Virus record (IMG/VR): IMGVR_UViG_3300028840_001210
Location: 1-59,757 of that record
Length of the DNA stretch: 59,757 nucleotides
Reading direction: 5' to 3' (one strand)
Origin: a virus
Lineage: Duplodnaviria; Caudoviricetes
Shown: piece by piece, positions 1 to 59,757 of the stretch
Layout of the letters: each line of letters starts with the position of its first letter
Position numbering within the stretch: position 1 is the first letter of the stretch
Made by a program: the position numbers and the translations under genes
The notes under the pieces: model-generated
What the model was told of the DNA's origin: nothing
The model's database searches: none
What the model saw: the letters and a program-made list of their open reading frames with translations, nothing else

Positions 1-144
1 GACGCTGCGCGCGGCCCTCTAGAGATGGCTGCAGAGTGCCAGCGTCGCAGCGCTGGCCAAACGCAATGGACTGTACCCACGAGCGCTGGCGGCTCTACAA
101 AGCGAGTCGACGCTATGCTGCGCGCGTGGATAGGTAGCAAGCGC
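1..144. repeat. Terminal direct repeat (circular assembly overlap), identical to 59614-59757
   Basis: Bases 1-144 match the last 144 bases, and the ORF from 59017 continues in frame into 1..471. Confidence 0.97.
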
Positions 145-471
145 ATGAAGCCTTCCAGCGTGCCAGAGTCGATCCAAAAGCGCTGGCGCGCAGCCTTCGA
201 CAAGGTCGTCGGCTCTTTCGAGACAGCCACGCCAGACCAGTGCGCGAGAGCTGTCCAAGCTGTGCTTGATCCAAAGTCCAAGCGCTTCGCGTACTACACA
301 TACAGCGACCCAAACGTCGCAAAGTTTCGACAAGACTTCGAGATCGTACTCTTGGAGATCTTGAACGAAGGCCAGCCCAGATCTGGCGATCGCAGCCCAG
401 AGCACGCTGGCCAGCTCACCGGCCTGGACGCCATACAAGCACGCATGGCCAAGACTCGCAGCTCGGTATAG
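1..471 (+). CDS. C-terminal part of replication initiator (join 59017..59613,1..471; ~355 aa)
   Basis: Same frame as the ORF at 59017 with no stop across the junction; followed by a helicase-loader-like gene. Confidence 0.8.
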   Translation, partial: DAARGPLEMAAECQRRSAGQTQWTVPTSAGGSTKRVDAMLRAWIGSKRMKPSSVPESIQKRWRAAFDKVVGSFETATPDQCARAVQAVLDPKSKRFAYYTYSDPNVAKFRQDFEIVLLEILNEGQPRSGDRSPEHAGQLTGLDAIQARMAKTRSSV

Positions 472-480
472 GAGACGACC

Positions 481-1098
481 ATGGACAGACAAGACGTCGA
501 GAAGACTATCGCAGTGCTCATGACAGTGTACACAGTCCAAGCGCGCAAGTTTACCGAGAGCGAGATCGATGGCATGATCGCAAGCTGGTCGATCTTGCTC
601 GACGACCTGTCGCCAGACTTGTTACAAGCTGCAGCGCTCAAGCACGCCAGCACACAGCGCTTTTGGCCGACGCCGGCAGACTTGCGCAGCGCAGCCAGCG
701 AGATCGACGACCTGACGCGCAGCGATCACTTGGAAGCGAACGACGCATGGAGCGAAGTATCGCGCGCGCTCTCGCGTGGTCTTTATGAAGTGGACGAAGA
801 GAAGGGACTCATGCAGTTTAGAGCATCGCGCGCAGACGACTGGACCGATCCACTGATCCAGCGCGCGATCGATGGCATAGGGGGATGGCGAGCACTTCGA
901 CACTCGCAGAACGCTGCAGCCGATCGAGCGCGCTTTCTCCAAGCATACGATCGATACAAAGCTCGACAGCGTCAAGACAAAATGATACCGAGCGCGCTGC
1001 AGAAAGCGATCGCGGCTGTACGCGCGCAGAGCCAAAACGCAAACGCGATCGACTTGCGCGCAGCCATGCAAGGCTATGCGCAGCTCTTGGAGGGATAG
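481..1098 (+). CDS. Replicative helicase loader/inhibitor (G39P / lambda P-like)
   Basis: W..LL.DL...A..KH..F.PTPADLR pattern; GGAG SD; directly after the initiator. Confidence 0.7.
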   Translation: MDRQDVEKTIAVLMTVYTVQARKFTESEIDGMIASWSILLDDLSPDLLQAAALKHASTQRFWPTPADLRSAASEIDDLTRSDHLEANDAWSEVSRALSRGLYEVDEEKGLMQFRASRADDWTDPLIQRAIDGIGGWRALRHSQNAAADRARFLQAYDRYKARQRQDKMIPSALQKAIAAVRAQSQNANAIDLRAAMQGYAQLLEG

Positions 1099-1102
1099 CA
1101 CC

Positions 1103-1381
1103 ATGGATCGCCTTTCTTTCACAGTGTCAGAGATGACAGACATGCTGGACGACCTCGCAGCCAGCGCCACTGGCGCGCGCTCTGTTGCGTCTCGCGTGCT
1201 TGACCAGACACGCGAGAGACTAGCGAGCCACGAACAGACGATCAGATACGCGCGATCGCAAACAGGTTTCGAGCCGATCGTACTGCAGACGCAGCGCAAG
1301 ATCGACGACCTCGAGCGCGTAAAAGATCGAGCGCGACGCATACTCGACAGAACGCAGACAAACGAAGGGACAAGCACATGA
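1103..1381 (+). CDS. Hypothetical protein
   Basis: GGAGGG SD; ATGA overlap with the next gene. Confidence 0.6.
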   Translation: MDRLSFTVSEMTDMLDDLAASATGARSVASRVLDQTRERLASHEQTIRYARSQTGFEPIVLQTQRKIDDLERVKDRARRILDRTQTNEGTST

Positions 1382-1974
1382 ATGGCGCAGAGATTCGGCG
1401 AGCGCTGGACGCTGCCATGAACACGCACGAGCAAAGAGACTACCTCGGCATGAGCCAGATCGGGTACTGCGTGCGCGAGATATACTTTCGCGTCACCGAT
1501 GGCAAAACGCCAGAGAGCGCGCAAAACTTGAACTTGCGACGACTGCAGTATCTTGGGATCTTGTACGAGCAAGACGCGATCGCCAGACTCGAAGCGCAAG
1601 GCGTAAAGATCGACGCACGCCAGCGCGAGCTGGTCGCGCCTTTCGACGATCGCTTTCGTGGTCACATAGATGGCGAGATCGATGGCGATCTACTAGAGAT
1701 CAAGACTGTGTACAACCAGCGCGCGATCCAGCGAGTACGCGCTCATGGCGTCTTGAGTCGGCACTCTATGCAGATCCAAGCGTACATGAGGTATGGCGAG
1801 TACGAACGCGCGCAAGTGCTGTACATCGCGCGCGACTCTGGCCAGCCCTGGGTAGTCACAGTGCTGCGCAGCGAGCAAACTGGCGAAGACGTCGAAGCGA
1901 AAGCGCGAAGGATCCTCGCAGCGCTCGATCGCAAGCGCGCGCCATCGTGCCAGTGTGGCAAGTGTGGACGCTAA
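1378..1974 (+). CDS. Cas4-like PD-(D/E)XK exonuclease
   Basis: SQIGYC, GHIDG..LLEIKT, QIQAYM and C-terminal CxCxxC. Confidence 0.8.
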   Translation: MNGAEIRRALDAAMNTHEQRDYLGMSQIGYCVREIYFRVTDGKTPESAQNLNLRRLQYLGILYEQDAIARLEAQGVKIDARQRELVAPFDDRFRGHIDGEIDGDLLEIKTVYNQRAIQRVRAHGVLSRHSMQIQAYMRYGEYERAQVLYIARDSGQPWVVTVLRSEQTGEDVEAKARRILAALDRKRAPSCQCGKCGR

Positions 1975-1976
1975 AC

Positions 1977-2726
1977 ATGCGAGTACCCATCGCCATGACA
2001 GACTTTCCATGGAAGTATAACGACTATCGCAAAATGCGCGCTGATGGCGTCACACCCACAAAGGGGATAGGCGCTTGTAACCACTATAATGGCATGTCCA
2101 CAGAAGAGCTGTGCAATTTGCGGCCCTGGATCGACTGCGTCGTCGCAGATCGTTGTATGCTCTTCATGTGGATCGTGCCGCCACTCGTGCCAGACGCGCT
2201 GGAAGTCGCACGCGCATGGGGATTCGAGTATTGTACCATCGCTTTCGACTGGATCAAGATCAATCGCGCGCAGTACGCAAAGCTCGCCAAAGACGTGCGC
2301 GCAGCTCTGCAGCTCTGCGCAGATGGCCAGATCACTGGGATCGACCTGTCGCGCGCAGTCTTGCACAAACTGATACGCGCCAACCCTGGGTACTATACAT
2401 GGTCAAACTGTGAACAGGTTTGGCTCTTTCGACGTGGTCGCCCGTATCGCTTCGCCACTGGCCGCAAAGGTCGACAAGCTCAGCTTTTCGATGGCGAGCT
2501 ATTCGAGCTACAAGAGACCACGCAGCACGTCGCGCCACTTGGCAAGCACAGCGAAAAGCCAGATCTGTTTTATGACATCGTCGCAGAGATGTACCCACAG
2601 TGCGAGCCACGTCTCGACATGTTTGGCCGCAAAGAGCGCCCTGGCTGGATCGTCGTCGGTAACGAAGCGCCTGGCTTTGTTGGCGTCGACATACGAGACG
2701 CGCTCGCAGAGGTGTCGAGATGGTAG
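1977..2726 (+). CDS. MT-A70 family adenine methyltransferase
   Basis: DFPWKY (DPPW-like), HY.GMS.EEL, LFMW, WGFEY.T..F.W.K, HSEKP, LDMFGR..RPGW...GNE. Confidence 0.85.
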   Translation: MRVPIAMTDFPWKYNDYRKMRADGVTPTKGIGACNHYNGMSTEELCNLRPWIDCVVADRCMLFMWIVPPLVPDALEVARAWGFEYCTIAFDWIKINRAQYAKLAKDVRAALQLCADGQITGIDLSRAVLHKLIRANPGYYTWSNCEQVWLFRRGRPYRFATGRKGRQAQLFDGELFELQETTQHVAPLGKHSEKPDLFYDIVAEMYPQCEPRLDMFGRKERPGWIVVGNEAPGFVGVDIRDALAEVSRW

Positions 2727-3145
2727 AGCATACAGATCCCATCACAGCTATACTATGGATCGCGCTCGCAGTGCAAGGCGAAGGCGCCGGCCTCTTCGCT
2801 GGTCTCGACTGCGCTGCAGCGATCGCCGAGACAGTGATCAACCAAGCGCACGATCTTGGCTGGTCGATCGAGCGCACAGTCGTCGAAAACTTCCATGGCT
2901 GGATCAACGTGCCAGATATGCAGCCAGCGCAGTGGGCGATCGATGTTTCCCGGGAAACATACGAGCGCTTTGTCGCCGGCAGCCTCGAGCACGACAAGTA
3001 CTTTGTGCTCAGCGACCATGACTTGCGAGATCACTGGCTGGATGGCTCGACGCGCGTGCTCTCTTTCCACCAAAGCGGCGATCACTTGTACTTTTTTTCG
3101 AGCTGGCCCGAGCGATTGCCAGATCGACCACAGCTCACACAGTAG
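2720..3145 (+). CDS. Hypothetical protein, weakly SleB/cell-wall-hydrolase-like
   Basis: ALAVQGE.AG...AIAETVINQ resembles the Hydrolase_2 N-terminus; contains a parS-like site. Confidence 0.4.
   Translation: MVEHTDPITAILWIALAVQGEGAGLFAGLDCAAAIAETVINQAHDLGWSIERTVVENFHGWINVPDMQPAQWAIDVSRETYERFVAGSLEHDKYFVLSDHDLRDHWLDGSTRVLSFHQSGDHLYFFSSWPERLPDRPQLTQ
2944..2959. promoter_or_regulatory. parS-like palindrome TGTTTCCCGGGAAACA (1 of 6)
   Basis: Perfect 16-bp palindrome, 14/16 identical to canonical parS TGTTTCACGTGAAACA. Confidence 0.8.
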
Positions 3146-3156
3146 GGGGACCATTC

Positions 3157-3744
3157 ATGCAGTATGCTCTGGTACGTCTTGAGAGAGTGCTGATCATTCG
3201 ATCGTCTGGCCAAGAGAAAGCATGGCGACCAGTGGTCGCACGCGACGCGCGCATGTGCTCTATGTGTGGTCATACCATCGCAAAGCGCAGCACAGTGATC
3301 CAGCCATACGACCAGACAGACAAAGATCGACTCTGTCTTCTCTGCGTCGATCTCTTGCGTCGCTTGCGTCTCATGTCTTTCGTCAAGTGTCCAAGCTGCG
3401 AAGAGCTGATCCCGTGGCGACCACTGGCCAGCCACGAGTACGCATGCCATAACTGCCATGGGATCGTCGACGCGACTGGCGAGCTGATCTCTGGCGAGCT
3501 GGCTGTCGAGCATTGCCCACTCTGCGCGCACACTGTATGGTACAGAGAGAGCGCGCCGCGTCGCATGTGCGATCACTGCTATTCTGTCTTCGATGTGACC
3601 ATGACAGAGTGCGAAGACCTCGACATGAACGCTCAAAACTTTGACATGACGCAGCGCAGAAACGCGCGCAAAGTCAGCCCTTTACACCCATGGCGCTCGT
3701 ATGGCACGAGCTTCGCAGTCGAGCAAGAAAGCGAGATCACATGA
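3157..3744 (+). CDS. Multi-zinc-finger protein
   Basis: Six CxxC pairs; AGGGGG SD. Confidence 0.65.
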   Translation: MQYALVRLERVLIIRSSGQEKAWRPVVARDARMCSMCGHTIAKRSTVIQPYDQTDKDRLCLLCVDLLRRLRLMSFVKCPSCEELIPWRPLASHEYACHNCHGIVDATGELISGELAVEHCPLCAHTVWYRESAPRRMCDHCYSVFDVTMTECEDLDMNAQNFDMTQRRNARKVSPLHPWRSYGTSFAVEQESEIT

Positions 3745-4232
3745 GCGACCAGATCACACTGGCGCTGGACGCCAGTACAAAGTGTGTCGGCTTTTCGCTC
3801 TGGTCTGGATATGACTATCTGTCTGGCTTTGAGCGCAAATATAAAGGCCAAGCGTACTTGCGTATGGATCGCATCGCGCGCGACGTGCTCGACTTGTGCC
3901 AAGAGCACCTTGTACAGCACGTCGCGATCGAAAAGCCTGTCTATGTCCAAGGTCATGGACACGACACGCACTTCGAGCTGGCATGCGCGTTTGGCGCGAT
4001 CGCGTCTCGCGTGGCTGGCGCTGGCTTGCACGTGTACGAGATCAATCCAAAGAGCGCGAAAGCTGCGCTCGTGTCTGGCAAGGCGACAAAAGCACAGATG
4101 ATCCAAGCTGCGCAGCTATACGTCGGAGCACGCATGGTCGTCGGCGAGCACCATGCCGACTCCATTGGCGTCTTTCTTGCTTGGTGGAACAGTCATGGCC
4201 ATCGCTTACAAGTAGAAAGCATGAGAGCATGA
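3741..4232 (+). CDS. ruvC: RuvC-like Holliday junction resolvase
   Basis: LALDAS..GFS, VAIEKP, K....GKATKAQM, HHADSIGV. Confidence 0.85.
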   Translation: MSDQITLALDASTKCVGFSLWSGYDYLSGFERKYKGQAYLRMDRIARDVLDLCQEHLVQHVAIEKPVYVQGHGHDTHFELACAFGAIASRVAGAGLHVYEINPKSAKAALVSGKATKAQMIQAAQLYVGARMVVGEHHADSIGVFLAWWNSHGHRLQVESMRA

Positions 4233-4543
4233 GCGATCGACCTGTTATCTTTGAGTTTTGGGAAGGCGACCAGCGCACGAGCCGCCACGAGTTTACATGG
4301 GGGGAGATCGAAGCGCTCGAAGTGATCTTGCGTCGAGCCGGGCCCGAGATGCGCCAGATCCTGGCCGGCTCGGACGTCGACAGAGCTGCGCTCGCTGGCA
4401 CGCCAGAACAGTGCGCGAAAGAACTAAACCGGATCAAGCCACAAGGCACTTTGTTTTTCAGCGCGCCAGAGATCAGAGTCTGGCGCACTATGGCCAGCAC
4501 GCCAGACAGACACGAAAGGAAAAGGGGACCATGCGAACAGTGA
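4229..4543 (+). CDS. Hypothetical protein
   Basis: ATGA-coupled to ruvC. Confidence 0.6.
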   Translation: MSDRPVIFEFWEGDQRTSRHEFTWGEIEALEVILRRAGPEMRQILAGSDVDRAALAGTPEQCAKELNRIKPQGTLFFSAPEIRVWRTMASTPDRHERKRGPCEQ

Positions 4544-5469
4544 TCACACAGATCAAAGACCAAGACTTGCGCATCGCCACGAAGGCGATCGCCGAGTGTC
4601 TCCAAGAGCTTAGCGCCACGATCAAAGAGCTACAAGGCGAGCCAGACGCACAGTCGCGCATCGAGCAAGAGATCGACCTGTGCGAGATCGACTTCCAGTC
4701 GTTTCTTGAGTTTATCGCCGACTCGCCAAACGAGCATGCGCTCGTGCGCTGGTATGCCAAGACCATGATCGGTGTACTCAAGCACCAAGACGACGCGCCC
4801 TTCGTCGAGCGCGTGAAAAGTTATGTGCTCGCTGCAGACCTGGAAGCGTCGCGCGCGTATGCTGCACAAGTGTGCGAAGAGAAAGACGCGATCGTCGAGC
4901 GCGAGTCGTTTCTCCCATACCCACAGCACATGCCCACAGTGCCAGCCGAGTACCTTGTCATGCTCTCTGTCAATGGCCCGAACGACGACCAGCGCTTCGC
5001 TGTGCTGCAGTGGATCGACGACACTGCGCACTGGGGACCACAGAGCGAGTACGTCAGGTTCTGGCGAGTGATCACAGTGCGACACATCGACAGCGTAGTC
5101 GCCAAAGCGCCACGGATGCCACACAGCATGGCTGTACTCGACGACTACAAGCGCAGACTGGTCGACCAGCTCGACTGGATCTTCCATGAGCTGGCCGATA
5201 ATCACGATCCCGAGAGCGACACACATACAGTGATAGCGACCAAGGGACAGATCGAGCGCTGGCGATTGCTCGCGTCAGGTAGAAAAGAGAAAGACGCTTC
5301 GCCAGCATTACAGATCTCTGCAGACATTGCAGACTTTCGCATGCTCTTGATCAAGATAGCTAATCTGTTGTCGATGGCGCGAGAGATGGACCATGATCGC
5401 GTTGTCATGACCATAAGACATGATCTCTTTGAGTCGTGGCGTCAGTGGTACATAGAAGGACAAGAATAG
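4531..5469 (+). CDS. Hypothetical protein
   Basis: AGGGGA SD; 312-aa ORF ending at a terminator. Confidence 0.7.
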   Translation: MRTVITQIKDQDLRIATKAIAECLQELSATIKELQGEPDAQSRIEQEIDLCEIDFQSFLEFIADSPNEHALVRWYAKTMIGVLKHQDDAPFVERVKSYVLAADLEASRAYAAQVCEEKDAIVERESFLPYPQHMPTVPAEYLVMLSVNGPNDDQRFAVLQWIDDTAHWGPQSEYVRFWRVITVRHIDSVVAKAPRMPHSMAVLDDYKRRLVDQLDWIFHELADNHDPESDTHTVIATKGQIERWRLLASGRKEKDASPALQISADIADFRMLLIKIANLLSMAREMDHDRVVMTIRHDLFESWRQWYIEGQE

Positions 5470-5471
5470 AC

Positions 5472-5510
5472 AAAGAGAGAGCGCGCACGCCGGCAGACGT
5501 GCGCGCTTTT
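5472..5510. terminator. Bidirectional intrinsic terminator
   Basis: AGCGCGCACG-loop-CGTGCGCGCT stem with T/A tracts, between convergent operons. Confidence 0.75.
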
Positions 5511-5546
5511 CAGGGGAGATCTAGAGCTGCCCAAGTGGCTCTAGGC
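5472..5546 (-). ncRNA. Putative small RNA (hairpin - AUCUCCCCU linker - terminator)
   Basis: Upstream TTGACA-16-TATAAT; CUAGAGC/GCUCUAG hairpin; ends at the 5472-5510 terminator; no ORF. Confidence 0.45.
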
Positions 5547-5552
5547 ACTCCC

Positions 5553-5598
5553 ATTATACAAGAGCCAGTCGTCGTGTCAAGTGCGACGACTGGCTCTT
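5553..5598 (-). promoter_or_regulatory. Sigma70-type promoter with -35 in the loop of a 15-bp inverted repeat
   Basis: TTGACA 5580-5575, TATAAT 5558-5553; arms 5560-5574 and 5584-5598. Confidence 0.6.
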
Positions 5599-6017
5599 CG
5601 TTTTGCCACGATGCGCGCCATGTCTTTCGCAAAGCCAAAGCCGCCCCAACCGAGTATAAAGGCCAGAACGAAAGAGAGACTCGCGATCTCTGCGAGCGCG
5701 CCTTCTGTGGTCGCCAGATAGATCAAGAGTCCCAAGAGATCAGCGCCGATCGCCCCCAGTGCGGCGACCAGCTCGCGCGTCCGGAAGACTGGCCACTCGC
5801 CAGACTCGCGCATGCTGGTAAAAGCTGCGTCCAGATAGGGTACGACTGCGCTGGCGACGATCCCAAGCAAGACGACCAAGAAAGGCCATGAGACAGCCCA
5901 CAGCCCGGGCCAGACGAAAAACGAAACGACAGCACCGACGACCAGCGCCAGCGCCACGAGCACTGGCCAGTACTTGGCCAGCCAAGACACTCTTTCTTTT
6001 CCCATGTCATTCTCCAT
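5577..6017 (-). CDS. Holin-like membrane protein
   Basis: About four hydrophobic helices and a basic C-terminus; last gene of the late operon. Confidence 0.55.
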   Translation of the reverse strand: MENDMGKERVSWLAKYWPVLVALALVVGAVVSFFVWPGLWAVSWPFLVVLLGIVASAVVPYLDAAFTSMRESGEWPVFRTRELVAALGAIGADLLGLLIYLATTEGALAEIASLSFVLAFILGWGGFGFAKDMARIVAKRRASRRT

Positions 6018-6393
6018 TCTGTGGTACTTCTACTTTCCCATTGATATGCATGTACATCTCGCGCCAGTCGACACATGGCGAGAGTCCAGCGCCTTCGACC
6101 TGCAGCCCGAGACATCGAAGCGCGAGCAAGAGTCGACGCTCGATCTGTTCAAGCTCGCGCACTTTATCAGACAGCGCTTTGATCTCTGTCGCTTGCGCTG
6201 TGGTCAGCTCTTCCAGCTCGGCGAGTCGTCGCTCGAAGGCCTCGGACAGCGAGACTGTCGCACTGGTCAAAGTCTGCGCAGCGTCGACTGGCTCGCGTCG
6301 TCTGTCTTGCCTTGCTTTGATCAAGAGCGACCCAAGAGAAACGATCGCAGTCACAACAGAAACCACCACAGCGAACAGATCTGACGTTGTCAT
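6007..6393 (-). CDS. Membrane-anchored coiled-coil protein (lysis module)
   Basis: N-terminal TM helix followed by heptad-like region. Confidence 0.6.
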   Translation of the reverse strand: MTTSDLFAVVVSVVTAIVSLGSLLIKARQDRRREPVDAAQTLTSATVSLSEAFERRLAELEELTTAQATEIKALSDKVRELEQIERRLLLALRCLGLQVEGAGLSPCVDWREMYMHINGKVEVPQNGE

Positions 6394-6689
6394 GTCCAGC
6401 TCTTTCTTGTCGAGATTATGAGAGCGCCCAGAGCGAGCACAGCATGGATCAGCGATCGTATGGCCGACAGTGTAGTGATGCTGATCTGCTCTGGCGTAGG
6501 GGGGACATAGTGACCGAGCTGTCGGCCAATGACATACGAGTAGAAGACGACCTCTGAGACAGACATGGACAGCGCTGCAGTGGCGACCCATGGATCGACG
6601 CCCTTGTGCCGCCACGCCCAGACCATGCGCACAATGAAGACCAGCCAAAAAACGAGTGTCGCGATCGAGATAGGTGTCCATGGGTACAT
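6390..6689 (-). CDS. Three-TM membrane protein (lysis module)
   Basis: Hydrophobic segments; GGGAG SD; ATGA coupling to the next gene. Confidence 0.6.
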   Translation of the reverse strand: MYPWTPISIATLVFWLVFIVRMVWAWRHKGVDPWVATAALSMSVSEVVFYSYVIGRQLGHYVPPTPEQISITTLSAIRSLIHAVLALGALIISTRKSWT

Positions 6690-6702
6690 TGTCAGACTCC
6701 CA

Positions 6703-6803
6703 GAAAGATCTTGTCAAAAAGTCTTGACATTCTCTCGCGCCTGTGCTATAATGTGTCTGTTGGACCTGACCGCACGACCACACACATTATAGGAGAAAAC
6801 GAC
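6703..6803 (+). promoter_or_regulatory. Repeated early promoter/leader cassette, copy 1
   Basis: AAAGATCTT..GTCTTGACATTCTC-N5-CCTGTGCTATAATGTGTCTGTTGGACCTGACCGCACGACCACACACA; -35 at 6724, -10 at 6747. Confidence 0.9.
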
Positions 6804-7307
6804 ATGAGCTACAAACCACCACGCACCACCTCGCGCGAGCACTCTTTCGAGATCATTGGCCATCTGTTTGGCTTGCTCGAAGCGTACTTCGACTATGGTA
6901 CTGACTGCCTGGCTGCGAAGGGCCGCATGCGCACGTGCTACCAGCACAGACTGGTCGACGACGAAGCTGCGAAGCGCTGCGCGCGCATTGACCAGCTATA
7001 CGCGCTTCTCGATCACGACTGGATCGTCGAGTGCCATCTCGCCAGCGACGTCGACGCCAACGCGGCTGGCGCTTGCGAGACTATGCGACTGGTAAGCTGC
7101 ATGCAGAAGGTAAAGCCAGAGCGCACAGTCTTGGCCGAGTGCGACCTCTCAAAGACGCCAGAGCAAGAGCGCGCAGAGCATCGCGCAGAGCTGCGCGAGA
7201 TCGTCGACGAAGCGCCAGCGCCCACGCCGGCAGGCTGCACGCCAGAGCACTTGGAAGAGCTGAAAGACCAGCTTGGCAAAGAGTACCCCCTAGATCGATC
7301 AGAGTAG
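6804..7307 (+). CDS. Hypothetical protein in a moron-like cassette inside the lysis module
   Basis: AGGAGA SD; own promoter and terminator. Confidence 0.75.
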   Translation: MSYKPPRTTSREHSFEIIGHLFGLLEAYFDYGTDCLAAKGRMRTCYQHRLVDDEAAKRCARIDQLYALLDHDWIVECHLASDVDANAAGACETMRLVSCMQKVKPERTVLAECDLSKTPEQERAEHRAELREIVDEAPAPTPAGCTPEHLEELKDQLGKEYPLDRSE

Positions 7308-7318
7308 GGGACTGGTCG

Positions 7319-7360
7319 AAAGAGAGCGAGCGCCAGACAGAGCGCTTGCTCTCTCTTTTT
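7319..7360 (+). terminator. Intrinsic terminator
   Basis: AGAGAGCGAGCGC...GCGCTTGCTCTCT followed by CTTTTT. Confidence 0.75.
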
Positions 7361-7401
7361 GGCGTGTCTATGTCTCACAACAATCATTATGGGACATAGT
7401 T

Positions 7402-9321
7402 TCACGAGTCGCCAGAGTCGTCGCTCTCTTCGTCTTCGCACGCGCAGCACTCCCCCGAGCACTCCCCCGGACCACTCTCAGCGAGCTGGCTTTCGAGATC
7501 CAGACCAAAAGCGCTGGCCAGATCTGCAGACGACGCCATCGCCGGCATCGCGCGCTTGATCGCTTCGACGTTCTCAGCTAGCGCCAGTGGATGCATGAGA
7601 GCTTGCGGAGCTGGCGCGCTCGCGCAAGTCGCGTCCTGGATGGACTCGGCGAGCGCGCCGATCTCTTTCGCCCAAGTACAGACTTGCGGATTTGCGCTCT
7701 GGTCGACCACGTCGGCGATCTCTTGCAGCTCGATCCCATAAGCGATCAAGTCGTCGCCAATGGCGCGCAAGCGCTCGCCGATCGGACCTGTGGGCGGCTC
7801 TATTGGCGGCTCGACCGGTGGATCGACTGGATCGTCTGTGAGCATCTCGACGATCACTTGGTCAAAGTGGATCGCGTTTAGGTCGACAGCAAAGTCGGCA
7901 GAGTACCACAGAAAGACGTGTATACGATCTGTCTGCGCGATCACTTCCGGACTATAGATCCACGTCCAGACTCGCTGGTTTTGCGGCTTTTCGCGCACGT
8001 CAAACCACTCGCCATACTGGACGCTCCCGGCTTTGTAGTAGATCCCGCCACTGGGATCGATCCCGGCTCGCGTCCCCATTGCGCCATCGTTGTCGTTTTC
8101 TTGCTCTTTGCTTATGATCCACGCTCGAAAGCGAAAGCGCACTCGCCGGCCTGGCTGCACTGGTACAGAGCGATAGAGCGCGCCCTCGAGCGTGCTGTGT
8201 GGCTTGAACACGGCAGCGCTCAGTGGCGGCGAGTCTGGATCGACTCCGTCGTCGCCATCGCGCAGATCGCGCGAGTCGCACTCTGGTCGATCAAAGTTAC
8301 CGTCGCCTGGCTCTTCTCGCCAGTCGACGACGTACTCGACGCCATCAGCGCCCACTGGGATCGTCAGCTCGTCGATGTCGTCTTGGTCGTGAAACTCGTT
8401 AAAATGATCCCGCACGATCTCGATCCACTCTTCTGGCATGTCTGTCTCCTTGTCTGGCCAAGTATGACCACGTGTCATGGCGTCGCGTAAGTCAGCCTTG
8501 ACGCCCTCTTTATCCCCAAACGACCACTTGTCGCCTGTGTTCTGCCATCGAAACAGTGTTACAGCTCGGATCACATGCTGGCCATGGGTACTGTTCCACT
8601 CGTTGATCTCTTCGTACACGTTCTTTACCCAACCACTATTGACGTCAGCCCATGCGACGTCTTGGTCAGTCTCTAGAATGTAAATTGCCGAGCCAGCCGG
8701 GACCACAGAGCAAAAGTCGCGATACACTCGAAAGTTATAGAAGCGATCTTCGTATGGCCAGTCCATGGTGGCGTCAGAGAACACGAGATCTGGATCGCTG
8801 CCATGGGTGTACGCATGCAAGACGACGCCATCGAAGGCCTCGACGCTCTCGATCATGTCGCGCTGGTACTGTACCCAATCGCCCATGGTAGCATTCCATG
8901 GAGCGACAGCACCAAGCAAGATCTGCGCGTCTGGTCGAGCTGCCTTCGCTTTCTTGTACACAGCGTCAAAGCACTCTGCATAAGAGAAAGCGTCAAAGCC
9001 GCCCATGTTCGGCTCGTTTGCGATGACAAAAAAGTCGCAGCCCTGGGTATTCTTGACGAAAGACGCGACGCGCGTGGCAAAGTCGCCATAATGCTCTGGA
9101 TCTGGGATCGTCTCGTTTGCGTGGTACGAGTTGTCGACACGACAGAAGACCTGTATATCTTTCTCGGCCAAAAAGCGATAGTCAGCGCCTTCTGTGTTGT
9201 TTGGATCGTGTCCCACTTGCACAGCGTCGACGATCGAGCCCTTGACGCCAGCGTCGAGCAAGATACGCTCGCCGCCAATGTCGTGTACGCTGTACAGTAC
9301 TTCGCTCACAGGTGCTTGCAT
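7402..9321 (-). CDS. Putative endolysin: GH-A-like glycoside hydrolase plus carbohydrate-binding-like domain
   Basis: ANEPN and YILETDQ acid/base and nucleophile-like motifs, LHAY, PVDPPVEPP linker; lies between tail and holin-like genes. Confidence 0.55.
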   Translation of the reverse strand: MQAPVSEVLYSVHDIGGERILLDAGVKGSIVDAVQVGHDPNNTEGADYRFLAEKDIQVFCRVDNSYHANETIPDPEHYGDFATRVASFVKNTQGCDFFVIANEPNMGGFDAFSYAECFDAVYKKAKAARPDAQILLGAVAPWNATMGDWVQYQRDMIESVEAFDGVVLHAYTHGSDPDLVFSDATMDWPYEDRFYNFRVYRDFCSVVPAGSAIYILETDQDVAWADVNSGWVKNVYEEINEWNSTHGQHVIRAVTLFRWQNTGDKWSFGDKEGVKADLRDAMTRGHTWPDKETDMPEEWIEIVRDHFNEFHDQDDIDELTIPVGADGVEYVVDWREEPGDGNFDRPECDSRDLRDGDDGVDPDSPPLSAAVFKPHSTLEGALYRSVPVQPGRRVRFRFRAWIISKEQENDNDGAMGTRAGIDPSGGIYYKAGSVQYGEWFDVREKPQNQRVWTWIYSPEVIAQTDRIHVFLWYSADFAVDLNAIHFDQVIVEMLTDDPVDPPVEPPIEPPTGPIGERLRAIGDDLIAYGIELQEIADVVDQSANPQVCTWAKEIGALAESIQDATCASAPAPQALMHPLALAENVEAIKRAMPAMASSADLASAFGLDLESQLAESGPGECSGECCACEDEESDDSGDS

Positions 9322-9331
9322 AAGTCCCCCT

Positions 9332-9769
9332 TTACCACTCTTCGATCTTGTCGCCGACTTGGTACTCGCCGCACTCATTGACGCGCAGCTCGTACCCCAT
9401 CCAGAGATCTGGCTCTAGTCGCCAGACCCCACAGTCGCGTGGCTTTGGCGTCGCAGTCGCTTGGACGATACGCGCTTCCAGCTCGATCGTCTCAGGCGCC
9501 GGCAGTGGCGACAGTGGCGACCAGAACAGATCGCGCCACGCGACGCAGTCATGCAGCTCGCCATCGATCTCGCGCTGCCACGAGACGTGGTCGACTGGTA
9601 CAGCGCACTGCAGAGAGTCCCCCACTGGCACAGCGCACATGATCGTGTCGCCATACAGCCCACAGCCAGCGCTGTCGGCTGTACACGCGTCTCGCTCTTG
9701 CGCAGTGACCGCGATCGCGATCAAGCCAAGAGCGAGCACAAAAACGAGTGACCAGAAAAGCCTTTTCAC
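9332..9769 (-). CDS. Secreted or membrane-anchored Cys-containing protein
   Basis: GTG start after AAGGGGG; signal-peptide-like N-terminus. Confidence 0.6.
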   Translation of the reverse strand: MKRLFWSLVFVLALGLIAIAVTAQERDACTADSAGCGLYGDTIMCAVPVGDSLQCAVPVDHVSWQREIDGELHDCVAWRDLFWSPLSPLPAPETIELEARIVQATATPKPRDCGVWRLEPDLWMGYELRVNECGEYQVGDKIEEW

Positions 9770-9786
9770 TTGTCCCCCTTTCCAGA

Positions 9787-10590
9787 CTAGAATGTCGAGT
9801 AAAACCAGTCCACAGCGCCAAAGTCGTTGAACGACGTCGCCAAGTTTCGGTAGTATATCCCCACTCTGGCTGGCGTCCAAGTCTGGCCAGCCGGTGCCGT
9901 TGTCCAAAGCGCGCCTATTGATGGACGACCTGCAGCCGAGATACTACTGATCGCCGCTTCGCCAAAAGTCATTATGCGCGGATTCCAGCTTGACCACTCT
10001 GTACCACGCGTCGAGAGCCAAAGACCATAGAAAGACTGATGCAAGAGAGAGTGCGTCGCGCTCAAGATCGTTTTTGCGCCGCCCCCAGCGCGATACTCGT
10101 ATCTATAGATCGGTGGACCAGACGACACAGCACCTGGCGATCGAATAAAGACGCGCAAAAAGTTATTTGCGCCTTCCCCATCGCCAGCGTCGACGCCATC
10201 GTCGACCATGAGACCTATCTCGCATGAATAGTTGGCTGCGACCCTTACAGCTATATCGCATTGGCTTGCGGCTGGCGTCACAGTGATGTACTTGAAAGCT
10301 CTCACGCTCGCATTATGCGCTATCTGCAGCATAGAGTTTTCATAGTTTTGTACAGATGGCGTCGCCCAGCCTGCAGCATACGCAGCCCAACCAGTCCACG
10401 CGAGCGTGTCGCCGCCACGCCGGAAGTGATCGTCTGGCTCGAAGCCTTGGTCGACAAAGCGCGCCCAGAGTCCACCGTCGTCGTTGTCTGGATAGACGTC
10501 TTTTCCTTCTTGGAGTGTGATGTCGTCGGCCCTGTGCCAAAACTCAGAGTCGATCGCCATGGCCATGTCGTCGGCCAATTGCTGGACCAT
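9787..10590 (-). CDS. Minor tail / receptor-binding protein
   Basis: End of tail module; beta-rich Trp/Gly composition. Confidence 0.55.
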   Translation of the reverse strand: MVQQLADDMAMAIDSEFWHRADDITLQEGKDVYPDNDDGGLWARFVDQGFEPDDHFRRGGDTLAWTGWAAYAAGWATPSVQNYENSMLQIAHNASVRAFKYITVTPAASQCDIAVRVAANYSCEIGLMVDDGVDAGDGEGANNFLRVFIRSPGAVSSGPPIYRYEYRAGGGAKTILSATHSLLHQSFYGLWLSTRGTEWSSWNPRIMTFGEAAISSISAAGRPSIGALWTTAPAGQTWTPARVGIYYRNLATSFNDFGAVDWFYSTF

Positions 10591-10591
10591 A

Positions 10592-11773
10592 CTATACCCC
10601 CGCTCCCGCAAGACCCATGCGCGCCAATTGCTGATCCAAGTGTGAAACCTTCTGGCCATCGACCTCGAGATCTCTAGGCGCTGAAAACTTGAGCGACTCT
10701 ATAAAGCCAGCGCGCACGTCGCTGCGCAGCTTGGCCGACGTCGCTGGTAAAGCTGTCCCGACCTGGATGTCGCCGAGAAAGACCCAAGAGTCTGGACGCA
10801 CGAGCCATGGCTCGACTCTCTGCTGCTGCAGCGTCGACCACTCTTCGTTCTCTGTGAGTGACGTTTTCAGCTCGATCGCGTTTGGCGCGAGCTGGTAGAC
10901 CAGTCGCCGGCCTTCGTACACTCCCAGAGTATAGCGTCTGTACTGCGAGTCGCCTTTGCTGGCTAGGTCTTTCAAGATCGTCCATGCGCGCTTGTCTTTG
11001 TTCTCGTACTGCGAGATCTGCGTCGTGTTCGCTGCGATGCGCGTATAGTCGCTGGAAAAGATCCCGTTAGGATCTGCAGCGAGCACGGCGACGATCTTGT
11101 CGTCGAGATCGATGTTGCCAGACGAAGCTGTCTGATTATAGATATAGGCCTCGAGCCATGCCCAGTAGCCAAGACAGTCGAGCGAGACTTGCGGCTCGCT
11201 TCCAGCTCGCAGCGTCGCGCGACGTCCGGACTCTGGCCATGCGTGCTCTACAAGCCAAGTGTTGGCGACCTGTAGCGCTTCTGTCGCGTTTGATCCCGAG
11301 ATACTCGCGACTTTTTGCCAGACGCCATGCTCGGCCTGTGAAAACGAGTTTTCGATCCATGCAGTCGTGTCGCGCTTTCCTACTGTTGGGGGACTGGTCG
11401 ACGTGTCGACTGTCGAGTACGCGACTTTGACTTTGTTCCCTATGCTCACCAAGGGACCGATCACGATCTTGGCTCTTCCCAGATTGATCGTCAATTTGTT
11501 GACAAAGCCTTCCCATACAGTCGACAAGCCTGGCGACATGACTTCGATGTGACGCCCGACGCCACGCGAGATCCAGTCGTTTGCTTCGCCGAGTCCAATG
11601 AAAGACGCGATCGACGCTGCGTAAAATCCCCCAGTTGCGCGCATCTGATGCGAGTAACTCGACAAGGTCTCTGTGATCGTCGAGACTTCGAGTCGCGACG
11701 CTGCGACCAGTGGATCGCTCACAGTGACAGAGAGCCCGGCCTGTGTAAAGAAAGATCCCAGATCTGTCGCCAT
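10592..11773 (-). CDS. Tail tip / baseplate hub (Tal-like) protein
   Basis: Second gene after the tape measure; VWEGFV motif. Confidence 0.6.
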   Translation of the reverse strand: MATDLGSFFTQAGLSVTVSDPLVAASRLEVSTITETLSSYSHQMRATGGFYAASIASFIGLGEANDWISRGVGRHIEVMSPGLSTVWEGFVNKLTINLGRAKIVIGPLVSIGNKVKVAYSTVDTSTSPPTVGKRDTTAWIENSFSQAEHGVWQKVASISGSNATEALQVANTWLVEHAWPESGRRATLRAGSEPQVSLDCLGYWAWLEAYIYNQTASSGNIDLDDKIVAVLAADPNGIFSSDYTRIAANTTQISQYENKDKRAWTILKDLASKGDSQYRRYTLGVYEGRRLVYQLAPNAIELKTSLTENEEWSTLQQQRVEPWLVRPDSWVFLGDIQVGTALPATSAKLRSDVRAGFIESLKFSAPRDLEVDGQKVSHLDQQLARMGLAGAGV

Positions 11774-11800
11774 CTATCCCCCAGTACCAGAGTCGTCGTA

Positions 11801-11816
11801 TGTTTCCCGGGAAACA
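11801..11816. promoter_or_regulatory. parS-like palindrome (2 of 6), intergenic
   Basis: TGTTTCCCGGGAAACA. Confidence 0.8.
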
Positions 11817-11820
11817 TTGA

Positions 11821-14800
11821 TCATTGGTCGCCACGCAAAAACGAGTATCGCTGTATTGCCCACTGCTGGACGTCGCACGCGATCGAAGGGGGAGCGACAA
11901 AAGTGTCGCCATCGTCGTAGTGTCGCGCGAAAGCAAAGTACATGCGCTGGCGCTGATCTTGCTGCAGTATCGGACGTCCAGCGCTCTGCAGCGCCCATGT
12001 ACTGTCGATGTAGTCAGTAGCCGAGCCACGCAAGATCGCGCGCTTGCGCTTCGTGCGTCGCGTACCATCGACTTGGAGCAAGCGACGATACTGCTCTATA
12101 CCTCCCCAACCGAGCGCCGTTTTCTCGCTGTCTGCGTCTTCTACGTCTGCGCTCCATTCGTCGACCGGGAGCACGAGAAGATCGTACACGAAAAAGTTGC
12201 CTGGCGATCCAGTGTTAACGATCGTGACGTCCAGCTCTGTCTGCGCAGCCACTTCTGTCGAGAGCACGACGTCAGGCGCGCCGATCACGATCTCGCCCAG
12301 ATCGAGAAACTCGTAATCTTGCAAGTTTTCCGGATAGATGTTTTCTGTCTGCGTGGTCACTCCATTGGCGCGCCATCTGCATCGCAAGTAACACTCGCCG
12401 CCAGATCCATAGTCTTGGTACACGCGAGCATACATGTGGAAGCGCCCGAGCCAGTGACGCGCTTGCTCTCGATCGATCGAGTAAGTAATAGTGCCGCTTG
12501 ACGTCGCAGGCGCGTACCATGTAGTATTGCCAGCGCTCTTTGTGTCGTTCGTTGTCGTGCTCAGACCAAAGCCGATCCCGACCAGCGACCAGCCTGGCGG
12601 CAGTGTAGCACCTCCCAGATTGATCCACGCGGTAAAGTCTTCGCCACGCCAGAGAGAACGCAAGCCCATGAGCACGCGCGTCGCTTCGTGCTCTATGTTT
12701 GCATCAGTCGCATAGTCAGACGCACCCCCGAGACGCGTCTCGCTGAGCGCTGGTATGTTTCCCCCGATCTCGTTATGGCCGATCTCTGTCCATGGCCATT
12801 CTACTGCGTAGATCGGGCCATCGTTCCATGGGATCTGCAGTGGCGAGACCGCGCCCGGATTAAGATACAAGCGCACCCAAAGCGCTGTCACTCCGTTATG
12901 GGTATCTTTGACCCAGACGCCAGCGCCCTCGCCGCGCCAGTGTACAGAATTGCGGCCAAGCGTGTCGAGCGCATGACCTGTCATCGCACCATCTTGGTTT
13001 GTGTTGTCTTGCACTCGCGAAAAGTTTGTCCATCCTCCGACGCCATTGGACCGCGCCCAGGTGCCAGCGCTCGCGATCGCTGTCTGAGTGAGGTTAAACA
13101 CGAGCGAGTAGAAAGGCCCAAAGCTCGGCCCGACGTCTTCGATCCCAAAAAGTATATAAGAGCCACTACCAGCGACCAGCCTTTCGAGTAATGGGTAAGG
13201 GCCACTCAAGTTTGCCAAGTTGGGACCGTACACCCACGCGCCCCCATCCCATGTATAGCTATAGATGTGTGTGATCTGCGCTGGCGACCACCTGTTACCC
13301 ACAAAGACGCCCATGTCTTCGCAAAGTGGATCGAGTGTGATCGGCGCTCCAAGAGCTGGATCGCACGTCAGCGCGAAGACTGGATCGCAGTCGCTTCCCC
13401 ATGTACCGTTTTCGATTAAACCATGGTTCTTGTAGTAAGAATTGTCAAAAGCGACCTCGCCATGATCGTCAAAGATCGTCAAGAGTACAAGAGTCAGATA
13501 GTCCCGATCGTACAATTGCCACCATGGCAAGCATCGATCTGGGGGAGTAAAATTTGACGTCCATCTGATGGCTTTCGTGACTCGCACCCATGCTATGTCG
13601 CCGTCGAAAGTTGTCGTAGCATTTGCGCGATTCGCGATCGTAAGATCGACACCTACGTCAGTAGCGATCGCGCCGTTTCTCACTTGTGTATTGTTTGTCT
13701 GCTCGACGCCATCGATCCAAAGTCTCGGATTAGTGGAAGCTGCGTCGTCCCATGTGAACGCAACATGGTGCCATGCGCTGTCAGTAGTGAACGCGACAGT
13801 ACCAGACCATGCGCGACCGTTAGCAGTCGCACATTCAATAGTCGCCGCTAAACCCTCGACTGAACTGACATGAAAACGCCAGCCAACGTTGGTATTCCAT
13901 CCCTTTTGTATGATAGTCCCTGCATTGTTTTCGCCCCAGCCATTCGTTCTGATCCACGCATCGACTGTAAACGCAGCGTCATGTAGATCTTGCAAGTGAG
14001 TAGGATCGCCGTAATTGATCAGCGTGTCTTGACCGTCACAGACAACAAAACTGTTTTTCGTTCTCACATAAGCGATCTGTTCTGCGACGTCGCTGCAGCA
14101 CTCGCAGCCCCATGTCAAGTTGTCGATCGTGCCGTTGTTCGCATTCTCGCTCAGATCAGACACTTCGACGCCGAAACCTTCATGGATTCCGAGCCAAACA
14201 GTATTAGAGTCTTTCGTCGGAAGAGTGCAACGAGCCGGGATTGCGTCATTAAAATCAGTCGTGTATTTTACGACGTCAGAGATCATGACCCATCCCAGAT
14301 CAGCGTTTGCAGCCCTGTTTCCGTCTGAGCGTGCGAGCATGGTCAGATCGTCCCCGACGTCAGAGACGATCGCGCCGTTTCTGTTGGCGAGCACGATCCC
14401 AACGTTCAGACCGTCGACAAAAATAGTCGGCGCTTGGTAGCTCGCATCGTCCCAGCACACTGCGACATGGTGCCACTCGCCAAACGACATAGTAAAATTA
14501 GGTGCATAAGTTGCGCCATCCGTCACAGCACAGACGACCTCCGCGCGTACTTGCTGGGACACGCGCAGCGTGACATTCCAACCAGAGTTGTATAGATTGC
14601 CTTTTGAGATCAAGCATGAGTTGTTCGTTGCATGCTCCCATACGCGAACCCAAAACTCGCATGTAAACGCGTCGTCACCAAGATCCTGTAGCACTGCGTC
14701 GTCGAGTACGACAATACCTTGCCCCGGTTGTGCGTATGCAGAAACATAGCTAGGCGCGCATTGTGCGATGTTTCCTTGTAAGTGTTCGCAGTCGCATCTA

Positions 14801-16029
14801 AAAGAACCATTCGACAGCGTGCCATCGATCGCGGCTGTCCCTTCTTGGTTAACGATTGTACCTGATCCAGCCCCACTATAGTCGACGCCGATCCACTGGC
14901 CGACAGTGGACGCGTCGATCTCTGGTAGCCTGCAGCGCTCTGGCGGTGTGAAGCGTCGATTATAGCGCACGACGTCAGACACGCGCGTCCAAGCGATACC
15001 ACCGTCGAAACCAGCGCCATTGTCTGCGCGATTTCCTATGATCAACGTTTGCCCTACGTCAGAAAGCACAGCGCCAGATCTCTCTGACTCTACTCCATTG
15101 GTCTGGTACTCACCATCGATCCACAAGTGAGGAAAACGATCGGTTGAGTCGTCCCATGTCATGGCCACATGTCGCCATTCCCCAGTATATGGAAAGACGT
15201 CGATCTCGCTAACCGATTCGGCGCTCGTGACTGCACAGAAGATCTGACCACGCAAGCCTCGACCACTCAGACGCATGCGCCAGCCGACGCTGGCGTTATT
15301 GTCTTTACCGATCACGTAGCCGCGATTCAGCTCGCCAACACTGTCGGCACGCACCCACGCTTCGATCGTAAAAGCGTTATCAGCTAGATCTTGGATCACA
15401 GCATTGTCAGGAACCACGATCTGTGTATTCGACCCGTTAAACTCGACATGGTAGTGACTGCACGTCTCGCTATAGCCAGCGCTTGGCACACAGTCGCCCT
15501 GGTCGACTGGACGATAGTTTCGCCATGGACCATGCTCGAAAGAAAACGGGAGATCTTGAGACTCGCTCGCGCCCGAGCCATCCAGCACAAGTGGCGGCTT
15601 GTATGGGTTAACATGGCGTGGTAGTGACCAGCCATACAAGATCGCGTACTGCGCATTGGTCTGGCCTCGACCACGCACAGCCAGCCAGACTGGCTGGTCG
15701 TTCACACCGGCATAATAGTCTGTCGAGAGCTGCAAAAGCTCAAAGAGCCGATGCACGTTTCGCATGCAGTCGTCTGGGTTTTGACCTCGAATAGTGAGAT
15801 CGAGAGCGTCGCTTATGTTGTCCCAGAACGCGCCAGCCATCTCGCGCCCTTCTGCGATAGGCGAGTCGCGCCAGATACCGCCCCCTTTCCACGTCAGAGC
15901 GTTTGGTACATAGCCAGATCCACAGTACACGTCACCGATCAGATCGAGCGCAACAAACTGCAGATCGCCATCTTGGTCGTATGTGTACGTCTGGATCTCG
16001 AATTGCGCGAGCTTGAAACGTTTAGCCAT
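11821..16029 (-). CDS. Distal tail protein with three LamG/concanavalin-like domains
   Basis: Three repeats of DL.D.AFT...W.R ... W.HVA..WDD ... (W/F)(I/V)DG; follows the tape measure. Confidence 0.8.
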   Translation of the reverse strand: MAKRFKLAQFEIQTYTYDQDGDLQFVALDLIGDVYCGSGYVPNALTWKGGGIWRDSPIAEGREMAGAFWDNISDALDLTIRGQNPDDCMRNVHRLFELLQLSTDYYAGVNDQPVWLAVRGRGQTNAQYAILYGWSLPRHVNPYKPPLVLDGSGASESQDLPFSFEHGPWRNYRPVDQGDCVPSAGYSETCSHYHVEFNGSNTQIVVPDNAVIQDLADNAFTIEAWVRADSVGELNRGYVIGKDNNASVGWRMRLSGRGLRGQIFCAVTSAESVSEIDVFPYTGEWRHVAMTWDDSTDRFPHLWIDGEYQTNGVESERSGAVLSDVGQTLIIGNRADNGAGFDGGIAWTRVSDVVRYNRRFTPPERCRLPEIDASTVGQWIGVDYSGAGSGTIVNQEGTAAIDGTLSNGSFRCDCEHLQGNIAQCAPSYVSAYAQPGQGIVVLDDAVLQDLGDDAFTCEFWVRVWEHATNNSCLISKGNLYNSGWNVTLRVSQQVRAEVVCAVTDGATYAPNFTMSFGEWHHVAVCWDDASYQAPTIFVDGLNVGIVLANRNGAIVSDVGDDLTMLARSDGNRAANADLGWVMISDVVKYTTDFNDAIPARCTLPTKDSNTVWLGIHEGFGVEVSDLSENANNGTIDNLTWGCECCSDVAEQIAYVRTKNSFVVCDGQDTLINYGDPTHLQDLHDAAFTVDAWIRTNGWGENNAGTIIQKGWNTNVGWRFHVSSVEGLAATIECATANGRAWSGTVAFTTDSAWHHVAFTWDDAASTNPRLWIDGVEQTNNTQVRNGAIATDVGVDLTIANRANATTTFDGDIAWVRVTKAIRWTSNFTPPDRCLPWWQLYDRDYLTLVLLTIFDDHGEVAFDNSYYKNHGLIENGTWGSDCDPVFALTCDPALGAPITLDPLCEDMGVFVGNRWSPAQITHIYSYTWDGGAWVYGPNLANLSGPYPLLERLVAGSGSYILFGIEDVGPSFGPFYSLVFNLTQTAIASAGTWARSNGVGGWTNFSRVQDNTNQDGAMTGHALDTLGRNSVHWRGEGAGVWVKDTHNGVTALWVRLYLNPGAVSPLQIPWNDGPIYAVEWPWTEIGHNEIGGNIPALSETRLGGASDYATDANIEHEATRVLMGLRSLWRGEDFTAWINLGGATLPPGWSLVGIGFGLSTTTNDTKSAGNTTWYAPATSSGTITYSIDREQARHWLGRFHMYARVYQDYGSGGECYLRCRWRANGVTTQTENIYPENLQDYEFLDLGEIVIGAPDVVLSTEVAAQTELDVTIVNTGSPGNFFVYDLLVLPVDEWSADVEDADSEKTALGWGGIEQYRRLLQVDGTRRTKRKRAILRGSATDYIDSTWALQSAGRPILQQDQRQRMYFAFARHYDDGDTFVAPPSIACDVQQWAIQRYSFLRGDQ

Positions 16030-19016
16030 TATACACCCACTCCTGACGCTACTGTCTCAAGTATGAATGATCGAAGCTGGCCGACGTCCATGCCATTGTT
16101 GATCGTCTGGCCTCCCATGTTGACTGTGACGCTGCGCGTATTCGTGACTTGCGTCACTGGCGAAGTGACCACAGGCGGCGCTACTGCAGTCATGAGCTGC
16201 GCATTGACTTCTGGCTGCATGGCTGCGACGCCGACTTGGTAGCCTTGCATCGTCTGAGCGCCGATCTCTGCAAAAAGTCGACTCGGCGAGCCGATGCCCA
16301 GAAGGCGCTTTGCTGCAGCGATCGCGTCTGCGATCGTCCCAGTGACGCTGTCGATCAGCGACTGCGCTTTCGCTTTGATCCCAGATGTAAAGCCATCCAT
16401 CAGATCGCCGCCTGCAGTCTTTGCGCCTTCGATAAAGTCTTCGACGCCATCGACTATGTTTTGCCATACTTGCCTGATCGACTCGCCAAAATTCTCGGCA
16501 GCCTGGTTAAAACCATCGACCATGTTTTGCCATAGCTCGCCGAGCGTCTCGCCGCCAGTCTCAAAGTCGCCTGTAAGACCTTCCCAGAACGTCGACCACC
16601 ACTCTTGGACGCCCGACCACCAATCGTCCAAGATGATCATGAACATGTCCCAATTGGCCGACCATTGCTCTTTGACTGCGTCCCAAGACTCACCACCGAG
16701 CGCCTTTGTGATCAGATCAAACAGCTCTATGATGGCGACTTGGATATTGTTGACGACTGTCCAGAGCACAGCCCCCATGGACTCCCAGAGCGACGACCAG
16801 TTACCAGTGGCGACAGCCATGACGATCTCGCTGCCCTCGAGAATGAGATCAAAAAGCCCGTTTATGATCGGCTTGATCACGTCCCACGCTTCTGTCAAGA
16901 TACCAGCGAAAGCTGTCCAGCGCTCTGCCCACTTTGCGATAAAGTCTTGGATCAGTGGACCATTCTCGCTGTACCACTCAGAGAGAAGCAAGAGCTTCTC
17001 AGACAGAAAAGGTATGATCTCTTCTGCGAGCGTGCGCGCAGTCTCTTGGAAAGCTGCGAAAACATTGGTCGCAGTCTCTTGGATGCCGGGCCCGTACTCT
17101 GTCCAAAAGTCCAGAATATTCTGGAAAGCCGCTTGCACGTTCTCGATCGCTGGCTGCAGAGTGCTCGACCAAAAGTCAGAGACCACAGTCATGGCCTCTG
17201 GCCACTTCTCTTGGAGCCACGACCAGATCTCTTTGATCGCTGGTATGGCCGTATCTTGTACCCATGTCGCCAGCTCGCGTATGGCCGGGATCAGCGTGGT
17301 CTGTACCCAAGTCGCTGCAGTGCTCATGGCGGCTGGTAGATCGTTCTGTAGAAACTCTATAAAGTCCCAGACGCGCGCCATGATCGTGTCTTCCTCGAGA
17401 AAGTTATCGAGCATCTCGCCTATCCCAGTCAGAAAGCCGCCACGCGCGAAACCTTTGGAAAACTCAGAGATCAAGAGCTGGCCAAACTCGATCAAGCTCT
17501 GGATCTTTGGGATCAAGTGTTGCTCTAGAAGTGCCGGCAGACGTTGCGCCCACTCGACTATGATCGGCTTTGCAAACTCTAGAAAGTCTTTTAGGAAAGG
17601 CAAGAGCGCGTCGCCGATCGAGAGTCCCATGTCGCGTATGATATTCTTGACTAGCTGCATCTGCGCTTTGAACGTCTGATACCTCTTTTGTGCCTCTTCG
17701 ACTAGCGCAGTATTCTGCGTCCATGCGCTCTCGGCGACGCCGAGCGTCTCGGCCAGTAGCGAGATACTCGTATCTGTGACGCCACTGGCTTTGGAAAGAG
17801 AGATAAAAGAGCGCACGAGTCGCGAGTCGGCCAGCTCTAGATCTTCGAGTATCCCTTTCGCGTCGTCGGCTTTGCCAAGTCCATCGACGAAGAGCCTAAA
17901 AGCCTCGCTTGCGTCTGTCTTGAATAGCTCGACGAAGCGCTCGGCAGTGACGCCAGACACGTCTGCAAAAGTTTTGAGCGCGCCTTGCGCGCCAGTGAGC
18001 TGGCCATGCGAAGCGACCAAGCTGTCGATCGACGCTTCCTGTGCGATAAGTTGCTCTGTCAAGCTCTCGATCTTTAGTCGCTGCGTCTCTTTGGTCGACG
18101 CTTTCGTCTTGTCTGTGTACTCGCTCATGCGAAGCTGTGCAAGATAGAGCTTTTCTTCCAGCTCTTCCCACTTTTGGCGAGCTTTGGCGATCTCTTCTGT
18201 GTTGTCGACGACGCCGCTCGTATTCTGGCGCGCAGCATCGCCCATGGCGAAGAGCACTTTCTGTACTGCAGTACCCCCGGCCTCGGCCTGGACGCCCACA
18301 GACGAAAACGCTGCAGAGATGGCGAGTACTTCGTCTTCTGACAAGCCAGCGATCGCAGCCGCGCCAGCGATGCGCTGGCCAAAGCGCAAGACGTCGTTTT
18401 CTGTCGTGGCGAAGCTATTGCCCAGATCGACGATCGTCGATCCCAAGTTTTCCACGTCTTCTGGCGCTGTCCCCAAGACGTTCATGAACTGGGAGATCAT
18501 GATCGCGCCTTCTTCGCCGAGTATGTTTGTCGTGTCGTTCAGCATCGCGATCACGCGCGTCGTGGCGACTATGTTTTCCTCTGCCACGCCGAGCTGGCCG
18601 AGCACTTCGCCAAAGCCGAGTAGCTCTTCTGTGGTTAGTGGGATCTCATACGTCAGATCGCGAAACTGGCGCTTGATCGCTTCGCCCGCTTCTGTGAGGT
18701 TTCCTTCGTCGTCTGTCAGTCCATCGACTGTTTTACTCAGACCAGCGAAAGCGCTCTCGACCTCGATCGCAGTGTTCACACTGACAGCGCTGATCGTCCC
18801 CACAGCGCCAGCGATCGCTGTCCCTGCAGTCAGAGCGATCTTTGCTGCAGTCTGAAAAGCGCTAGTGATGATACCCCCTAGCCTGTTCATGACGCCGGCA
18901 GTGGTCGACGTGAGCTTCGACATAGCGCCCACCTCACGCTTGTATGTCGAAGCGCCACGCATGAAGCCAGCCATCTCCATGACAGCTTCCAGCCCGATCT
19001 TTTCGCTCGTGCTCAT
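16029..19016 (-). CDS. Tape measure protein (TP901-like core)
   Basis: GQLGV, LGNSFATTE, AEAGGTA motifs; Trp-periodic helical repeats. Confidence 0.92.
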   Translation of the reverse strand: MSTSEKIGLEAVMEMAGFMRGASTYKREVGAMSKLTSTTAGVMNRLGGIITSAFQTAAKIALTAGTAIAGAVGTISAVSVNTAIEVESAFAGLSKTVDGLTDDEGNLTEAGEAIKRQFRDLTYEIPLTTEELLGFGEVLGQLGVAEENIVATTRVIAMLNDTTNILGEEGAIMISQFMNVLGTAPEDVENLGSTIVDLGNSFATTENDVLRFGQRIAGAAAIAGLSEDEVLAISAAFSSVGVQAEAGGTAVQKVLFAMGDAARQNTSGVVDNTEEIAKARQKWEELEEKLYLAQLRMSEYTDKTKASTKETQRLKIESLTEQLIAQEASIDSLVASHGQLTGAQGALKTFADVSGVTAERFVELFKTDASEAFRLFVDGLGKADDAKGILEDLELADSRLVRSFISLSKASGVTDTSISLLAETLGVAESAWTQNTALVEEAQKRYQTFKAQMQLVKNIIRDMGLSIGDALLPFLKDFLEFAKPIIVEWAQRLPALLEQHLIPKIQSLIEFGQLLISEFSKGFARGGFLTGIGEMLDNFLEEDTIMARVWDFIEFLQNDLPAAMSTAATWVQTTLIPAIRELATWVQDTAIPAIKEIWSWLQEKWPEAMTVVSDFWSSTLQPAIENVQAAFQNILDFWTEYGPGIQETATNVFAAFQETARTLAEEIIPFLSEKLLLLSEWYSENGPLIQDFIAKWAERWTAFAGILTEAWDVIKPIINGLFDLILEGSEIVMAVATGNWSSLWESMGAVLWTVVNNIQVAIIELFDLITKALGGESWDAVKEQWSANWDMFMIILDDWWSGVQEWWSTFWEGLTGDFETGGETLGELWQNMVDGFNQAAENFGESIRQVWQNIVDGVEDFIEGAKTAGGDLMDGFTSGIKAKAQSLIDSVTGTIADAIAAAKRLLGIGSPSRLFAEIGAQTMQGYQVGVAAMQPEVNAQLMTAVAPPVVTSPVTQVTNTRSVTVNMGGQTINNGMDVGQLRSFILETVASGVGV

Positions 19017-19045
19017 TACGCAGTACTCCCTTGGAGAGCTTTACC

Positions 19046-19355
19046 TCATAAGAGATCGTCGTCTGGCACTGGATCGAGTCCCTTGGCCAGTCGATCAGCT
19101 TGTTTCTGGCGAAGTGTGTTCTCTACGTCTTGCATCATGTACCACTCGCGCGTCCACTCCAAAAGCTCGGCCTGTTGCATCTCTGTGAGATCTTCCCAGT
19201 TATCGACAGCGTACGGTTTATAGTGCCACAAGAAACAGATCGTTAGCTCGCTAAATCTCGGGTGATGCGTCCATCTTGCTGGTTTCAGATTTAATCGTTC
19301 CTTGCACTCTCTCAGCGACAGATCTCCCGATCCTGTCCAGCGTACCGCGAAAAAA
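19046..19355 (-). CDS. Tail assembly chaperone frameshift extension (T-like)
   Basis: Open frame +1 relative to the chaperone, beginning at TTT TTT C (19355-19349), directly before the tape measure. Confidence 0.65.
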
Positions 19356-19883
19356 CGTCTCGAAAGTTTCGACAGCCTCCTGACTGATCCCACGTATGGA
19401 AGCTGTACGCACTGCAGCCATGAAGCCGATCCAGTCAGCTGCAGTATAGAAACATTCGTCTTGTAAGTACTCGTACTTGAGATCGATCGCGTTTTCTGGC
19501 AAGTCAGCGCCAAAGGCCTCTTGCATCTCGATCCAGTCGTCTGGTACGTCGAGCTGTACAGCGCGCACGATCATGGCTTTGGTTTGCTTGAGTGTGATCT
19601 CGTTTGCCATGCGATCTTGACAGTCGAGATACGCAGCCCATGCGGCCTTCTCTTCGTCTGTTGTGCTTTCGTCGGCGATCGAGTCTTCGTCGTGATAGAA
19701 GCTGTCTTTGCCTACTTTGTACGCTGGCGCGTCGACTTGCTCTTCTCGCTCTTCGTACTCGCGCCGGATCCGCGTGGCGATGCGCGCGAGAAACGACTCA
19801 TGCACTGCGCGATATGGGATCTCGCGTCCATCTTCGTTTGTGTAGATCAGTGGCCCGGTTCTTGTTTTCGTGTCTTCGCTCAT
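19251..19883 (-). CDS. Tail assembly chaperone (G-like)
   Basis: Acidic protein between tail tube and tape measure; AAGGGGG SD. Confidence 0.75.
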   Translation of the reverse strand: MSEDTKTRTGPLIYTNEDGREIPYRAVHESFLARIATRIRREYEEREEQVDAPAYKVGKDSFYHDEDSIADESTTDEEKAAWAAYLDCQDRMANEITLKQTKAMIVRAVQLDVPDDWIEMQEAFGADLPENAIDLKYEYLQDECFYTAADWIGFMAAVRTASIRGISQEAVETFETFFRGTLDRIGRSVAERVQGTIKSETSKMDASPEI

Positions 19884-19893
19884 GTTCGTATTG

Positions 19894-19978
19894 CCCCCTT
19901 GTTAAAATGGTCGCCGCCACGTGAAGGGGGGGAACACGCAGCGGACGACCATACTTTTAGAGTAAAAGCGACCCCCTT
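19894..19978 (-). promoter_or_regulatory. Structured RNA element with anti-SD loop upstream of the chaperone
   Basis: Stem 19952-19907 with UUCCCCCCCUU loop, flanked by two ACAAGGGGG copies. Confidence 0.6.
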
Positions 19979-19984
19979 GTCGAT

Positions 19985-21493
19985 CTAGCCGCCCATGCCG
20001 ACGTTGGCGATCATGGCTGTCGTGCCTTGCACTTCGCCAACAGTCTTGGCCTGGTTACAGTCGCAGACTGCGATCGCGTTTAGGCCAGCGTTTGTGGGCA
20101 TTTGTGCGACCTGTCGCCAGTCATACCCTCCATTGACGGTATGGAAGACGCGCCCCACTGGCGCGGCTGTGTTGTGGACCAAGTACCCACAGAACAGATT
20201 GTAAGGCGACGTTTCGACAAACTCGATGTCGACGACTTCGCCAGCGCCAGACCCTGAGAAAGTGACCAGCGTCATGGCTGTCTCGCCAGCGTCGATCGTC
20301 TTGTACAGATTGCCCGAGCCTGTCCCGATCCACCATCGGCAGTCTGTCAGCGCTGCGACGCAGTACAGATCGTCGCCGCTTCCAGTGACGTTGTCGGGTA
20401 CATACCAGTTTACACCACCGTCGATCGTCACCAAGATCGTGTCGTTGTCGCCGACCACAACCAAGTGGTTTTCATCTGGACCATGGATCATGTTGAGATC
20501 CTCAGTCGTCAAGATGGCGTCATGTACTACTGTCCAGCTCTCGCCGCCATTGGTCGACTGCGCGATCCCTCCCCCGGTGAGCACACACCACACGTTATGC
20601 GGATCGAGTGCGAAAAGCCCACCTTGGCGAGCCACGTACTGGCCGAGCGTCGCGCCGACATTGACCAGATTCCACGTCGCGCCATTGTCGTCGCTATATG
20701 CGATCTCTGCTGGATTGGCTGCGTCTGTCGTACCTCGAGCGACGATCACTCTCATGGTTTCGTCGTCGATCTGGACGCGCACGATCGAGCTTATGATCTC
20801 GTCAGTGGCGAAGGGATTGGCGGCGCCTGCAGTCCAGTCTGTTGCTTTCGTCTTGAAAAGCACATCGGCCAGACTCGACGCGCTGCCTGGCACTGGATCG
20901 CCAGCGGCTGCACCGTCTTCGCAAACGCCCTTCGCGCCCCCGCACTCATCCCAACATGCCATGGCATTGCCAAAGTCAATGTCGTTTAGCGCTTCCGTCT
21001 CTGTGGTCTCTTCTCTCGAAGCGACCAAGCGAAAGTACTTTAACCAAGTACTAGAGCTGATGTCGAACGATTGCATGCTCATGTCTTGGTTTTCAGCGTC
21101 TTTCGCGTACAGATTCGAGAGCGTCTCGCCAGTGATGCGCGCAGTAGGCAAGAGCCAGCCACGCGTATACCCTGGGAAGACGTCGCGCCGGCCTTTCTTG
21201 TACTTGTTGACATACAAAGGCGCGCCACACTCGACGACTCTTTCGAGCCAGTCCATGAACTCTTCGACGTCGGCCTCGACTGACGTCGTGACTGCTGTCG
21301 GCGCTCCCTGAAACTCTGCGCTCACGTACCAGCTATTGATCATGCTCAAGTCTGGACAAAAGCGCACAGTGACGTCACCTCTCGGAGCCGACAGATCCCC
21401 CAAGTTGTGACAGCCCAATGGGTATAGTTTCGTCCCGGGCCCGTCTGGCTGTATCCACAAGATACCATCGCCAGCCTTGTGCTTGTAGCTCAT
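19985..21493 (-). CDS. Major tail tube protein with C-terminal BNR/Asp-box propeller
   Basis: Position before the chaperone; SDDNGATW, STNGGESW, TIDGGVNW, TVNGGYDW repeats. Confidence 0.7.
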   Translation of the reverse strand: MSYKHKAGDGILWIQPDGPGTKLYPLGCHNLGDLSAPRGDVTVRFCPDLSMINSWYVSAEFQGAPTAVTTSVEADVEEFMDWLERVVECGAPLYVNKYKKGRRDVFPGYTRGWLLPTARITGETLSNLYAKDAENQDMSMQSFDISSSTWLKYFRLVASREETTETEALNDIDFGNAMACWDECGGAKGVCEDGAAAGDPVPGSASSLADVLFKTKATDWTAGAANPFATDEIISSIVRVQIDDETMRVIVARGTTDAANPAEIAYSDDNGATWNLVNVGATLGQYVARQGGLFALDPHNVWCVLTGGGIAQSTNGGESWTVVHDAILTTEDLNMIHGPDENHLVVVGDNDTILVTIDGGVNWYVPDNVTGSGDDLYCVAALTDCRWWIGTGSGNLYKTIDAGETAMTLVTFSGSGAGEVVDIEFVETSPYNLFCGYLVHNTAAPVGRVFHTVNGGYDWRQVAQMPTNAGLNAIAVCDCNQAKTVGEVQGTTAMIANVGMGG

Positions 21494-21517
21494 GGTTAAC
21501 CTCCCATGCTATGCTTG

Positions 21518-21937
21518 CTACTTGTGACCACGAGCCGCACGCAGCACGCGAGCGATCTCTGGCTCGAAAGCCAGCATGAACGCTTTGCGCAGCCTGTGAT
21601 AGTTGCTCGTGACGTCTTTCGCCGATATGATACCAAGCTCTAGCTGTGCGCGAGCGAAGCGAGATCGAACGCCAGCCACGTCGATCATGCTTGCCCATAG
21701 AGTCAGTACGATTGCTTGATCCAGTACTCGCTGTGCGACTTTGCCTTCTTTGATCGCGTCCAGCGCCACGCTGCAGCCGACAGTACCTTCGTCGCCATCG
21801 TACACGACGATCGCGACGTCGCCTTCTACACGCATGACCTCGACGTCGACCCACTCGCAGTGATCGCCCTCTTGCTGTCCATCTCGCAAGTAGTCGAAAC
21901 TCGTTAAAACGTCCAGATCTTGTGTCTCTTTGTCCAT
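21518..21937 (-). CDS. Hypothetical protein (morphogenesis operon)
   Basis: GAGGTG SD. Confidence 0.6.
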   Translation of the reverse strand: MDKETQDLDVLTSFDYLRDGQQEGDHCEWVDVEVMRVEGDVAIVVYDGDEGTVGCSVALDAIKEGKVAQRVLDQAIVLTLWASMIDVAGVRSRFARAQLELGIISAKDVTSNYHRLRKAFMLAFEPEIARVLRAARGHK

Positions 21938-21945
21938 TGCTCACC

Positions 21946-22515
21946 TCACATGAATGGTATCTTGCCTGTGCGACGATAGCGCTGCACGCGCCTCTTTAGT
22001 ACTGGATTCATGAGATAGCCGCCAAAAGGAACAGAGATCGCGAGCTGCATTCGTTTCTTGATCTCTGGTCGCCACTTCTCTGCGATCACCTTGTCAAAGT
22101 GTCGGCCCTCGAAGCCTTTCGCAGTGATCTGCGTATACACGAAGACCAGCTCGCCACGCGAGCCGCCCTCTGTTGGCTCTAGATCTCCAAGTCGCAAGCG
22201 ATTCGGCCATGTCTTTGCGTCGTACCCACTTGGAAAGACCAAGAGCCCTGGACCGTCTTTAGGGATCTTGTACCCACCTTTGACGCCCTTTGTCAGACGC
22301 TTGTAATTGACGTCTGACGTCGTGACGCTGATCGTCACCTTTCGCGATGTGACCAGACCACGCTTTCGGAACTTTGGCCGATTGCGAAAAGTCTTCGTCG
22401 TCGTGTCGAAGTCGCTGCGCACGTCTGTCGCTGTCTCGCTGGCCATAAAGCGCAACGACGATTCGAGCCAGTCGAGATCAATGTCTGTTGGTAGTATCTC
22501 TGTGACCTTGAACAC
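21946..22515 (-). CDS. Neck / tail-completion protein
   Basis: Basic protein after the adaptor; GTG start after GAGGTG. Confidence 0.5.
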   Translation of the reverse strand: MFKVTEILPTDIDLDWLESSLRFMASETATDVRSDFDTTTKTFRNRPKFRKRGLVTSRKVTISVTTSDVNYKRLTKGVKGGYKIPKDGPGLLVFPSGYDAKTWPNRLRLGDLEPTEGGSRGELVFVYTQITAKGFEGRHFDKVIAEKWRPEIKKRMQLAISVPFGGYLMNPVLKRRVQRYRRTGKIPFM

Positions 22516-22528
22516 GTTACACCTCGAG

Positions 22529-23608
22529 CTATAGCTCGCTGATTCTGCGCAGTCGCATGTTTTGCGCTTTGACATACACGTCCCATGCGCCATCGCTCAC
22601 ACCAAAAGGACAGCGCTCGCGCTCGTTTGACACGTTGTCTGGTACGTTTCTCGCGCCTGTCCACATGTTTTGGAGCCATTCGTCGCTGGCGCATGGCGGC
22701 TGTGGGATCTTGACCAGCGCGAGCTTGACGATCATGTGCTCTTGCTCGTTTGTCAGCGTTTCCAGTCCGGACAAGTACGACAGACGTATCGACTCTGGAC
22801 AGCACCGACACAGCGAAGAGCTGCGCGTCCATGCGCCAACCGAGTACGTCGCGAGATGCGTCTCCCAAGACCCCAAACGCGCGCTTCTGATACGCATGCA
22901 CGCGTCGCGCTCTGTCGAGCTGCAGCTCGCGCACGAGCACGTCGAGCCACTCCCATACACATACACGCCATTGGTACTGGGATCGTTGTACTCGCGCTTT
23001 ATGTCGACGTTGTCGACAAAGTTGGCGAGCGTGGCATAGTCGACGCCAGAGCGCTCTGGCTCTTTGACAGTCTCTTGCGCTGCCTCTGTGACCAGCCGAC
23101 AGCGCGGTATGTGTATGGTCAGCGTGCCAGCGCTGATCGAGACATAGCTCGGCGAGATGCGCGCGTCGCCGCTCGGATAATAGACCATGACTTCGTCTTC
23201 GTCTGTGAACGTCACACCTGGCACGGTAAAGACCATGGGATCGACGCTCTTGTCGACTGGCGCGTGCGCGAGAGAGACGTCGTCGACAGCTCGCACGCCG
23301 GCAGCTATCAAGCGACCACGCTTCGACCAGACTGGCTGTCGAAAGAAAGTAGACTCGATCGCCCATGTGGGTTTCCAGTAATAGCGCGTCAAGTCTTCCA
23401 GCTCGACCTGGCTGTCGCGCAGCGCTCGCGCGAGCGTGTCGCGATCGCTCTTTGTCCACATGTCGAGCCCTGGATAGTTGGGATCGCTCGTGTTGGTCAC
23501 TCCCCAGAAAGAGCACTCTGGGATCTGCGCGAGCTGCGCAAAGCGCGCCAAAGGGACAGCGAGATCAAAGTCTGCGAGTGTGTCTTCTGTTGGAACGACG
23601 ATCGCCAT
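22529..23608 (-). CDS. Head-tail adaptor-like protein
   Basis: Position between capsid and tail genes; IRLSYLSG motif. Confidence 0.55.
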   Translation of the reverse strand: MAIVVPTEDTLADFDLAVPLARFAQLAQIPECSFWGVTNTSDPNYPGLDMWTKSDRDTLARALRDSQVELEDLTRYYWKPTWAIESTFFRQPVWSKRGRLIAAGVRAVDDVSLAHAPVDKSVDPMVFTVPGVTFTDEDEVMVYYPSGDARISPSYVSISAGTLTIHIPRCRLVTEAAQETVKEPERSGVDYATLANFVDNVDIKREYNDPSTNGVYVYGSGSTCSCASCSSTERDACMRIRSARLGSWETHLATYSVGAWTRSSSLCRCCPESIRLSYLSGLETLTNEQEHMIVKLALVKIPQPPCASDEWLQNMWTGARNVPDNVSNERERCPFGVSDGAWDVYVKAQNMRLRRISEL

Positions 23609-23620
23609 GTCTGTCCCCTT

Positions 23621-24355
23621 CTATGTCTTGGTGTACTCTAGATCACTGCCAAAGCCATCGCGCCGCAAGTGGACGTCAAACTCTTTCGCGAACGCGTCGC
23701 CGACAAGTGGATCAGCGCCAGCGAAAAGACCAGACGCGTTTGTCGTGTCTCTGTAGATATGGACGTCGAGAAAAGCCGACACGCCAGTCAGAGAGCTGGC
23801 GTCGATGTCGGCCAAGTCGGAGATCTGCATGATCGGTGACGCTGCGTATGCAAACTTGAGATCGATGTACTTGGCAAGAGTGAAAGCGCCTGTGTGGTCT
23901 TCGCCGTTATCATAGATGCGCCAGCCGATCAGCCAGTTTGGTACGTCTGCGCTCTCTTGTCCCCAGTGCAAGTGGAGATCAAGATCGTCACCTTGCGACC
24001 AGTCATGATCGAGCTGGATCGTCAGCGCGACAAAGTCGTCTGGATATTGCGCATTGTCTTGGAAGTCGACGCCGATTTTATCAAAGTTATAGTCGATGCG
24101 CCCGGCTGGCGTCGTCAAGCGCTCACCGATCAGTGGTCGCAATTCGTCATGCCACGCGCGCGCAGCGCCATACAAGCGCAAGATACCATTTTCGTCGATG
24201 TACAGATAGTCGCCGCCAGCGACGTCGCCGACTTTCAGATCGGACAGCTCAGAGATCGAGAGCTGCAGCTCGGACAAGTTGACGATCCGCACTGGCGTCG
24301 ATGGCCCTGGATCGTCGCAGCCTACCAGCCGCACTGGTACAGATGGACCTGTCAT
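23621..24355 (-). CDS. Putative virion structural protein
   Basis: Beta-rich acidic ORF in the head-neck region. Confidence 0.5.
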   Translation of the reverse strand: MTGPSVPVRLVGCDDPGPSTPVRIVNLSELQLSISELSDLKVGDVAGGDYLYIDENGILRLYGAARAWHDELRPLIGERLTTPAGRIDYNFDKIGVDFQDNAQYPDDFVALTIQLDHDWSQGDDLDLHLHWGQESADVPNWLIGWRIYDNGEDHTGAFTLAKYIDLKFAYAASPIMQISDLADIDASSLTGVSAFLDVHIYRDTTNASGLFAGADPLVGDAFAKEFDVHLRRDGFGSDLEYTKT

Positions 24356-24356
24356 T

Positions 24357-24701
24357 TTATACCTTCCATGTGCGCCAGCGTATAAAATACCATGCAGCAC
24401 CTGACACGCCAGCGACAAGCACCAAAACATGAGCGACAGTCATACTCGACAAAACGCAGAGAGAAAAGAGAAGCGCGAACCATGGCGACACGCAGAAAGG
24501 GCACGTCAGAGCGCGCCCGATCTCAGTCTTTGCCACTGGCATGCCATCTGGACCGCGTTGATCTCTGTATTCGTAACAACCAGCCGCGACGCGCAGTCGC
24601 TGCATAATCCCCCATGGGCCATCTTCGACGACTACAAACCAAGACGCACGCACTGTCGCCAGTGCTGCAGCCAGCCACAAGATCCACTCTGGTACGTTCA
24701 T
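24357..24701 (-). CDS. DUF1360-like membrane protein
   Basis: LATVR..W, LTCPFCVSPW, TM helices. Confidence 0.7.
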   Translation of the reverse strand: MNVPEWILWLAAALATVRASWFVVVEDGPWGIMQRLRVAAGCYEYRDQRGPDGMPVAKTEIGRALTCPFCVSPWFALLFSLCVLSSMTVAHVLVLVAGVSGAAWYFIRWRTWKV

Positions 24702-26728
24702 GGCGACACTTGCGCAGTAGCGCCAGCGCTGTGTGTTTCCCGGGAAACATCGCCAGCCAGCTCTGCAGCGAAAGCGATCTCTGCATTGACATACTCGCGC
24801 AGCTTGCGCACAGTGCCGGCGCCTATCGCGTCGAGCTTGATCAGCTCTTCGTCAGTGGCTGCGAGCAAGTCGTCGAAAGTGAGCACGCCAGCCGCATGCA
24901 AGCTGTCGCGAGCTGCAGTCGTGACGCGCGAGATCGTCGACCAGTCAAACGGTACGATCGTCGCATCTGGCGCGTGCTCGGCCTGGCTGGTCGCTTCGTC
25001 GACCTGGTCGTCGACTGGCGCTTCCATCGCTGCGCGCAGCTCTGCGACTTGTGCGTCTTCGACTGGCTCTTCGACCACTGGCGCTGGCGCGATCTCGACG
25101 CGAGCAAACAAGTGCTTGCCTTTGTGCATGATCTCCAAAAAACCTGGCTTTTTCATGTCGCCAGTGCGCACGTCTCTGTTGTCGACGTTGCCATTAGGGC
25201 GAGACTTCCCAAACGAGTACGGCATGCGCGTCACTGGGCCATAAAAGACCTCTGACCCCCAGTTATCCCCTTGATACTGGATCAGCGTCATGCCATCGAC
25301 GCCCGGAACTGGCATACTGGCCAGTGTGACTGTCTCAGTTTGCGCAGCTCTCGACGTCCCTGGTATTCTGACCGGACCACCGCAACCCTTGCACATATTG
25401 ACCCCTTCTCGCATGTAGACACTTGGCCAGATGGCGGCGAGCTGGTCGAGAAAGCGCTCGCGCCACTTTGGCGTGGTATTGTGTATGCTTCTGTTCTGGC
25501 GCTCTCTTCTGTACAAGTAAAGCGCCTGTCTCACGTGCTCGCCAGACCAGCCAGCGAGCGCCAGCGCGACATTAAACTGCCAGTCTTCTCGGCCATAGCG
25601 CATGGACTCATGATACTGTCCAGCGTCGACCCATGCTTGCTTTGGAAAGACGATCCCGGCATGTACATGGTTCTTACAGAGAAGCGCTTTCGCGTCCCAG
25701 TCTTGGAGTCGCATCTCTTTTTGACGTCGACCCCCGGTCACTATTCGACAGTTATCGTATGCGAAAGTCTTGTCTTTGCCCTCGAGCGCAGCGAGCATGA
25801 CTTCGAGTCGCGTTTCTTCCATCATGTCATCAGCGCACAAGATCGAGATATACTTTCCAAAGGAAGCATTGATCCCAGTGTTGTTGGCGGCTGGCGTGCC
25901 TCCATTCTCTGCGCGTCTGATGTAGCGCACAGCTCGCCAGTCGTCGGCAAGAGAGAGCGCGACCTCTTGCGTGTTGTCTGTACTGCAGTCGTCGACGATC
26001 ACGATCTCAAAGTCTTGTATGGTCTGGCCAGCCATCTGGCCGAGTACGGTTTTGCCACCAATGAGAGAAGCGACAGCCTCGGCCAAGTATCGCCCGTAAT
26101 TGTAGCATGTGACGATCACGCTCACACGTGGCGGCGTGCGTATGAACAGAGTACGCTTTTCTGGCTGCGCTTTGAGCGTCGCCGCAATGCTCGATCCAAA
26201 AGGCTCGCGCCCTCGCACGTGTCCCAACCACTCTGGCTGGAAGATTGGCCGAGCTGCAAAGCCAGCCCGACACGCTCGGAGCTGCCACTCTGCAGTAGCG
26301 CCCCATAGCGGATAGTTTACAGCGTCGAGACCTCCGACAGCGTCGAGAGCGTCGCGACGCATGTACATGAAAGTACCTTGTACATAGCCTTTCGGCCATG
26401 CTGGATGGCCAAAGACGCCATCGCCGAAGACGCCAGAGCGACGCGCCATGTGGTCGACGATGTCAGCGGGAAAGCCAGAAGGAAAGAAAACATCTTGATT
26501 TAGCACCAAAACGTCACGAGCGCCAGCCAGCTCGATCCCCTTGTTGACAGCGCCTGAAAAGTAGCCACGCTGATCGAGTCTGTGCGTCGTGACGTTGTCT
26601 CGCTCGCTCGTGTACGCTCTGTCGCTCACATCGTCGACGACGATCACGTCGATGCTTGCAGGTATGTCGTCGAGCAAGCGCTCGATCGTCTTGTGACCAT
26701 TCCGGAAAGGCACGACCACGCAGTACAT
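24698..26728 (-). CDS. Tandem GT2 glycosyltransferase fused to a CxxC / helix-hairpin-helix region
   Basis: VVVPFRN, VVDDVS, LNQD; VSVIVTCYN, IVDDCSTD, LCADD, EDW; C-terminal LDAIGAGT HhH. Confidence 0.85.
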   Translation of the reverse strand: MYCVVVPFRNGHKTIERLLDDIPASIDVIVVDDVSDRAYTSERDNVTTHRLDQRGYFSGAVNKGIELAGARDVLVLNQDVFFPSGFPADIVDHMARRSGVFGDGVFGHPAWPKGYVQGTFMYMRRDALDAVGGLDAVNYPLWGATAEWQLRACRAGFAARPIFQPEWLGHVRGREPFGSSIAATLKAQPEKRTLFIRTPPRVSVIVTCYNYGRYLAEAVASLIGGKTVLGQMAGQTIQDFEIVIVDDCSTDNTQEVALSLADDWRAVRYIRRAENGGTPAANNTGINASFGKYISILCADDMMEETRLEVMLAALEGKDKTFAYDNCRIVTGGRRQKEMRLQDWDAKALLCKNHVHAGIVFPKQAWVDAGQYHESMRYGREDWQFNVALALAGWSGEHVRQALYLYRRERQNRSIHNTTPKWRERFLDQLAAIWPSVYMREGVNMCKGCGGPVRIPGTSRAAQTETVTLASMPVPGVDGMTLIQYQGDNWGSEVFYGPVTRMPYSFGKSRPNGNVDNRDVRTGDMKKPGFLEIMHKGKHLFARVEIAPAPVVEEPVEDAQVAELRAAMEAPVDDQVDEATSQAEHAPDATIVPFDWSTISRVTTAARDSLHAAGVLTFDDLLAATDEELIKLDAIGAGTVRKLREYVNAEIAFAAELAGDVSRETHSAGATAQVSP
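24734..24749. promoter_or_regulatory. parS-like palindrome (3 of 6)
   Basis: TGTTTCCCGGGAAACA. Confidence 0.8.
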
Positions 26729-26798
26729 GCAGATCCCCCTTGGAGAGCGAGCGCGCCGATCGCTCGACGCGCTCGCATAGTAGATCACGATCCAGACG

Positions 26799-28157
26799 CT
26801 ATGGACACTCAGCGGCAGTGAACGACGTTTCTGGGTAGAAGCTCGTGTCAGCCGGGTTAGGCGACAGCGGCCCTGTAGGCGTCGAGCACTTGACATCTTG
26901 GAAGCGGATTTGCGCCCATGGAGCCAAGCACCACAGACGCGGCGCCATCCAGAGTTTTAGGATCCGACAAAGCTCGTCGGTGTCGACCTTGCCCAGTACA
27001 CGACCAGCGTCGCGTACAAAGTAGTCGCCGACAGCGCCAGCCGCGTCAGAGACGCCAGACAGCTCGCGCAAAGCTGTGTTTGCGTCGAGATGCTCGCCTT
27101 CCCAGATGCGCTGTGCTCCCATGGAGCCAGTCAGGAAAAAGACGTCGCCACGAGTCGGCCCGTTGATCAGACCCCAGTCATACGCGAGCAATGGGATCGT
27201 GTGGCCATCCAGAGCGATCATGCCATCGCCAAAAAGCCCACCGTTTAGCGAGATACGGAACTCGCGCATCTCTTTGGAGTCTTTGACGACCTCTTCGTAC
27301 TGCGCGCCGGGACATACTGACCAGCACGTATAAAAGTCGAGCAAGCATCGCGCCAAGAAACTCGGCAGAACCAAGATCATGTCGCCGACTTGCATGGACT
27401 GGTTTCGCAGCATCGGCGACCAGCCAATGCGCTGGATGATGTTACGGAACAGATCGAGCAAGACGTCGACAAAGTCCCAAGTGGCTGCGATCGCGTTACC
27501 GTTGATCGTGATGCCAGCGCCCCCGCTCATGGGGTTTCCATTCCAGTCGACGACCCACGAGTCGAGCATGCTGCAGTCGTACCCAGTCTTGACCCATCGC
27601 TTTAGACCGTCAAACTGGCCGGCAGTCGTGGCATTGCCATCGATCAGAGCGACGCGTATGTCGTTCAGCACCTGATCCATGGTAAAGGTCATGTCCCACA
27701 TGGTTTCCGACTCGATGCGCGATCCGTCGAGCATGTAGCGCGGGAACGTTTTACAGTAACGCTCTGGTCGCAAGATCTTGCGCACCGGGCCCGAGCGACC
27801 ATACAAGCCAAAGTCTTCGACGCTCAGCGAGCACGACCCAAACTCGACGCCATTCGGCTCGGTACATGGATCGCTGATATAGCCAGCGGTGTCGCTGCCT
27901 TCGCTCTGCTCTGGTCTCAGATAGTTGATAAAGTGGACCTTGCGCAAACAGTCTTCGCTTACTTGAAAGCCCATCCAGTCGAGCAAGTCCAGCGCGCCCT
28001 TGTAGTACAGCGAAAAGATCTCATCAGCGCACGAGTCGAAAAAGTTGCAGCACCCAAAAGGCGTGGCTGCAGTACTGATCGTCAGACGCTGCTGCGCTGT
28101 CAAGTGGCGCGAGTCTGGAAGCTGGCCGATCACATTCGGCCCTTGGAGCATTCTCAT
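26799..28157 (-). CDS. Major capsid protein
   Basis: Follows the scaffold; GGAGG SD; LIDGN..GQFDGL motif seen in HK97-fold capsids. Confidence 0.75.
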   Translation of the reverse strand: MRMLQGPNVIGQLPDSRHLTAQQRLTISTAATPFGCCNFFDSCADEIFSLYYKGALDLLDWMGFQVSEDCLRKVHFINYLRPEQSEGSDTAGYISDPCTEPNGVEFGSCSLSVEDFGLYGRSGPVRKILRPERYCKTFPRYMLDGSRIESETMWDMTFTMDQVLNDIRVALIDGNATTAGQFDGLKRWVKTGYDCSMLDSWVVDWNGNPMSGGAGITINGNAIAATWDFVDVLLDLFRNIIQRIGWSPMLRNQSMQVGDMILVLPSFLARCLLDFYTCWSVCPGAQYEEVVKDSKEMREFRISLNGGLFGDGMIALDGHTIPLLAYDWGLINGPTRGDVFFLTGSMGAQRIWEGEHLDANTALRELSGVSDAAGAVGDYFVRDAGRVLGKVDTDELCRILKLWMAPRLWCLAPWAQIRFQDVKCSTPTGPLSPNPADTSFYPETSFTAAECP

Positions 28158-28198
28158 GGTATATCCTCCGTGAAAAGTCGATCAGTCAGCGCGAGCGC

Positions 28199-29905
28199 CT
28201 AGCCATACGCGCCTGGGATCGAGTCTAGCGACTCTTGTGCGCGCTGCGCGCTCGTGTCGCCCTGGTCGCTTTCGCCGTTTTCGTCGGTTTTCTCTGGCGC
28301 TCGATCTACGCTCGCGCGAAACGACACTCGCCGCGTCGCTGGCGCTGGCGCGTCTTCGATGCGCTCGATCCGCTCGTTGATCTCGCTCTCTCGCTGGTCG
28401 AGTCGCTCCATGACTGGCGCGAGCTGCGCTTCGACTGCAGCCCTGATCGCATCGGCGATCCCAGTCTGGAAGGTTTCGTCAGCGACCACGGCACGCGCGA
28501 TCTCTGCGACGACGTCTTCGTCGACGACGATCTCGCCAGCGTCTTCGCTCTCGCCGGTCTCTGCGTCGACAGTCTCTTCGTCGCTGGTCTCTGCGTCTTC
28601 TGTGGTCTCTTCGACCTGGTCGTCGGCCTGGTCGCTCTCGCTGGCGTCGTCGCGAGTGATCAGATCAGAGCGCTCGATCTCTTCATTCGTGCCAGAGATC
28701 ATGTCAAGCGCCCCGGCGATCTTGTCTTCGTCGCCATCATAGAAGCGATCAAGCGCTTCCATCAGTTTGTTGCTCATGCTTGACCTCCCGATCATAAGTG
28801 TTCTGGTAAAGTGATTGCATGCCATCTCTTTCGGAACGTCCGAGATCTCGACGTGTATCCCGGCACGATATACGGGAACAGTCAAACCTGGCTGGATTTG
28901 TACGAGATCTGGATCTTCTGTTGGAAGATAGCCAATGCTTTCGCCCCAATAGTCTGGATCGCGTAGGTGCGCTTGCACAGCGTCGCGCCCTGCGTCCGTT
29001 TCGTCGAAAAGCCCGCTTGTAATATACGCATTTTCAGCGCGACAGAGAAAGTCTGTCTCGCCGCTCTTGAACGCTTCGCCTTGGTGCATGAACGTTCTGT
29101 ACGGATAGTCGCCAGTGCCTTCTGCGAAAGCGATCATGCTGTCGAAGAGATCGCGACTGTCGATCTCGTGCGCTCTGTTGAGCACTGACGTCGCAGAGAT
29201 GGACAGCCATCGGTATCGGCCATCGCTCTGGCGAAAAACAGAAGTAGAGCGCGAGACTGGCACAAAGTCATGTTGCACTTCGACCGGCTCGCCGAGCTGT
29301 GGATCGTTGTTTTCGTCCAGCGTCACTGGCACGATGTACAGCACGCCCATGCGCTCGAAGAGCGCGAAAAGGTCGTCTTGGTCGAAGTACAGATCGATCA
29401 GCCAGCCCTCATGGAGCGACCAGACCAGATCGTCGACTCTTGGGTATGCAGACATCACACCGATCATGCGCTCGTTTTCCTCTGGCGGCTCTTTGCCAGC
29501 CAGCTCGTACACAGCGCCGGGAGCAATGCGATCCATCTGGGTATAGCCAGTTATGATCTTGTTGGCTGCGCTCTTGACTGCAGCGCCCCATGCGTCTTCT
29601 GGCACGTCTTCCGGACGCTCGACAGCGGTGATCCCACGTCCCCCGGCTGCAGCAAAAAGAGCGCGATCGAGCATGACTGTCTCGCCATCCCCTTCGCGCC
29701 TGACTGGTAGCATACAGTGCGACTGTGCTTTCGTGTCGCGTCCCGCTGCAGCATTGACGTCGATCAAAGACGCCGCACAATACGCGTCTGTGTCGCTGTA
29801 CTGTGTCGGCGATCCATCCCAGTCGTCGACCTCTTCGACTCGACGAAAGTGCAAAGCGAGCCGCACTCGCTCGACGATCCTGTGTAGCTCTTGCAACAGA
29901 TTCAT
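28199..29905 (-). CDS. Prohead protease / scaffold
   Basis: FMH, GESIGY and EISDVP protease-like motifs; acidic coiled-coil C-terminus; precedes the capsid gene. Confidence 0.7.
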   Translation of the reverse strand: MNLLQELHRIVERVRLALHFRRVEEVDDWDGSPTQYSDTDAYCAASLIDVNAAAGRDTKAQSHCMLPVRREGDGETVMLDRALFAAAGGRGITAVERPEDVPEDAWGAAVKSAANKIITGYTQMDRIAPGAVYELAGKEPPEENERMIGVMSAYPRVDDLVWSLHEGWLIDLYFDQDDLFALFERMGVLYIVPVTLDENNDPQLGEPVEVQHDFVPVSRSTSVFRQSDGRYRWLSISATSVLNRAHEIDSRDLFDSMIAFAEGTGDYPYRTFMHQGEAFKSGETDFLCRAENAYITSGLFDETDAGRDAVQAHLRDPDYWGESIGYLPTEDPDLVQIQPGLTVPVYRAGIHVEISDVPKEMACNHFTRTLMIGRSSMSNKLMEALDRFYDGDEDKIAGALDMISGTNEEIERSDLITRDDASESDQADDQVEETTEDAETSDEETVDAETGESEDAGEIVVDEDVVAEIARAVVADETFQTGIADAIRAAVEAQLAPVMERLDQRESEINERIERIEDAPAPATRRVSFRASVDRAPEKTDENGESDQGDTSAQRAQESLDSIPGAYG

Positions 29906-29925
29906 GCCGACCTCCAAAGCTGGAA

Positions 29926-29965
29926 ACACAAAAAGCCGACTTGCGATCGCGAGTCGCAAGTCGGC
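29926..29965 (-). terminator. Leader terminator/attenuator of the capsid operon
   Basis: 12-bp stem GCCGACTTGCGA/TCGCAAGTCGGC plus TTTTTGTGTTT, between promoter and start codon. Confidence 0.7.
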
Positions 29966-29991
29966 ACAATGGCACACGCGAGTATAGCCAT

Positions 29992-30052
29992 ATTATAGCA
30001 CGGGAGACGTCAGATCGTCAAGGTCAAAAGTATATCAGATCTGATATACTTT
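29992..30052 (-). promoter_or_regulatory. Late promoter with upstream 26-bp palindrome
   Basis: TTGACG-18-TATAAT with TG; AAAGTATATCAGATCTGATATACTTT at 30027-30052. Confidence 0.7.
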
Positions 30053-30866
30053 AGTCGACTTGGTGAGCTTGGACCCCCATGCGCATGAGCGTCAAGTTGT
30101 CGAGCTTGTCAAAGATCACGACTTGCAGCTCTTCGCCCTTCGTCCCATCGATCCTGGGGACAGCGCCCCAATTTGACTGTCCCCCAAAGCGAAAGCGAGC
30201 GACGAAGCCATATGTACCACCACCACCGGCCCGATCGTGGTACTCGACATACGCGCCGAGCGTCTCAAAGTCGCCATTATTGTGTGCTACCATGATGTTA
30301 GCGAAAGATCCGTCTTGTCGTTTCTTGCGCAGTAGCACGCCATTGGTCAGCGAAGCCTGGTCGCCAAAAAGACCAGTATCCATGGCCGCGACACCTTCGA
30401 TCGAGAAGACGCATGAAACTATGTCCCAAGCGCGATCGCCACGTGGTACAAGACTATAGATCAACTCGCCGCCAGACGCGTCGACGTTCATCTCGATCGT
30501 ACTGCGCGACGCAAAGCTCGACGCGATCGCGAAAGCATTGCCAGATGGCGTGTCGATCGTTATCGTGTTGACAGCGACGCCCACGCAGAGACCAGCCCAC
30601 AGAAAGCCAGTCGCAGTGTCGATCACTCCAAAATAGTCGCCAGCACTGAAACCATGGCCAGCGCCCAGATCGACTGTTCTATCGCCGACTGCGATAGGAC
30701 TGGCCAGCGTTACGATATTCAGACGACGCAGCATATAGATCGCGCCTAGCGCAGTCGTCTGATCTTGTAAGAAAGTGTCGATCGCGCCATTGGCATGCAT
30801 GAACAAAGCCACTGGATCGCCATTGACGTCGAGACCATACACGCGTACTGGATCTGTCACTGCCAT
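30051..30866 (-). CDS. Hypothetical, possibly virion-associated protein
   Basis: GGAGGT SD; beta-rich. Confidence 0.6.
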   Translation of the reverse strand: MAVTDPVRVYGLDVNGDPVALFMHANGAIDTFLQDQTTALGAIYMLRRLNIVTLASPIAVGDRTVDLGAGHGFSAGDYFGVIDTATGFLWAGLCVGVAVNTITIDTPSGNAFAIASSFASRSTIEMNVDASGGELIYSLVPRGDRAWDIVSCVFSIEGVAAMDTGLFGDQASLTNGVLLRKKRQDGSFANIMVAHNNGDFETLGAYVEYHDRAGGGGTYGFVARFRFGGQSNWGAVPRIDGTKGEELQVVIFDKLDNLTLMRMGVQAHQVD

Positions 30867-30884
30867 GCTACACCTCCAAGGGTA

Positions 30885-31268
30885 TTAGGGCCCTCGCCAG
30901 CGCACGCGTGGCATGGTGCTCGCGTGCCACTTGGAAGACCAAGAGAAGCGCGCGACGTGGTACGTACAGCGCACGCGCACACACTGAAAGCGATAGTACT
31001 GCGCTTGCGACAGAACGCGCGAGCCGACCAAGTGCGCTGGCTCGCTATACAAGAAAGACCAGTCGACGACGTCTTTGTACTCTTCCCAGATCTCGACCAG
31101 TCTGGCCATAGCGTCGGCGATCGCCTCGCCTAGATCTTGCCAGACTGCGACCATTTTCTCGGCACTGTCGACCCAAGTGTCGACAGCATCGCCCATGTGA
31201 GCGCGCATGCGCTCTGCACAGTCTTGGATCGCTGCGCGTTTGCTGTCCGAAAGTCCACTCTTGTACAT
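30885..31268 (-). CDS. Hypothetical protein
   Basis: AAGGGGG SD; TAATG coupling. Confidence 0.55.
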   Translation of the reverse strand: MYKSGLSDSKRAAIQDCAERMRAHMGDAVDTWVDSAEKMVAVWQDLGEAIADAMARLVEIWEEYKDVVDWSFLYSEPAHLVGSRVLSQAQYYRFQCVRVRCTYHVARFSWSSKWHASTMPRVRWRGP

Positions 31269-31558
31269 TAGATCCCCCTTACACCTTGAAACAGAACGAT
31301 TAAAAGCAAAGCTAGTATCGCGTACAGCATCGCATCGATCCAGTCGAGAGACAAGAGACGATCGCGCCATACGAGCGACCAGTCGAGCACGACCTCGACG
31401 ACGTCGACGACCAGTTCGCCGAGACACGCGACGCAATGACTCACGAGACCCCACGCGCGCGACAAGATCTTCTTACAGACGCCGGCACGCATGCGAGCGA
31501 GTCGCTTGTCTCCCCAGTCGAGCACGTCACCAAAGAAACGAAGCAAAGCCAAGATCAT
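31268..31558 (-). CDS. Small membrane protein
   Basis: Hydrophobic; coupled to both neighbours. Confidence 0.55.
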   Translation of the reverse strand: MILALLRFFGDVLDWGDKRLARMRAGVCKKILSRAWGLVSHCVACLGELVVDVVEVVLDWSLVWRDRLLSLDWIDAMLYAILALLLIVLFQGVRGI

Positions 31559-31746
31559 GAAACGTCCCCCTTATGCGCTCTCAAAAACTTAGCGCGACGT
31601 GCCCTTCGATCGCGCAGCCACTTGGGGATATGACGATCGAAGAGTAGCGAGTAAGTGTATACCTGGTAAAAGCCCATAAGCTCGAAACATGTTCGCAGCT
31701 CTGGCTGGACCCATACACGATCCACACCTGCAGGTCGTACACTCAT
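31555..31746 (-). CDS. Hypothetical protein
   Basis: ATGA overlaps on both sides. Confidence 0.5.
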   Translation of the reverse strand: MSVRPAGVDRVWVQPELRTCFELMGFYQVYTYSLLFDRHIPKWLRDRRARRAKFLRAHKGDVS

Positions 31747-31970
31747 GTCGCGTCGTCCCCTTTCTCACACTCTCTACTCTCGCAGCTCTCGCATGCCTCG
31801 ATTATAGCTCGTATCTCGGCACGCACGAGACGCGAGCCACGTCTCGACGCTCTGCGCTTGTCTTTGTCGACAAATTGCAGACATGGGCCAGCTCGGCCAG
31901 TGACGACGCGCGAGACTTTGACGCCATCGACCACGAGCCAGCCGTCTTGGACCTGTACGTCTTTGCTCAC
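31743..31970 (-). CDS. Hypothetical protein
   Basis: GTGA overlap; GGAGG SD. Confidence 0.55.
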   Translation of the reverse strand: MSKDVQVQDGWLVVDGVKVSRVVTGRAGPCLQFVDKDKRRASRRGSRLVRAEIRAIIEACESCESRECEKGDDAT

Positions 31971-32602
31971 TGGTATACCTCCCCTTGGTCGTTTCTGTAC
32001 TCTTTGTGACATTGGCAATTCGTCAGACAGATCGTCGCGCCTTCGCCTGGGTATGGAAAGTGATCAAAGTCTTGCCAGCCTTCTGCAGCAAAGTCGACGC
32101 AGTCGTCGCAGTGCTCAGCGATCCCCAGTACCCACTTTTCTTGGGTATAGCCAGCTTGCTCTGCGTTTCTGGCAAAAGCTCGCTCGTAGGCCTCGCGCGC
32201 TGCGTTTATGTACATCTGGACGCGCACGCGCACTTGTCCGTCGACCACGTCGCCAGCGAGCACTTGCGCATAAAAGTCGCGCAGATATGGCGAGTACTGC
32301 GAGCCGATCATGCCGCCCACGCTGCCCCAGTCTTGTTGGGACATGCGATCGCGCCCACCTCGAGCCAGCACGTACTGGCGTATATGCTCGTCTTTGATCT
32401 CTGTGCGCATGTACTCGTACCACGTGCTGGCGTCGACGTCGCCTTCGAGCATGCGATCTGTAAAGTCCAGCGCGGCTGTGGTCGTACTCGACAGCGACTG
32501 ATCAGAAAGCGCTCTGATCTCTCGCCAGTCTATAGGGCCAGAGCGCGCTGGCTCTTCCCTCTCGACGTATTGTTTAGTCTCGGAGTCCCAAAAGATCGGC
32601 AT
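31967..32602 (-). CDS. MuF-like head morphogenesis / minor capsid protein
   Basis: W.LG.AEHCDDC...PG.G.T.C..NC.C motif. Confidence 0.7.
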   Translation of the reverse strand: MPIFWDSETKQYVEREEPARSGPIDWREIRALSDQSLSSTTTAALDFTDRMLEGDVDASTWYEYMRTEIKDEHIRQYVLARGGRDRMSQQDWGSVGGMIGSQYSPYLRDFYAQVLAGDVVDGQVRVRVQMYINAAREAYERAFARNAEQAGYTQEKWVLGIAEHCDDCVDFAAEGWQDFDHFPYPGEGATICLTNCQCHKEYRNDQGEVYQ

Positions 32603-32605
32603 GTG

Positions 32606-33325
32606 TTACCTCACACTCGCGAGTGATGCTTCCAGCTTTCGACATGCAGCCATGTATAGTCGTATGTCCAGCTCGTTTTTTTCGCGTATCGCGATCCAGT
32701 CTTTGACTGTGAGATCTTCGACTCGTGGTCTGTACACTTGTACGAGCTTGGGAGTCGTGACGACGTTTCGCCAGCCGAGACGCCGGCAGAGCATCGCGAC
32801 AGACTCGCCATAGTGCTCTGTGATCCCAATGTCCATGTAGTCGAGTCTGCGCAGCGCAGTGGCGAGATCGTCTTCTGTCGCTGGCGACTCTTTCGGCCTG
32901 ATCCCCACGTCAGAGCGTCCAGCGAGAAAGCGCGTCATGCCGTTTTCAGCATCTGACATGGCGTCGCTCTTGACAAACTCGTGCAAGGGCAAGAGCGCCA
33001 GCTCGTGGCGCTTATGCTTTGGTCGACCTCTGATATAGTAGTACAGCGAGACCACGCGATCGACCGGCTCGCGCAGAAAAGAGACATAGCGCCAGAGTCC
33101 CGGCAGCCATTCATGCGCGCCATACCCAACATGGCCAGCGACGCACTGTACCCACCTGGCGACCTGGTCGGCCTGGCGCTTCGCTGCAGCGACGTCGCCG
33201 CCATTGCGCAGCCTGTAACATGACTGGCCATAGTTGGCTTTGAGAAGATCCATGAACGTCGTGCCAGCGGTTTTGGGTATGTGTAGAAAGATCACTCGCT
33301 GTACTGCGTTTGTCTGTGTGTCCAC
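32606..33325 (-). CDS. Sulfotransferase (family 2-like)
   Basis: FLHIPKTAGTT, FLREPVDRVVSLYYY, N.LD..LY. Confidence 0.9.
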   Translation of the reverse strand: MDTQTNAVQRVIFLHIPKTAGTTFMDLLKANYGQSCYRLRNGGDVAAAKRQADQVARWVQCVAGHVGYGAHEWLPGLWRYVSFLREPVDRVVSLYYYIRGRPKHKRHELALLPLHEFVKSDAMSDAENGMTRFLAGRSDVGIRPKESPATEDDLATALRRLDYMDIGITEHYGESVAMLCRRLGWRNVVTTPKLVQVYRPRVEDLTVKDWIAIREKNELDIRLYMAACRKLEASLASVR

Positions 33326-33333
33326 TTGTCCCC

Positions 33334-33991
33334 CTAATACTTGACGACAGCGTGCGCTTGTCGTGCGAGACTGTTGTCGCTTCCATCCATGCCAAGAAAC
33401 CAGAGCAAGCGCTTGATCTCGCGCAGCGAGTCAGCCTTTCCAGTCCGGACGCGCTCAAAGTGCAAAGTATAGACTGGCCAGTCGACGCCAACCAGCGAGC
33501 GCTGGATCTCGCGCCTATACCTGACGCAGAGACGTCGCCACGACTCTGCGCTCTTGCCATTGCGCTGCATGAGCGACGCGACGACGTCGTCTTCTTTTCG
33601 CACGCACCAAACGACGCGCACGTCTGGTTTATTCCATAGGTCAAAGTAATCGTTTTGCACATCAAAGATCTGAGCGTATGCTCGTAAAAAGAGAGACGTT
33701 CTAGGATCCTTCCAGCCCCAACATGATCCCATGTGCGACTCGACGCGCGAGCACACAAGATTGTACAGATCTTGCGCGATCCCTTTGTCATTCATGACAC
33801 GCCAGATCGCTGGCCAGTTTGGTGGACGATACCAGATCCCGCCAGCGCTTCGCAGCGCGTGCTTGTGCAATTCGAGAAAGTCTCGATCTTCGTGATGCGC
33901 TTGGACGTGCGTCTCGCCAGAGAGCAAGTCTTCGCATGTGAGCTGTCATGCTCGTGCCAGATCTGTGCATACCCACGACGATCACGATCAT
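33334..33991 (-). pseudogene. Sulfotransferase (family 3-like), frameshifted near 33935
   Basis: VVGMHRSGTS lies in one frame; HHED..F, WGWKDPRT and VVASL lie in another. Confidence 0.75.
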
Positions 33992-34809
33992 AGTATCGGC
34001 CTTTCTCCCAGTGGCGCGCTCGGCTGGCCAGCTTGGTTACAGTACACACCATCGACCTTGGACCAGAAAGCGCTGCGCATCTCGCACAGCGCTGTCAGGC
34101 GTCGAAGGCGACACGCGCGCTGGCGCTCTTCGATGGCGTCGAGCTGGTCGTCTCTGTCGAGCATGTTGACTCGCCAGCCATGCGACACGCACGTCGCAAA
34201 GCCAGCATGCCACGAGCGCTGGCTCGTAAGCTGGCCAGTAAAGCCTGACAAGTGATCGCGCGCGAGAATGTCGAGAAAGCCAAGTCGATCCATGAGATCG
34301 CCAGAGTGCCACGCGCACGCGTGCGCGACTGGTCGTACCACTTCGATCGTCGCGTCTTGGAAGCTCTCACGACTAAAACGCTCGATCCCTGGACCTCTGT
34401 ACAGTCGCTGGACGTATGGCGCGACGATTCCATACACTGGACGATCAGAGACAAAGCTCTCGCACCAAGAGATCCAGCCACGCGAGAGCACTTCGACCTG
34501 GCTGTCGAGTCGCACGAAAGGCTGGCCAGCGCGACGCTGTGCAAGCGCTTCATTGATCGACTGCGACTCGCCGAGACAGCGCCCATGAGACCTGACTTCG
34601 ACGTACCCACGACCAAGCGCAGCGAAGCGATCGCGATAGGCATGGAGCTGGCCGAGCGTGCGATCGTGCGAGCCATCGTCGATCAGCACCAAGTCGAAGC
34701 GCTCGCCAGTGGCGATCGACGACAGAAGGCACGAGAGCATGCGCACTGTTCTGTCGATCTGGTCGTGACAGACTGTTACGATCAAAGGTCTTTCTTCGTG
34801 TTCACTCAT
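33988..34809 (-). CDS. Divergent GT2-like glycosyltransferase
   Basis: LVLIDDGSHDRT, SINEAL, VRLDSQVEV. Confidence 0.7.
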   Translation of the reverse strand: MSEHEERPLIVTVCHDQIDRTVRMLSCLLSSIATGERFDLVLIDDGSHDRTLGQLHAYRDRFAALGRGYVEVRSHGRCLGESQSINEALAQRRAGQPFVRLDSQVEVLSRGWISWCESFVSDRPVYGIVAPYVQRLYRGPGIERFSRESFQDATIEVVRPVAHACAWHSGDLMDRLGFLDILARDHLSGFTGQLTSQRSWHAGFATCVSHGWRVNMLDRDDQLDAIEERQRACRLRRLTALCEMRSAFWSKVDGVYCNQAGQPSAPLGERPIL

Positions 34810-35644
34810 GGCCAGCACTCTCGACAAAGTCGATCGCTTCTTGCACGCGCTCGCCGCATGTGGCGTCTGGCATTGTTTCCCGGGAAACATTCATGCGCGC
34901 TTCGATCTCTTGCTCTCTTGTTGGCTTGCATAGAGCGAAGCGCATGGACACTGGATCATATCCCATGCTTTCCAGCTCGGCAGGCGACCAGATCGTACTG
35001 GGAAGTGCGCGCAGTGGTCGCACGCTGCGCGAGCGCATGTCGACGTACTCTCGCACAGGGAAGCGCATGACTGGCGTCTTGTTTTTGGCCATCGCTGCAG
35101 CGTAGCAAACGCGTATCGCTGGCGCGATGTGATCAAGAAAGATCTCGCCGAGCTGGTTATACATGGATCTGTTCCATAGCGCGCACTCTGGATCAAGGTA
35201 TGGTATTCTTGGGTGTATCTCTGCGCGCTGGCCGTTTTTGCCAAACGCGTCGACCTTGTACACTCTGCCCACGCCAAGGGCCCTGGCCGACTCTGTCAGC
35301 TCGTGAAACATGTTTTCGACCAGCATGCCACGCTTGACCACAACATGGCTGGCCAGCGTCAGTATAAAAGGCGTGCTCGCGATCGCGAAGGCTCGCGCGA
35401 GCGCTGGACCTGACCCCACGTCACTTGGGATCTTGTGTGTGTAGATCTTTTCGTTATGCTGCGCGAGACGCGCAGCCCACTGGCCGACGTCTGATCCAGC
35501 CTTCGAGCCATTGTCGATCAGTATGATGCTCATGTCTGGATAGAAACGAGTCAAGCTGTCGAGTGCTCTCTCGGCCAGCGCGCGCGTCTTGTTGATCGCG
35601 ATCGCGCACGTCGTTACAAGCTGTACCCCCTTTGTCATGTTCAC
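34802..35644 (-). CDS. Divergent GT2-like glycosyltransferase
   Basis: IILIDNGS, G.GPALARA; the DxD position reads LASH. Confidence 0.65.
   Translation of the reverse strand: MNMTKGVQLVTTCAIAINKTRALAERALDSLTRFYPDMSIILIDNGSKAGSDVGQWAARLAQHNEKIYTHKIPSDVGSGPALARAFAIASTPFILTLASHVVVKRGMLVENMFHELTESARALGVGRVYKVDAFGKNGQRAEIHPRIPYLDPECALWNRSMYNQLGEIFLDHIAPAIRVCYAAAMAKNKTPVMRFPVREYVDMRSRSVRPLRALPSTIWSPAELESMGYDPVSMRFALCKPTREQEIEARMNVSRETMPDATCGERVQEAIDFVESAGHE
34874..34889. promoter_or_regulatory. parS-like palindrome (4 of 6)
   Basis: TGTTTCCCGGGAAACA. Confidence 0.8.
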
Positions 35645-35832
35645 TCTTCGATCTCCCTTTCTTGGCCAGCACTGGCTGGCGTGTACGTGGTCTGTGGATC
35701 AATCATGCGCGTGAGCGTGTCGCGCAGCTCGCGCGCTTCGTCGAGAGAGAGAAACAAGATCGGCGCCGTGTCTCGGATCTGCAGCTCGATCACGTCTTCC
35801 AGACTCTGACGTCCATGACGCTCTAGTCTCAC
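35641..35832 (-). CDS. Small hypothetical protein
   Basis: GTGA coupling to portal; LSLDEARELRD. Confidence 0.5.
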   Translation of the reverse strand: MRLERHGRQSLEDVIELQIRDTAPILFLSLDEARELRDTLTRMIDPQTTYTPASAGQEREIEE

Positions 35833-37505
35833 TCTGCGATCTCCCCTTCTGGTAGCTCTTCTGAGTTTACGAGCTGGCCATACACGCGCCCGACTCGCCG
35901 CGTGCCATTGGCCAGCGCCCGATCGACGTCTTGCTCTGTGATCGTCACAAGATCGCCTTGGTACAAAACGTCGTCTTGACGCTCGACGTACAGTCTGCAT
36001 GCTTCGCTGATCTGGTCTTTCGTCAGACCAGCCGCGAACCCTTCCCAGTAGCGTCTGACTGGCTGCGCTGGATCATAGATACGCACGACGCGATCTCTTG
36101 GGTACTGGTACAAGACGATAGGCTCTTGTGGGTGTAAGACCAGCGCGCGCTGGACTGCTGGCGACTCCATGCAGCGCTCTCGAAGCAAGCGCATGTTTTT
36201 GTCGTCTGTCGCCTGGCTTTCCTCTTCTGTCTCTGTCCAGTCGGCTGGCATGATGTTATTCTGGACCAGCCACGATCGAGCCTCTTCTCTGGACCATAGC
36301 GGCTGGCCAGCGTCGAGCCCTGACTCGTATGCTCGCGACGCTGCAGCGATATACGCGTCTGCGACCTCGGCGACAAGCATCTCGCCTTCGGTGTCTCTTT
36401 CATCATACGAAAACTCTAGGGACTCTGGCATGAAGCTCTGGATCGCGTCTTGGTGTGAGAGCGTAAAGTCAGAGATCCCCTTCGAGCTGGACATGCGTCG
36501 CTGGTTTTCGCTCTCTTTGCCACGACCAAGAGCGCCCCCGGCGACGACCCAAAATTCTTCTGGCGACATACCAGCGCAGAGCGCCAGCGCGTACATGGAC
36601 AGCGCATAAAAGTCTTTGTGCGTGAAATTGGCCGGCAGCTCGGACAGCGCCACGAGTTTCGCGTCTGGGGGATGCGATCCCATCGTGGCGATCACAGAGA
36701 TCCCGCCATAGTAGCGGCGCTCGTGCGCTCTAGCCTCTTCTTGTCGGCTTTCCATGGCGTCTTCCCACTGTTGCTGGCTTATGTTTTGCAGTAGCAAGAG
36801 CCCTTTGGGCATGCGCGCGAGCACTGCCTCTTGATCGTGGTACAGCACAGCGATCAGTATGCGCAAAAGCTCGTATGCGCGCGACATGAAACAGTACCCC
36901 AGTCCATGGTAGTTTTCGTCGTCGCTCGGCATGCTCGCAGTGCGCACAAAGTCAGACGATCGCCACTTTTGCATGCGGCCTCGAGCTGGATAATAGCGCA
37001 GTGGGTACTCTGGATCAGCGACCAAGCGACAGCGCGCGCTGTCGACGTGGTAGATCGCGCGTACCGGGCCCTCTTCGCCATCTCTGCCTAGCTCTGTAAC
37101 ACTGTTCATGTCTGTGACCCAGTGCGACAGCGACGCTCTGCGCGCATAGTATCGCCAGTCTTGATCGTCGGCTCGCTTGAACATGCGCGAGAAGCGCAAG
37201 ACCTGATTGCGCCCCCCGAGCAAAGTCCAGCCGCGATTGCTGTCCAGTAGCGTGAGCTGGTTTACCACGCCGGCCATGTGCGGCTCGCGACGCCAGCTCT
37301 CGCGCATAAAGCGATCGCGCTTGCGCGAGTCGGGTATATACTCAGGCGCGACCAGGTCGAGCTTTTGCACCCAATTGGCGATACTCAGCACATACGACGA
37401 CGCGTCTGCAGCACTGACAGCACTGGGATCGAGTCTCGGCTGTTTGCTGTACGTCTCTTGCGCACGCTCGACGACGTCGTGCGCGATCTGTGTTTCTTGA
37501 TCCAT
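35829..37505 (-). CDS. Portal protein
   Basis: Follows TerL; IYHVDS.R, GLG, PKGLL, A...GMSPEE motifs. Confidence 0.85.
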   Translation of the reverse strand: MDQETQIAHDVVERAQETYSKQPRLDPSAVSAADASSYVLSIANWVQKLDLVAPEYIPDSRKRDRFMRESWRREPHMAGVVNQLTLLDSNRGWTLLGGRNQVLRFSRMFKRADDQDWRYYARRASLSHWVTDMNSVTELGRDGEEGPVRAIYHVDSARCRLVADPEYPLRYYPARGRMQKWRSSDFVRTASMPSDDENYHGLGYCFMSRAYELLRILIAVLYHDQEAVLARMPKGLLLLQNISQQQWEDAMESRQEEARAHERRYYGGISVIATMGSHPPDAKLVALSELPANFTHKDFYALSMYALALCAGMSPEEFWVVAGGALGRGKESENQRRMSSSKGISDFTLSHQDAIQSFMPESLEFSYDERDTEGEMLVAEVADAYIAAASRAYESGLDAGQPLWSREEARSWLVQNNIMPADWTETEEESQATDDKNMRLLRERCMESPAVQRALVLHPQEPIVLYQYPRDRVVRIYDPAQPVRRYWEGFAAGLTKDQISEACRLYVERQDDVLYQGDLVTITEQDVDRALANGTRRVGRVYGQLVNSEELPEGEIAE

Positions 37506-37507
37506 GT

Positions 37508-38869
37508 CTATCCTCCCGACGATCCACGCGCCCAACCAGCGCGCGAGCTTGCGCCATATGCGAGAGCGCCAGCCGCGATCGAGTCTGGCAAGTGGTCGAC
37601 ACGTCCCCCACTGTACACGTCAGCGCGCGACGCGAAAAGGTGCTCGCCATACATGGACTCGATTCTAGGCGCTCTGATCTCTTCTCTTTCTATCGCTGCG
37701 ATATAGTTGCTTAGCATGTTCGATCTCGGCTTTCCAACCATCTGGACGCCAGTCGCATCGACTTCGATATAGTCGTCGATCACGTCGCCGAGTCCAGTCC
37801 CATCGTGCGCGGCTTGCCCTGGGTACATACGCACGCGATCATTGTACTTTTGGACCATCAGCGGCCAAGGCTGTCGGCCAGTGCGCTCGTATGCGACCAA
37901 GCGCCATGGCATGCAGTCTGTGCGAAACGTGATGATCACAGTATAGTCTTTCTCTTTCGCCCAGTCGGCGCCGGTCGTGTACCTGGCTCGCTTCTCTGGC
38001 GGCTCGACTATGATCAGCTCGTCGAGTCGACCTTCGTACTGTCCGAGCGACGCGTCGAACATGATCTCTGTTTTGGCTGGTACGATGGCGCGCGATCCCG
38101 GCGCTGGATCTTGGAGATCATACTCTGCATCCCACATGGCCTGGGTAACAGTCTGTCGCTTCGCTTCCAAGTTGCTGCGCAAGAGCCAGCCATGCGGCTC
38201 TAGAGTCTCCTTATAACACCACTGGTACACTGGCCAGCCACGCACCTTGGCGCGCTTTAGGATCTCTGTCATCGTGCCTTGCGCGTACTGATGTGTCGAC
38301 GACAGTACTGTCTGGCTCTTTATGTTGTGCGTGTCCATCGGCTGGCCGAGCGCGCTGTCGAGTATGATTATGCTCGTTTCGTCGGCCTCATCCAGACGTA
38401 GGCGCTGTGGGTGTGGACCACGTACCGACGCAGTCGACGCCATCAGCGCGCGTATGTGATTGCCGTATACGAGCTTGGTCTCGCGCTTGACCGGATCCGA
38501 CGCGAGAAGGTTTACAGGCGCGCGCTTGTAGTCCCAAAAGTTGGTCATGTACTCGTGTACTCGCGCGCTTTGCTCGCCAGATCCACCAAGTACACTGACT
38601 GACGCTTTCAGCGAGCACGCTTCGACCAGACCCAAGAGAGCGAGCAAGAAAGACTTGCCACCAAAGCCGCGCGATGCTTTCCACACTGCCACTGGCGAGC
38701 GCGCAAAGTACGCGTCGGCGAAAGCGCGCCATGGCGTGGTATGGTTCTCGCAGACTTGCACGTCTGGGATCTGGACGCCGAAAGAGACGCGCACAAACTC
38801 GCGCAACGTCTCTTCTTTTCTGATCGGCAGCTTGAACCTGTGTACTTTTTTGTGTCTACTCTTCGCCAT
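37508..38869 (-). CDS. terL: Terminase large subunit
   Basis: SRGFGGKS Walker A, VRG, LRLDEAD Walker B, GADWAK..DYT, DGTGLG, PDSI.A. Confidence 0.95.
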   Translation of the reverse strand: MAKSRHKKVHRFKLPIRKEETLREFVRVSFGVQIPDVQVCENHTTPWRAFADAYFARSPVAVWKASRGFGGKSFLLALLGLVEACSLKASVSVLGGSGEQSARVHEYMTNFWDYKRAPVNLLASDPVKRETKLVYGNHIRALMASTASVRGPHPQRLRLDEADETSIIILDSALGQPMDTHNIKSQTVLSSTHQYAQGTMTEILKRAKVRGWPVYQWCYKETLEPHGWLLRSNLEAKRQTVTQAMWDAEYDLQDPAPGSRAIVPAKTEIMFDASLGQYEGRLDELIIVEPPEKRARYTTGADWAKEKDYTVIITFRTDCMPWRLVAYERTGRQPWPLMVQKYNDRVRMYPGQAAHDGTGLGDVIDDYIEVDATGVQMVGKPRSNMLSNYIAAIEREEIRAPRIESMYGEHLFASRADVYSGGRVDHLPDSIAAGALAYGASSRAGWARGSSGG

Positions 38870-39419
38870 GGTCGTCGTCTTCGTCGTCGTACTCGACGAT
38901 CTCGACGACGTCGTGCGATACTGTCAAAGGCTCGCCATCTGCGCCAGTGATCTCTTTGCGTGGCATGAACCCATAGCGCTTGGCGGCTGGCGAGTGTGTG
39001 AGCACATGGAGTACTTGACGCCAGTCGCCTTTTGCAGCGCCAGACCACAGCCAATTATAGGCGACGTCGAAGAGTCGATCTTGCTGTGAGTCCCATGCGC
39101 GCTTGACGCTTGGGTGTCGTTTAATGTAATTCTCGACAGTGTGTCTGTGACAGCCGAGCCGATCGGCAGCGCCCTGGATCACTCCATTGGCTGCGTCGAG
39201 TGCTTCGATCACTTGCGCGCAAGAGTACTTCTCTGGTCTTCCGATCTTCTTTTCTGGGTTTTGGATCTCTTCGATCTCGCGCTCGGCCTGTGCGATCTGG
39301 TCGAAGAGATCTTCGAGTCGTTTGGCCAGCTCTGCGCGCTCTCTGACCTCTTCCAGACAAGCGCGCACCTCTTCGAGTCTTCGCTCTGCCTCTTGGACCT
39401 GTACGACCAGATCGATCAT
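38856..39419 (-). CDS. terS: Terminase small subunit (HTH)
   Basis: AADRLGCHRHTV HTH; EITGADGEP tail; directly upstream of TerL. Confidence 0.8.
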   Translation of the reverse strand: MIDLVVQVQEAERRLEEVRACLEEVRERAELAKRLEDLFDQIAQAEREIEEIQNPEKKIGRPEKYSCAQVIEALDAANGVIQGAADRLGCHRHTVENYIKRHPSVKRAWDSQQDRLFDVAYNWLWSGAAKGDWRQVLHVLTHSPAAKRYGFMPRKEITGADGEPLTVSHDVVEIVEYDDEDDDHGEE

Positions 39420-39428
39420 GTGTCCCCC

Positions 39429-40865
39429 TTACGACTCGCCAGCGATCTGGCTGGCCAGCTTTGCGCCAGCGCTCCCACCATGACGCAAGAGCGATCGAGT
39501 GCTGGCTCGCTCGATCGCTTCTCTCTTTATGTAGGTATGAAGGTATCGTGTCGGCAGTGTCGACCACGTGTACACGCCAAACAGGCGATCTATGTCGAGA
39601 TACTTTTCGAGCGTCGCGCGTCTGACGTTACCACTCGACGACCAGAAAGCGCGAGACGTCGAGAGCTGGCGAAAGAGCGAAGCGTCGCGCAGCTCGCCAC
39701 GCACAGCCAAGAGCCAGAGAGTGATCGTCGACAGTCCTTCTGGACCAAACGCGCTGGACACTGTCACAGTGTCACTATTGAACAGGCGACGCTTGAACGT
39801 GCCAAGCGCGCAGTGCGCAGCCTGCAGGCGAGTGATCGCGCTCTCTCTGTAGTCTTCGTACCTGGCTGGCCATACAGCGGCTGGCGTACATGGCATGGGT
39901 TTGAAAGGTGTATGTGTGATGTCTATGCGAGTACTCGCGTCATGCATGGGATCGCCTTTGTACTCGACGAAAGAGTCAAAAACAGACTCCCAAGTCGAGC
40001 GCATCTCGTGCCAGTCGTCGAGCGTCTCTGTCGGGTAGCCAATGATATTCATGACTCTGATTTTATACAGTGGAGCTGTGCGGCGAAGAGTACCAGCGAA
40101 GAGAGCGACCAGCATGTCACGTGAGATCGGTTTGTTGACCATACGTCGCAAGCGCTCCGAGAGTCCATCGCAGCCGATCAGCATCGAAGAGCCTGGCCAA
40201 GAGTCTGGACGATCGAGATCTAGCTCAAAGATCGTCGACTCTTCTGCAGACGCGACTGTCGCAGTGCGCGAGCTTGCAAACTTTTGCGCGCCGCCCATGT
40301 TGCGTCGAGTCCACGAGTACTGGCAAAACAGACACTTGCGATCGCAGCCTATCGCGATCTCTCTGTATGGCTTGCCATTGGCGAGCTGGTACGTGTACGG
40401 GTATGGTCGCTCGGCCTGTCTGTACTGGTACTGGCCATCTGGATCAAAGTCGTGCGAGTAGCAGATAGCTGGATCGTCGAGCTGGTCGCCAGCCGCGATC
40501 GCTTCGACCAGTGGCACGATCAGATCTTCGCCACGACCAAAGACAAAGACGTCGCCATACTCCAAGAAAGGGAGCACATTGTCGACGCCCGGACCACCGA
40601 TTATGGTTTTGTAGTCGCCTTTGGGCCATGAGACGCGCTCGGCGACAAAGCTGTACCAGTCATACGCAGAGACGATCGACACGAGCACGACGTCAAAGTC
40701 GGCGACTGTTGGCGCGCTGCAGTACCCACAGACATGGCCAGCTCTCTGCAGCGCGTCGCGTATCATCTCTAGGCCTGGCCAGACGCGCACGTCGTAAGAC
40801 TCGGTCTTGTACGCGCTCTTGGCATAGCTATCTTGCACGTATGCAGCGATCTGCAGACTTTTCAT
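39429..40865 (-). CDS. Radical SAM enzyme with B12-binding-like N-terminus
   Basis: IIGGPG, GRGE, GCDRKCLFCQY (CxxxCxxC), DGLSERLR..VNKPI, IIGYPTET, PFKPMPCTP. Confidence 0.85.
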   Translation of the reverse strand: MKSLQIAAYVQDSYAKSAYKTESYDVRVWPGLEMIRDALQRAGHVCGYCSAPTVADFDVVLVSIVSAYDWYSFVAERVSWPKGDYKTIIGGPGVDNVLPFLEYGDVFVFGRGEDLIVPLVEAIAAGDQLDDPAICYSHDFDPDGQYQYRQAERPYPYTYQLANGKPYREIAIGCDRKCLFCQYSWTRRNMGGAQKFASSRTATVASAEESTIFELDLDRPDSWPGSSMLIGCDGLSERLRRMVNKPISRDMLVALFAGTLRRTAPLYKIRVMNIIGYPTETLDDWHEMRSTWESVFDSFVEYKGDPMHDASTRIDITHTPFKPMPCTPAAVWPARYEDYRESAITRLQAAHCALGTFKRRLFNSDTVTVSSAFGPEGLSTITLWLLAVRGELRDASLFRQLSTSRAFWSSSGNVRRATLEKYLDIDRLFGVYTWSTLPTRYLHTYIKREAIERASTRSLLRHGGSAGAKLASQIAGES

Positions 40866-41443
40866 GCGTCCACTCGAAAGGAAAAGCCGCACTTGGGGCA
40901 GTGGTACGTGCTCGACTCTGCGTCGCCGGCCTCGGCGCTCGCGTCTTCGCCCCCGAGATCCACTTCGACTGGCTGGATCTCGACTTGGATCTCTTGGATC
41001 TCGACTGGCGTCCAGAACGGCACGAAGTCGATCCCACCTTGCATGTCGGCGAGAAGTCGCTCGCCATCCAGATCATAATTGACCTCTGACAAGCGATTGT
41101 CGACGTAGGCCAGCGTGCGGCCCTCTGGCGTCTCTATGTCGAGATCGTCGCGCTTGGTCGCCACCAAGAGCTGGCCTTCTGTCTCGATCAAAACGAGCTG
41201 CGAGATCCCTGCAGCCTTGCACTGTGCGAGCGTCTTGTTACCGCCGATCGTCTTGAGATTCTTGTCGAGCAAGATCCCACGACCAGCGCCAAAGCGCTCG
41301 ATCGACTCGGCGAGCATCGCGTTACCGCGTGGCGTGCCTTTGTTGGCATTGTGCGAGTCTGGTATCGCTTCGTCAATGTCGACGATACGCACGCGCACAC
41401 CTGGCGCGACTTCGTGTACTGTCCCTGGCAAAGTGTCAGACAT
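40862..41443 (-). CDS. ParB/Srx N-terminal domain protein with C-terminal zinc ribbon
   Basis: N.N, L..SI..FG..R.I, IGGNKT, YVDNRLSE, CPKCG. Confidence 0.8.
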   Translation of the reverse strand: MSDTLPGTVHEVAPGVRVRIVDIDEAIPDSHNANKGTPRGNAMLAESIERFGAGRGILLDKNLKTIGGNKTLAQCKAAGISQLVLIETEGQLLVATKRDDLDIETPEGRTLAYVDNRLSEVNYDLDGERLLADMQGGIDFVPFWTPVEIQEIQVEIQPVEVDLGGEDASAEAGDAESSTYHCPKCGFSFRVDA

Positions 41444-41457
41444 GGTATACCCCCTAT

Positions 41458-41537
41458 GAAAGAAAGGCGCGACGCGATGACCAGTCGCGAACGCGCCCAA
41501 AGTGGGAAGATCGGAGAAACGATACTTCGCCACACAC
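41458..41537 (-). ncRNA. Putative multi-target antisense sRNA / terminated leader of the packaging operon
   Basis: Promoter at 41572-41544; 5' GUGUGUGG and UCGUUUCUCC complement early-gene leader boxes; GGCGCG..CGCGCC plus UUUCUUUC terminator. Confidence 0.65.
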
Positions 41538-41543
41538 AGATCC

Positions 41544-41572
41544 ATTATAGCACGGCGCTGTCACTTCGTCAA
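41544..41572 (-). promoter_or_regulatory. Leftward promoter
   Basis: TTGACG-17-TATAAT with TG; shares CTTGACGA..CCGTGCTATAAT with the promoter at 29992-30021. Confidence 0.8.
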
Positions 41573-41603
41573 GGGCCAGACGCCAGAAAAGCAAAACTCG
41601 ATC

Positions 41604-41703
41604 GAAAGATCTTTGCAAAATGTCTTGACATTCTCGCGAGCCTGTGCTATAATGTGTCTGTTGGACCTGACCGCACGACCACACACAGAGACGGAGAAAC
41701 CAC
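41604..41703 (+). promoter_or_regulatory. Early promoter/leader cassette, copy 2
   Basis: -35 at 41625, -10 at 41648; identical downstream block. Confidence 0.9.
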
Positions 41704-41940
41704 ATGGACGCAGTAACAAAGCTCACCAAGCTAAACCAGCTCACTGCCACAAAATTCGATCGCGAGTACAAGCGCCTGACAGCGCTCACACTGGACCAGG
41801 CGAGCCAAGTACTGGCCGAGTACAAAGCGGTTTATGGCGACGACTTTGTCGTCTCGATCGTCACAGTCGCAAAGCTGCGCGCAAAGACTGCAGCGCTCGC
41901 CGAGCTGGCCGAGCAAGGGATCGAGATAGTAGGCGCGTAA
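41704..41940 (+). CDS. Early hypothetical protein
   Basis: GGAGA SD after the cassette. Confidence 0.75.
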   Translation: MDAVTKLTKLNQLTATKFDREYKRLTALTLDQASQVLAEYKAVYGDDFVVSIVTVAKLRAKTAALAELAEQGIEIVGA

Positions 41941-42006
41941 GACCAGACCACAGCGCGAGCTGGCCAAGTCGACCAGCTCGCGCCCACACACACAGGAGAA
42001 ACGACC

Positions 42007-42483
42007 ATGGCATACGTTACAGACATCTGCTCGCTAGACTACCAACTAAACCAGCCCACTTGGCTACACAGCCAGCTCGATCGCCAGTCGCGCGACGTCG
42101 TGCTCTTGCGCGCGTCACAGCTTCATTATATCGCCATTCTCGGCGACGCGCTGCGCATCCAAGAGATCGACGACTCGTACAGCGTGGTCGACGTGCCTTT
42201 CGCAGACGCGACACATGGCACGCTGCGCACGCCCATGACGCTGGTAGACATCGCCGACAGAGACGACGTCGTCGCTGCGCTTCTCGCAGAAGGGACACGA
42301 GTACAAGTCGTCGAAGCTGTCTCGCTTCGCCGCCAGAATATCATAGAGACGATCGTCGTCAATGCGATGCGCGATCAGTACCACAGCTTGGCCGAGCGCG
42401 TCGACCAGCTCGACCAGTACCAGCAAAACCAAGTCAACCAGATCGCGTACATGCTGCGCGACTTTGGCTACTCTGTACGCTAG
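42007..42483 (+). CDS. Early hypothetical protein
   Basis: CCACACAC and GGAGAAACGAC leader. Confidence 0.75.
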   Translation: MAYVTDICSLDYQLNQPTWLHSQLDRQSRDVVLLRASQLHYIAILGDALRIQEIDDSYSVVDVPFADATHGTLRTPMTLVDIADRDDVVAALLAEGTRVQVVEAVSLRRQNIIETIVVNAMRDQYHSLAERVDQLDQYQQNQVNQIAYMLRDFGYSVR

Positions 42484-42543
42484 AATCGACCTGAGCGCGC
42501 TGGCGAGAGCTGGCGCGCTCACACACAGAAACGGAGAAACGAC

Positions 42544-42696
42544 ATGACGACCACGACCACGACCAGACGCAAGACCTCGAAGGCTCTTTTCAAGTGCATG
42601 CAGTGTGGACGCAAGTTTCGCACGACCAAGAGCGCAGAGCGCGCCATGATGCGTGGCTGTCCCAAGTGTGGCGCGAGCGACGTCGATCTCGCATAG
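42544..42696 (+). CDS. 50-aa zinc-ribbon protein (absent from the ORF track)
   Basis: MTTTTTTRRKTSKALFKCMQCGRKF...CPKCGASDVDLA; GGAGAAACGAC leader. Confidence 0.8.
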   Translation: MTTTTTTRRKTSKALFKCMQCGRKFRTTKSAERAMMRGCPKCGASDVDLA

Positions 42697-42710
42697 CTCG
42701 CACGACCACA

Positions 42711-42743
42711 GAGAGCGCTGGCCCTGGCTGGCGCTCTTTTTTT
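42711..42743 (+). terminator. Intrinsic terminator
   Basis: GAGCGCTGGC/GCTGGCGCTC stem plus T7. Confidence 0.8.
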
Positions 42744-42758
42744 GTTGCCAGATTGATC

Positions 42759-42861
42759 GAAAGATCTTTGCAAAAAGTCTTGACATTCTCTCGCGCCTGT
42801 GCTATAATGTGTCTGTTGGACCTGACCGCACGACCACACACACAGCACTTGGAGAAACGAC
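42759..42861 (+). promoter_or_regulatory. Early promoter/leader cassette, copy 3
   Basis: -35 at 42780, -10 at 42803. Confidence 0.9.
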
Positions 42862-43509
42862 ATGAAGCAAGCGACGACCTACTACCAGCTACTTGGCCAG
42901 AAACTGTACGAGCACAAAGTCACCTCGCGATACGGCCAGATACAAGCCGACGTACAGCTCGGCCCTCGCATCACAGACGACCAGACCAAGATCGAGATCC
43001 CTTCGTACTCGTACCATGGCGACGCTGTCGAATGGTGGAAGCTCATGGGCTTTCGCTTCGATCGCGATCGCTTGGTCTGGTATCGCGACTTGGCAAAGCC
43101 AGCCAAGGGCCAGAGCAAGCCACACCGGCCAGAAGTCTGGCTCAAGTGCGCGAGCCGCAAGTATGCAGAGTTTTGCCCGATCTTCGAGCACTTGAACTAT
43201 ACGCGCGACAGCTCGGTACGCGCGCAGCACTTCCCCTTCGAGTTTCTCGCCATTGGCCAAACGTTCTACATGTACGACCCGGCCATCGACGACGACTTGG
43301 TCAAAGCTCGCACCAAGAAGGACCATGGCGAGCTTCCCAAGAATCTGGAAGTCTGGATCGTCTTGGACGAAGGCGAAGATCTGCGCGACTACTACAGTGT
43401 CGCAGTCGACACGCTCAAAGAGCAAAGCGCAGCCAGCGAAAAGCCAGCGACCATGAGTCGCCAATTGTACGAGATGGACAAGCGCGCAAGAGGGATCAGC
43501 ACCGACTAG
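42862..43509 (+). CDS. Early hypothetical protein
   Basis: Leader boxes; MGFRFD....WY motif. Confidence 0.75.
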   Translation: MKQATTYYQLLGQKLYEHKVTSRYGQIQADVQLGPRITDDQTKIEIPSYSYHGDAVEWWKLMGFRFDRDRLVWYRDLAKPAKGQSKPHRPEVWLKCASRKYAEFCPIFEHLNYTRDSSVRAQHFPFEFLAIGQTFYMYDPAIDDDLVKARTKKDHGELPKNLEVWIVLDEGEDLRDYYSVAVDTLKEQSAASEKPATMSRQLYEMDKRARGISTD

Positions 43510-43589
43510 ACCACACACAGACGCGCGAGCTGGTCGACTTGGCCAGCTCGCCACACAGAGCGCAAAGAGCGCCAGAATGGAGAAACGAC

Positions 43590-44384
43590 ATGAGATACCA
43601 CTTCCACAGACAAGGCACGCCAGACGTCGAGACGTGCGAAGGCACGCGAGCGCAGCTCGCACAGAAGATCAAGAGCGATTGCCAGTACACGATCGATCCC
43701 CTTCCCAAATCTGGAAGCGCGCCACGCGTCTTGATCTTTATGACGCCAGTCAGAGCGCGCTATGGACTACTGGTTACAGAATGGCTGGATCTGCGCTTTC
43801 TTCCCTTCGACGTCGCGCGCGAGCTGGCTGTCGAGTGCGTCGCTTTTTTTGCTGGTCGCCACTCGAAGAGCTGTCGCACTCGCTTCGTCGACGCGATCGC
43901 GCGTGCCGGCAGCTATGCGATCGCGCATCCACGCTTTTGCAGAGAGTGCCATGGCAATGGTTTCTTGATCGACACATACGATCCCAGTCCCCATGGCGTG
44001 TCGCTCGGCTCTGGCTCGCTCGACGCTTTCGAGACGTGCCATGACTGCGTCGACGCTAACAAGTGTCCACGCTGCAGCGCGCCACTGGATCGACTCGCAG
44101 AGCGCTGCACACACTGTACATGGGACTTTGAGCGCCAGAACGATCCCGAGTGCATCGACTTTTATCCAGACCACTGGCCAGAGTGCGACTGTCATGACGC
44201 TGGCGAGATGGCTGTACGCAATGCGCAGCCTCTGGCCGAGCGCGCAGACGTGCAAGTCTATCTTTGGGAAAAGCCAATCGAAAAGATCGACTTTATCGCT
44301 GGCGATCTGTATCGCGTACACTTTGACGATGGCGAGCGCGTCGAGCTGCCTGGGTACTCGAAAGTGCTGGCGCTGCGAGTGTAG
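43590..44384 (+). CDS. Early zinc-finger protein
   Basis: CRECHGNG, CHDC, CPRC, CTHC; GGAGAAACGAC leader. Confidence 0.75.
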   Translation: MRYHFHRQGTPDVETCEGTRAQLAQKIKSDCQYTIDPLPKSGSAPRVLIFMTPVRARYGLLVTEWLDLRFLPFDVARELAVECVAFFAGRHSKSCRTRFVDAIARAGSYAIAHPRFCRECHGNGFLIDTYDPSPHGVSLGSGSLDAFETCHDCVDANKCPRCSAPLDRLAERCTHCTWDFERQNDPECIDFYPDHWPECDCHDAGEMAVRNAQPLAERADVQVYLWEKPIEKIDFIAGDLYRVHFDDGERVELPGYSKVLALRV

Positions 44385-44409
44385 CGCGCGAGCTGCAGCT
44401 CGACGACCA

Positions 44410-44443
44410 GAGAGCGCTGGCCAGAGATGGCTGGCGCTCTTTA
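44410..44443 (+). terminator. Intrinsic terminator abutting a parS-like site
   Basis: AGAGCGCTGGCCA/TGGCTGGCGCTCT stem plus TTATGTTT. Confidence 0.7.
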
Positions 44444-44459
44444 TGTTTCCCGGGAAACA
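44444..44459. promoter_or_regulatory. parS-like palindrome (5 of 6)
   Basis: TGTTTCCCGGGAAACA, 23 bp upstream of a -35 box. Confidence 0.8.
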
Positions 44460-44467
44460 CTCGATCA

Positions 44468-44560
44468 ATCTGGTAAAATGTCTTGACATTCTCTCGCACC
44501 TGTGCTATAATGTGTCTGTTGGACCTGACCGCACGACCACACACACAAGGAGATCGAGCA
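44468..44560 (+). promoter_or_regulatory. Early promoter/leader cassette, copy 4
   Basis: -35 at 44483, -10 at 44506. Confidence 0.9.
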
Positions 44561-44809
44561 ATGCAAGTACACTACTTTGTCGACTGTCAACCAGTACACG
44601 CAGATCAGTTTTTTGGCCAAGGCTGGCAAGACTTTGACGTCTTCGAGCTGGTCGAAGTCGCTGTCGCGCCAGTACATGGCGAGCTGCAGCGGTGGCATGT
44701 TTCTGTCGCTTTCGAGTCTCGGCTCGCTTTCGTACAGCACGCGCAGCACGCCGAGCACGTTGTACGGGTACAAGAGCGGGCCTTCGCTGGCGAGCTTTCT
44801 TCGCTGTAG
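44561..44809 (+). CDS. Early hypothetical protein
   Basis: AGGAG SD. Confidence 0.7.
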   Translation: MQVHYFVDCQPVHADQFFGQGWQDFDVFELVEVAVAPVHGELQRWHVSVAFESRLAFVQHAQHAEHVVRVQERAFAGELSSL

Positions 44810-44832
44810 ACCACACACAGAGAGAGACGACC

Positions 44833-45072
44833 ATGTCGACCACAGAGACCAAGATCAAACTGACAAGGATCTGCGCTGGACTTTACAAGTACACGCGCAG
44901 CGATGGCAAGACGTACACGATCGAGCAAGGCGACGATCCAAGCTCAAGCTGGTATAGAGAATGGATCGTGCGCAGCGATCGAGATCCCTTCGACTATAGC
45001 GATCCCAAGTGGACGCTGCGCGAGTGTCGCGACTGGCTCGCCGAGTCAGAGAGTCAGATCGCGAGCGCATAG
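44833..45072 (+). CDS. Early hypothetical protein
   Basis: CCACACACAG leader; TLRECRDW. Confidence 0.7.
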   Translation: MSTTETKIKLTRICAGLYKYTRSDGKTYTIEQGDDPSSSWYREWIVRSDRDPFDYSDPKWTLRECRDWLAESESQIASA

Positions 45073-45113
45073 GCTCGCGTCCAAAAAGGCCAAGAGAGCT
45101 GGCGAGAAAGTCA

Positions 45114-45215
45114 AAAGATCTTCACAAAAAGTCTTGACATTCTCGCCAGCCTGTGCTATAATGTGTCTGTTGGACCTGACCGCACGACCACACACACAAT
45201 ACTTGGAGAAACGAC
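45114..45215 (+). promoter_or_regulatory. Early promoter/leader cassette, copy 5
   Basis: -35 at 45134, -10 at 45157. Confidence 0.9.
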
Positions 45216-45467
45216 ATGCAGACAGTCCAGATCGATGGCAAGACTTACAGACTACACAGCGACGTACTAGGCGCAGAAGGCCAGCACCAAGACGCGCGCG
45301 ACGCTTTCGCCGAGCTTGGGATCACTGGCTTTTATAACGCGCTCGCCCCACGTCGCCGCAACTACTTCGAGCAAGTCTTCATTCTGAGCGATGGCTCTGC
45401 GATGCTCGCAGACTCGCGTATCAGCTCGCAAGTCTCGCGCAAGCTGGCCGAGAAGGCGCGCGCATAA
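45216..45467 (+). CDS. Early hypothetical protein
   Basis: Leader boxes. Confidence 0.7.
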   Translation: MQTVQIDGKTYRLHSDVLGAEGQHQDARDAFAELGITGFYNALAPRRRNYFEQVFILSDGSAMLADSRISSQVSRKLAEKARA

Positions 45468-46003
45468 TGAAGACCACGACATGGCGCTACCTCACAACCC
45501 AAGAGCGCGAGATCGCCAGCGCTTTCGCGAGCGAGATCGATCTCGTGCCAGCCGAGCCAGTCGCAGTGGGCTGCGTCTCTGGCGTCTGGTACTATGCGCA
45601 CGTCGACGACTGGAAAGACAGCGAAGCGACGCTCTCGACAGTGGCGCTGGACGATGGCGACGAAGAGCCAGTCGTCGCGTCGAGTCTCGACAAGCACCAA
45701 ACAAAGCCGGTCGAAGTGCTCGCCACGAGACCACACAAGACCAAAGACGATCGCGTCGCTGTGTACTACTCGCGACGCTGGCGTCAGTCTGGCTGGTACG
45801 TCAAACAGTGCTGGCGCTGCAAAGTGGATCTCGTGTACTTGTCGCGCGTCCAGCCACATGGCGACGTCTGCGTCTGGCACGTCTGCCCCAAGTGCCAGCA
45901 CGAGAGCCGCCCCATGTACCCTGGGTACAATCCACCAAAGCCCAAGCACGGTGGACGCCAGCATGGTCACTTGCGCATGCGTCGCGCGAACAGTGGGTAC
46001 TAG
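45467..46003 (+). CDS. Early hypothetical protein with zinc ribbon
   Basis: TAATG coupling; CWRC...CPKC. Confidence 0.65.
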   Translation: MKTTTWRYLTTQEREIASAFASEIDLVPAEPVAVGCVSGVWYYAHVDDWKDSEATLSTVALDDGDEEPVVASSLDKHQTKPVEVLATRPHKTKDDRVAVYYSRRWRQSGWYVKQCWRCKVDLVYLSRVQPHGDVCVWHVCPKCQHESRPMYPGYNPPKPKHGGRQHGHLRMRRANSGY

Positions 46004-46085
46004 CACAAGTGGACAAACGAGAGCGAGTCGACGCTCGCTCTCGCTATCATACACCAAGCACAACACACATAGAAAGGATCGACCA

Positions 46086-46298
46086 ATGAAAGACCAGAGC
46101 GAAAAGAAAGTACAAGTAGCATACCGGATCAGTCCCAAGCACGTTGTCATGCTCGACGAAGTCGCGCTCGCGCTTGGCTTGACCTGGGGAGGGGGACCAA
46201 ACAAAAGCGCAGCGATCGAGCGCGCGATCGAGATGGCACATGGCCAGCTCGCGCAGATACGTGGCGAGCAAGTGCTCGCCAGCGAACCAGCCGACTAG
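46086..46298 (+). CDS. Ribbon-helix-helix DNA-binding protein
   Basis: KVQVAYRIS....LDEVA....NKSAAIERAI. Confidence 0.65.
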   Translation: MKDQSEKKVQVAYRISPKHVVMLDEVALALGLTWGGGPNKSAAIERAIEMAHGQLAQIRGEQVLASEPAD

Positions 46299-46322
46299 AG
46301 CCACACACAAAGGAGAAACGAC

Positions 46323-47330
46323 ATGGAACACAGCACACATGGACTGGTAGCACGCAAGATCTTTTTTGCTGGCTCGACAGACGCGCAGCTCTGCGAGATG
46401 CCACTCGCGAAAGCTGCGAAACAGATCGAGCTTATGCAGCTCGCGCCCGAGCGCGTCGAGATCGCGATACGCTGCGCAGAGCTTGACGTCTTCTCTGTAC
46501 GCGAGCAAGGCGATCTCTGTCTCAAAGGCGATCCCTTCGAGCTGGCTGCAGTCGCGATCGCTTGGTCATACGAGACAGTCAACCACTGCGATCGACTCTT
46601 GACAGACGCGTCGCGCTTGGTCTGGCGCTCTCTCTTTGACTATGAGATCGCAGCGTACCCAAGCGACGCAAAGCCAGACGATCCAGATCTCGCTGTCTGG
46701 TTTGGCGATCAGTGGTACTATGCAAAAGACGAAACCGACGACGAAGGTATCGGCGACACGCAGATCAAGATCTGCACTCGTGGCGACGAAGACTCTGGCG
46801 ATCTGGATCGCGTCCCGATCACAGTACAGCATGCCGCATCATGGTCGAGAGTCGAGCACCAAGCGCATGTCGAGTACCTATCGCGCACACTCAAAGAGCA
46901 CAAAGAGCACGTCGAGCACGAGCAAGTACTCGCAGAACGCAAGCGAGTCGCGCGAGAGCTAGTCAAGGCCTGGATCGTCTCACACCATGGGGTGAGCATG
47001 GACATGATCGAGCCAGTGCTCTCGCTCGACGTCTCTGGCTCGATCGACGACATACTCTGTACGATGGACGTACCAGCGCATACGATCATAAAGTGGCGCA
47101 TGTCCAAGATCACAGATCAGATCCACGATCTGCAGCACTGGACCGCGTCGACTGACTTTATGGTCTTCGATCGCGCTGGTCGCCATCTCGAAGACTTTGC
47201 ACACCTCGGCGACGCGCTGCGCTTGGCTCGCGTCCAGCACCTTCGCGAGCTGTCGACGATGGCCAGCGCCCTCTTGGGTAGCGACCAGACAGAAGAGACG
47301 CTCGAAGAGCAAGTCGAGCGCGCACGATAA
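46323..47330 (+). CDS. Early hypothetical protein
   Basis: Both leader boxes; 335 aa. Confidence 0.75.
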   Translation: MEHSTHGLVARKIFFAGSTDAQLCEMPLAKAAKQIELMQLAPERVEIAIRCAELDVFSVREQGDLCLKGDPFELAAVAIAWSYETVNHCDRLLTDASRLVWRSLFDYEIAAYPSDAKPDDPDLAVWFGDQWYYAKDETDDEGIGDTQIKICTRGDEDSGDLDRVPITVQHAASWSRVEHQAHVEYLSRTLKEHKEHVEHEQVLAERKRVARELVKAWIVSHHGVSMDMIEPVLSLDVSGSIDDILCTMDVPAHTIIKWRMSKITDQIHDLQHWTASTDFMVFDRAGRHLEDFAHLGDALRLARVQHLRELSTMASALLGSDQTEETLEEQVERAR

Positions 47331-47346
47331 AGTCGACCAGAACGAC

Positions 47347-47381
47347 AAGAGCGCTGGCGAGATGGCCAGCGCTCTCTTTTT
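47347..47381. terminator. Terminator between convergent operons
   Basis: AGAGCGCTGGC/GCCAGCGCTCT stem plus CTTTTT. Confidence 0.75.
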
Positions 47382-47395
47382 GTGTCTCGTGGTCG

Positions 47396-47908
47396 TCAAG
47401 CGCGCAAACAGTCTTCGCAGTCTGGCATGCCAGTCTTGCACAAGACGCACTTGTCTGCAGTCTTCGACTTTGTCTCTCTCTTCGCAGCCAGTACCATCGT
47501 CCAGACAAAGACGAAGAAGCACGCAGCCACAAAAGCGCATATGCTCATGATCTGAAAGTACACTCGCCACGCTCGGCGCCGCTCGACGCCCTCGAGCACT
47601 GCAGTGATCTGCGCTTCCAGTAGCACGCGTCGCGCGTGCGCGTCTGTGTTGGCTGTGATGCGCTCGACGTCTGCGTCGCCTTGCGCGCGTATCTCTTCGA
47701 CGCGTGCTCGCGCGAGCGCTTCGTCTGTGCGCGCCTGTTGTGTCTGCGCTTCCAGCTCTGCGATCTTTTCGAGCGCAGCGACGTCGACGCCAGTACTCTG
47801 GCGCTGGCCATCGTTCACAGTGACCCCAACAAAGAGACATGCAGCCGCGATCATGAGCACACCAAGACCAAAGACCACGCGAAGCGCTCTTCCTTCTGCT
47901 ACCAACAT
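47396..47908 (-). CDS. Two-TM coiled-coil membrane protein
   Basis: Hydrophobic ends around a heptad region; AAGGGGG SD. Confidence 0.65.
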   Translation of the reverse strand: MLVAEGRALRVVFGLGVLMIAAACLFVGVTVNDGQRQSTGVDVAALEKIAELEAQTQQARTDEALARARVEEIRAQGDADVERITANTDAHARRVLLEAQITAVLEGVERRRAWRVYFQIMSICAFVAACFFVFVWTMVLAAKRETKSKTADKCVLCKTGMPDCEDCLRA

Positions 47909-47919
47909 GATACCCCCTT

Positions 47920-48408
47920 CTAGTGTATGACTTCTATGTCTGGCGCTGGCTGTGGATCGTCGATCGTGTATGGCATGCGACCGAGATCGATCTCTTGCGA
48001 GCCGCCAGACTCGCGACCAGTGATCAGGCGCTGCGCGCCATAGATGCGCACGTCGCTGGCCTGGATGCCGGCAGTATAGAGCGAGTGCGCGATCTTGTCG
48101 AGCACGCGATCCATGCCGCTTTCGACCTTGCCCACTTGGACAGATGCGAAGCGATAGCCGAGCCACATGGCGACGCCAGCGCACACTGGGATCGCAGTGC
48201 TGGCCAGCATCGCCCACGCGATCGCGACGCCCTTGCTCTGTATGGCGAGCCAGCTATACCAGACCAAGTACAGCGAGATCGCCAGCGTCGCAAGTAGCGC
48301 GACTGCGAGCCCGATCCCGACCACGCCGAGCACGTCGAGCGCTTGCTTGATCTTGCTCGGCTGTACTGGCTGTGGACCTTCGACGCTCGTGTATGATACT
48401 CTCTTCAT
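47920..48408 (-). CDS. Membrane protein downstream of the FtsK-like gene (Spd-like by position)
   Basis: Two TM helices; ATGA-coupled to the ATPase. Confidence 0.6.
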   Translation of the reverse strand: MKRVSYTSVEGPQPVQPSKIKQALDVLGVVGIGLAVALLATLAISLYLVWYSWLAIQSKGVAIAWAMLASTAIPVCAGVAMWLGYRFASVQVGKVESGMDRVLDKIAHSLYTAGIQASDVRIYGAQRLITGRESGGSQEIDLGRMPYTIDDPQPAPDIEVIH

Positions 48409-49832
48409 GCTTCGTTCCTTTCTTGACTGTCTGTCTGTCTACCAAAAGCGCGCGCGTCTTCGTCGCCAGCTCGGCCTGTCTGGCCAGCTCTGTGCGTCTC
48501 TAGCCAGACAGACAGCTCTGCGCTGCCCTCGAGCTGCGACCAGACGTCACGACCAAGAGCCAAGAGCCAGCGCGCTCGCGACGCGCCTGGCTTGCGCTCG
48601 CTGTCCAGTCGCTGGACCATTGCCGGCCTTCCATCGCCAGCGATCGCTGCGCGCATGGTCGCCTGCAATTCGTCCACTGTCGCTGGCTGTCGCCGACTTG
48701 GTCGCTGTGGTACGTCTTGGCCGACGTCTTCGAGCTGGACCTCTGGCCAAGCATCGAAGAGCCAGCGCTCTATGTCGCGCTGCGCGACTTGTGCCATGAG
48801 CTTCGCTTCGTCGAGTATGGCGACCTGTACGCGATGGACAGCGCCGGGACTGACTGTGTACGCATCGCCAGCGCCCAAGAGACGATCAGCTCTTGGAGTC
48901 GACGACCCCACAGCCACGCGCGACGCGTCGAGATCGTCGACTCGCAGCGCCAGCTTGCCCACCAAGCACCGACGCGTCGAAGCGTCGCCGAAAGCGTCGA
49001 GCGCCGGGTGTTGTGTGGCACAAACGAGATGGACGCGAGCCGCTCGGCCTTCTCTGGCGATCTTGGCCATCAGACCAGCGATAGTACGATCGTTTGTCAG
49101 CTCTTGGAACTCATCAAAGAGCACGACCAAGGGATCGCACGCCAGAGCTGGCTTTTCATGGTGCTCGTATCGCTCGCGCATAGTCTTCGCAGCAAAAGCC
49201 AGAGCGCTGATCACTTGCTCGCGAGACGTCGCCACTGGCCCGACCACACCGGCCAGACGCTGGCACGAGCGCAGCGAGTCGCCATACTTGCCATCGATCA
49301 GCACGAGCCTGGCTCGCTCTTTCTCTGTCGCGTGGCGTGCGAGCTGGTAAGCAATAGAGCGCATGGCGATCGTCTTGCCAGATCCCGGCGTGCCAGAGAT
49401 CAGCACGTGAGGGATCGCGTCGCAGAGCTGCATGGCGATCGTCTGGCCGTATTCGTTCATGCCCACGACAAAGACGTCTGGTCGTAGCGGGTATGGCGCG
49501 AGATCTCCAAGTGCGACAGAAGTCATGGCCAGCTCGCTCGGCCATGCCGCTTCCACGCGCACATGGCGCGACTGCATAAAGACAGAAGGATCGCCAGCAA
49601 ACGACCACGGCACAAACTGACGCAAGAGCGCGCTGTCGTGCTTGCGCAGCGCCTGCAGCGTGCGACCAGCGTACATGCCAGCGTCGAGCAAGAGAGCGCC
49701 AGCTCTAGGCCCGCATACAGCGCGCAAGTCTCGAAGCTGGAAAGCATCGCCGAAAGCGCCACGACCAGCCGCACTGTACAGCGCCTGACCCCACTGTCGC
49801 AAGTAGTCAGATCTGATCTGTCGCGTGTCCAT
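48405..49832 (-). CDS. FtsK/SpoIIIE (TraB-like) DNA translocase ATPase
   Basis: PHVLISGTPGSGKT, LIDGK, VVLFDEFQEL, GRAARVHLVCATQHP, LLGAGD. Confidence 0.9.
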   Translation of the reverse strand: MDTRQIRSDYLRQWGQALYSAAGRGAFGDAFQLRDLRAVCGPRAGALLLDAGMYAGRTLQALRKHDSALLRQFVPWSFAGDPSVFMQSRHVRVEAAWPSELAMTSVALGDLAPYPLRPDVFVVGMNEYGQTIAMQLCDAIPHVLISGTPGSGKTIAMRSIAYQLARHATEKERARLVLIDGKYGDSLRSCQRLAGVVGPVATSREQVISALAFAAKTMRERYEHHEKPALACDPLVVLFDEFQELTNDRTIAGLMAKIAREGRAARVHLVCATQHPALDAFGDASTRRCLVGKLALRVDDLDASRVAVGSSTPRADRLLGAGDAYTVSPGAVHRVQVAILDEAKLMAQVAQRDIERWLFDAWPEVQLEDVGQDVPQRPSRRQPATVDELQATMRAAIAGDGRPAMVQRLDSERKPGASRARWLLALGRDVWSQLEGSAELSVWLETHRAGQTGRAGDEDARAFGRQTDSQERNEA

Positions 49833-49983
49833 CGCTGGCCCTTTCCACAAGACGCGCTTGGCCTTCTACCACAGTCAGATCGTACTTTTTGACGATCATG
49901 TTTTTGAGCGCTTTTGTGTACGCTGGCAAGCAAGCCAGAAAGCCAAGCACGAAACCAAAAGCAAAAGCCCAAAGACCAGTCAT
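49807..49983 (-). CDS. Small single-TM protein (paralogue B)
   Basis: AFGFVLGF...YDLT...GQ. Confidence 0.6.
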   Translation of the reverse strand: MTGLWAFAFGFVLGFLACLPAYTKALKNMIVKKYDLTVVEGQARLVERASDGHATDQI

Positions 49984-50153
49984 GGCTGTCTCTCTCTCTT
50001 TACCCAAGTAAGCTGGCCATACTGGCGCGTGAGATCATGCGTCTTTGTCTTGTCAGAATAACACTTCGCCAGCCAGCCAAAGCCAAGTATAAAACCAAAC
50101 GCGCCAGAACAGAAAGCGATCAAAAGTCCACCGCAAAAAGTAAAAAAGTCCAT
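49980..50153 (-). CDS. Small TM protein (paralogue A; absent from the ORF track)
   Basis: MDFFTFCGGLLIAFCSGAFGFILGF...HDLTRQYGQ; AGGGGGA SD. Confidence 0.6.
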   Translation of the reverse strand: MDFFTFCGGLLIAFCSGAFGFILGFGWLAKCYSDKTKTHDLTRQYGQLTWVKRERQP

Positions 50154-50157
50154 GTGT

Positions 50158-50475
50158 CTATCCCCCTATAGTTTGCATAGCTTCGAGTATGTCGTCGTCG
50201 ATCACGACTTCGATGGCTGGAACGTCACCGGGCCCTGACACCTCGAGCGGCGTGCTAAACATGTCCCCAAGATACTCGGCGAGACGCTCGGCCAGCTCGC
50301 GCAGCGCTGGATCGTCGAGTATGCACTCGCGCGCGTCGCGCTCTTGCGCGGCTTTGTCGAGCGTCTCTCGGATCCTTGTCGATCGCTCGTTTCGTGGCAA
50401 GCTGGCCAGCCACGCAGCGAGCGACGGGTACTCTTCCGGACAGTACGAAAAGGTCACTCTGGCGATCTTGCGCAT
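50158..50475 (-). CDS. ParR-like adaptor / DNA-binding protein
   Basis: RVTFS...L..WL..LP..ERS..IRE.L and an acidic tail; in the ParM operon. Confidence 0.6.
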   Translation of the reverse strand: MRKIARVTFSYCPEEYPSLAAWLASLPRNERSTRIRETLDKAAQERDARECILDDPALRELAERLAEYLGDMFSTPLEVSGPGDVPAIEVVIDDDILEAMQTIGG

Positions 50476-50699
50476 GTCTCGCTCTCTTCTGTCCAGCCTG
50501 GCTGGCCAGCTTGCCACTCGCGACGATCCAGCTTTTTCTGGCACTCTGGACAAGGATCGTCTGGCGCTGGTATCCAGTCGAGATCCGTGTCGACACTGTC
50601 ATCGATGTAAGTATCGGCAGATCCACAGTAGATACACTCTTGCGCGCCAGTGTCTGGCCAGCACTCGCCGCACACATTGCAGACTCTGATCTCTTCCAT
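50454..50699 (-). CDS. Small zinc-binding protein
   Basis: Three CxxC pairs. Confidence 0.55.
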   Translation of the reverse strand: MEEIRVCNVCGECWPDTGAQECIYCGSADTYIDDSVDTDLDWIPAPDDPCPECQKKLDRREWQAGQPGWTEESETCARSPE

Positions 50700-50740
50700 G
50701 TTCACACTCCGTAACATGTCTGGCGCTCTTTGCTTCTCAC

Positions 50741-51787
50741 CTAGTAAGAAGACTGGCGCGACAAAAAAAGGCCATACTTGAGAAAGCCACGCACATTGGC
50801 GAGCTGTGGATCTGGCACTGTCTCGGCGTGCTGGTATCGCTCGGCCAGAGTGCCGGCGACCATGGCTTGCGCGCCCCCACAGAGAAAAACACGATCCAGA
50901 TCAGCGCCTTCTCCCCAGTACGACGCGCAGAAAGCGACCACAGCTTCGCCGAAAGTCTCGCGCGCAGCGTTGATCGCTGGCGTAAGGTCGACCTGGTCGC
51001 CATAGTAGAACACATGGCCAGCGACGATGGCGCGCGAGATCTCAAAGTCTGACAGCTCTAGGCCTGGACAGTTATGTCGCAGCCACTGACGCACCAAGCG
51101 AGCAACGTACAAGCCGCCACGCTTCATGCTGCCACGTCTGTCTGGCAAGTCTTGCAGGCGCTGCACTGTGAGTACTTGCGTCGTACCTCCCCCGACGTCG
51201 AGCACGCCAAAGCGACCACGCGCGAGATCTTGATCTCGCATCGTGCCACGATCGTCGAGCACGCGATCCAGCACGCAGCCGAAAGGCTGGGGGACCACTC
51301 GCACGACGCGTACTTCCAGCTTTTGCCACGAGCCGCGATCGCCGAGCTTGATCGAGTGCGAGCCATTCAGTACAGCGCGCACGTGCTCGATCGCGCCATC
51401 ATTCTGGATCGTCGAGATGGGAAGACCGACGACCACGTCGAGATCGACTCGCGTGGCGTGCGATACCTGGCCGAGCGCAGCCAGTGCCAAGATGCGCCAG
51501 ATCTGCGACTCGATCCAGCGCTCTGACTCTTCATTGATCAAGAGACCAGAGCGATCGATCGCGCTCTGGCCGACAGCATACTCTGTATCATCGCCCTGGA
51601 AGCGCACGAGCATGCTGGCGCTCGCTCTATGGACGCTCATGAGCGACTCGACGTACTTGCACGCGACAGACTCAAAAAGAACAGTCTGCAGCTCGCCACG
51701 CTGCGCTTGGTTTCCCGGGAAACATTGCCGAGAGCCAGAGACAGCGACAGCGGTTTTGTAGTACCCAACGTCAAGACCTACGATCAT
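50741..51787 (-). CDS. parM: ParM/StbA-family actin-like ATPase
   Basis: GLDVGYYKT, VVGLP, VVPQP, VLDVGGGTT, FLCGGA, ANVRGF. Confidence 0.9.
   Translation of the reverse strand: MIVGLDVGYYKTAVAVSGSRQCFPGNQAQRGELQTVLFESVACKYVESLMSVHRASASMLVRFQGDDTEYAVGQSAIDRSGLLINEESERWIESQIWRILALAALGQVSHATRVDLDVVVGLPISTIQNDGAIEHVRAVLNGSHSIKLGDRGSWQKLEVRVVRVVPQPFGCVLDRVLDDRGTMRDQDLARGRFGVLDVGGGTTQVLTVQRLQDLPDRRGSMKRGGLYVARLVRQWLRHNCPGLELSDFEISRAIVAGHVFYYGDQVDLTPAINAARETFGEAVVAFCASYWGEGADLDRVFLCGGAQAMVAGTLAERYQHAETVPDPQLANVRGFLKYGLFLSRQSSY
51709..51724. promoter_or_regulatory. parS-like palindrome (6 of 6), inside the parM 5' end
   Basis: GGTTTCCCGGGAAACA (15/16). Confidence 0.75.
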
Positions 51788-51930
51788 GACTTTCCCCCTT
51801 ACCAGTCCAAAAGCGCACGACTGTGCGCACGAGTAAAAAGATCATAGAACCAAGTCCCCCGACGACTGCGAACCACGACCAAGCGATCGCCAGTCTCGAC
51901 GTCAAGAGCGAGACTAAAAGCTCGACAGAG

Positions 51931-52050
51931 TCACGATCCATGGTCGTCGCCTTTCAGCACGTACCCACGCAAAGCCCACAGACACGCAAAGATCAGCGAG
52001 ACCAAGATCCAGATCCCGAGCACGCGCAAGACCAGCTCAAAAGCCGACAT
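51931..52050 (-). CDS. Small membrane peptide
   Basis: MSAFELVLRVLGIWILVSLIFACLW; GGGAG SD. Confidence 0.5.
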   Translation of the reverse strand: MSAFELVLRVLGIWILVSLIFACLWALRGYVLKGDDHGS

Positions 52051-52261
52051 GCTCTTCTCCCACAGTGCCAGACTCTTCGTCGAGCACGTCGCCAGACTCG
52101 ACAAAGTCGCCCTCTCTGCGTCGCATGCGCTGCAGCACGAGAAACGAAGACATGCCAACCTTGTCGAGTCGCCGAAAGAGACCAGCGAGAGCGCACTCCA
52201 TGCGCACTATATGCACCAAGAGCGCCACAAAGATCGCGATCACGAGCTGTCTGTCTGTCAT
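52037..52261 (-). CDS. Small membrane-anchored protein
   Basis: ATGA-coupled to the HTH gene; hydrophobic N-terminus. Confidence 0.55.
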   Translation of the reverse strand: MTDRQLVIAIFVALLVHIVRMECALAGLFRRLDKVGMSSFLVLQRMRRREGDFVESGDVLDEESGTVGEEHVGF

Positions 52262-52542
52262 GTCTGGATCTCCATGGCGAGCTGTGTACAATCTGGCTCG
52301 CTCTCTTGGTCGCCATCGCCGGCAGCTCTGGTCAGCTCAAAAAACTGCGCTGGCTCGCAGCCGAGCACGCTCATGACGCGCGCAGCTTTGGCTAGGTTTA
52401 GATTGATCACATGGCCATTGCGCAGCCGCGTGATAAAATTCTCGCTCACCTCTGCAGCCCTGGCCAGCTCTCGACTGGTCAGCTCGCGACGCTCTCGCGC
52501 TTCGTACTCTCTGATGCACTGGTTTAGCGCCACTTGTAACAT
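52258..52542 (-). CDS. Cro/C1-type HTH regulator
   Basis: LTSRELARAAEVSENFITRLRNG...LGCEP; GGAGGT SD. Confidence 0.85.
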   Translation of the reverse strand: MLQVALNQCIREYEARERRELTSRELARAAEVSENFITRLRNGHVINLNLAKAARVMSVLGCEPAQFFELTRAAGDGDQESEPDCTQLAMEIQT

Positions 52543-52575
52543 GCCCACCTCCATGAATACCTGAAACCGATGCCC

Positions 52576-52719
52576 TATAATACCATAATATGACACGCGT
52601 GTCAACAGAAAACCAAAAGAAGCGCATTAAAATCTGGTAAAATCACTTGACAAGTACTCTCGACCTGTGATATAATTGTCTTGACTTTGACCACGACCAC
52701 ACACACTGGGAGAAACGAC
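52576..52719. promoter_or_regulatory. Divergent promoters with palindromic operator
   Basis: Leftward TTGACA-17-TATTAT overlapping TGACACGCGTGTCA (52591-52604); rightward TTGACA (52647)-18-TATAAT (52671), a degenerate cassette copy. Confidence 0.75.
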
Positions 52720-53301
52720 ATGACACGCAAGCTGGTTTCCATACTCTGGATCGAGACATCTGGCGACGAAGTAAACGCGCGCATGCGTATGCTGAAACTA
52801 TGGCGCGACGAAGAGTATATCGCAGACGACATGCAGCCAGAGATCAGCTACTGCACAGAAGAGATCGAGCCAGAAAACCACCACAAAGCGATCGACTTTT
52901 GCGCAGCGTACAGATACAAGCCGCATGGCGTCTGGTACGCTGGCCATCCGGGGATCGCCTTCGCCCCGCATACCCAAGAGATCAATGGCATGACAGAGAC
53001 AGCACGCGCGATCAGAGACTTGGCTCGCGCTGGCACGTCGATCCATGTCCAGTACGAGCACATTATACCAGCGCCAGTACGCTTTGTACGCAGCTCGCGC
53101 AACATGACATACAGGTACATCGCGAGCAAGCGCACAATGAAAGATCTGCAGAGACTGCGCGCAAAGTATCGCGACGCTGGCGAGCTGGCATGGACTCCCG
53201 AAGACGTCGCCAGCCACGCGCGCGATCGCTTTGGACGTCCACAGGCGACATACCCCCTGGCCGACTGGACAGTCGCATGGCCTGGCCAGATGCGCTGGTA
53301 A
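52720..53301 (+). CDS. Hypothetical protein
   Basis: Both leader boxes. Confidence 0.7.
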   Translation: MTRKLVSILWIETSGDEVNARMRMLKLWRDEEYIADDMQPEISYCTEEIEPENHHKAIDFCAAYRYKPHGVWYAGHPGIAFAPHTQEINGMTETARAIRDLARAGTSIHVQYEHIIPAPVRFVRSSRNMTYRYIASKRTMKDLQRLRAKYRDAGELAWTPEDVASHARDRFGRPQATYPLADWTVAWPGQMRW

Positions 53302-53377
53302 ACGTTCATTGACCAGAGCGCCAGCTCGATCTGGCGCTCTGGATCTAGTATGGCCAATTGGCCGAAAGGAAAGACCC

Positions 53378-54940
53378 ATGGCAAAGCAAGACGCCACACC
53401 CACAGCGCACGAGTACCCGATCAGTTACATGGTACGCGTGCCACTTGTCGACGTCGTCGACAATCCCTTCCAGCATCGCACGTACCACGACGAAGCGATC
53501 GCGCAGCTCGCCGAGTCGATCGAGCGCATGCGCGACTCGTACTCTGCGACGTCTGGACTCGTACAAGTACCCACTGGTCGCCTGATCGACTCCCAAGGCG
53601 GCCCTCTGTCGCCAGCCAGCGATCCAGCGCTCTGGCCAGAAGGCGCGCGAGTACAGCTCGCCACTGGTCACAGACGCTTGCGCGCTTTCATGGTGCTCTC
53701 TGACAAGTACGACGACTGTCAGACCATGCCAGTATTCTTGGTGGACCTGTCAGACCAAGACATGGCTGTCAGTAACTACACAGAGAACGAAGACAGAGAA
53801 GACCAGAGCGCGATCGAGCTGGCGCGCACGCTCGAAGGCATGAGCAAGTCTTTCAAGTGGTCGCATGAGAAGCTCGCCGAGAAGATAGGGCGATCGCGCT
53901 CGCACGTTACAAACTTGTTACGACTGCTAAACCTGTCCAAAGCTGCGCAGAAGGCGATCGAGAATGGCGTCATGAGCGCTCGCCATGGTCGAGAGCTTCT
54001 CGTGCTCAAAGCGATCCCTGGCGCGTACAAGCGACTCGGCAGAGACTACCAGAGCATTGGCCAGCTCAGCGTGTCAGACCTCCAAGGCGAGATCGCGACG
54101 ACTATACTGCAGATGTGTCGATCGATGTCAGAAGCGACATGGCCAGAAGGCTGGACGCCAGAGTCAGACGCGCAGCCAGTCGTCGGCGCATGTGAGGGAT
54201 GCAAGCACGCGATCAGCTACAAGAAAAAGCCACGATGCTCGAATAAAGATTGCTTTGCGGCCAAGCTGCAGCGCCATCTTGTCGAAGTCACTGGCCCGAA
54301 AGAAGCGCGCGCGATGTTTGACCAGACGCCCACAGAGTACAAGCTCGGCAGCGTCGCGACATGGCGCTCGTGCTCTGCGTGTCGTCGATCGCCAGCCCAC
54401 TTGGAAGGCGTCGTCAAAGACACGATCTCTGGCTGGTTTATCAAACAAGGCGCGATCTCTTTCCATCGCGCGATCTGTCCAGACTGTGTACAAAGAGCTG
54501 GACTCAAGATCGTCGAAGCGCCAGCCGAGTCTGGCGACGCCAGCGACACTGTCACAGATGGCGCGCGAGTCGTCGCGAGCGCTCGCTCTGTCGAGTCCAG
54601 CACGACGCCAGCGACCACGCCAGCGCAGCCAGCGCGCGAGCTGCCCAAACTGACGATCGTCCAGAAACCAAAGACGATCCCTTACGTACTTGTCACGATG
54701 CGCATATCGCCCCCGACCAGCGACACTGGCGAACAGATCGCGCAAGTGACCACAGCTCGCGAAGGAAAGACCACAGGCATGGTCGACGCCAACACAGTCG
54801 AGATGGAAGCATACCACGCCGAGAGCGCGACAGACTTGCTCGACCAGATCAAAGGCCAGCTCGCAGCGCTGATCGATGGCCAGCGCGCAGAGCATGACGC
54901 ACTGACTGCAGAGACCAGCGACGAAGAGTCGCACGACTAG
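53378..54940 (+). CDS. parB: ParB/Spo0J-like protein (PRTRC-associated) with Cys-rich C-terminal half
   Basis: NPFQHR, LAESI, GHRRLRA, ENEDRED, LAEKIGRSRSHVTNLLRLL, HGRELL. Confidence 0.9.
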   Translation: MAKQDATPTAHEYPISYMVRVPLVDVVDNPFQHRTYHDEAIAQLAESIERMRDSYSATSGLVQVPTGRLIDSQGGPLSPASDPALWPEGARVQLATGHRRLRAFMVLSDKYDDCQTMPVFLVDLSDQDMAVSNYTENEDREDQSAIELARTLEGMSKSFKWSHEKLAEKIGRSRSHVTNLLRLLNLSKAAQKAIENGVMSARHGRELLVLKAIPGAYKRLGRDYQSIGQLSVSDLQGEIATTILQMCRSMSEATWPEGWTPESDAQPVVGACEGCKHAISYKKKPRCSNKDCFAAKLQRHLVEVTGPKEARAMFDQTPTEYKLGSVATWRSCSACRRSPAHLEGVVKDTISGWFIKQGAISFHRAICPDCVQRAGLKIVEAPAESGDASDTVTDGARVVASARSVESSTTPATTPAQPARELPKLTIVQKPKTIPYVLVTMRISPPTSDTGEQIAQVTTAREGKTTGMVDANTVEMEAYHAESATDLLDQIKGQLAALIDGQRAEHDALTAETSDEESHD

Positions 54941-54972
54941 AGCCAGCACACTGGCTAGAAAGAGACACGATC

Positions 54973-55647
54973 ATGACTACACGAGTTTTTGTCTACAATG
55001 ACACAGAGTACGACGACCCTGGCCAAGAGTACACAGTCGAAGACGTCAAGGCGTCTTTACAAGCGATCTTTCCAGAGATCGCAAAGTGCAAGATCGTCGA
55101 GACGAAAGAGAACGAAGGCGAAGAGAACGAACGAACGATCTATCGTTTCGAGAAGCAAGCGACTGTCAAGGGACAAGAGATCGAAGAGAGCGAGACATCT
55201 GCACAAGCGATCGATGCTAGTGAGGCTGGCGAAAGCCAGCCCGATCGCACTCTTGAAGCTGCACTCTCGACAGCGCTGCGCGCGCTGCATATCGCTTTTT
55301 CGCCAGCCAGCGTGGTCGTCTCGACAGACAAGCTGGCCGACATTCTCGGGCCGCTACAGTACGCGCTCGAAGAGTACGACGTCGCCACTGCGACCATGTC
55401 GCCATACGCGTGCGTCGCAGTGCGCAAAATGGTCGCACTCGTGACAGACGACATGGAGTCGCTCATGAGCACGCAACAAGTCGTCTTTGCTGGACGCGTC
55501 CATGACTGGGTACACCTTTTGCTTGGAGTCCACGAAGCGATCCACCTCTACATAGTCGACAGCCAGCTCGCGCACGCGCTCGACGATCTAGAATGTAAAT
55601 TCGAGATCCAAGTCGAAGGACCAGACCATGCGCGCGTCGATGCTTGA
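54973..55647 (+). CDS. PRTRC protein C-like ubiquitin-fold protein with C-terminal extension
   Basis: RVFVY...DP...TVEDVK..L...FPEIA...F.K.A.VKG (Gly67), then ~157 more residues. Confidence 0.7.
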   Translation: MTTRVFVYNDTEYDDPGQEYTVEDVKASLQAIFPEIAKCKIVETKENEGEENERTIYRFEKQATVKGQEIEESETSAQAIDASEAGESQPDRTLEAALSTALRALHIAFSPASVVVSTDKLADILGPLQYALEEYDVATATMSPYACVAVRKMVALVTDDMESLMSTQQVVFAGRVHDWVHLLLGVHEAIHLYIVDSQLAHALDDLECKFEIQVEGPDHARVDA

Positions 55648-55891
55648 CTTTATGCATGACGCTTTCGATCGCGTGCATGGCATAGAGCTGGCCATGCACG
55701 CGATTATGGCCAAGCTGCACGAGATCGAGCAAGCCGACACTGTCGACTTTCACGAGCTGATCGACATGCAGCCAGAGATCGACCACGCGAGCGCAGAGAT
55801 CACAGCGCACGCGAGACAGTGCGAAAGGATCGTCGGGAAATGCCTATCGCTGCAGCCATCGCCGAGCACTTACCCACCGCATGGCTTTTGA
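55640..55891 (+). CDS. Small helical protein
   Basis: Overlaps both neighbours; start uncertain (55628 or 55640). Confidence 0.5.
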   Translation: MLDFMHDAFDRVHGIELAMHAIMAKLHEIEQADTVDFHELIDMQPEIDHASAEITAHARQCERIVGKCLSLQPSPSTYPPHGF

Positions 55892-56754
55892 CGTCGAGAG
55901 CTACGCAGAGCGCAGCGTCCAGCGCGCGCTGGCCCTTGCGACCATACGCGCAGCGCGAGATCTTGTCAAAGGTCAAGCTGTACAGCTACACCAACACAGC
56001 ATACGAGCTTGAACACTTGCATGGACGCTCGATCGCTTTTCACATCTTGCGCGACTACTTCGACATTGCTTTCGTGCGTGGCTACACGCTCGATCTCGAA
56101 GTCCAAGCATGCGAGCTGGTACATGAGAAGTGTTTTCCTCTCGCGTGGTCGATGCTCGACGACGCGTACAATTGTGGCGAAGATCCCTTCTCGTACCCAC
56201 TGCCATATGAGTCATGGGGGATAGCCTGGGAGATGGACGACGGTACTGGCCAGTACGAGTACGCGATCCCGCTACTGGTCGCACTCTCACACGCGATCGA
56301 GCTACAAAGCGACTGGCAAGAAGAGCACGTCGAAGCGATGGTACTGCAGCTTGACATGCTGTACGACGCGATCAAGTGTAACGGTTTCCATGGCGACCTT
56401 ACGAGCTGGTCGCTGGATGGCGGCAGCGTGCGCGCTGGCGTGCGACAGATGCGCGAGCGCTTCTCTCAGCTCGACGCGCCTTTCGATGGACTCGCGCCAC
56501 TGTCGCATGCGCTCTTGCACGATCGTGATAACGTCTTTCTCGACATGCCACGCTACTGGCGCGCCGACTATGAGTACAGCGTCATGTACTGGGGACCATG
56601 GGAGCTTGACCACTTGACCAAAAAGTACGACGAAGTCAAAGAAGAGATCGCAAAGCTGGAAGCATACATGCAATGGTACGAGAGCACGCCAGACGCGCAG
56701 ATCAGAGTATGCGAAGTGATCGAAGGCGTGCTCGCCACGCTCGATCTAGAGTAG
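55840..56754 (+). CDS. Hypothetical protein in the PRTRC cassette (protein F position)
   Basis: Synteny between Ubl and E2; N.FLD motif; start uncertain. Confidence 0.55.
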   Translation: MPIAAAIAEHLPTAWLLTSRATQSAASSARWPLRPYAQREILSKVKLYSYTNTAYELEHLHGRSIAFHILRDYFDIAFVRGYTLDLEVQACELVHEKCFPLAWSMLDDAYNCGEDPFSYPLPYESWGIAWEMDDGTGQYEYAIPLLVALSHAIELQSDWQEEHVEAMVLQLDMLYDAIKCNGFHGDLTSWSLDGGSVRAGVRQMRERFSQLDAPFDGLAPLSHALLHDRDNVFLDMPRYWRADYEYSVMYWGPWELDHLTKKYDEVKEEIAKLEAYMQWYESTPDAQIRVCEVIEGVLATLDLE

Positions 56755-56765
56755 GGGACCAGACC

Positions 56766-57385
56766 ATGACCACACACATGCCCTTTGGCCTTTCGTTTGG
56801 AGCGAACGACGTCCAGTCGCTTCGCGCGACGATCTATCTGTTCGATCAAACGATATTCATGACACGCTTCTCTGGCGATGGCGAGATCGCGCAGTCTTTC
56901 GAGTGCGATCCCGCCAGCATCGTCGAAGCGTTTAGCGACGCGAGCCACGCAAGCACGAGCTGATCATGGTCACTGATGGACAAGAGCAAGAAAAGATCTT
57001 GTGTGCTCTTCCCGGCATGATCTTTGCTGGTATCGGCCATCGCTGGTTTTGCTACGCAGTCAAAGAGCGACCAGTCGACGACCAAGCGACACTTTACCAT
57101 GTACCACTGCCAAACGTCCACACAAACGGCCAGATCTGCGCTGGCGATACTGGACTCCAAACGCTCGCAGTCCGGACTGGCAACATGCGACCAGCCTTCG
57201 AGCGCTTCATGACGACTGCGTTTAATGGCCATCTGGTCAACAAGAAAAGCAAGAAAGCGCCAGACGACTGCAGAGATATGCTGTACAAGCTCGACGCTCG
57301 ACGACGTCGAAAGTACCCACTCGACGATCTTGTCGCGACTCGCTACGCTCTCAAGAGCATCATGACAAACAACATAGGAAGGTAG
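56766..57385 (+). pseudogene. Prokaryotic E2 family D (PRTRC protein B), split by a frameshift near 56940
   Basis: N-terminal part stops at 56963; LPGMIF, YAVKERP and LYHVPLPNVHTNGQICAG lie in another frame. Confidence 0.7.
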
Positions 57386-57387
57386 AC

Positions 57388-58056
57388 ATGAAGATCTCCA
57401 AAGCTGTACGATACATCACTAGCGACATACTCGAAGCGCACGAGCCGCGCTTCGGTGGATATGACTATATCTTTGCTGGCTCTGGCGTCTGGAAGCGCGC
57501 CATGTCCACAGTGCTGCATGCGTGCGTGCCAGTCGCAAAGTGCAAGATCGCCACGCTTCCAGACGTGGTACAGCCTCACGCGACGCTCATGTATGGTAAG
57601 ATGCCATCAGCTCTATTATGGCGAGCTATCGAAGACGCGCGCAAACAGTGCGCACGCCGGCCGACAGAGTCGCTTTACCATGTCGCGCTGCAGCTCGACA
57701 GAGGGCACGACTTTTACACGCTCGCGCAGCCCAAACAGATCGCGACGCTGGCCAAGGTCGAAGCCGAGACGCCAGAGTCGATGGCCATACCAGCCAGTCA
57801 CGTCGTCGCAGACATCCATACACACCCACTGGGATCAGCTCGGCCAAGCAAGACAGACGACGCAGACGAAACTGGCTTTCGGATCTATGTGATCATTGGC
57901 GACCTGTTCGCACAGAGACCTCTTGTCTTTTGTCGAGTCGGTATCTTTGGCGACTTTTGGCCAGTGCCAGCGCACGAAGTCTTCGACGTCGCATGGCACG
58001 ACTATCGCGATCAGACCACGATCGACAGACACGTCGACCACTGGGAAGGACACTAG
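57388..58056 (+). CDS. JAB/MPN metalloprotease (PRTRC protein A)
   Basis: DIHTHP....PSKTDDADE.GFRIYVIIG, RVGIFG. Confidence 0.9.
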   Translation: MKISKAVRYITSDILEAHEPRFGGYDYIFAGSGVWKRAMSTVLHACVPVAKCKIATLPDVVQPHATLMYGKMPSALLWRAIEDARKQCARRPTESLYHVALQLDRGHDFYTLAQPKQIATLAKVEAETPESMAIPASHVVADIHTHPLGSARPSKTDDADETGFRIYVIIGDLFAQRPLVFCRVGIFGDFWPVPAHEVFDVAWHDYRDQTTIDRHVDHWEGH

Positions 58057-58058
58057 AC

Positions 58059-58922
58059 ATGGTACAGCTCGCCACGCACAAGAAAGCAAGAATCGAGATC
58101 GGCGACCAGCGCGCGATCACTGTCGTGCTGGTCGGCTGTGGGGGGACTGGCTCTTTTGTCGCGCTGCATCTGGCGCGACTCGCGTACCACGCGCGCGAGC
58201 TGGTCGACTTGCGCTTTCGTCTGTACTTTGTCGACGACGACGTCGTCGAGTCCAAAAACATTGGACGCCAAAACTTTTGTCCCTGCGAAGTGGGACACAA
58301 CAAAGCGCAAACGCTCGCCGACAGATACGCGCGCGCTTTTGGCTTTTCGATCACGGCAGTACCTGATCGCTTTACTTTCGAGCTATTCGACACGCAGATC
58401 AAAAAGTCGATCGAGTACCACGAGCAAGCCATTATACTTGGCTGCGTCGACAACACTGCAGCCAGACGCGAGATCGCGCGCTGCGTCTCGCAGAAGACTG
58501 GCTCTCTTTGGTGGATCGACTCTGGAAATGATCGATACTCTGGCCAAGTGCTGATCGGTAACGACACGAGCCGCACGTCGCCACTGATCGAGATCGTCGG
58601 CCTGTGCTCTGCAGTGCCAGCGCCCAGTGTCCAAGAGCCTGGAATCGTCGATCCAGCCAGCGACGTCGACGTCGACTTTGTCGCCGATGGCTTGAGCTGC
58701 GCAGAGCTGGCGCTATTAGGCGCGCAAGGTCTGACGACAAACCAGACCATGGCCGACGTCGTCGCGACGTACTTGCACAGACTGACTGTCATGCACGATC
58801 TCGACGTGCGCGCCACGTATGTCGATCTGCAGACTTTGAGCATGCGCAGCGAGCCGATCGTCAAGCCAAAGCCACCAAAGCGCACTAAAGCCAGCTTGAA
58901 CGCCAGAGCATACCTCGACTAG
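58059..58922 (+). CDS. ThiF/E1-like adenylyltransferase (PRTRC ThiF)
   Basis: LVGCGGTGS, DDDVVESKNIGRQNF, CVDN..ARR, WIDSGN..SGQV, LSCAE. Confidence 0.93.
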   Translation: MVQLATHKKARIEIGDQRAITVVLVGCGGTGSFVALHLARLAYHARELVDLRFRLYFVDDDVVESKNIGRQNFCPCEVGHNKAQTLADRYARAFGFSITAVPDRFTFELFDTQIKKSIEYHEQAIILGCVDNTAARREIARCVSQKTGSLWWIDSGNDRYSGQVLIGNDTSRTSPLIEIVGLCSAVPAPSVQEPGIVDPASDVDVDFVADGLSCAELALLGAQGLTTNQTMADVVATYLHRLTVMHDLDVRATYVDLQTLSMRSEPIVKPKPPKRTKASLNARAYLD

Positions 58923-58929
58923 ACCACAG

Positions 58930-58977
58930 ATCACGCGCGCGCTATGTATTGACAGAATAGCGCGCGCGTGATAAAAT
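58930..58977 (+). promoter_or_regulatory. Initiator promoter with -35 in the loop of a 16-bp inverted repeat
   Basis: Arms 58930-58945 and 58957-58972; TTGACA at 58949, 17-bp spacer, TAAAAT at 58972. Confidence 0.7.
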
Positions 58978-59016
58978 CTAGAAACAAAACCACACACACA
59001 GCGAAAGGACCAGAGC

Positions 59017-59757
59017 ATGATCACGATCTTTAATGGATGCGAGATCCAGCTCGACAGCGCGCAGACGCGCATATACGCGCAAGTGTCTGTCGCACTGCGC
59101 GATCACATAGTCGACTTTAATACTGGCAAGAGCCTGTCGCCTTTTGGAGTCTTCATGTGCATCGCTTTGCACGTCGACCAGTTTGGCTGGTCGTACCCAT
59201 CGCGAGCCACGCTCAAAGCCAAAACTGGGATCAAGACTGACGACTCTTTGACGACCTGTCTGCGACACTTGGTCGCCATGCGCATAGATGGCCATAGAGT
59301 GCTTGCCATCTATCGAGATCAGCGCACAGATGGCAAGTTTGGCTTGTACTGCTATCGCGTCTTCCCTGACGCTTTCGACGACCAGCTCGCCAGCGCGCCC
59401 GAACGCTTCGAGAAGCTCGTACACTGGACCTACAAAGATCCAGCCGAGCGCCAGAAAAGATCCAGTACTGGATCTTCCAGTACTGGACAATCTAGCGAAC
59501 CAGTACCCAATGAACCAGTACCGGATCATGACGCCATGAAGTATAACCATGATCAAGTAGAACTAGAAGAAGGAGAAAGTACCAGCGCTGATCCTGGCGT
59601 GCTTTCCAGCGAAGACGCTGCGCGCGGCCCTCTAGAGATGGCTGCAGAGTGCCAGCGTCGCAGCGCTGGCCAAACGCAATGGACTGTACCCACGAGCGCT
59701 GGCGGCTCTACAAAGCGAGTCGACGCTATGCTGCGCGCGTGGATAGGTAGCAAGCGC
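59017..59757 (+). CDS. Replication initiator, N-terminal HTH part (continues to 471; absent from the ORF track)
   Basis: VFMCIALHVDQFGWSYPSRATL...TG (HTH_36-like); open to the window end. Confidence 0.8.
   Translation, partial: MITIFNGCEIQLDSAQTRIYAQVSVALRDHIVDFNTGKSLSPFGVFMCIALHVDQFGWSYPSRATLKAKTGIKTDDSLTTCLRHLVAMRIDGHRVLAIYRDQRTDGKFGLYCYRVFPDAFDDQLASAPERFEKLVHWTYKDPAERQKRSSTGSSSTGQSSEPVPNEPVPDHDAMKYNHDQVELEEGESTSADPGVLSSEDAARGPLEMAAECQRRSAGQTQWTVPTSAGGSTKRVDAMLRAWIGSKR
59458..59522. repeat. Putative origin iterons inside the initiator gene
   Basis: CCAGTAC x4 (59462, 59477, 59500, 59515); palindrome AGATCCAGTACTGGATCT. Confidence 0.65.
59614..59757. repeat. Terminal direct repeat of 1-144
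   Basis: Identical sequence. Confidence 0.97.

Follow-up and report, generated by a model that had tools for sequence, protein, structure and literature searches.

Evenly spaced parS-like palindromes and a long Cys4 ParB on a circular phage genome: candidate ParB loading sites

Six parS-like palindromes around the phage genome

The window analysed here is a whole virus record of 59,757 bp that carries a 144-bp direct terminal repeat (1..144 = 59614-59757), indicating a circular map with a unique circle of 59,613 bp. A motif scan of the whole window detected five exact copies of the 16-bp palindrome TGTTTCCCGGGAAACA, at 2944, 11801, 24734, 34874 and 44444, and a sixth palindrome at 51709, GGTTTCCCGGGAAACA, with one mismatch to TGTTTCCCGGGAAACA; no additional copies were found at up to two mismatches. 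None of 100 dinucleotide shuffles of the window contained any TGTTTCCCGGGAAACA match, nor did the window read backwards, and a repeat scan reproduced the six, at the positions given in the original prediction. The palindromes had been described there as parS-like, and 14 of their 16 bases are indeed those of canonical parS: the arms TGTTTC/GAAACA are the parS arms, and the two differing bases lie in the centre. The flanks of the six sites show no conservation beyond the 16-mer, except for a T directly 3′ in five of them. CCCGGG occurs eight times in the phage genome, six of these occurrences falling in the palindromes.

Our own gene calls agree with the earlier count of four sites inside coding sequences, the two others being intergenic. 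The coding sites are read as the peptide (D/N)VSRET in three cases and as CFPGNQ in one. Site 1 (2944..2959, TGTTTCCCGGGAAACA) corresponds to residues 75-80 (DVSRET) of a 141-aa ORF (2720-3145, + strand), site 3 (24734..24749, exact) to residues 716-721 (DVSRET) in the C-terminal tail of a 732-aa family-2 glycosyltransferase, and site 4 (34874..34889, exact) to residues 252-257 (NVSRET) of a 280-aa glycosyltransferase (34802-35644, − strand), where it coincides in part with a possible start of the following ORF. Site 6 (51709..51724, GGTTTCCCGGGAAACA), whose mismatch lies outside the 14-bp core, covers codons 22-27 (CFPGNQ) of an actin-like gene. The intergenic site 2 (11801..11816, exact) is located 5 bp past the stop of a 1402-aa lectin-domain gene (11821-16029, − strand) and 28 bp ahead of the start of a 393-aa gene (10592-11773, − strand). 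Likewise intergenic, site 5 (44444..44459, exact) is separated by 24 bp from the downstream −35 hexamer of a promoter that matches the consensus at 12/12 positions (44483-44511, + strand), the only one of the 11 near-consensus promoters of the window that lies within 40 bp of a site (1/6 sites).

The gaps between sites on the 59,613-bp circle are 8857, 12933, 10140, 9570, 7265 and 10848 bp, reproducing the sizes first reported. For six random points on a circle, the probability of a minimal gap of at least 7265 bp is 0.0014, and that of a variance or CV no larger than observed is 0.0005-0.0006; the even tiling noticed in the original prediction is thus non-random (p about 0.001). The sites are clustered neither at an origin nor at parAB: none adjoins the parB gene of the window, from which the nearest palindrome is 1.65 kb away.

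The long Cys4 ParB and its neighbouring genes

The window encodes a long ParB (53378-54940, + strand; 520 aa from ATG, with the frame open from 53231) composed of an N-terminal ParB domain (GHRRLRA, ENxxR), a HTH_ParB domain, four cysteines and a low-confidence tail. Previously noted for a Spo0J-like helix, this protein is assigned to the Spo0J/Noc type by its matches to TIGR00180 (88.5 bits, cut-off 58.45) and HTH_ParB PF17762 (70.2 bits, cut-off 22.6), and by its best solved relatives, which are Spo0J, ParB and Noc (with 6sdk, 1vz0, 4umk and 6t1f on the chromosomal ParB/Spo0J side); the Noc model TIGR04285 gives 85.6 bits, far below its cut-off (315). The phage GHRRLRA aligns with Spo0J GERRFRA, and the recognition helices align ungapped to those of 6sdk, 1vz0, 6t1f and 7ol9. 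Alignment A2 shows no variation at residues G97, H98, R100, A103, E136, N137 and R140 or in the N-domain motifs GHxR..A, ENxxR and NPxQxR, and C272, C275, C287 and C292 of the Cys4 region are invariant in both alignments A1 and A2; all four cysteines are kept in 111 of the best 150 library representatives. Judging from sequence, the phage ParB is a member of an unnamed family of long Cys4 ParBs of about 450-700 aa.

The predicted structure has pLDDT values of 86-95 for residues ~15-250 and below 50 for the C-terminal half, save a long last helix. PF17762 was the sole match of the phage ParB in the profile search, in which the C-terminal dimerisation domain PF23552 was not found; the latter does occur in chromosomal ParB matches. 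As stated earlier, no ParA is visible: the six frames of the window contain no PF13614 match. The ParA-binding motif (L/F/I)G(K/R)G(L/F/I) was not found in the phage ParB translation; motifs of the LG(K/R)GL type bind ParA and are located at the ParB N-terminus (PMC12704722). A second ParB-like protein (40862-41545) had no HTH match in the profile search.

When the phage ParB is aligned with HMMER, without gaps, to Caulobacter ParB (6t1f) and Noc (7ol9), its specificity positions (Caulobacter numbering) are R173, L179, N184 and R201. According to the available text of Jalal et al. 2020 (PMC7383237), guanine 1 is hydrogen-bonded by R173, cytosine 6 is preferred by variants with R201, and the variants RTAR, RKAR and RTKR switched to a site mixing parS and NBS features. 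The phage motif is a hybrid that combines G1 of parS with C6 of the Noc site (NBS), and R173 and R201 of the phage ParB fit these two bases. A permissive Lys at 179/184, described as important in the same text (PMC7383237), is absent from the phage protein (L179, N184). The same CCCGGG core is also carried by phage groups whose ParB has T201 (viral records G021 and G026) or A201 (G016, G024 and G025), so that the R201 rule is not general. Covariation is seen among relatives, at locus L259, where a QTRR ParB is accompanied by two copies of ATTTCCGCGGAAAT, and at locus L208, where a RKRR ParB is accompanied by two copies of GTTTGCGCGCAAAC, one of them ~50 bp before the gene.

The original prediction missed that the long Cys4 ParB heads what its gene content suggests is a diverged PRTRC cassette (54973..58922, + strand), located downstream of parB and encoding putative ubiquitin-like, E2, JAB and ThiF E1 proteins. 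With the PRTRC models (TIGR03734-03742), these are a Prok_Ub/PRTRC_C-like protein (54973-55647, + strand; PRTRC_C 24.4, cut-off 45.95), an E2/PRTRC_B-like protein (56966-57385, + strand; PRTRC_B 51.4, cut-off 131.45), a JAB/PRTRC_A-like protein (57388-58056, + strand; PRTRC_A 47.9, cut-off 101.8) and a ThiF E1 (57618-58922, + strand; 143.9 bits, cut-off 144.75); an 87-aa and a 311-aa ORF within the cassette gave no family match. The PRTRC ParB model scores 31.8 with the phage ParB (cut-off 278.6). Altogether, PRTRC ParB, C, B, A, ThiF and D are the best or leading NCBIfam match for six window genes, all below the cut-offs, and none of the window genes was recognised as PRTRC E or F.

Also overlooked was a gene near parB for a probable ParM/PRTRC-D-like actin ATPase (50741-51787, − strand; ALP_N + MreB-like_C). 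It matches ALP_N with 81.1 bits, ParM PRK13917 at 6e-27 and PRTRC_D at 3e-24 (85.6, cut-off 214.8), the last two matches both being under the NCBIfam cut-offs. No ParR- or AlpA-like adaptor was recognised, a 131-aa neighbour of the actin-like gene having no family match, and no repeat array was found upstream of this gene. A FtsK/SpoIIIE-like ATPase (48405-49850, − strand) has homologues near long parB genes in G021 and in metagenome loci L253, L257 and L258/L259/L265. Divergent near-consensus promoters (52577..52676; 52605-52577 on the − strand, 11/12, and 52647-52676 on the + strand, 12/12) separate the operon of a Cro/CI-type HTH gene (52258-52605), which includes the actin-like gene, from the operon of parB and the cassette. 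Elsewhere, the window encodes a HTH-bearing 187-aa protein (38856-39419) and a MT-A70 methylase (1947-2726); no integrase or resolvase was found in it.

Occurrence of the sites in other phages and in Chloroflexota

Eleven other viral records carry 3-13 copies of the core each (at most one mismatch). A HTH_ParB protein is encoded by six of these multi-site records (five above cut-off), in open frames of 511-706 aa except for that of G024 (242 aa), which is cut by the contig end; the four invariant cysteines are common to the five full-length ParBs aligned. Apart from this, the multi-site genomes with a long ParB have hardly anything in common with the window. A ParB of this family is absent from five of the 11 records, including three complete genomes, one with 13 sites; the reader of these sites can be something else, perhaps a host protein. 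Among ParB relatives at 25-41% identity, the exact core is missing (0/8 records, 0/61 loci), in line with the adverse outcome envisaged in the original prediction, that relatives lack the motif; in the other direction, GTTTC-N4-GAAAC variants occur 31 times in 17 of the 61 metagenome loci around these relatives (500,495 bp), with at least two copies in seven loci. Three composition-matched control patterns were each found 0 times in the same 61 loci, and no sites were present in ten loci (146 kb) that have E2-JAB-ThiF and lack a ParB match. In many relatives a site is located ~50 bp before parB, unlike in the window. The same core, or GTTTC-N4-GAAAC variants of it, is found at dispersed positions in unrelated long-ParB phages, which had previously escaped notice.

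The sites are also evenly spaced in viral records G016 (p = 0.002) and G019 (p = 0.006), p values that depend on one-mismatch sites; both records encode a long ParB. Evenness was non-significant in nine of the 12 records tested, so the spacing proposed for comparison in other phages recurs in some of them and is not general. Integrases are encoded by G016, G021 and G026, so that partition cannot be the sole use of such ParBs. Acidovorax phage Aval has its long ParB in an early-type operon near cII and a HTH gene.

We scanned the exact 16-mer in one genome per species. Among the 80 matches listed, 28 are from Chloroflexota (taxonomy checked), as are 10 of the 11 listed with two or three clustered copies. 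Five such Chloroflexota genomes contain 2-4 copies of the 16-mer each, and canonical parS within one mismatch is present in one of the five. In this subgroup the 16-mer is the only palindromic GTTTC-N4-GAAAC element; for instance, all three GTTTC-N4-GAAAC matches of G168 (contigs of 3.99 + 1.0 Mb) are the phage motif. A 16-mer doublet occupies the same NYN-gene/methyltransferase intergenic region in six genomes, and one copy is found 115 bp upstream of a parA-parB operon encoding a ParB with R173 and R201; at the other singleton loci examined, parAB2 was nearby in none of three. The CCGG core had been proposed to be orthogonal; its presence in an identical 16-mer in the Chloroflexota subgroup, at 2-4 copies per genome, indicates that it is probably not orthogonal to the host. 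The suggested search of candidate hosts was thus positive for this subgroup, and the 16-mer is present in just five of 401 sampled genomes of the class. E2-JAB-ThiF homologues occur in 15 of these 401 genomes, G038 encodes a long Cys4 ParB with 40% identity to that of the phage, and a 487-aa phage protein adjoining the packaging region has no relative in the 401 genomes. If the subgroup is the host lineage, the host ParB may read the phage sites.

Possible roles of the sites and comparison with known systems

We consider it fairly probable that a CTP-switch ParB clamp nucleates at the six palindromes, which would serve as parS-type sites in the maintenance or organisation of a free replicon. 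The phage's own long Cys4 ParB is the leading candidate to bind them: recognising each 16-mer with its helix-turn-helix, a dimer of it would then clamp shut and pass onto the flanks in a CTP-dependent manner. Evenly spaced sites together with a dedicated ParB suggest that the phage probably loads ParB along its whole chromosome: with a site every 7-13 kb, loaded ParB could reach the entire 59.6-kb genome and would not be confined to a single centromere region. Coating or condensation of the genome and recruitment of host ParA/SMC, as put forward in the original prediction, would be conceivable consequences. The system would most probably serve to maintain and organise the phage DNA as a free replicon, as suggested by the lack of an integrase or resolvase, the presence of a ParM-like actin gene and the lack of ParA; the motor might be the actin-like protein or a host Par system. 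We know of no precedent for a ParB paired with an actin-like motor.

An explanation that overlaps with these parS-type loading sites, and which we hold only tentatively, is mimicry of the host centromere. The sites would copy a host parS variant, so that host ParB (and, through it, ParA/SMC) acts on phage DNA or is soaked up; equally, the phage ParB could bind the host's own sites. The 2-4 exact copies in five Chloroflexota genomes, only one of which has near-canonical parS, argue for this, as do the three matches of G168, the doublet conserved in six genomes, the copy before a parA-parB operon encoding a R173/R201 ParB, the lack of ParA in the phage, and the E2-JAB-ThiF homologues and long Cys4 ParB of the same class. 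However, the link depends on a candidate host lineage in which five of 401 genomes of the class have the 16-mer, the 487-aa neighbour of the packaging region has no relative and parAB2 is missing at the three other singleton loci; moreover, the doublet could be the operator of an unrelated regulator, and mimicry leaves unexplained why the phage keeps its own ParB. Global regulation, rather unlikely in our opinion, would instead have ParB slide from the sites to promoters and tune or silence transcription, e.g., in lysogeny or early infection, rather than serve segregation. The available text on KorB describes such a ParB-family CTPase clamp, one that by sliding reaches promoters as far as 1.5 kb from distal OB sites (PMC11790492). 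The promoter next to site 5, the position of the parB operon opposite a Cro/CI-type repressor gene, the early-type operon of Aval and the integrases of G016, G021 and G026 are consistent with regulation; yet a near-consensus promoter, of which the window has 11, is close to only one of the six sites (by our own estimate, one or more such proximities would arise by chance with a probability of about 0.13), four sites are intragenic, the gaps of 7-13 kb greatly exceed the reach of KorB, and no KorA-like clamp-locking partner was identified in the window.

Any dimeric HTH protein could read a 16-bp palindrome, and the window encodes other candidates (52258-52605, 38856-39419 and 40862-41545), but it is very improbable that the sites are operators of one of these: the half-site equals parS at seven of eight positions, as would ~4 in 10,000 random palindromes (our own arithmetic), the sites accompany long ParBs in otherwise unrelated genomes and are not promoter-linked, and the protein at 40862-41545 has no HTH match. 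Least probable of all, and next to negligible in our view, is that the sites are hairpin terminators, copies of a small mobile repeat, or by-products of SmaI/XmaI-type (CCCGGG) restriction-modification. The CCCGGG core, which accounts for six of the eight genomic CCCGGG, and the MT-A70 methylase would fit a by-product, but the conserved unit is 14-16 bp and not 6, four copies form part of translated sequence, the sites are not followed by a T-run, and the flanks are not conserved, contrary to a mobile repeat; furthermore, relatives keep the GTTTC/GAAAC arms and vary the centre, the opposite of a CCCGGG-centred function.

The parS-type reading can be compared with several known systems. ParMRC and AlpC/AlpA, like the phage, have an actin-fold ATPase on a mobile element (AlpC of CGP3 is a prophage-encoded actin-type example; our control search in Corynebacterium glutamicum gave a match below cut-off), whereas the phage has no recognised ParR/AlpA-like adaptor or upstream repeat array. 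The PRTRC cassette (ParB-Related, ThiF-Related Cassette) has been described from phages, plasmids and islands, its function being unstudied according to the available text (PMC13366799, PMC3318190). The window order ParB ... C ... B-A-ThiF resembles E-C-F-B-A-ThiF of Ralstonia phage Dina, although the actin-like gene of the window is in the opposite operon; the portions of the PRTRC literature at hand contained no description of DNA sites for PRTRC ParBs.

Chromosomal ParB (Spo0J)/parS and the phage system have in common the ParB N-terminal domain with HTH_ParB, the 16-bp palindrome arms and R173. They differ in the centre of the site (ACGT versus CCGG in the phage), in the lack of ParA and of an N-terminal LG(K/R)GL-type motif in the phage, in the replacement of the usual ParB C-terminal domain by a Cys4 region and long tail, and in layout, chromosomal parS being clustered near the origin whereas the phage sites tile the whole replicon. 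Closer in layout, Noc of Bacillus subtilis is a ParB paralogue without ParA whose NBS sites, some 70 in number, are scattered round the chromosome, and it shares with the phage the CCCGGG centre and R201; however, NBS position 1 is A and Noc has Q173/K179/K184, against G and R/L/N in the phage, and the N-terminal amphipathic helix of Noc is not evident in the phage ParB. KorB/OB of plasmid RK2, as far as the available text describes it, also combines dispersed palindromes on a ~60-kb mobile element with action at a distance. The OB sites are unrelated in sequence to the phage site and are promoter-tied (1/6 in the phage), and KorB has as partners IncC (a ParA) and KorA; RK2 carries 12 OB sites. 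The available text on phage N15, which is kept as a low-copy plasmid, describes four palindromic sites, IR1-4, for SopB (PMC7205306). N15 and our phage, presumed here to be temperate, would both have a ParB-type protein with several separate palindromic sites on a temperate phage replicon; unlike our phage, N15 has SopA (a ParA) and a protelomerase, and its SopB is of the F-plasmid type. The N15 centromere sites are reportedly far apart and affect late genes, and we know of no report of their even tiling. Dispersed ParB-type sites are already known from N15, KorB and Noc.

Six dispersed palindromes and their genomic setting

A motif scan of the window recovered the six parS-like palindromes of the original prediction at their claimed positions: the 16-mer TGTTTCCCGGGAAACA occurs exactly at 2944, 11801, 24734, 34874 and 44444 (sites 1 to 5), and site 6, at 51709, carries a single mismatch at the first base. 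No match beyond these six was found in the window at up to two mismatches, and neither 100 dinucleotide shuffles of the window nor a backwards-read control contained any. As a complete virus record with a terminal repeat of 144 bp, the window can be mapped as a circle of 59,613 bp, on which the gaps between sites measure 8857, 12933, 10140, 9570, 7265 and 10848 bp. Six points placed at random on such a circle would show a smallest gap of at least this size with p = 0.0014 and a gap variance this low or lower with p of about 0.0005, making chance an unlikely cause of the even placement.

In the flanks of the six sites, conservation ends at the edges of the 16-mer. Gene calls agree with the claim that four sites lie inside coding sequences, the two others being intergenic. 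Three of the four translated sites encode (D/N)VSRET: two lie near the C-termini of glycosyltransferases, and the third is central in a small ORF. The remaining one is translated as CFPGNQ, residues 22-27 of an actin-like protein.

Eleven promoters in the window fit TTGACA-16/18-TATAAT at 11 or 12 of 12 positions, ten of them with an extended TG (5553-5580, 6724-6752, 29992-30021, 41544-41653, 42780-42808, 44483-44511, 45134-45162, 52577-52676 and 58949-58977). They include two divergent pairs, at 41.5 kb and 52.6 kb, and look like a map of the phage transcription units.

Genes for a Cas4/RecE-like exonuclease, an MT-A70 DNA methyltransferase and a RuvC-like resolvase lie in a row at 1378-4232 (+ strand), site 1 falling directly after the methylase gene. 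Beside a DUF1360 ORF, the long minus-strand late region contains at least three family-2 glycosyltransferase genes grouped with sulfotransferase genes (24698-35644, - strand), an unusual cargo for a structural module. The tape-measure gene (16029-19016) is adjoined by one for a 1402-aa protein with three concanavalin/laminin-G-type lectin domains (11821-16029, - strand), probably a receptor-binding protein of the tail. Across the genome, PHROGs and Pfam recognised no family of terminases, portals or capsids.

The phage ParB and its fit to the motif

The parB gene (53378-54940) encodes a protein of 520 aa with a ParB N-domain (motifs GHRRLRA and ENxxR) and a ParB HTH domain, whose closest solved structures are Spo0J, ParB and Noc, confirming its predicted Spo0J-like character. 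The HTH domain is followed by four cysteines and a long tail that models poorly, model confidence in the C-terminal half being too low for interpretation. Downstream of parB we found, in order, genes for a Prok_Ub-type protein, two ORFs without family match, an E2 protein (Prok-E2_D), a JAB peptidase and a ThiF E1, forming a diverged cassette of the PRTRC (ParB-Related, ThiF-Related Cassette) type (54973-58922, + strand). The best NCBIfam matches of the Prok_Ub-type, E2, JAB and ThiF genes are PRTRC C, B, A and ThiF, respectively; ThiF, at 143.9 bits, falls just short of its cut-off (144.75), and the three others lie well under theirs. Defence-system models (PADLOC) gave only weak E1-E2, BilC and BilD matches on the cassette. 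The near-consensus divergent promoter pair at 52.6 kb parts the parB operon from an opposite operon encoding a Cro/CI-type HTH protein, an actin-like ATPase (ALP_N; 50741-51787, - strand) and an FtsK-like ATPase. The actin-like ATPase matches both ParM and PRTRC-D models under cut-off, and nothing convincing in the way of ParR-type centromere repeats was found near its gene. Six-frame searches of the window detected no tyrosine integrase, serine recombinase or ParA, bearing out the earlier remark that no ParA is visible.

Compared with parS, the motif keeps the arms and changes the centre: under the numbering of Jalal et al. 2020, position 1 has the G of parS and position 6 the C of NBS, the Noc site. 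According to the available text of that study, guanine 1 is bonded by R173, cytosine 6 is preferred by variants with R201, lysine at 179 or 184 is permissive, and the variants RTAR, RKAR and RTKR (residues 173, 179, 184 and 201) switched to a site with both parS and NBS features (PMC7383237). In an ungapped alignment with Caulobacter ParB and Noc, in which the anchors G170, S172, N178 and R204 are in register, the phage ParB has R, L, N and R at these four positions, and thus lacks the permissive lysine at 179/184. Among relatives found by protein similarity, a QTRR ParB is adjoined by two copies of ATTTCCGCGGAAAT and an RKRR ParB by two copies of GTTTGCGCGCAAAC. The site changes in these two relatives match the residue changes, although cases are few and the rule is incomplete; CCCGGG is also the centre in phage groups whose residue 201 is T or A. 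The phage ParB is the likely reader of the six sites. A second, short ParB-like protein (40862-41545, - strand; phrog_620), encoded next to the presumed packaging genes, has a C-terminal CxxC and no HTH; it belongs with the nuclease-type ParBs and is unlikely to read the sites.

Occurrence of the motif in phages, metagenomes and Chloroflexota

No close relative of the window was found by megablast of 20 kb against phage records or by a single-protein locus search in viral contigs, and a word-indexed protein search with the phage ParB returned itself and ordinary chromosomal ParBs (30-38% identity). The 16-mer was present in 19 records of a viral contig scan, and its 14-mer core in at least 128 stretches. 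Contigs listed more than once, together with the viral records G016 and G019, gave 11 records with 3-13 sites each (up to one mismatch). Six of them encode an HTH_ParB protein, five over cut-off, in frames of 511-706 aa except for one of 242 aa ended by the contig edge (G024). The five full-length proteins align with the window ParB at 23-29% identity and have four invariant cysteines in common with it. Sites often lie in or just 5' of parB in these multi-site genomes: three within the gene in G021, two in G026, and one just upstream in each of G016 and G019. Apart from ParB, an FtsK-like protein and a weak tape-measure match, the window has almost nothing in common with these genomes. G021 and G026 encode ParA beside parB, plus an integrase, and G016 an integrase, so that lifestyle and partners of these ParBs vary. 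ALP_N and ThiF were each found in the window only among the 12 multi-site records, indicating that the motif does not travel with the actin gene or the ubiquitin-like cassette.

The five other records (G020, G022, G023, G027 and G028), three of them complete genomes, contain no ParB of the family of long four-cysteine proteins, and a Pfam search of 125 ORFs of G023 and G027 detected no ParB. G023, a complete phage genome of 72,427 bp, carries thirteen CGTTTCCCGGGAAACG-type sites, including three close pairs. In the related phages G027 and G028 (about 70% GC), the core lies within a 20-bp palindrome, CGCGTTTCCCGGGAAACGCG; they encode WhiB, which suggests actinobacterial hosts, an FtsK-like gene and zinc-finger DNA-binding proteins, and no ParB was found. 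The Acidovorax phage Aval (OP131589.1), with a ParB of 953 aa, has three dispersed copies, 5.7 and 7.3 kb apart, of a palindrome that differs from the window motif (TGCACACGTGTGCA at 7663, 13370 and 20626).

Conservation of the spacing in related phages was only partly observed. Among the window and the 11 multi-site viral records, sites are more evenly placed than chance (p < 0.01) in three: the window (p = 0.0015), G016 (p = 0.002, or 0.08 with exact sites only) and G019 (p = 0.006, from three sites, two of them one-mismatch). Spacing was not significant in the nine others; sites in G021 and G026 cluster at parB with outliers about 10 kb off, and those of G023 look even only once its three close pairs are merged post hoc. 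The tiling is thus real in the window and recurrent, yet no rule.

A profile search for the long ParB over 1.8 billion representatives indicated that the long four-cysteine ParBs form a large family, all four cysteines being kept in 111 of the 150 best matches. The exact core was absent from 61 metagenome loci around ParB relatives (27-41% identity; 500 kb in all, with some loci sharing a contig or lying on nearly identical ones), and the exact motif from eight records of ParB relatives, which gave one match with two mismatches. We therefore searched for the arms alone: GTTTC-N4-GAAAC occurs 31 times in 17 of the 61 loci, and three control patterns of equal composition do not occur in them. 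For the expectation that relatives carry the motif, the outcome is mixed, the arms being present in part of the loci and the exact core in none. Seven loci contain two or more such sites, for example L262 (396, 5368, 10148 and 14054) and L253 (722, 4187, 10907 and 18690). JAB and ThiF homologues (41-42% identical) follow parB in L253, L257 and L262, joined by E2 in L262; L253 and L257 additionally have an FtsK-like gene on the upstream side. No GTTTC-N4-GAAAC site was detected in ten Chloroflexota loci (146 kb) with E2-JAB-ThiF and no ParB match, so that the sites go with ParB and not with the ubiquitin-like genes. In one metagenome contig of 81,860 bp (L258, L259, L260 and L265), a ParB locus with two ATTTCCGCGGAAAT sites repeats every 24.9 kb or so, which looks like a concatemer or the repeated assembly of a small element.

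In an exact scan of one genome per prokaryote species, with taxonomy checked, Chloroflexota accounted, among the matches listed, for 28 of 80 rows and, where two or three copies are clustered, for 10 of 11. The proposed search of candidate host chromosomes was thereby positive, five Chloroflexota genomes holding 2-4 copies each; canonical parS (up to one mismatch) is present in one of the five. In G168 (contigs of 3.99 and 1.0 Mb), the only three GTTTC-N4-GAAAC matches in 5 Mb are all the 16-mer, two of them paired on one contig and the third alone on the other. In six genomes (L401, L403, L404, L405, L424 and L425), a doublet or triplet lies between an NYN-domain gene and a SAM-methyltransferase operon, which in two of them is followed by a Dam-type DNA methyltransferase; this conserved arrangement may be a lineage centromere or operator. 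In G038, a single copy precedes a parA-parB operon by 115 bp, and the ParB of that operon carries R173 and R201; this is the sole such case, as no parAB2 was found beside singleton sites at three further loci. The 16-mer appears to be the sole parS-like element in a subgroup of Chloroflexota; within the class it is limited to this subgroup, 5 of the 401 genomes sampled containing it. Weak further links to the class may be seen in the E2-JAB-ThiF homologues present in 15 of these 401, and in a long four-cysteine ParB of G038 that is 40% identical to the phage protein; a packaging-region protein of the window had no match in the 401 genomes. We tentatively regard this subgroup as a possible host lineage of the phage. 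If this assignment holds, the CCGG core would not be orthogonal to the host, contrary to the earlier suggestion, the subgroup having the identical 16-mer, and the lineage's parS-like element would be present in the phage at twice its copy number in a 5-Mb host genome.

Possible roles of the sites and known systems

The interpretation that we consider reasonably probable is that the six sites are ParB nucleation sites, whose spacing would let clamps loaded at each reach the whole genome, and that they would serve in the maintenance and organisation of a free replicon. That the tiling is seen in the window and again in two or more phage genomes that are unrelated to it but encode long ParBs related to its own points to selection for such whole-replicon coverage. 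Mimicry of a host centromere, an idea that overlaps with ParB nucleation and does not exclude it, seems doubtful as the explanation of the sites. The finding of the same 16-mer in a Chloroflexota subgroup points to a host, and with it to possible cross-talk between the segregation systems of the two. Regulation in the manner of KorB would fit site 5, which ends 24 bp ahead of a perfect consensus promoter, but none of the other five sites is close to a strong promoter (11 in the window), and four sites lie within genes, so that this role is rather improbable. Operators of another protein seem unlikely, as do repeats linked to restriction or of a structural kind.

Beyond nucleation, the tiled palindromes could be the DNA address of the PRTRC system, steering its ubiquitin-like machinery along the element, an idea to which we give little credence. 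ParB clamps at regular intervals would carry or recruit the ubiquitin-like protein, E2, JAB and ThiF E1, and the DNA would thereby guide the tagging or untagging of proteins bound to the phage genome, be they host nucleoid or defence proteins or phage-encoded ones. The cassette would then gain a target and a mechanism, and would offer a bacterial analogue of chromatin-directed ubiquitylation. Since the long ParB heads this PRTRC-type ubiquitin-like cassette, the six sites are in any case its first candidate DNA target.

ParB proteins load as CTP-driven clamps at parS, and most work has concerned one site cluster near the origin. Noc, with its NBS sites, is a known case of dispersed ParB-family sites, and the centromere sites IR1-4 of N15 are also dispersed. 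The available text of published accounts describes dispersed sites for KorB (OB) on RK2 (PMC11790492), the IR1-4 sites of N15 (PMC7205306), and the PRTRC cassette on plasmids, islands and phages, its function being unstudied (PMC13366799, PMC3318190). In the Ralstonia phage Dina, the genes follow the PRTRC order E-C-F-B-A-ThiF in an early-type operon. A 2025 survey lists many orphan ParBs on mobile elements and prophages, and the part of it available contains no mention of dispersed phage sites (PMC12704722). In the accessible portions of the literature on phage ParB, PRTRC and ParB with ThiF, JAB or ubiquitin-like genes, we found no description of tiled parS-like phage sites or, for PRTRC ParBs, of DNA sites. 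Dispersed ParB-family sites are therefore already known from Noc, KorB and N15, and what is without a description that we could find is their tiling as parS-like sites on a phage genome. The motif itself is a natural case of the parS/NBS hybrid preferred by laboratory variants with R173 and R201, and hence a field test of that code.

Follow-up and report, generated by a model that had tools for sequence, protein, structure and literature searches.

A predicted terminated leader RNA of a marine phage late operon carries exact complements of two early-leader boxes

Results

A predicted leader RNA precedes the late operon

The window, that is, the whole 59,757-nt stretch of DNA analyzed here, is the complete genome (59.8 kb) of an uncultured marine phage whose late genes form a minus-strand operon of ~34 kb (Table 1). 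Packaging genes do not come first in this operon, contrary to what a reading of the sequence alone (the sequence-only reading) had supposed; its first two genes encode a ParB-like protein (40862-41443) and a radical-SAM protein (39429-40892), and terS/TerL follow. The product of the first gene matches a ParB-like PHROG from residue 17 of its 193-amino acid form. The minus-strand TTGACG-17-TATAAT promoter proposed upstream of it was recovered at 41572-41544 with a score of 11/12 and stands, as had also been described, back-to-back with a plus-strand early promoter (41625), with 52 bp between the two -35 boxes. A coding reading of the leader, in which an ATG at 41545 lies in frame with the ParB-like ORF, was rejected because this ATG shares bases with the -10 box and so precedes the predicted transcription start, and the ATG at 41443 has its own Shine-Dalgarno (SD) sequence.

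An 80-nt RNA running from 41537 to 41458 gave a fold of -34.0 kcal/mol (z -4.56), equaled by 0 of 200 shuffles, in which the minimum free energy structure has an ensemble frequency of 0.64, is identical to the centroid, and contains two independent hairpins, so the hairpin-plus-terminator layout of the sequence-only reading holds as a predicted fold. Hairpin 1 (-13.8 kcal/mol, z -4.63, 0 of 200 shuffles equal) leaves its UUUCUC loop and the first 4 nt of the RNA fully unpaired. The second hairpin is GC-rich and terminator-like (-20.2 kcal/mol, z -3.02, 2 of 200 shuffles equal), and the UUUCUUUC that follows it lies 14 nt upstream of the ATG of the first late gene; the hairpin is absent from the list of a simple terminator scan. 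Given its terminator-like character, the ~80-nt RNA would be the default end of most transcripts unless termination is overcome.

Table 1. Positions of the late-promoter, leader RNA and early-leader features in the window
Feature	Position	Strand	Basis
Late-operon promoter TTGACG-17-TATAAT, TG before -10	41544..41572	-	Consensus scan 11/12; predicted
Predicted ~80-nt leader RNA	41458..41537	-	Start inferred 7 nt past -10, end inferred at U-rich tract
Anti-box-A seed GUGUGUGG, RNA 5' end, first 8 nt	41530..41537	-	Exact complement of CCACACAC
Hairpin 1: 12 bp, two 1-nt bulges, 6-nt loop UUUCUC	41502..41533	-	Predicted fold
Anti-box-B seed UCGUUUCUCC (anti-SD + spacer), nt 16-25	41513..41522	-	Exact complement of GGAGAAACGA
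Terminator-like GC-rich hairpin (41465-41498), then UUUCUUUC	41458..41498	-	Predicted fold
SD (AGGGGG) and ATG (41443) of first late gene, ParB-like	41441..41455	-	Sequence
Divergent early cassette 1: TTGACA-17-TATAAT, CCACACAC, GGAGAAACCAC, ATG 41704	41625..41706	+	Sequence, promoter scan
Early leader: hairpin, CCACACAC, GGAGAAACGACC-ATG (gene 42007)	41984..42009	+	Sequence, fold
Early leader: hairpin, CACACAC, GGAGAAACGAC-ATG (gene 42544)	42520..42546	+	Sequence, fold
Promoter-leader cassette 2, both boxes (gene 42862)	42780..42864	+	Sequence, promoter scan
Early leader: CCACACAC, hairpin, GCCACACAG, GGAGAAACGAC-ATG (gene 43590)	43511..43592	+	Sequence, fold
Promoter-leader cassette 3: box A and variant SD GGAGATCGAGCA (gene 44561)	44483..44563	+	Sequence, promoter scan
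Early leader: box A and variant GAGAGAGACGACC-ATG (gene 44833)	44811..44835	+	Sequence
Promoter-leader cassette 4, both boxes (gene 45216)	45134..45218	+	Sequence, promoter scan
Early leader, both boxes (gene 46323)	46301..46325	+	Sequence, fold
Diverged promoter-leader cassette, both boxes (gene 52720)	52647..52722	+	76% identity
Promoter and leader, box A only (gene 59017)	58949..59019	+	Sequence, promoter scan
Distant promoter-leader cassette copy: box A and GGAGAAAACGAC (gene 6804)	6724..6806	+	Sequence

The RNA 5' end and the hairpin loop had been said to complement exactly two boxes shared by early-gene leaders, box A (CCACACAC) and box B (GGAGAAACGA). This complementarity is indeed exact, but half of each seed is buried in hairpin 1. 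Within the anti-box-A seed the first 4 nt are free and the last 4 lie inside the stem, with an opening cost of 7.2 kcal/mol, and the anti-box-B seed has 6 nt in the loop and 4 in the stem, which gives an opening cost of 0.0 kcal/mol for the loop and 5.4 kcal/mol for the full seed.

Two boxes mark early-gene leaders on one strand

Counting the boxes by strand over the whole genome gave a strong bias. All 13 matches to box A fall on the plus strand (expected 1.63 ± 1.28; 0 of 100 shuffles reach 13): 11 upstream of listed gene starts, one at the late-leader locus (41530-41537) and one (56770) right after an ATG. With up to one mismatch allowed, box B has 14 matches against an expected 3.92 ± 1.88, a number reached by 0 of 100 shuffles. 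Its exact copies number nine, eight on the plus strand and one on the minus strand (4906-4915). C(C)ATG follows seven of the eight plus-strand copies, at gene starts 42007, 42544, 42862, 43590, 45216, 46323 and 52720; the eighth is the late-leader locus itself (41513-41522), which lacks a start codon. Variant boxes are found in the leaders of genes 6804, 41704, 44561 and 44833, box A stands alone before gene 59017, and the exact, variant and box A-only leaders are all as the sequence-only reading had listed them. In all, 12 early gene starts carry the boxes or variants of them, box A being shortened to CACACAC before gene 42544, and the 7 exact and 4 variant copies of box B all lie 1-2 nt upstream of an ATG on the plus strand.

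Whether a leader belongs to a promoter cassette or is a hairpin leader lacking a promoter, the spacing between boxes and start codon is fixed, and the target boxes were unpaired in 5/5 early leaders folded. At the late gene starts examined there is no early box, the SD sequences being AAGGGGGA, GGAGG or GAGGT. The strict strand bias, together with a position set relative to start codons and not to promoters, argues for an RNA-level role of the boxes. The early promoters contain a separate palindrome, CTCGCGAG, in the spacer.

The late-leader locus mirrors the early leaders

As described from the sequence, the late-leader locus carries the two boxes in swapped order and without an ATG, and it is the sole such place with both boxes. 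The swapped boxes correspond to +1 to +25 of the opposite-strand transcript under the 11/12 promoter. By chance, 1.2e-4 cases of the two boxes occurring together in a 30-nt span would be expected over the whole genome. When 80-nt windows were ranked by 8-mers complementary to the leaders, the locus came first among non-leader windows (13 distinct 8-mers versus at most 10 elsewhere), a measure that discriminates poorly. Mirror boxes are absent from the other operon leader that was checked, under the 52605 promoter. The proposed target word of a second sRNA candidate, AGGGGAGAT, is not enriched (10 copies versus 7.3 expected; 18 of 100 shuffles reach 10).

Pairing calculations gave a divided result. 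After the cost of opening, the better seed has a favorable net energy in 12/12 early leaders (-4.5 to -11.7 kcal/mol), and single-seed values span -11.7 to +5.1 kcal/mol with two unfavorable cases, anti-A at 42544 (+3.6) and anti-B at 59017 (+5.1). Mean cofold binding was -7.5 for the 12 early leaders as against -2.5 for 19 late-gene leaders (Mann-Whitney p = 8.8e-5). When the first 36 nt of the RNA were shuffled, however, mean cofold binding to the early leaders was -8.4 ± 2.2 versus -7.5 for the native RNA, with 61 of 100 shuffles equal or better; much of the predicted affinity therefore reflects a GU-rich sequence set against CA-rich ones. Colinear pairing of both seeds with both boxes is impossible, and cofolding never placed the two seeds on their boxes simultaneously, in keeping with the earlier remark that a non-colinear topology would be needed.

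Relatives keep the early leaders without the mirror RNA

Megablast and tblastn searches against a phage collection returned no match, and the best non-self match to TerL was 64% identical across phage, viral-contig and metagenome collections, in which no closer relative was found. The radical-SAM gene as a single query gave no match on viral contigs. The 45 loci (L053-L097) returned with an alignment of this gene were set aside, these having only that gene in common with the phage, at times with a ParB-like neighbor, and not being phage relatives. Among the 80 of 272 TerL loci listed, the structural module is shared only by L135, L166 and L155; a further locus, L105, shares TerL and the ParB-like gene with the phage, and its available sequence lacks a divergent early region. 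The complete relatives compared were G001/L166 and G002/L135, both of which have the structural module.

In these two genomes, too, promoter-leader cassettes recur in the early region, and they combine a CA-rich tract with an extended SD that is fixed (GGAGAGACGAgATG in G001, GGGAGG in G002). Their late leaders are short, with a sense CA tract and an SD, and lack both terminator and mirror boxes. The boxes are therefore older than the RNA. In the complete G001 genome, 5/5 GGAGRRACGA sites are true leaders and 0 lie on the reverse strand, so a fixed extended ribosome-binding site is kept there without such an RNA. Neither conservation of the RNA nor seed-target co-variation, to which the sequence-only reading had looked for support, was found in the two related genomes, and the RNA is conserved in no relative found.

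A search of viral contigs for box B, a 3-14-nt gap and box A yielded 46 stretches, mostly of 31 nt with a 13-nt gap as compared with the 7-nt gap here, and four of these (L008, L019, L039 and L048) showed no similarity when compared with the window. In metagenome contigs the 25-nt locus string had 0 matches and a 20-nt cassette string had 2, both unrelated. The notion that CA-tract-plus-SD leaders are general to the TerL group was dropped (62 over 80 TerL loci versus 95 in shuffles). Counts of 9-mers over related loci brought up mainly coding and palindromic words. Over 40800-53000, the contigs from three DNA runs, of which X1 and X2 appear to represent a single data set, had no other letters, indels or joints, and there is therefore no natural variation from which co-variation could be read.

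The genome encodes a Cro/C1-type helix-turn-helix (HTH) protein (52258-52605), an actin-like ParM and a ParB, and no integrase was seen among the proteins scanned. The phage is probably a phage-plasmid, and this gene set would suit a prophage maintained as a plasmid, whose immunity a short RNA made constitutively could reinforce. Scanning 50 proteins against Pfam and/or PHROGs turned up no Q-like or other antiterminator family, and most early proteins match nothing. The sequence-only reading had named the P1 C4 and P4 CI RNAs as analogues; Rfam returned no family at gathering score in the whole window, C4 included. At E ≤10, region 41200-41900 gave four chance-level matches, none of them C4, the best on the RNA being RybB (14.7 bits, E 3.3).

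Discussion

Taken together, these data point tentatively, with a probability that we put at roughly 40%, to an attenuated late-operon leader RNA that may also pair in trans with early leaders. We infer the start and end of the RNA and its termination, as well as pairing in vivo with its direction and consequence, along the following lines. A near-consensus host-type promoter would start the RNA at ~41537, and the RNA would fold into a 5' hairpin followed by the terminator-like hairpin with its U-rich tail. The pairing could be made by the short RNA once released or, in read-through late mRNA, by its 5' end. The UUUCUC loop would nucleate pairing that spreads to UCGUUUCUCC and covers the early-class ribosome-binding site GGAGAAACGA, and the 5' GUGUGUGG would cover the CCACACAC tract just upstream of that site; with either seed paired, the 30S subunit would bind less readily and the early genes would be translated less. 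As the two contacts are not colinear, they would probably be used singly or by two RNA molecules. Against such a role, a single promoter would need to yield enough RNA to serve at least 11 leaders, themselves driven by at least six consensus promoters.

A stronger version, in which the default RNA of the late promoter doubles as a trans-acting anti-leader RNA against the CA tract and extended SD of ~11 dispersed early messages and shuts the early regulon of a phage-plasmid, we consider somewhat doubtful. Of the repression by one RNA that the sequence-only reading had envisaged, the layout, complementarity and strand bias stand, but the RNA is not conserved in the relatives found, has no Rfam match, and is equaled in pairing by its shuffles. 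The terms master regulator, immunity and early-to-late switch, used there for the RNA, are interpretations of what it might do.

The most credible alternative, which has a substantial if lesser claim, is that the locus acts in cis only, as an attenuated or stabilizing 5' leader of the late operon that is read through by some antitermination step, with the mirror boxes left over, as a by-product or decaying remnant, from recombination among the many repeated early leaders nearby. A 5' hairpin behind 4 free nt also fits a plain mRNA-stabilizing leader, and the promoter, hairpin, terminator and SD follow one another directly upstream of the first late gene. Seeds half-buried in hairpin 1, composition-matched shuffles that pair as well as the native RNA, and relatives that retain fixed early-leader boxes without a mirror RNA all agree with such a role. 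The five to six near-identical cassettes indicate active recombination or conversion, and the locus lies ~65-90 bp from cassette 1. On this account the early-leader boxes would themselves be translation signals, comparable to the Cluster K mycobacteriophage start-associated sequences (SAS), and in the portion of the study that describes them the SAS/ESAS motifs occur without a known partner (PMC3203893). Against this, the boxes at the locus are intact (10/10 and 8/8) though the start codon and other leader parts are gone, their swapped order is not given by simple duplication or deletion, and one falls precisely at the 5' end of the RNA and the other in the apical loop of a hairpin of significant stability, with a joint expectation by chance as low as that given above.

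Two other explanations we hold to be improbable. In the first the direction is reversed: abundant early leaders would bind the late leader as it is transcribed, unfolding hairpin 1 and thereby altering late termination, stability or translation, so that accumulated early mRNA helps turn on late genes. The complementarity is identical to that for action in trans on early leaders, at least 11 early leaders under at least six consensus promoters outnumber the single late leader, and both seeds reach into the 5' arm of hairpin 1, which would have to melt for them to pair; yet no alternative fold was found in which the freed 3' arm competes with the terminator hairpin, and we know of no precedent for early leaders acting on a late leader. 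In the second, a phage protein, for instance the Cro/C1-type HTH protein encoded at 52258-52605, would bind the boxes as double-stranded DNA, and they would serve as downstream operators or roadblocks like the asymmetric stoperators of mycobacteriophage L5, with the copy at +1 to +25 shutting the late operon; on the DNA the locus boxes are oriented like all others and the cassette boxes lie just downstream of promoters, but promoter-less leaders keep the distance to the start codon and not to a promoter, box B itself constitutes the SD and spacer, box A, a CA repeat of 8 nt, does not resemble an HTH operator, the corresponding tract in relatives is CA-rich by composition only, and the palindrome CTCGCGAG is a better operator candidate.

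The late-leader layout resembles that of phage lambda, where promoter PR', 6S RNA (~194 nt) and terminator tR' are combined with Q antitermination. Shared with PR'-tR' are a host-type promoter (predicted, 11/12) directly upstream of the late operon and a predicted intrinsic terminator before the first late gene, with a short RNA as the default product; the RNA here differs in its length of ~80 nt, and no Q-like gene was found among the 50 proteins scanned. The lambda 6S RNA is not, to our knowledge, known to mirror other leaders.

The antisense RNAs offer a second comparison. The P4 CI RNA is a short structured phage RNA of the same Rfam C4 family as c4, and the phage antisense RNAs known to us (c4, CI, sar and OOP) control one or two messages each. 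In the part of PMC12197685 that deals with it, c4 of P1/P7 is a short structured RNA from the head of an operon that blocks translation of one target in its own transcript. The predicted RNA described here is like c4 and CI in coming from the head of an operon and in having short complementary stretches, at least one of them in a loop, that would cover a ribosome-binding region, and its phage, too, probably persists as a plasmid. It is unlike c4, whose target lies downstream in its own transcript, in that the boxes belong to other leaders, at least 11 of them, transcribed from the opposite strand; within 7402-41443, the late operon, there are no sense copies of either box on the minus strand. 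It also differs from c4 and CI in that one seed is at the 5' end, half in a stem and not in a loop, and in a seed order that is non-colinear with the targets.

As characterized in the relevant portion of PMC3203893, the SAS/ESAS of Cluster K are asymmetric SD-containing repeats a few nucleotides before the ATG of non-structural genes only, in one orientation, with a second conserved element upstream and a partner that may be 'either RNA or protein'. Set against that portion, the early boxes agree as an asymmetric SD-containing repeat at early starts, in one orientation and absent from the late starts examined. They differ in sequence (GGAGAAACGAC here versus the Cluster K consensus 5'-GGGATAGGAGCCC) and host group, in an upstream element formed by a CA tract that follows a hairpin or cassette leader, and in having a candidate RNA partner in view. 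The T4 RegA protein, as presented in the section of PMC3014915 concerned with it, competes with ribosomes for the translation initiation regions of ~30 early mRNAs. By that account the proposed logic is the same, one phage factor against many early messages, except that RegA is a protein acting on loosely defined A+U-rich sites and the factor here is a candidate RNA with exact 8-10-nt complements.

Even without a role in trans, the locus provides a predicted terminated late leader of lambda type in a phage lineage that otherwise defies annotation, and the genome has two classes of ribosome-binding site (early GGAGAAACGAC and late AAGGGGGA-type) with repeated promoter-leader cassettes. If pairing in trans is real, the anti-leader RNA would be an RNA counterpart of T4 RegA, with possible parts in plasmid-prophage immunity and the early-to-late switch, and it would suggest a candidate type of partner for the unexplained start-associated motifs of other phages. 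An RNA that reads the leader code of a whole temporal gene class would then be a new regulatory layout.

Early genes share a strand-specific two-box leader

The leaders of early genes on the + strand carry two boxes, a CA tract (box A, CCACACAC) and a box that contains the Shine-Dalgarno (SD) sequence (box B, GGAGAAACGA). This shared leader, proposed by a sequence-only reading for about 11 early genes, proved real, enriched, and strand-specific when both boxes were counted genome-wide by strand. Box A occurs 13 times, always on the + strand (13/13), against 1.6 ± 1.3 expected, and box B at up to one mismatch gives 14 matches against 3.9 ± 1.9. Eight of the nine exact box B copies are on the + strand, and seven of these are followed directly by C(C)ATG at early gene starts. 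Box A or CACACAC is present at 12 early starts, where box B is exact in seven and variant in four, with box A alone at 59017. The early box was absent from all late starts examined, and the SDs of late genes differ from the early ones (AAGGGGGA, GGAGG, and GAGGT). One CCACACAC copy (56768-56782, +) lies directly 3' of an ATG (ATGACCACACACATG) rather than 5' of an SD; this is a chance match within coding sequence or else a misplaced leader. The sole exact minus-strand copy of box B (4906-4915) falls within the + strand ORF 4258-5469, the mRNA of which would therefore hold an internal anti-box-B; a rough estimate puts the chance expectation at ~0.1 copies of this sort, and the copy may be meaningless.

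The early leaders fall into two kinds. The first is a promoter-leader cassette, in which the transcribed part downstream of TTGACA-17-TATAAT is invariant and ends in CCACACAC. The second has no promoter and consists of a strong hairpin without a U-tract, then the CA tract and the SD. Leaders with the strong intergenic hairpins that precede promoter-less early genes (41950-41983, 42492-42521, 43525-43551, and 46260-46284, all +) fold at -17 to -28 kcal/mol. These hairpins are free of U-tracts, adjoin the CA tract and SD, and in these models look more like processing or stabilizing elements than terminators. Both boxes were unpaired in all five early leaders folded. Between the -35 and -10 boxes, the early promoter spacers (41631-41648 and those of the other cassettes, +) hold a perfect palindrome, CTCGCGAG, which is a possible operator for the phage's Cro/C1-type HTH protein (52258-52605).

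Positions of promoters, leader cassettes, and annotated genes
Feature	Position	Strand	Remarks
Promoter-leader cassette copies	41625, 42780, 44483, 45134, 6724	+	
Diverged promoter-leader cassette copy	52647	+	
Late promoter, TTGACG-17-TATAAT	41572-41544	-	TG upstream; consensus score 11/12
ParB-like gene, first of late operon	40862-41443	-	PHROG 620, E 1.4e-14
Radical-SAM gene, second in late operon	39429-40892	-	relatives (up to 47% identity) carry PF04055/PF19864
Terminase-like gene	37508-38869	-	many relatives at 54-64% identity
Glycosyltransferases		-	downstream of terminase-like gene
Tape-measure gene	16029-19016	-	
Cro/C1-type HTH protein, actin-like ParM, FtsK-like ATPase	block 52605-47396	-	

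The late-operon leader carries complements of both boxes

The late promoter stands back-to-back with early promoter 1. With the start placed 7 nt past the -10 box and the end taken at 41458, the predicted 80-nt RNA begins 5'-GUGUGUGG-CGAAGUA-UCGUUUCUCC-GAUCUUCCCAC... and folds at -34.0 kcal/mol (z -4.56). Its first 4 nt are unpaired in the predicted fold; hairpin 1 (-13.8 kcal/mol, z -4.63) has a wholly unpaired loop, UUUCUC, and is separated by 3 unpaired nt from a GC-rich terminator-like hairpin (-20.2 kcal/mol, z -3.0) followed by the tract UUUCUUUC. The SD and ATG of the ParB-like gene come 14 nt beyond the RNA. Nucleotides 1-8 complement box A exactly (the anti-A seed), as nucleotides 16-25 do box B (anti-B); chance would place the two boxes within 30 nt of each other 1.2e-4 times in the whole genome. 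No box complements occur in the leader under the 52605 promoter, which heads the other minus-strand operon. Sequence and predicted fold bear out the minus-strand promoter sequence, the hairpin-plus-terminator layout of the predicted RNA, its double-box complementarity, and the back-to-back placement that had been claimed. An ATG at 41545, overlapping the -10 box, shares the frame of the ParB-like gene across the entire leader (40862-41545, -); this frame has 34 codons without a stop, and automatic gene callers may therefore mark the leader as coding.

The predicted layout in cis is that of a promoter-proximal attenuator: the 34-kb operon is headed by a strong host-type promoter and a terminator-like hairpin, which together precede its first gene. 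The nearest textbook case is lambda PR'/6S RNA/tR'. On structure alone, the RNA is very probably a terminated late-operon leader in cis. The description of it as the attenuated leader of the packaging operon stands as to layout, but the operon opens with the ParB-like and radical-SAM genes, and terminase comes later. No antiterminator family was found among 50 proteins scanned, most of which lacked any match. Hairpin 1, after just four free 5' nt, could also do no more than stabilize the late mRNA.

A second promoter-hairpin-linker-terminator unit lies at 5468-5580 (-). Its TTGACA-16-TATAAT promoter scores 12/12; a 7-bp hairpin and an unpaired AUCUCCCCUGAAA linker come next, and then a terminator hairpin stronger than any other in the region (fold -33.2 kcal/mol, z -2.8). 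The word proposed as its target was not enriched (10 against 7.3 expected), and the terminator hairpin may simply be the terminator common to convergent gene blocks.

Genome organization

The record is a complete virus bounded by direct terminal repeats; it measures 59,757 bp and has 57% G+C, and we found in it no tRNA genes and, at gathering score, no Rfam family. Its DNA is present in sediment and seawater metagenome runs, and three DNA runs, compared over 40800-53000, were identical to it, with zero variants. A single long minus-strand operon extends from 41443 down to about 7402, and the + strand from 41704 on holds small genes with no function assigned. A ParB and a ThiF-type protein are encoded beyond the 52605-47396 block, and the gene content fits a phage-plasmid. 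At the head of the late operon, the ParB-like and radical-SAM genes (39429-41443, -) precede the terminase genes; the radical-SAM gene is also found in 45 viral contigs that share nothing else with this phage, except for a ParB-like neighbor in some of them, and may belong to a mobile DNA-modification module.

Possible action of the leader RNA on early leaders

We put the probability that the leader RNA pairs functionally with the early leaders, in the proposed direction, at about 0.4. The complementarity far exceeds chance and occupies the RNA's 5' end and an apical loop, exactly as expected of an antisense RNA. After opening costs on both RNAs, the better seed gives -4.5 to -11.7 kcal/mol in all 12 early leaders, although single seeds can be unfavorable (anti-A at 42544, +3.6; anti-B at 59017, +5.1). 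Mean cofold binding was -7.5 for the 12 early leaders versus -2.5 for 19 late leaders (p = 8.8e-5), and -4.9 at 12 other + strand starts. The claim that one RNA represses a dispersed early regulon keeps its exact complementarity and seed energies, but hairpin 1 buries half of each seed (opening costs 7.2 and 5.4 kcal/mol), and shuffling the first 36 nt, which also removes hairpin 1, gave a mean binding to early leaders of -8.4 ± 2.2, with 61 of 100 shuffles binding at least as well as the native RNA. Much of the predicted affinity thus stems from GU-rich versus CA-rich composition; loop kissing is beyond the cofold model, which makes this test harsh, yet real. Seeds and boxes run in the same 5'-to-3' order, so colinear pairing is impossible, as had been recognized, and cofolding used one seed at a time. 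Also against a trans role, one promoter would have to match at least 11 leaders under at least six consensus promoters.

A somewhat less probable reading is that the leader works only in cis and its mirror boxes, the complements of A and B, are a relic of recombination among adjoining cassettes; against this, the boxes are intact, swapped in order, and fall precisely on the RNA's 5' end and loop. Pairing in reverse, by which early leaders would open the late one, is improbable, since no alternative fold connecting hairpin 1 with the terminator was found. That the boxes are operators in double-stranded DNA, comparable to the L5 stoperators, seems to us equally improbable: box B is itself the SD, and the boxes follow the start codons, not the promoters.

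Comparison with known systems and other phages

Cluster K mycobacteriophages have SAS/ESAS elements that, like the present leaders, are asymmetric, hold a similar position, and are confined to non-structural genes; their sequence differs, and their partner was given as "either RNA or protein" (PMC3203893). Closest to the proposed working of the leader RNA is c4 of P1/P7, where loop-displayed complements cover a ribosome-binding site (PMC12197685). Unlike c4, the leader RNA would have many targets, on other transcripts; an Rfam check of it gave no covariance-model match, and on these grounds it is not a c4 family member. The logic proposed is that of the T4 RegA protein, which represses about 30 mRNAs (PMC3014915). 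Judged by titles and abstracts, no paper was found that describes a phage RNA directed at a leader code common to early genes.

The motif CACACAC...GGAGAAACGACATG also occurs, as a raw scan count, in five unrelated viral contigs (L098-L102), several with more such leaders. These five have zero detectable protein similarity to the window, and L098 and L099 hold several more (C)CACGGAGAAAC-N(1-3)-ATG leaders 3' of GC-rich hairpins. This leader type may be common to phages of one host group; CA-tract and SD leaders showed no enrichment across the 80 of 272 viral loci with a related TerL.

The collections searched held no close relative (best non-self TerL match, 64% identical), and phage collection and exact-string metagenome scans gave no useful matches. 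Among the 80 of 272 TerL loci listed, only L135, L166, and L155 have the structural module in common with this phage (27-59% amino-acid identity). In the 60.7-kb genome of L166 (G001), early leaders have repeated TTGACA-17-TTTAAT cassettes (27506-30088 and 42002) and a CA-rich tract; their extended SD is fixed as GGAGAGACGAgATG, which differs from the window box GGAGAAACGACATG at two positions, though TerL identity is just ~52%. All five GGAGRRACGA sites in this complete genome are true leaders, with none on the opposite strand. Its late leader is short, with a sense CA tract plus SD and neither terminator nor mirror box. The 68.8-kb genome of L135 (G002) has repeated early cassettes of the form ...CACUACACACCGGGAGG...AUG and a sense CACACAGAUAGGAGAUAG in its late leader. 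Both genomes keep the leader code without the mirror RNA, and the code is therefore old in the lineage. The mirror RNA is specific to the present phage or its unsampled close kin.

Follow-up and report, generated by a model that had tools for sequence, protein, structure and literature searches.

Mobile elements of Streptomyces that use the TraB/Spd system (pSVH1, pIJ101 and pSAM2) move with one FtsK-type translocase of double-stranded DNA and with neither a relaxase nor a T4SS, and their hosts grow as septate filaments. To our knowledge, conjugation of double-stranded DNA by TraB is seen as a trait peculiar to actinomycetes that grow as mycelia. The TraB polypeptide includes an N-terminal part for membrane association as well as a C-terminal wHTH that recognizes clt, a cluster of 8-bp repeats; in both the plasmids and the AICEs, a regulator of the GntR type controls small membrane-protein genes that overlap within one operon, and in the AICEs the motor module lies within small int-xis-rep elements. 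In pSVH1, the order traR-spdB3-spd79-spdB2-orf108-traB comprises a repressor gene, small genes for membrane proteins that overlap one another and the gene for one FtsK-like translocase, which is essential for transfer (PMC4447253). Another Gram-positive conjugation system, that of Clostridium perfringens pCW3, has the FtsK-domain coupling ATPases TcpA and TcpB; it also includes a relaxase, TcpM, and a Tcp apparatus made up of several proteins. The canonical role of FtsK, SpoIIIE and SftA is the clearance of DNA at septa, and SftA is an example of an FtsK motor without a TM segment.

We analyzed a 59,757-nucleotide stretch of viral DNA (the window), which is the complete 59.8-kb DTR genome of a tailed phage. 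On the minus strand, the genes between positions 47396 and 52542 make up one operon, packed so closely that start and stop codons overlap. TM segments were called by Kyte-Doolittle (KD) hydropathy (19-aa window, cutoff of 1.6). The features of the operon and its flanks, in the direction of its transcription, are as follows.

52647–59757, plus strand: PRTRC-like cassette (ParB, ubiquitin-like PRTRC_C, PRTRC_B, JAB/PRTRC_A and ThiF), divergent from and adjoining the operon
52577–52605, minus strand: sigma-70-like promoter, TTGACA-17-TATTAT, 11/12 consensus matches, TG before the −10 box
52591–52604, no strand assigned: perfect 14-bp palindrome TGACACGCGTGTCA over the −35 box, candidate operator
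52258–52542, minus strand: Cro/CI-type HTH regulator, 94 aa, first gene (Pfam HTH_26, 6.2e-9; HTH_3, 2.9e-6)
52037–52261, minus strand: 74-aa ORF with an N-terminal hydrophobic helix (sequence reading), its ATG overlapping the HTH stop codon (ATGA)
51931–52050, minus strand: 39-aa single-TM peptide (KD maximum, 2.6)
51771–51941, minus strand: 56-aa single-TM peptide (KD maximum, 2.05), overlapping the ParM start
50741–51787, minus strand: ParM-type actin-like ATPase, 348 aa (Pfam ALP_N, 1.2e-22; MreB-like_C, 5.8e-10)
50454–50717, minus strand: 87-aa Cys-rich protein with three CxxC pairs (sequence)
50158–50475, minus strand: 105-aa RHH-like protein, candidate ParR-type adaptor (position after ParM, N-terminal pattern)
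49980–50153, minus strand: 57-aa single-TM protein, paralogue of 49807–49983 (KD hydropathy, pairwise comparison)
49807–49983, minus strand: 58-aa single-TM protein, paralogue of 49980–50153 (KD hydropathy, pairwise comparison)
48405–49832, minus strand: soluble FtsK-type dsDNA translocase motor, 475 aa, with alpha, beta and small four-helix C-terminal domains (PF01580, 1.3e-18)
47920–48408, minus strand: 162-aa 2-TM protein of partner family C1 (C1 profile E, 1.9e-14), its start overlapping the FtsK stop codon (ATGA)
47396–47908, minus strand: 170-aa protein in which two hydrophobic helices are accompanied by a coiled, charged segment and, at the C terminus, by CxxC..CxxC (sequence)
47348–47375, no strand assigned (scored on the plus strand): hairpin with an 11-bp stem between convergent genes, inverted-repeat family I3

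ORF calls recovered every gene that an earlier note on this DNA had named between 47396 and 52542, all on the minus strand and at the positions listed. That note had counted two small TM peptides after the HTH gene; such peptides are present, but they number three (52037–52261, 51931–52050 and 51771–51941), and the 39-aa and 56-aa TM peptides gave no Pfam or PHROG match. Its pair of TM paralogues between the ParR-like gene and FtsK does show similarity (39% identity over 41 aa; pairwise E of 9e-6 without composition correction), and its two further TM proteins after FtsK are those at 47920–48408 (2 TM segments) and 47396–47908 (2 hydrophobic stretches), the latter with a weak match to DUF1218 (3.7e-4, below the cutoff). 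The HTH regulator also matches PHROG transcriptional regulator/repressor families, and GGAGG lies upstream of its ATG. The operon promoter diverges from a plus-strand promoter at 52647–52676 (12/12 consensus matches). The palindrome over its −35 box is the sole perfect copy of TGACACGCGTGTCA within the window, where near-matches (≤3 mismatches) are as many as chance would give, and we infer that it is a candidate operator of the HTH protein. At the other end of the operon, the hairpin is likely a bidirectional terminator. A single HTH-controlled transcription unit here joins two modules, each of which is conserved on its own elsewhere.

The analogy to the Streptomyces TraB/Spd operon that the note had drawn holds architecturally, with the repressor gene first, overlapping genes for small membrane proteins and one FtsK-type motor, although the regulator is of the Cro/CI type and the carrier is a tailed phage. 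As the note had also stated, no relaxase or T4SS is visible: a profile search of the whole 59.8-kb genome gave no match to Relaxase (PF03432), VirB4 (PF03135) or VirD4 (PF02534). Both the layout and these negative searches favor an explanation in which spread needs no virions: phage DNA would be driven in double-stranded form through septa, or from one cell of a filament to the next, by the membrane-tethered motor and the small TM proteins, with ParM filaments delivering it to the pore. We consider this explanation rather doubtful overall, and the evidence on either side of it is given below.

The motor scored 67.7 bits against PF01580 (cutoff, 24), and its Walker A GSGK(T) and Walker B DEFQE motifs are invariant or near-invariant in its family, A1. 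Searched against the PDB, the A1 profile matched FtsK motors best (2.6e-36), compared with 1.5e-21 for EccC and 2.3e-14 for TcpA. With an AF2 model of the motor (pLDDT, 86.5), Foldseek also put FtsK motors first: these (6t8g/2ius/2iut) matched at E values of 5e-21 to 3e-20 with TMt values of 0.68 to 0.72 over ~380 to 430 columns, TcpA/TcpB was second best (4e-18), and EccC matched at 4e-14. On the evidence of this model, the ATPase folds as a full FtsK alpha+beta motor, and in this fold, as in having its highest sequence-profile scores, it is like FtsK, SpoIIIE and SftA. It differs from them at both ends. No 19-aa window reaches a KD value of 1.6, in agreement with the earlier description of an FtsK ATPase without an obvious TM segment; the N terminus is the alpha domain, and the polypeptide has no TM anchor, N-terminal TM domain or linker. 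A hydrophobic window is present in 4/81 motor-family sequences, and a search for relatives of at least 833 aa at E ≤ 1e-40 found none, which is weak evidence. Helices, four in number, are the sole secondary structure in the model of the C-terminal 85 aa (pLDDT, 84), and structural comparison gave no match to a winged helix such as the gamma DNA-recognition domain of FtsK (best VIA Z, 5.0; all Foldseek E values ≥1), which counts somewhat against TraB-like transfer.

The fold also bears on whether the motor might instead be a device for exclusion, defense or secretion, that is, a prophage accessory gene for a membrane-associated FtsK/HerA-type ATPase that expels or blocks foreign DNA or drives T7SS-like export. 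PADLOC models with FtsK-like domains do match the motor (SspH, 3.1e-19; mad8, 4.2e-16), but these matches span the shared P-loop core alone; likewise, EccC and EssC are structural neighbors, but the motor model is nearer the FtsK alpha+beta fold (5e-21) than EccC (4e-14). The PHROGs category of FtsK-like proteins, "moron/host takeover," fits such a device, whereas no WXG-type substrates or other defense-system partners were seen, and linkage to ParM/ParA and replication genes suits handling of the element's own DNA. We regard a role of this kind as very improbable.

What the motor polypeptide lacks may be supplied by its neighbor. The C1 gene lies downstream of the motor gene on the same strand in 38/42 evaluable loci, and because the same 2-TM family so regularly follows the ATPase, the motor family looks like a "split FtsK," which, even on the most ordinary reading, is a previously undescribed family. 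C1 proteins have a conserved C-terminal "..VIDL" tail, and both termini of the phage member are predicted to be cytoplasmic; this partner may use the tail to hold the motor at the membrane or septum, and the small TM peptides, which are specific to the phage, may be accessory parts of the membrane assembly. TraB, by comparison, combines motor and membrane-association part in one protein. The nearly invariant partnership is a point for lateral transfer, but the profiles of C1 and of C2 (a membrane/HTH protein of related loci) have no similarity to pIJ101 SpdB.

The phylogenetic comparison with TraB, TcpA and FtsK that the note had proposed did not bear out a grouping with TraB. In a careful tree, the motor family is its own clade (support, 99/98), neither with TraB nor within the FtsK-proper clade (99/84), which also holds mycobacteriophage Omega gp203 and FtsK-like proteins of actinomycete plasmids. 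TraB was represented by five pIJ101-type sequences (pSVH1 TraB was not among them), and these form a separate clade (99/90); they score only 26 to 48 bits against the motor profile, compared with 115 to 130 bits for FtsK. The nominal sister group is TcpA/TcpB, but this pairing is weak (83/86) and flagged as a possible long-branch artifact, and the deep nodes in general are weak (89/68, 83/86). The position of the family outside FtsK proper, on the TcpA/B, TraB and EssC side of the tree, counts in favor of lateral transfer. Some Chloroflexota elements also resemble pCW3 in having two adjacent FtsK-like paralogues, whereas neither a relaxase nor a Tcp-like apparatus was detected in the phage.

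Database searches returned 346 relatives of the motor at E ≤ 0.001. The clade occurs mainly in Chloroflexota MAGs and viral contigs and, unlike FtsK, SpoIIIE and SftA, is encoded on phages and mobile elements, with members in just 2/401 sampled genomes. Chloroflexota lineages are named in the MAG titles of 31/35 genome loci with motor relatives, and the cultured members of these lineages are filamentous. Judged from these titles, the phage host is probably a filamentous member of this phylum, in which case it would share septate growth with TraB/Spd hosts; this favors lateral transfer, although FtsK-like genes also occur in phages of nonfilamentous hosts.

The note had also called for a neighborhood survey, which yielded support for a transfer module in the form of the nearly invariant 2-TM partner and three syntenic blocks of about 15.5 to 16.2 kb but also showed that many relatives, lying near terminase and primase genes, belong to ordinary prophages. 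The blocks comprise a Sak4-like ATPase, a methyltransferase, a primase, a DnaB-like helicase, Xis, a short FtsK paralogue, the motor, C1, C2 and a serine recombinase, a layout comparable to the int-xis-rep-tra-spd order of AICEs. Searches of them for terminase, portal and capsid families found none, so that they have no recognizable virion genes. That they are virion-less is nonetheless not proven, because phages of this kind have virion genes that are not easily recognized: a PHROG scan of 10 large proteins of the window left 8 without any match and gave a structural one for only 2. Since the same pump module lies on small integrating elements without recognizable virion genes, particle-free movement of DNA, inside a cell or from cell to cell, is a possible function of it. 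Extended to its limit, this would mean relaxase-free, actinomycete-like transfer of double-stranded DNA in filamentous Chloroflexota, with a split FtsK pump on both small integrative elements and tailed phages and with this phage, fed by ParM filaments, spreading along the filament without virions; we think that unlikely.

Motor relatives also sit among genes for primase, primase-polymerase, DnaB-like helicase and DnaD-like loader (102 neighbors of at least 300 aa scanned), and ParM co-occurs with integrases in relatives and is therefore not confined to plasmid lifestyles. Both observations would suit an organizer of lytic replication, in which ParM and its adaptor position replicating DNA, as AlpAC of Corynebacterium prophage CGP3 exemplifies, and the motor, at the membrane, handles genomes that are replicated or concatemeric or separates them from one another, in the productive cycle rather than in maintenance. 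The operon, however, contains no replication gene, and a repressor-headed operon beside ParB and PRTRC resembles a maintenance region. We are not aware that FtsK-type pumps take part in the replication of any phage, and a literature search on phage FtsK-like and actin-like proteins found nothing. Such a function seems to us distinctly unlikely.

The identification of ParM in the earlier note was confirmed by Pfam (ALP_N, 81 bits against a cutoff of 26.3; MreB-like_C, 40.3 against 27.8), PHROG (partition protein phrog_691, 7.9e-39) and NCBIfam (ParM PRK13917, 5.9e-27). Phosphate-1 (DVG), phosphate-2 (DVGGGT) and adenosine (GGA) motifs are visible, and relatives carry the source annotation ParM/StbA. 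The 105-aa protein gave no Pfam, PHROG or NCBIfam match, but its N-terminal strand-helix pattern and its position after ParM are common to proteins in three related loci (L030, L045 and L054), so that an RHH-like protein follows ParM in 3/8 ParM-bearing relatives examined; pattern and position together suggest a candidate ParR adaptor. Like ParMRC of plasmid R1 and AlpAC, the latter a phage-borne precedent for actin-type DNA positioning, the locus thus pairs an actin-like ATPase having intact nucleotide motifs with a small downstream RHH-like adaptor candidate. It differs in the Cys-rich ORF between the two (weak matches alone to Pfam zinc ribbons, 0.014 to 0.023; no relatives in related loci), in lying inside a larger operon with a DNA pump and in the resemblance of its ParM to the PRTRC D component (3e-24; 85.6 bits, below the cutoff of 214.8). 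No centromere repeats were identified: parC-like iterons were not found near the operon, and 52500–52760 contains one 14-bp palindrome, although short or degenerate sites could escape. Nor was there a clt- or KOPS-like cluster (at least four identical 8-mers within 400 bp) or a skewed octamer in or near the operon, which counts against lateral transfer, but as the motif is not known this absence is weak evidence.

The neighboring cassette, to judge from its profile matches, is a distant PRTRC-like cassette. All components but E matched the NCBIfam models (TIGR03734–03741), each below its cutoff: ThiF, 143.9 bits (144.75); PRTRC_A (JAB), 47.9 (101.8); PRTRC_B, 51.4 (131.45); PRTRC_C (ubiquitin-like), 24.4 (45.95); and ParB, 31.3 (278.6). 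We know of no test of the function of such ubiquitin-like/E1/JAB/ParB cassettes, and our search for PRTRC studies brought up no functional one. The complete genome gave no match to the two integrase families searched, Phage_integrase and Resolvase. Because these integrase matches are missing and ParM, ParB and a PRTRC cassette are present, plasmid-like upkeep is the most likely use of the operon, and plain segregation of a plasmid-prophage fits at least as well as virion-free spread. The Streptomyces-like architecture and the lack of relaxase or T4SS matches speak for the latter, which the note had proposed; the phylogeny and the searches for repeats and for a winged helix did not confirm it, and such spread is no more than possible.

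We therefore tentatively favor, as the best reading, an apparatus for DNA positioning and septal pumping that would maintain a putative plasmid-like prophage. ParM and the downstream RHH-like adaptor would constitute an actin-type (type II) positioning cassette whose filaments would move phage genome copies apart, and the membrane-tethered pump, a soluble hexamer-type motor with its 2-TM partner, would, presumably at closing septa, clear phage DNA from them or drive it through. In this way, as the host (probably a filamentous member of the Chloroflexota) divides, each of its compartments would retain the extrachromosomal, plasmid-like phage genome. In favor of this septal-pump reading, ParM adjoins the motor in 8/52 related loci and ParA is found in 5/52 sources. 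Against it, the motor family lies outside the FtsK-proper clade, parC-like iterons are missing near the operon, and a transfer role is equally sensible in the ~16-kb integrative blocks. In relatives, serine recombinases (15/52 sources) and tyrosine integrases (13/52) occur nearby; the motor module is usually with integrases and is therefore not tied to plasmid maintenance.

It is rare for an actin partition cassette and a DNA pump to share a phage operon, as they do here with a PRTRC cassette as neighbor. A conserved module of motor and membrane partner in phages and small integrase-bearing elements of another filamentous phylum would allow a test of whether multicellular growth with septa has selected repeatedly for the FtsK-based passage of DNA from compartment to compartment and whether temperate phages exploit such movement for maintenance or for virion-free spread.

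The 59,757-bp IMG/VR virus record has direct terminal repeats and a completeness rating of 100%, and it is marked as a tailed phage by two of its proteins, a tape-measure protein of 995 aa (best PHROG E 1.4e-66) and a virion structural protein of 1402 aa. Eight of the 10 large proteins scanned had no PHROG match, and neither the window DNA nor the operon DNA showed similarity to any of 50,697 phage records. The structural-gene arm includes a 732-aa protein with glycosyltransferase (GtrB-like) matches at 24698-26896 (minus strand), and an MT-A70 methyltransferase and an ORF with weak radical-SAM matches were seen at 1947-2726 (plus strand) and 39429-40892 (minus strand). Searches across the entire genome gave no match to Phage_integrase or Resolvase, nor to Relaxase, VirB4 or VirD4, in agreement with an earlier note on this DNA, which had seen no relaxase or T4SS.

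The operon described in that note is real. Every gene it listed was found on the minus strand, from 52542 to 47396, and the small TM peptides behind the HTH gene are present as three ORFs, not two. As claimed, the FtsK-type ATPase has no hydrophobic segment of its own, as judged, like all TM calls here, with a Kyte-Doolittle script rather than a dedicated TM predictor. The features of the operon are as follows.

Operon signals and genes
52647-52676, plus strand: perfect promoter, back to back with the operon promoter
52605-52577, minus strand: operon promoter, TTGACA-17-TATTAT (11/12)
52258-52542, minus strand: Cro/CI-type HTH protein, 94 aa (HTH_26 6.2e-9)
52037-52261, minus strand: small hydrophobic ORF, 74 aa
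51931-52050, minus strand: small hydrophobic ORF, 39 aa
51771-51941, minus strand: small hydrophobic ORF, 56 aa
50741-51787, minus strand: ParM, 348 aa (ALP_N 1.2e-22, phrog_691 7.9e-39, NCBIfam ParM 5.9e-27)
50454-50717, minus strand: Cys-rich protein, 87 aa, three CxxC pairs
50158-50475, minus strand: RHH-like protein, 105 aa, no family match
49980-50153, minus strand: single-TM paralogue, 57 aa
49807-49983, minus strand: single-TM paralogue, 58 aa (the pair 39% identical over 41 aa)
48405-49832, minus strand: FtsK-type ATPase, 475 aa, no hydrophobic segment (PF01580 1.3e-18)
47920-48408, minus strand: 2-TM protein, 162 aa, member of family C1
47396-47908, minus strand: protein of 170 aa, two hydrophobic helices, Cys cluster at the C-terminus
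47348-47375: hairpin with an 11-bp stem, end of the transcription unit

The genes are tightly packed, with several ATGA start/stop overlaps. A perfect 14-bp palindrome, the sole copy in the genome, lies over the minus-strand -35 box and is a likely candidate operator for the HTH product of the first gene; no iterons were found near the operon promoter. A ~111-nt element that occurs four times ahead of plus-strand early genes (41602-41712, 42757-42867, 44460-44570 and 45111-45221; 72-92% identity to the reference copy) bears a TTGACA-type promoter and a 'ACCACACACA...GGAGAAACGACATG' leader, and its 5' part recurs as a partial copy at 52631-52652, at the promoter of a PRTRC-like cassette. The element looks like a common early promoter/5'UTR module.

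Among 5.8 billion proteins searched, 346 were related to the motor at E<=0.001. The best 120 of these are mostly 420-480 aa long (two are ~600 aa), show 40-51% identity and, where a source organism is named, come mostly from Chloroflexota, Anaerolineae or Chloroflexi MAGs. In an alignment of 24 sequences (A1), the Walker A and B motifs are invariant and the C-terminal region is conserved; compared with structures, the A1 profile matched the FtsK motor best (2.6e-36), followed by EccC (1.5e-21) and TcpA (2.3e-14). The AlphaFold2 model of the motor (pLDDT 86.5) can be superposed on the whole FtsK alpha+beta motor (E 5e-21 to 3e-20, TMt 0.68-0.72, ~380-430 columns), with TcpA at E 4e-18 and EccC at E 4e-14, so that the first ~130 residues correspond to the alpha domain rather than to a membrane part. 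The last ~85 residues, modelled separately (pLDDT 84), fold into four helices and have no wing, and neither Foldseek nor VIA gave a convincing match to any structure, a gamma-like winged helix included: all Foldseek E values were >=1, the best VIA match was a spidroin domain (Z 5.0), and Z values for several DNA binders of homeodomain- or Myb-like type were 3.5-4.6, under any trustworthy level. Two relatives of 598-611 aa (P0111 and P0117) carry this small C-terminal helical domain three times in tandem.

We surveyed 17 related viral loci and 35 genome loci and clustered the neighbours from our own ORF calls in 51 loci plus the window (52 sources). The commonest neighbour was C1, a 2-TM protein of ~147 aa encoded immediately downstream of the motor (33/52), followed by C2, a membrane protein of ~277 aa whose C-terminal HTH is weak (15/52), a large serine recombinase (15/52), a tyrosine integrase (13/52), ParM (9/52, window included), an Xis-like HTH protein (8/52) and ParA (5/52). 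The 162-aa protein of the operon belongs to C1 (profile E 1.9e-14). Among full-length motor genes with at least 450 nt of downstream sequence, 38 of 42 are followed by C1 (the greedy gene set had it for 29, and a frame-by-frame search recovered it for 9 of the other 13), showing that the 2-TM partner is nearly obligate. Features conserved in C1 are a basic N-terminus, a pair of TM helices, a Gly-rich motif next to the membrane and a '..VIDL'-type tail at the extreme C-terminus, and by the positive-inside rule both termini would be cytoplasmic. Only 4 of 81 motor-family sequences have a hydrophobic window of their own, and no fused form of at least 833 aa was found at E<=1e-40, which is weak evidence. 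Given these observations and the C1 pairing, we read motor and C1 as a 'split FtsK' whose membrane anchor is a separate polypeptide, C1. Complex prediction for motor and partner returned a score of 0.01, 'no answer', which counts neither way, and the Protein Atlas gave an uninformative best score of 0.78 for the partner. Pfam ruled out C2 as a DUF2637 protein.

The earlier note had proposed that the phage may also spread without virions in the manner of Streptomyces TraB and its Spd membrane proteins, and had suggested a phylogeny against TraB, TcpA and FtsK. We compared the motor domains of the window, 23 database relatives, viral-locus copies and short paralogues with five pIJ101-type TraB proteins, FtsK of Ralstonia and Listeria, two actinomycete-plasmid FtsK-like proteins, mycobacteriophage Omega gp203, a Bacillus phage SftA-like protein, EssC, TcpA and TcpB, leaving out full-length MAG-locus copies and rows with a domain envelope <150 aa. 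Scores against the motor profile were 115-130 bits for FtsK, 118 for Omega gp203, 115-118 for the plasmid FtsK-like proteins, 91 for the Bacillus phage protein, 60 for EssC, 55 for TcpA and 26-48 for TraB. In an IQ-TREE analysis of 60 rows, the motor family formed a single clade (99/98), as did FtsK proper together with Omega gp203 and the plasmid FtsK-like proteins (99/84), TraB (99/90) and TcpA/B (100/99). The family was nominally sister to TcpA/B (83/86), a placement flagged as a meeting of long branches, and the split grouping it with Tcp, TraB and EssC away from FtsK had support of just 89/68. Thus, the motor neither groups with TraB nor nests within a non-transfer family but stands in its own clade, and the grouping with non-transfer families that the note had named as a refutation of its idea did not occur. 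A TraB/Spd-like role has no supported position in the tree and no specific homology to TraB or Spd in its favour; profiles of C1 and C2 against pIJ101 SpdB gave probabilities of 0.3% and 0.9%. A clt-like site was not found either: 8-mer statistics gave no KOPS- or clt-like motif with skew or clustering close to the operon, and 8-mer clusters occurred solely in the promoter/5'UTR repeat at 42.5-42.8 kb and at 54.5-54.9 kb. We give very little credence to a role in exclusion or secretion.

Chloroflexota lineages (Anaerolineae, Anaerolineales, Thermoflexales, Chloroflexia or unclassified) account for 31 of the 35 genome loci by title, the remaining titled loci being two Planctomycetota and one 'delta proteobacterium'. 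A PHROG scan of 102 of the 114 neighbouring ORFs of at least 300 aa matched primases, primase-polymerases, DnaB-like helicases, methyltransferases and several large terminases, which argues that many relatives are prophages with the module in their replication/lysogeny region. A distinct group comprises L031, L052 and L041, with L026 and L053 alike. When the first three were extended upstream (L068, L069 and L070), shared synteny was limited to 15.5-16.2 kb, a block holding a Sak4-like/AAA_24 ATPase, a methyltransferase, a primase, a DnaB-like helicase, two unknown genes, Xis, a short FtsK paralogue, motor, C1, C2 and a terminal large serine recombinase, past which the loci have nothing in common. 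Terminase, portal and capsid families were absent among the 25 of 27 Pfam families listed for 44 upstream ORFs of at least 120 aa, which include cellular sugar-nucleotide enzymes and one Phage Tail Collar match whose ORF is not identifiable from the tally. The int-xis-rep-'tra'-membrane-protein layout resembles that of actinomycete AICEs, and these blocks in Chloroflexota MAGs are candidate AICE-like elements; satellites, or elements containing unrecognised virion genes, are candidate alternatives. In some Chloroflexota elements (L026, L031, L052 and L053, at ~5950-7000 of each locus), a shorter FtsK-like paralogue (277-348 aa) lies directly upstream of the full-length motor, a pair reminiscent of TcpA/TcpB of pCW3. 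The virion-less look of such carriers favours TraB/Spd-like transfer, as does the analogy between the operon and the Streptomyces system (PMC4447253); overall, we consider transfer without virions rather unlikely. The motor family is rare among genomes, being present in 2 of 401 sampled from the phylum of one carrier, that carrier counted, and a carrier may hold several copies, as does G003 with four full-length ones. Taken together, these data define an FtsK-fold dsDNA-motor family that is specific to mobile elements, mainly of Chloroflexota, and is recurrently linked to genes for partition (ParM or ParA), for replication and for integration.

Eight of 52 related loci have ParM within +/-7 kb of the motor, either preceding or following the motor-C1 pair, and in L030, L045 and L054 it is followed by a small protein sharing an N-terminal strand-helix pattern with the 105-aa protein of the operon. 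This pattern fits a candidate ParR-type RHH adaptor, which has no profile support. ParM-like systems in prophages are already known, and an AlpAC-like role in productive replication (PMC4446434) seems to us quite improbable. A distant PRTRC-like cassette (52647-59757, plus strand; its operon at 52681-59757), here on a complete tailed phage, is transcribed away from the ParM operon and encodes ParB (TIGR00180 5.9e-25), a Prok_Ub/PRTRC_C protein, two unknown ORFs, PRTRC_B (8.8e-14), JAB/PRTRC_A (1.1e-12) and ThiF (5.1e-42; 143.9 bits against a cut-off of 144.75); PRTRC_E was not found in it. The operon's ParM also matches PRTRC_D (3e-24, under the model cut-off). Because the relatives' +/-7 kb flanks held a single weak PRTRC_B match, in L054, PRTRC does not usually accompany the pump at that distance. 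Papers on plasmids and genomic islands mention PRTRC, and no functional study of it stood among the titles listed.

FtsK-like genes are already annotated in phages (264 phage records match at ~23-28% identity). The split motor-partner family appears to be undescribed, as do the joining of this family to ParM in a single operon headed by a repressor gene, next to a PRTRC cassette, and the family's presence on AICE-like elements outside Actinomycetota. We found no literature on Chloroflexi TraB/FtsK conjugation or joining FtsK-like and actin-like genes in prophages or phages, and, by title and abstract, none on phage-plasmid FtsK conjugation appears to describe the split module. Our preferred reading, held tentatively, is that the operon positions and pumps copies of the phage genome. 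ParM and its adaptor would position the copies, the motor and C1, perhaps with the small TM proteins, would pump phage DNA at the membrane or septum, and a plasmid-like prophage would thereby be kept in all cells of a septate host.
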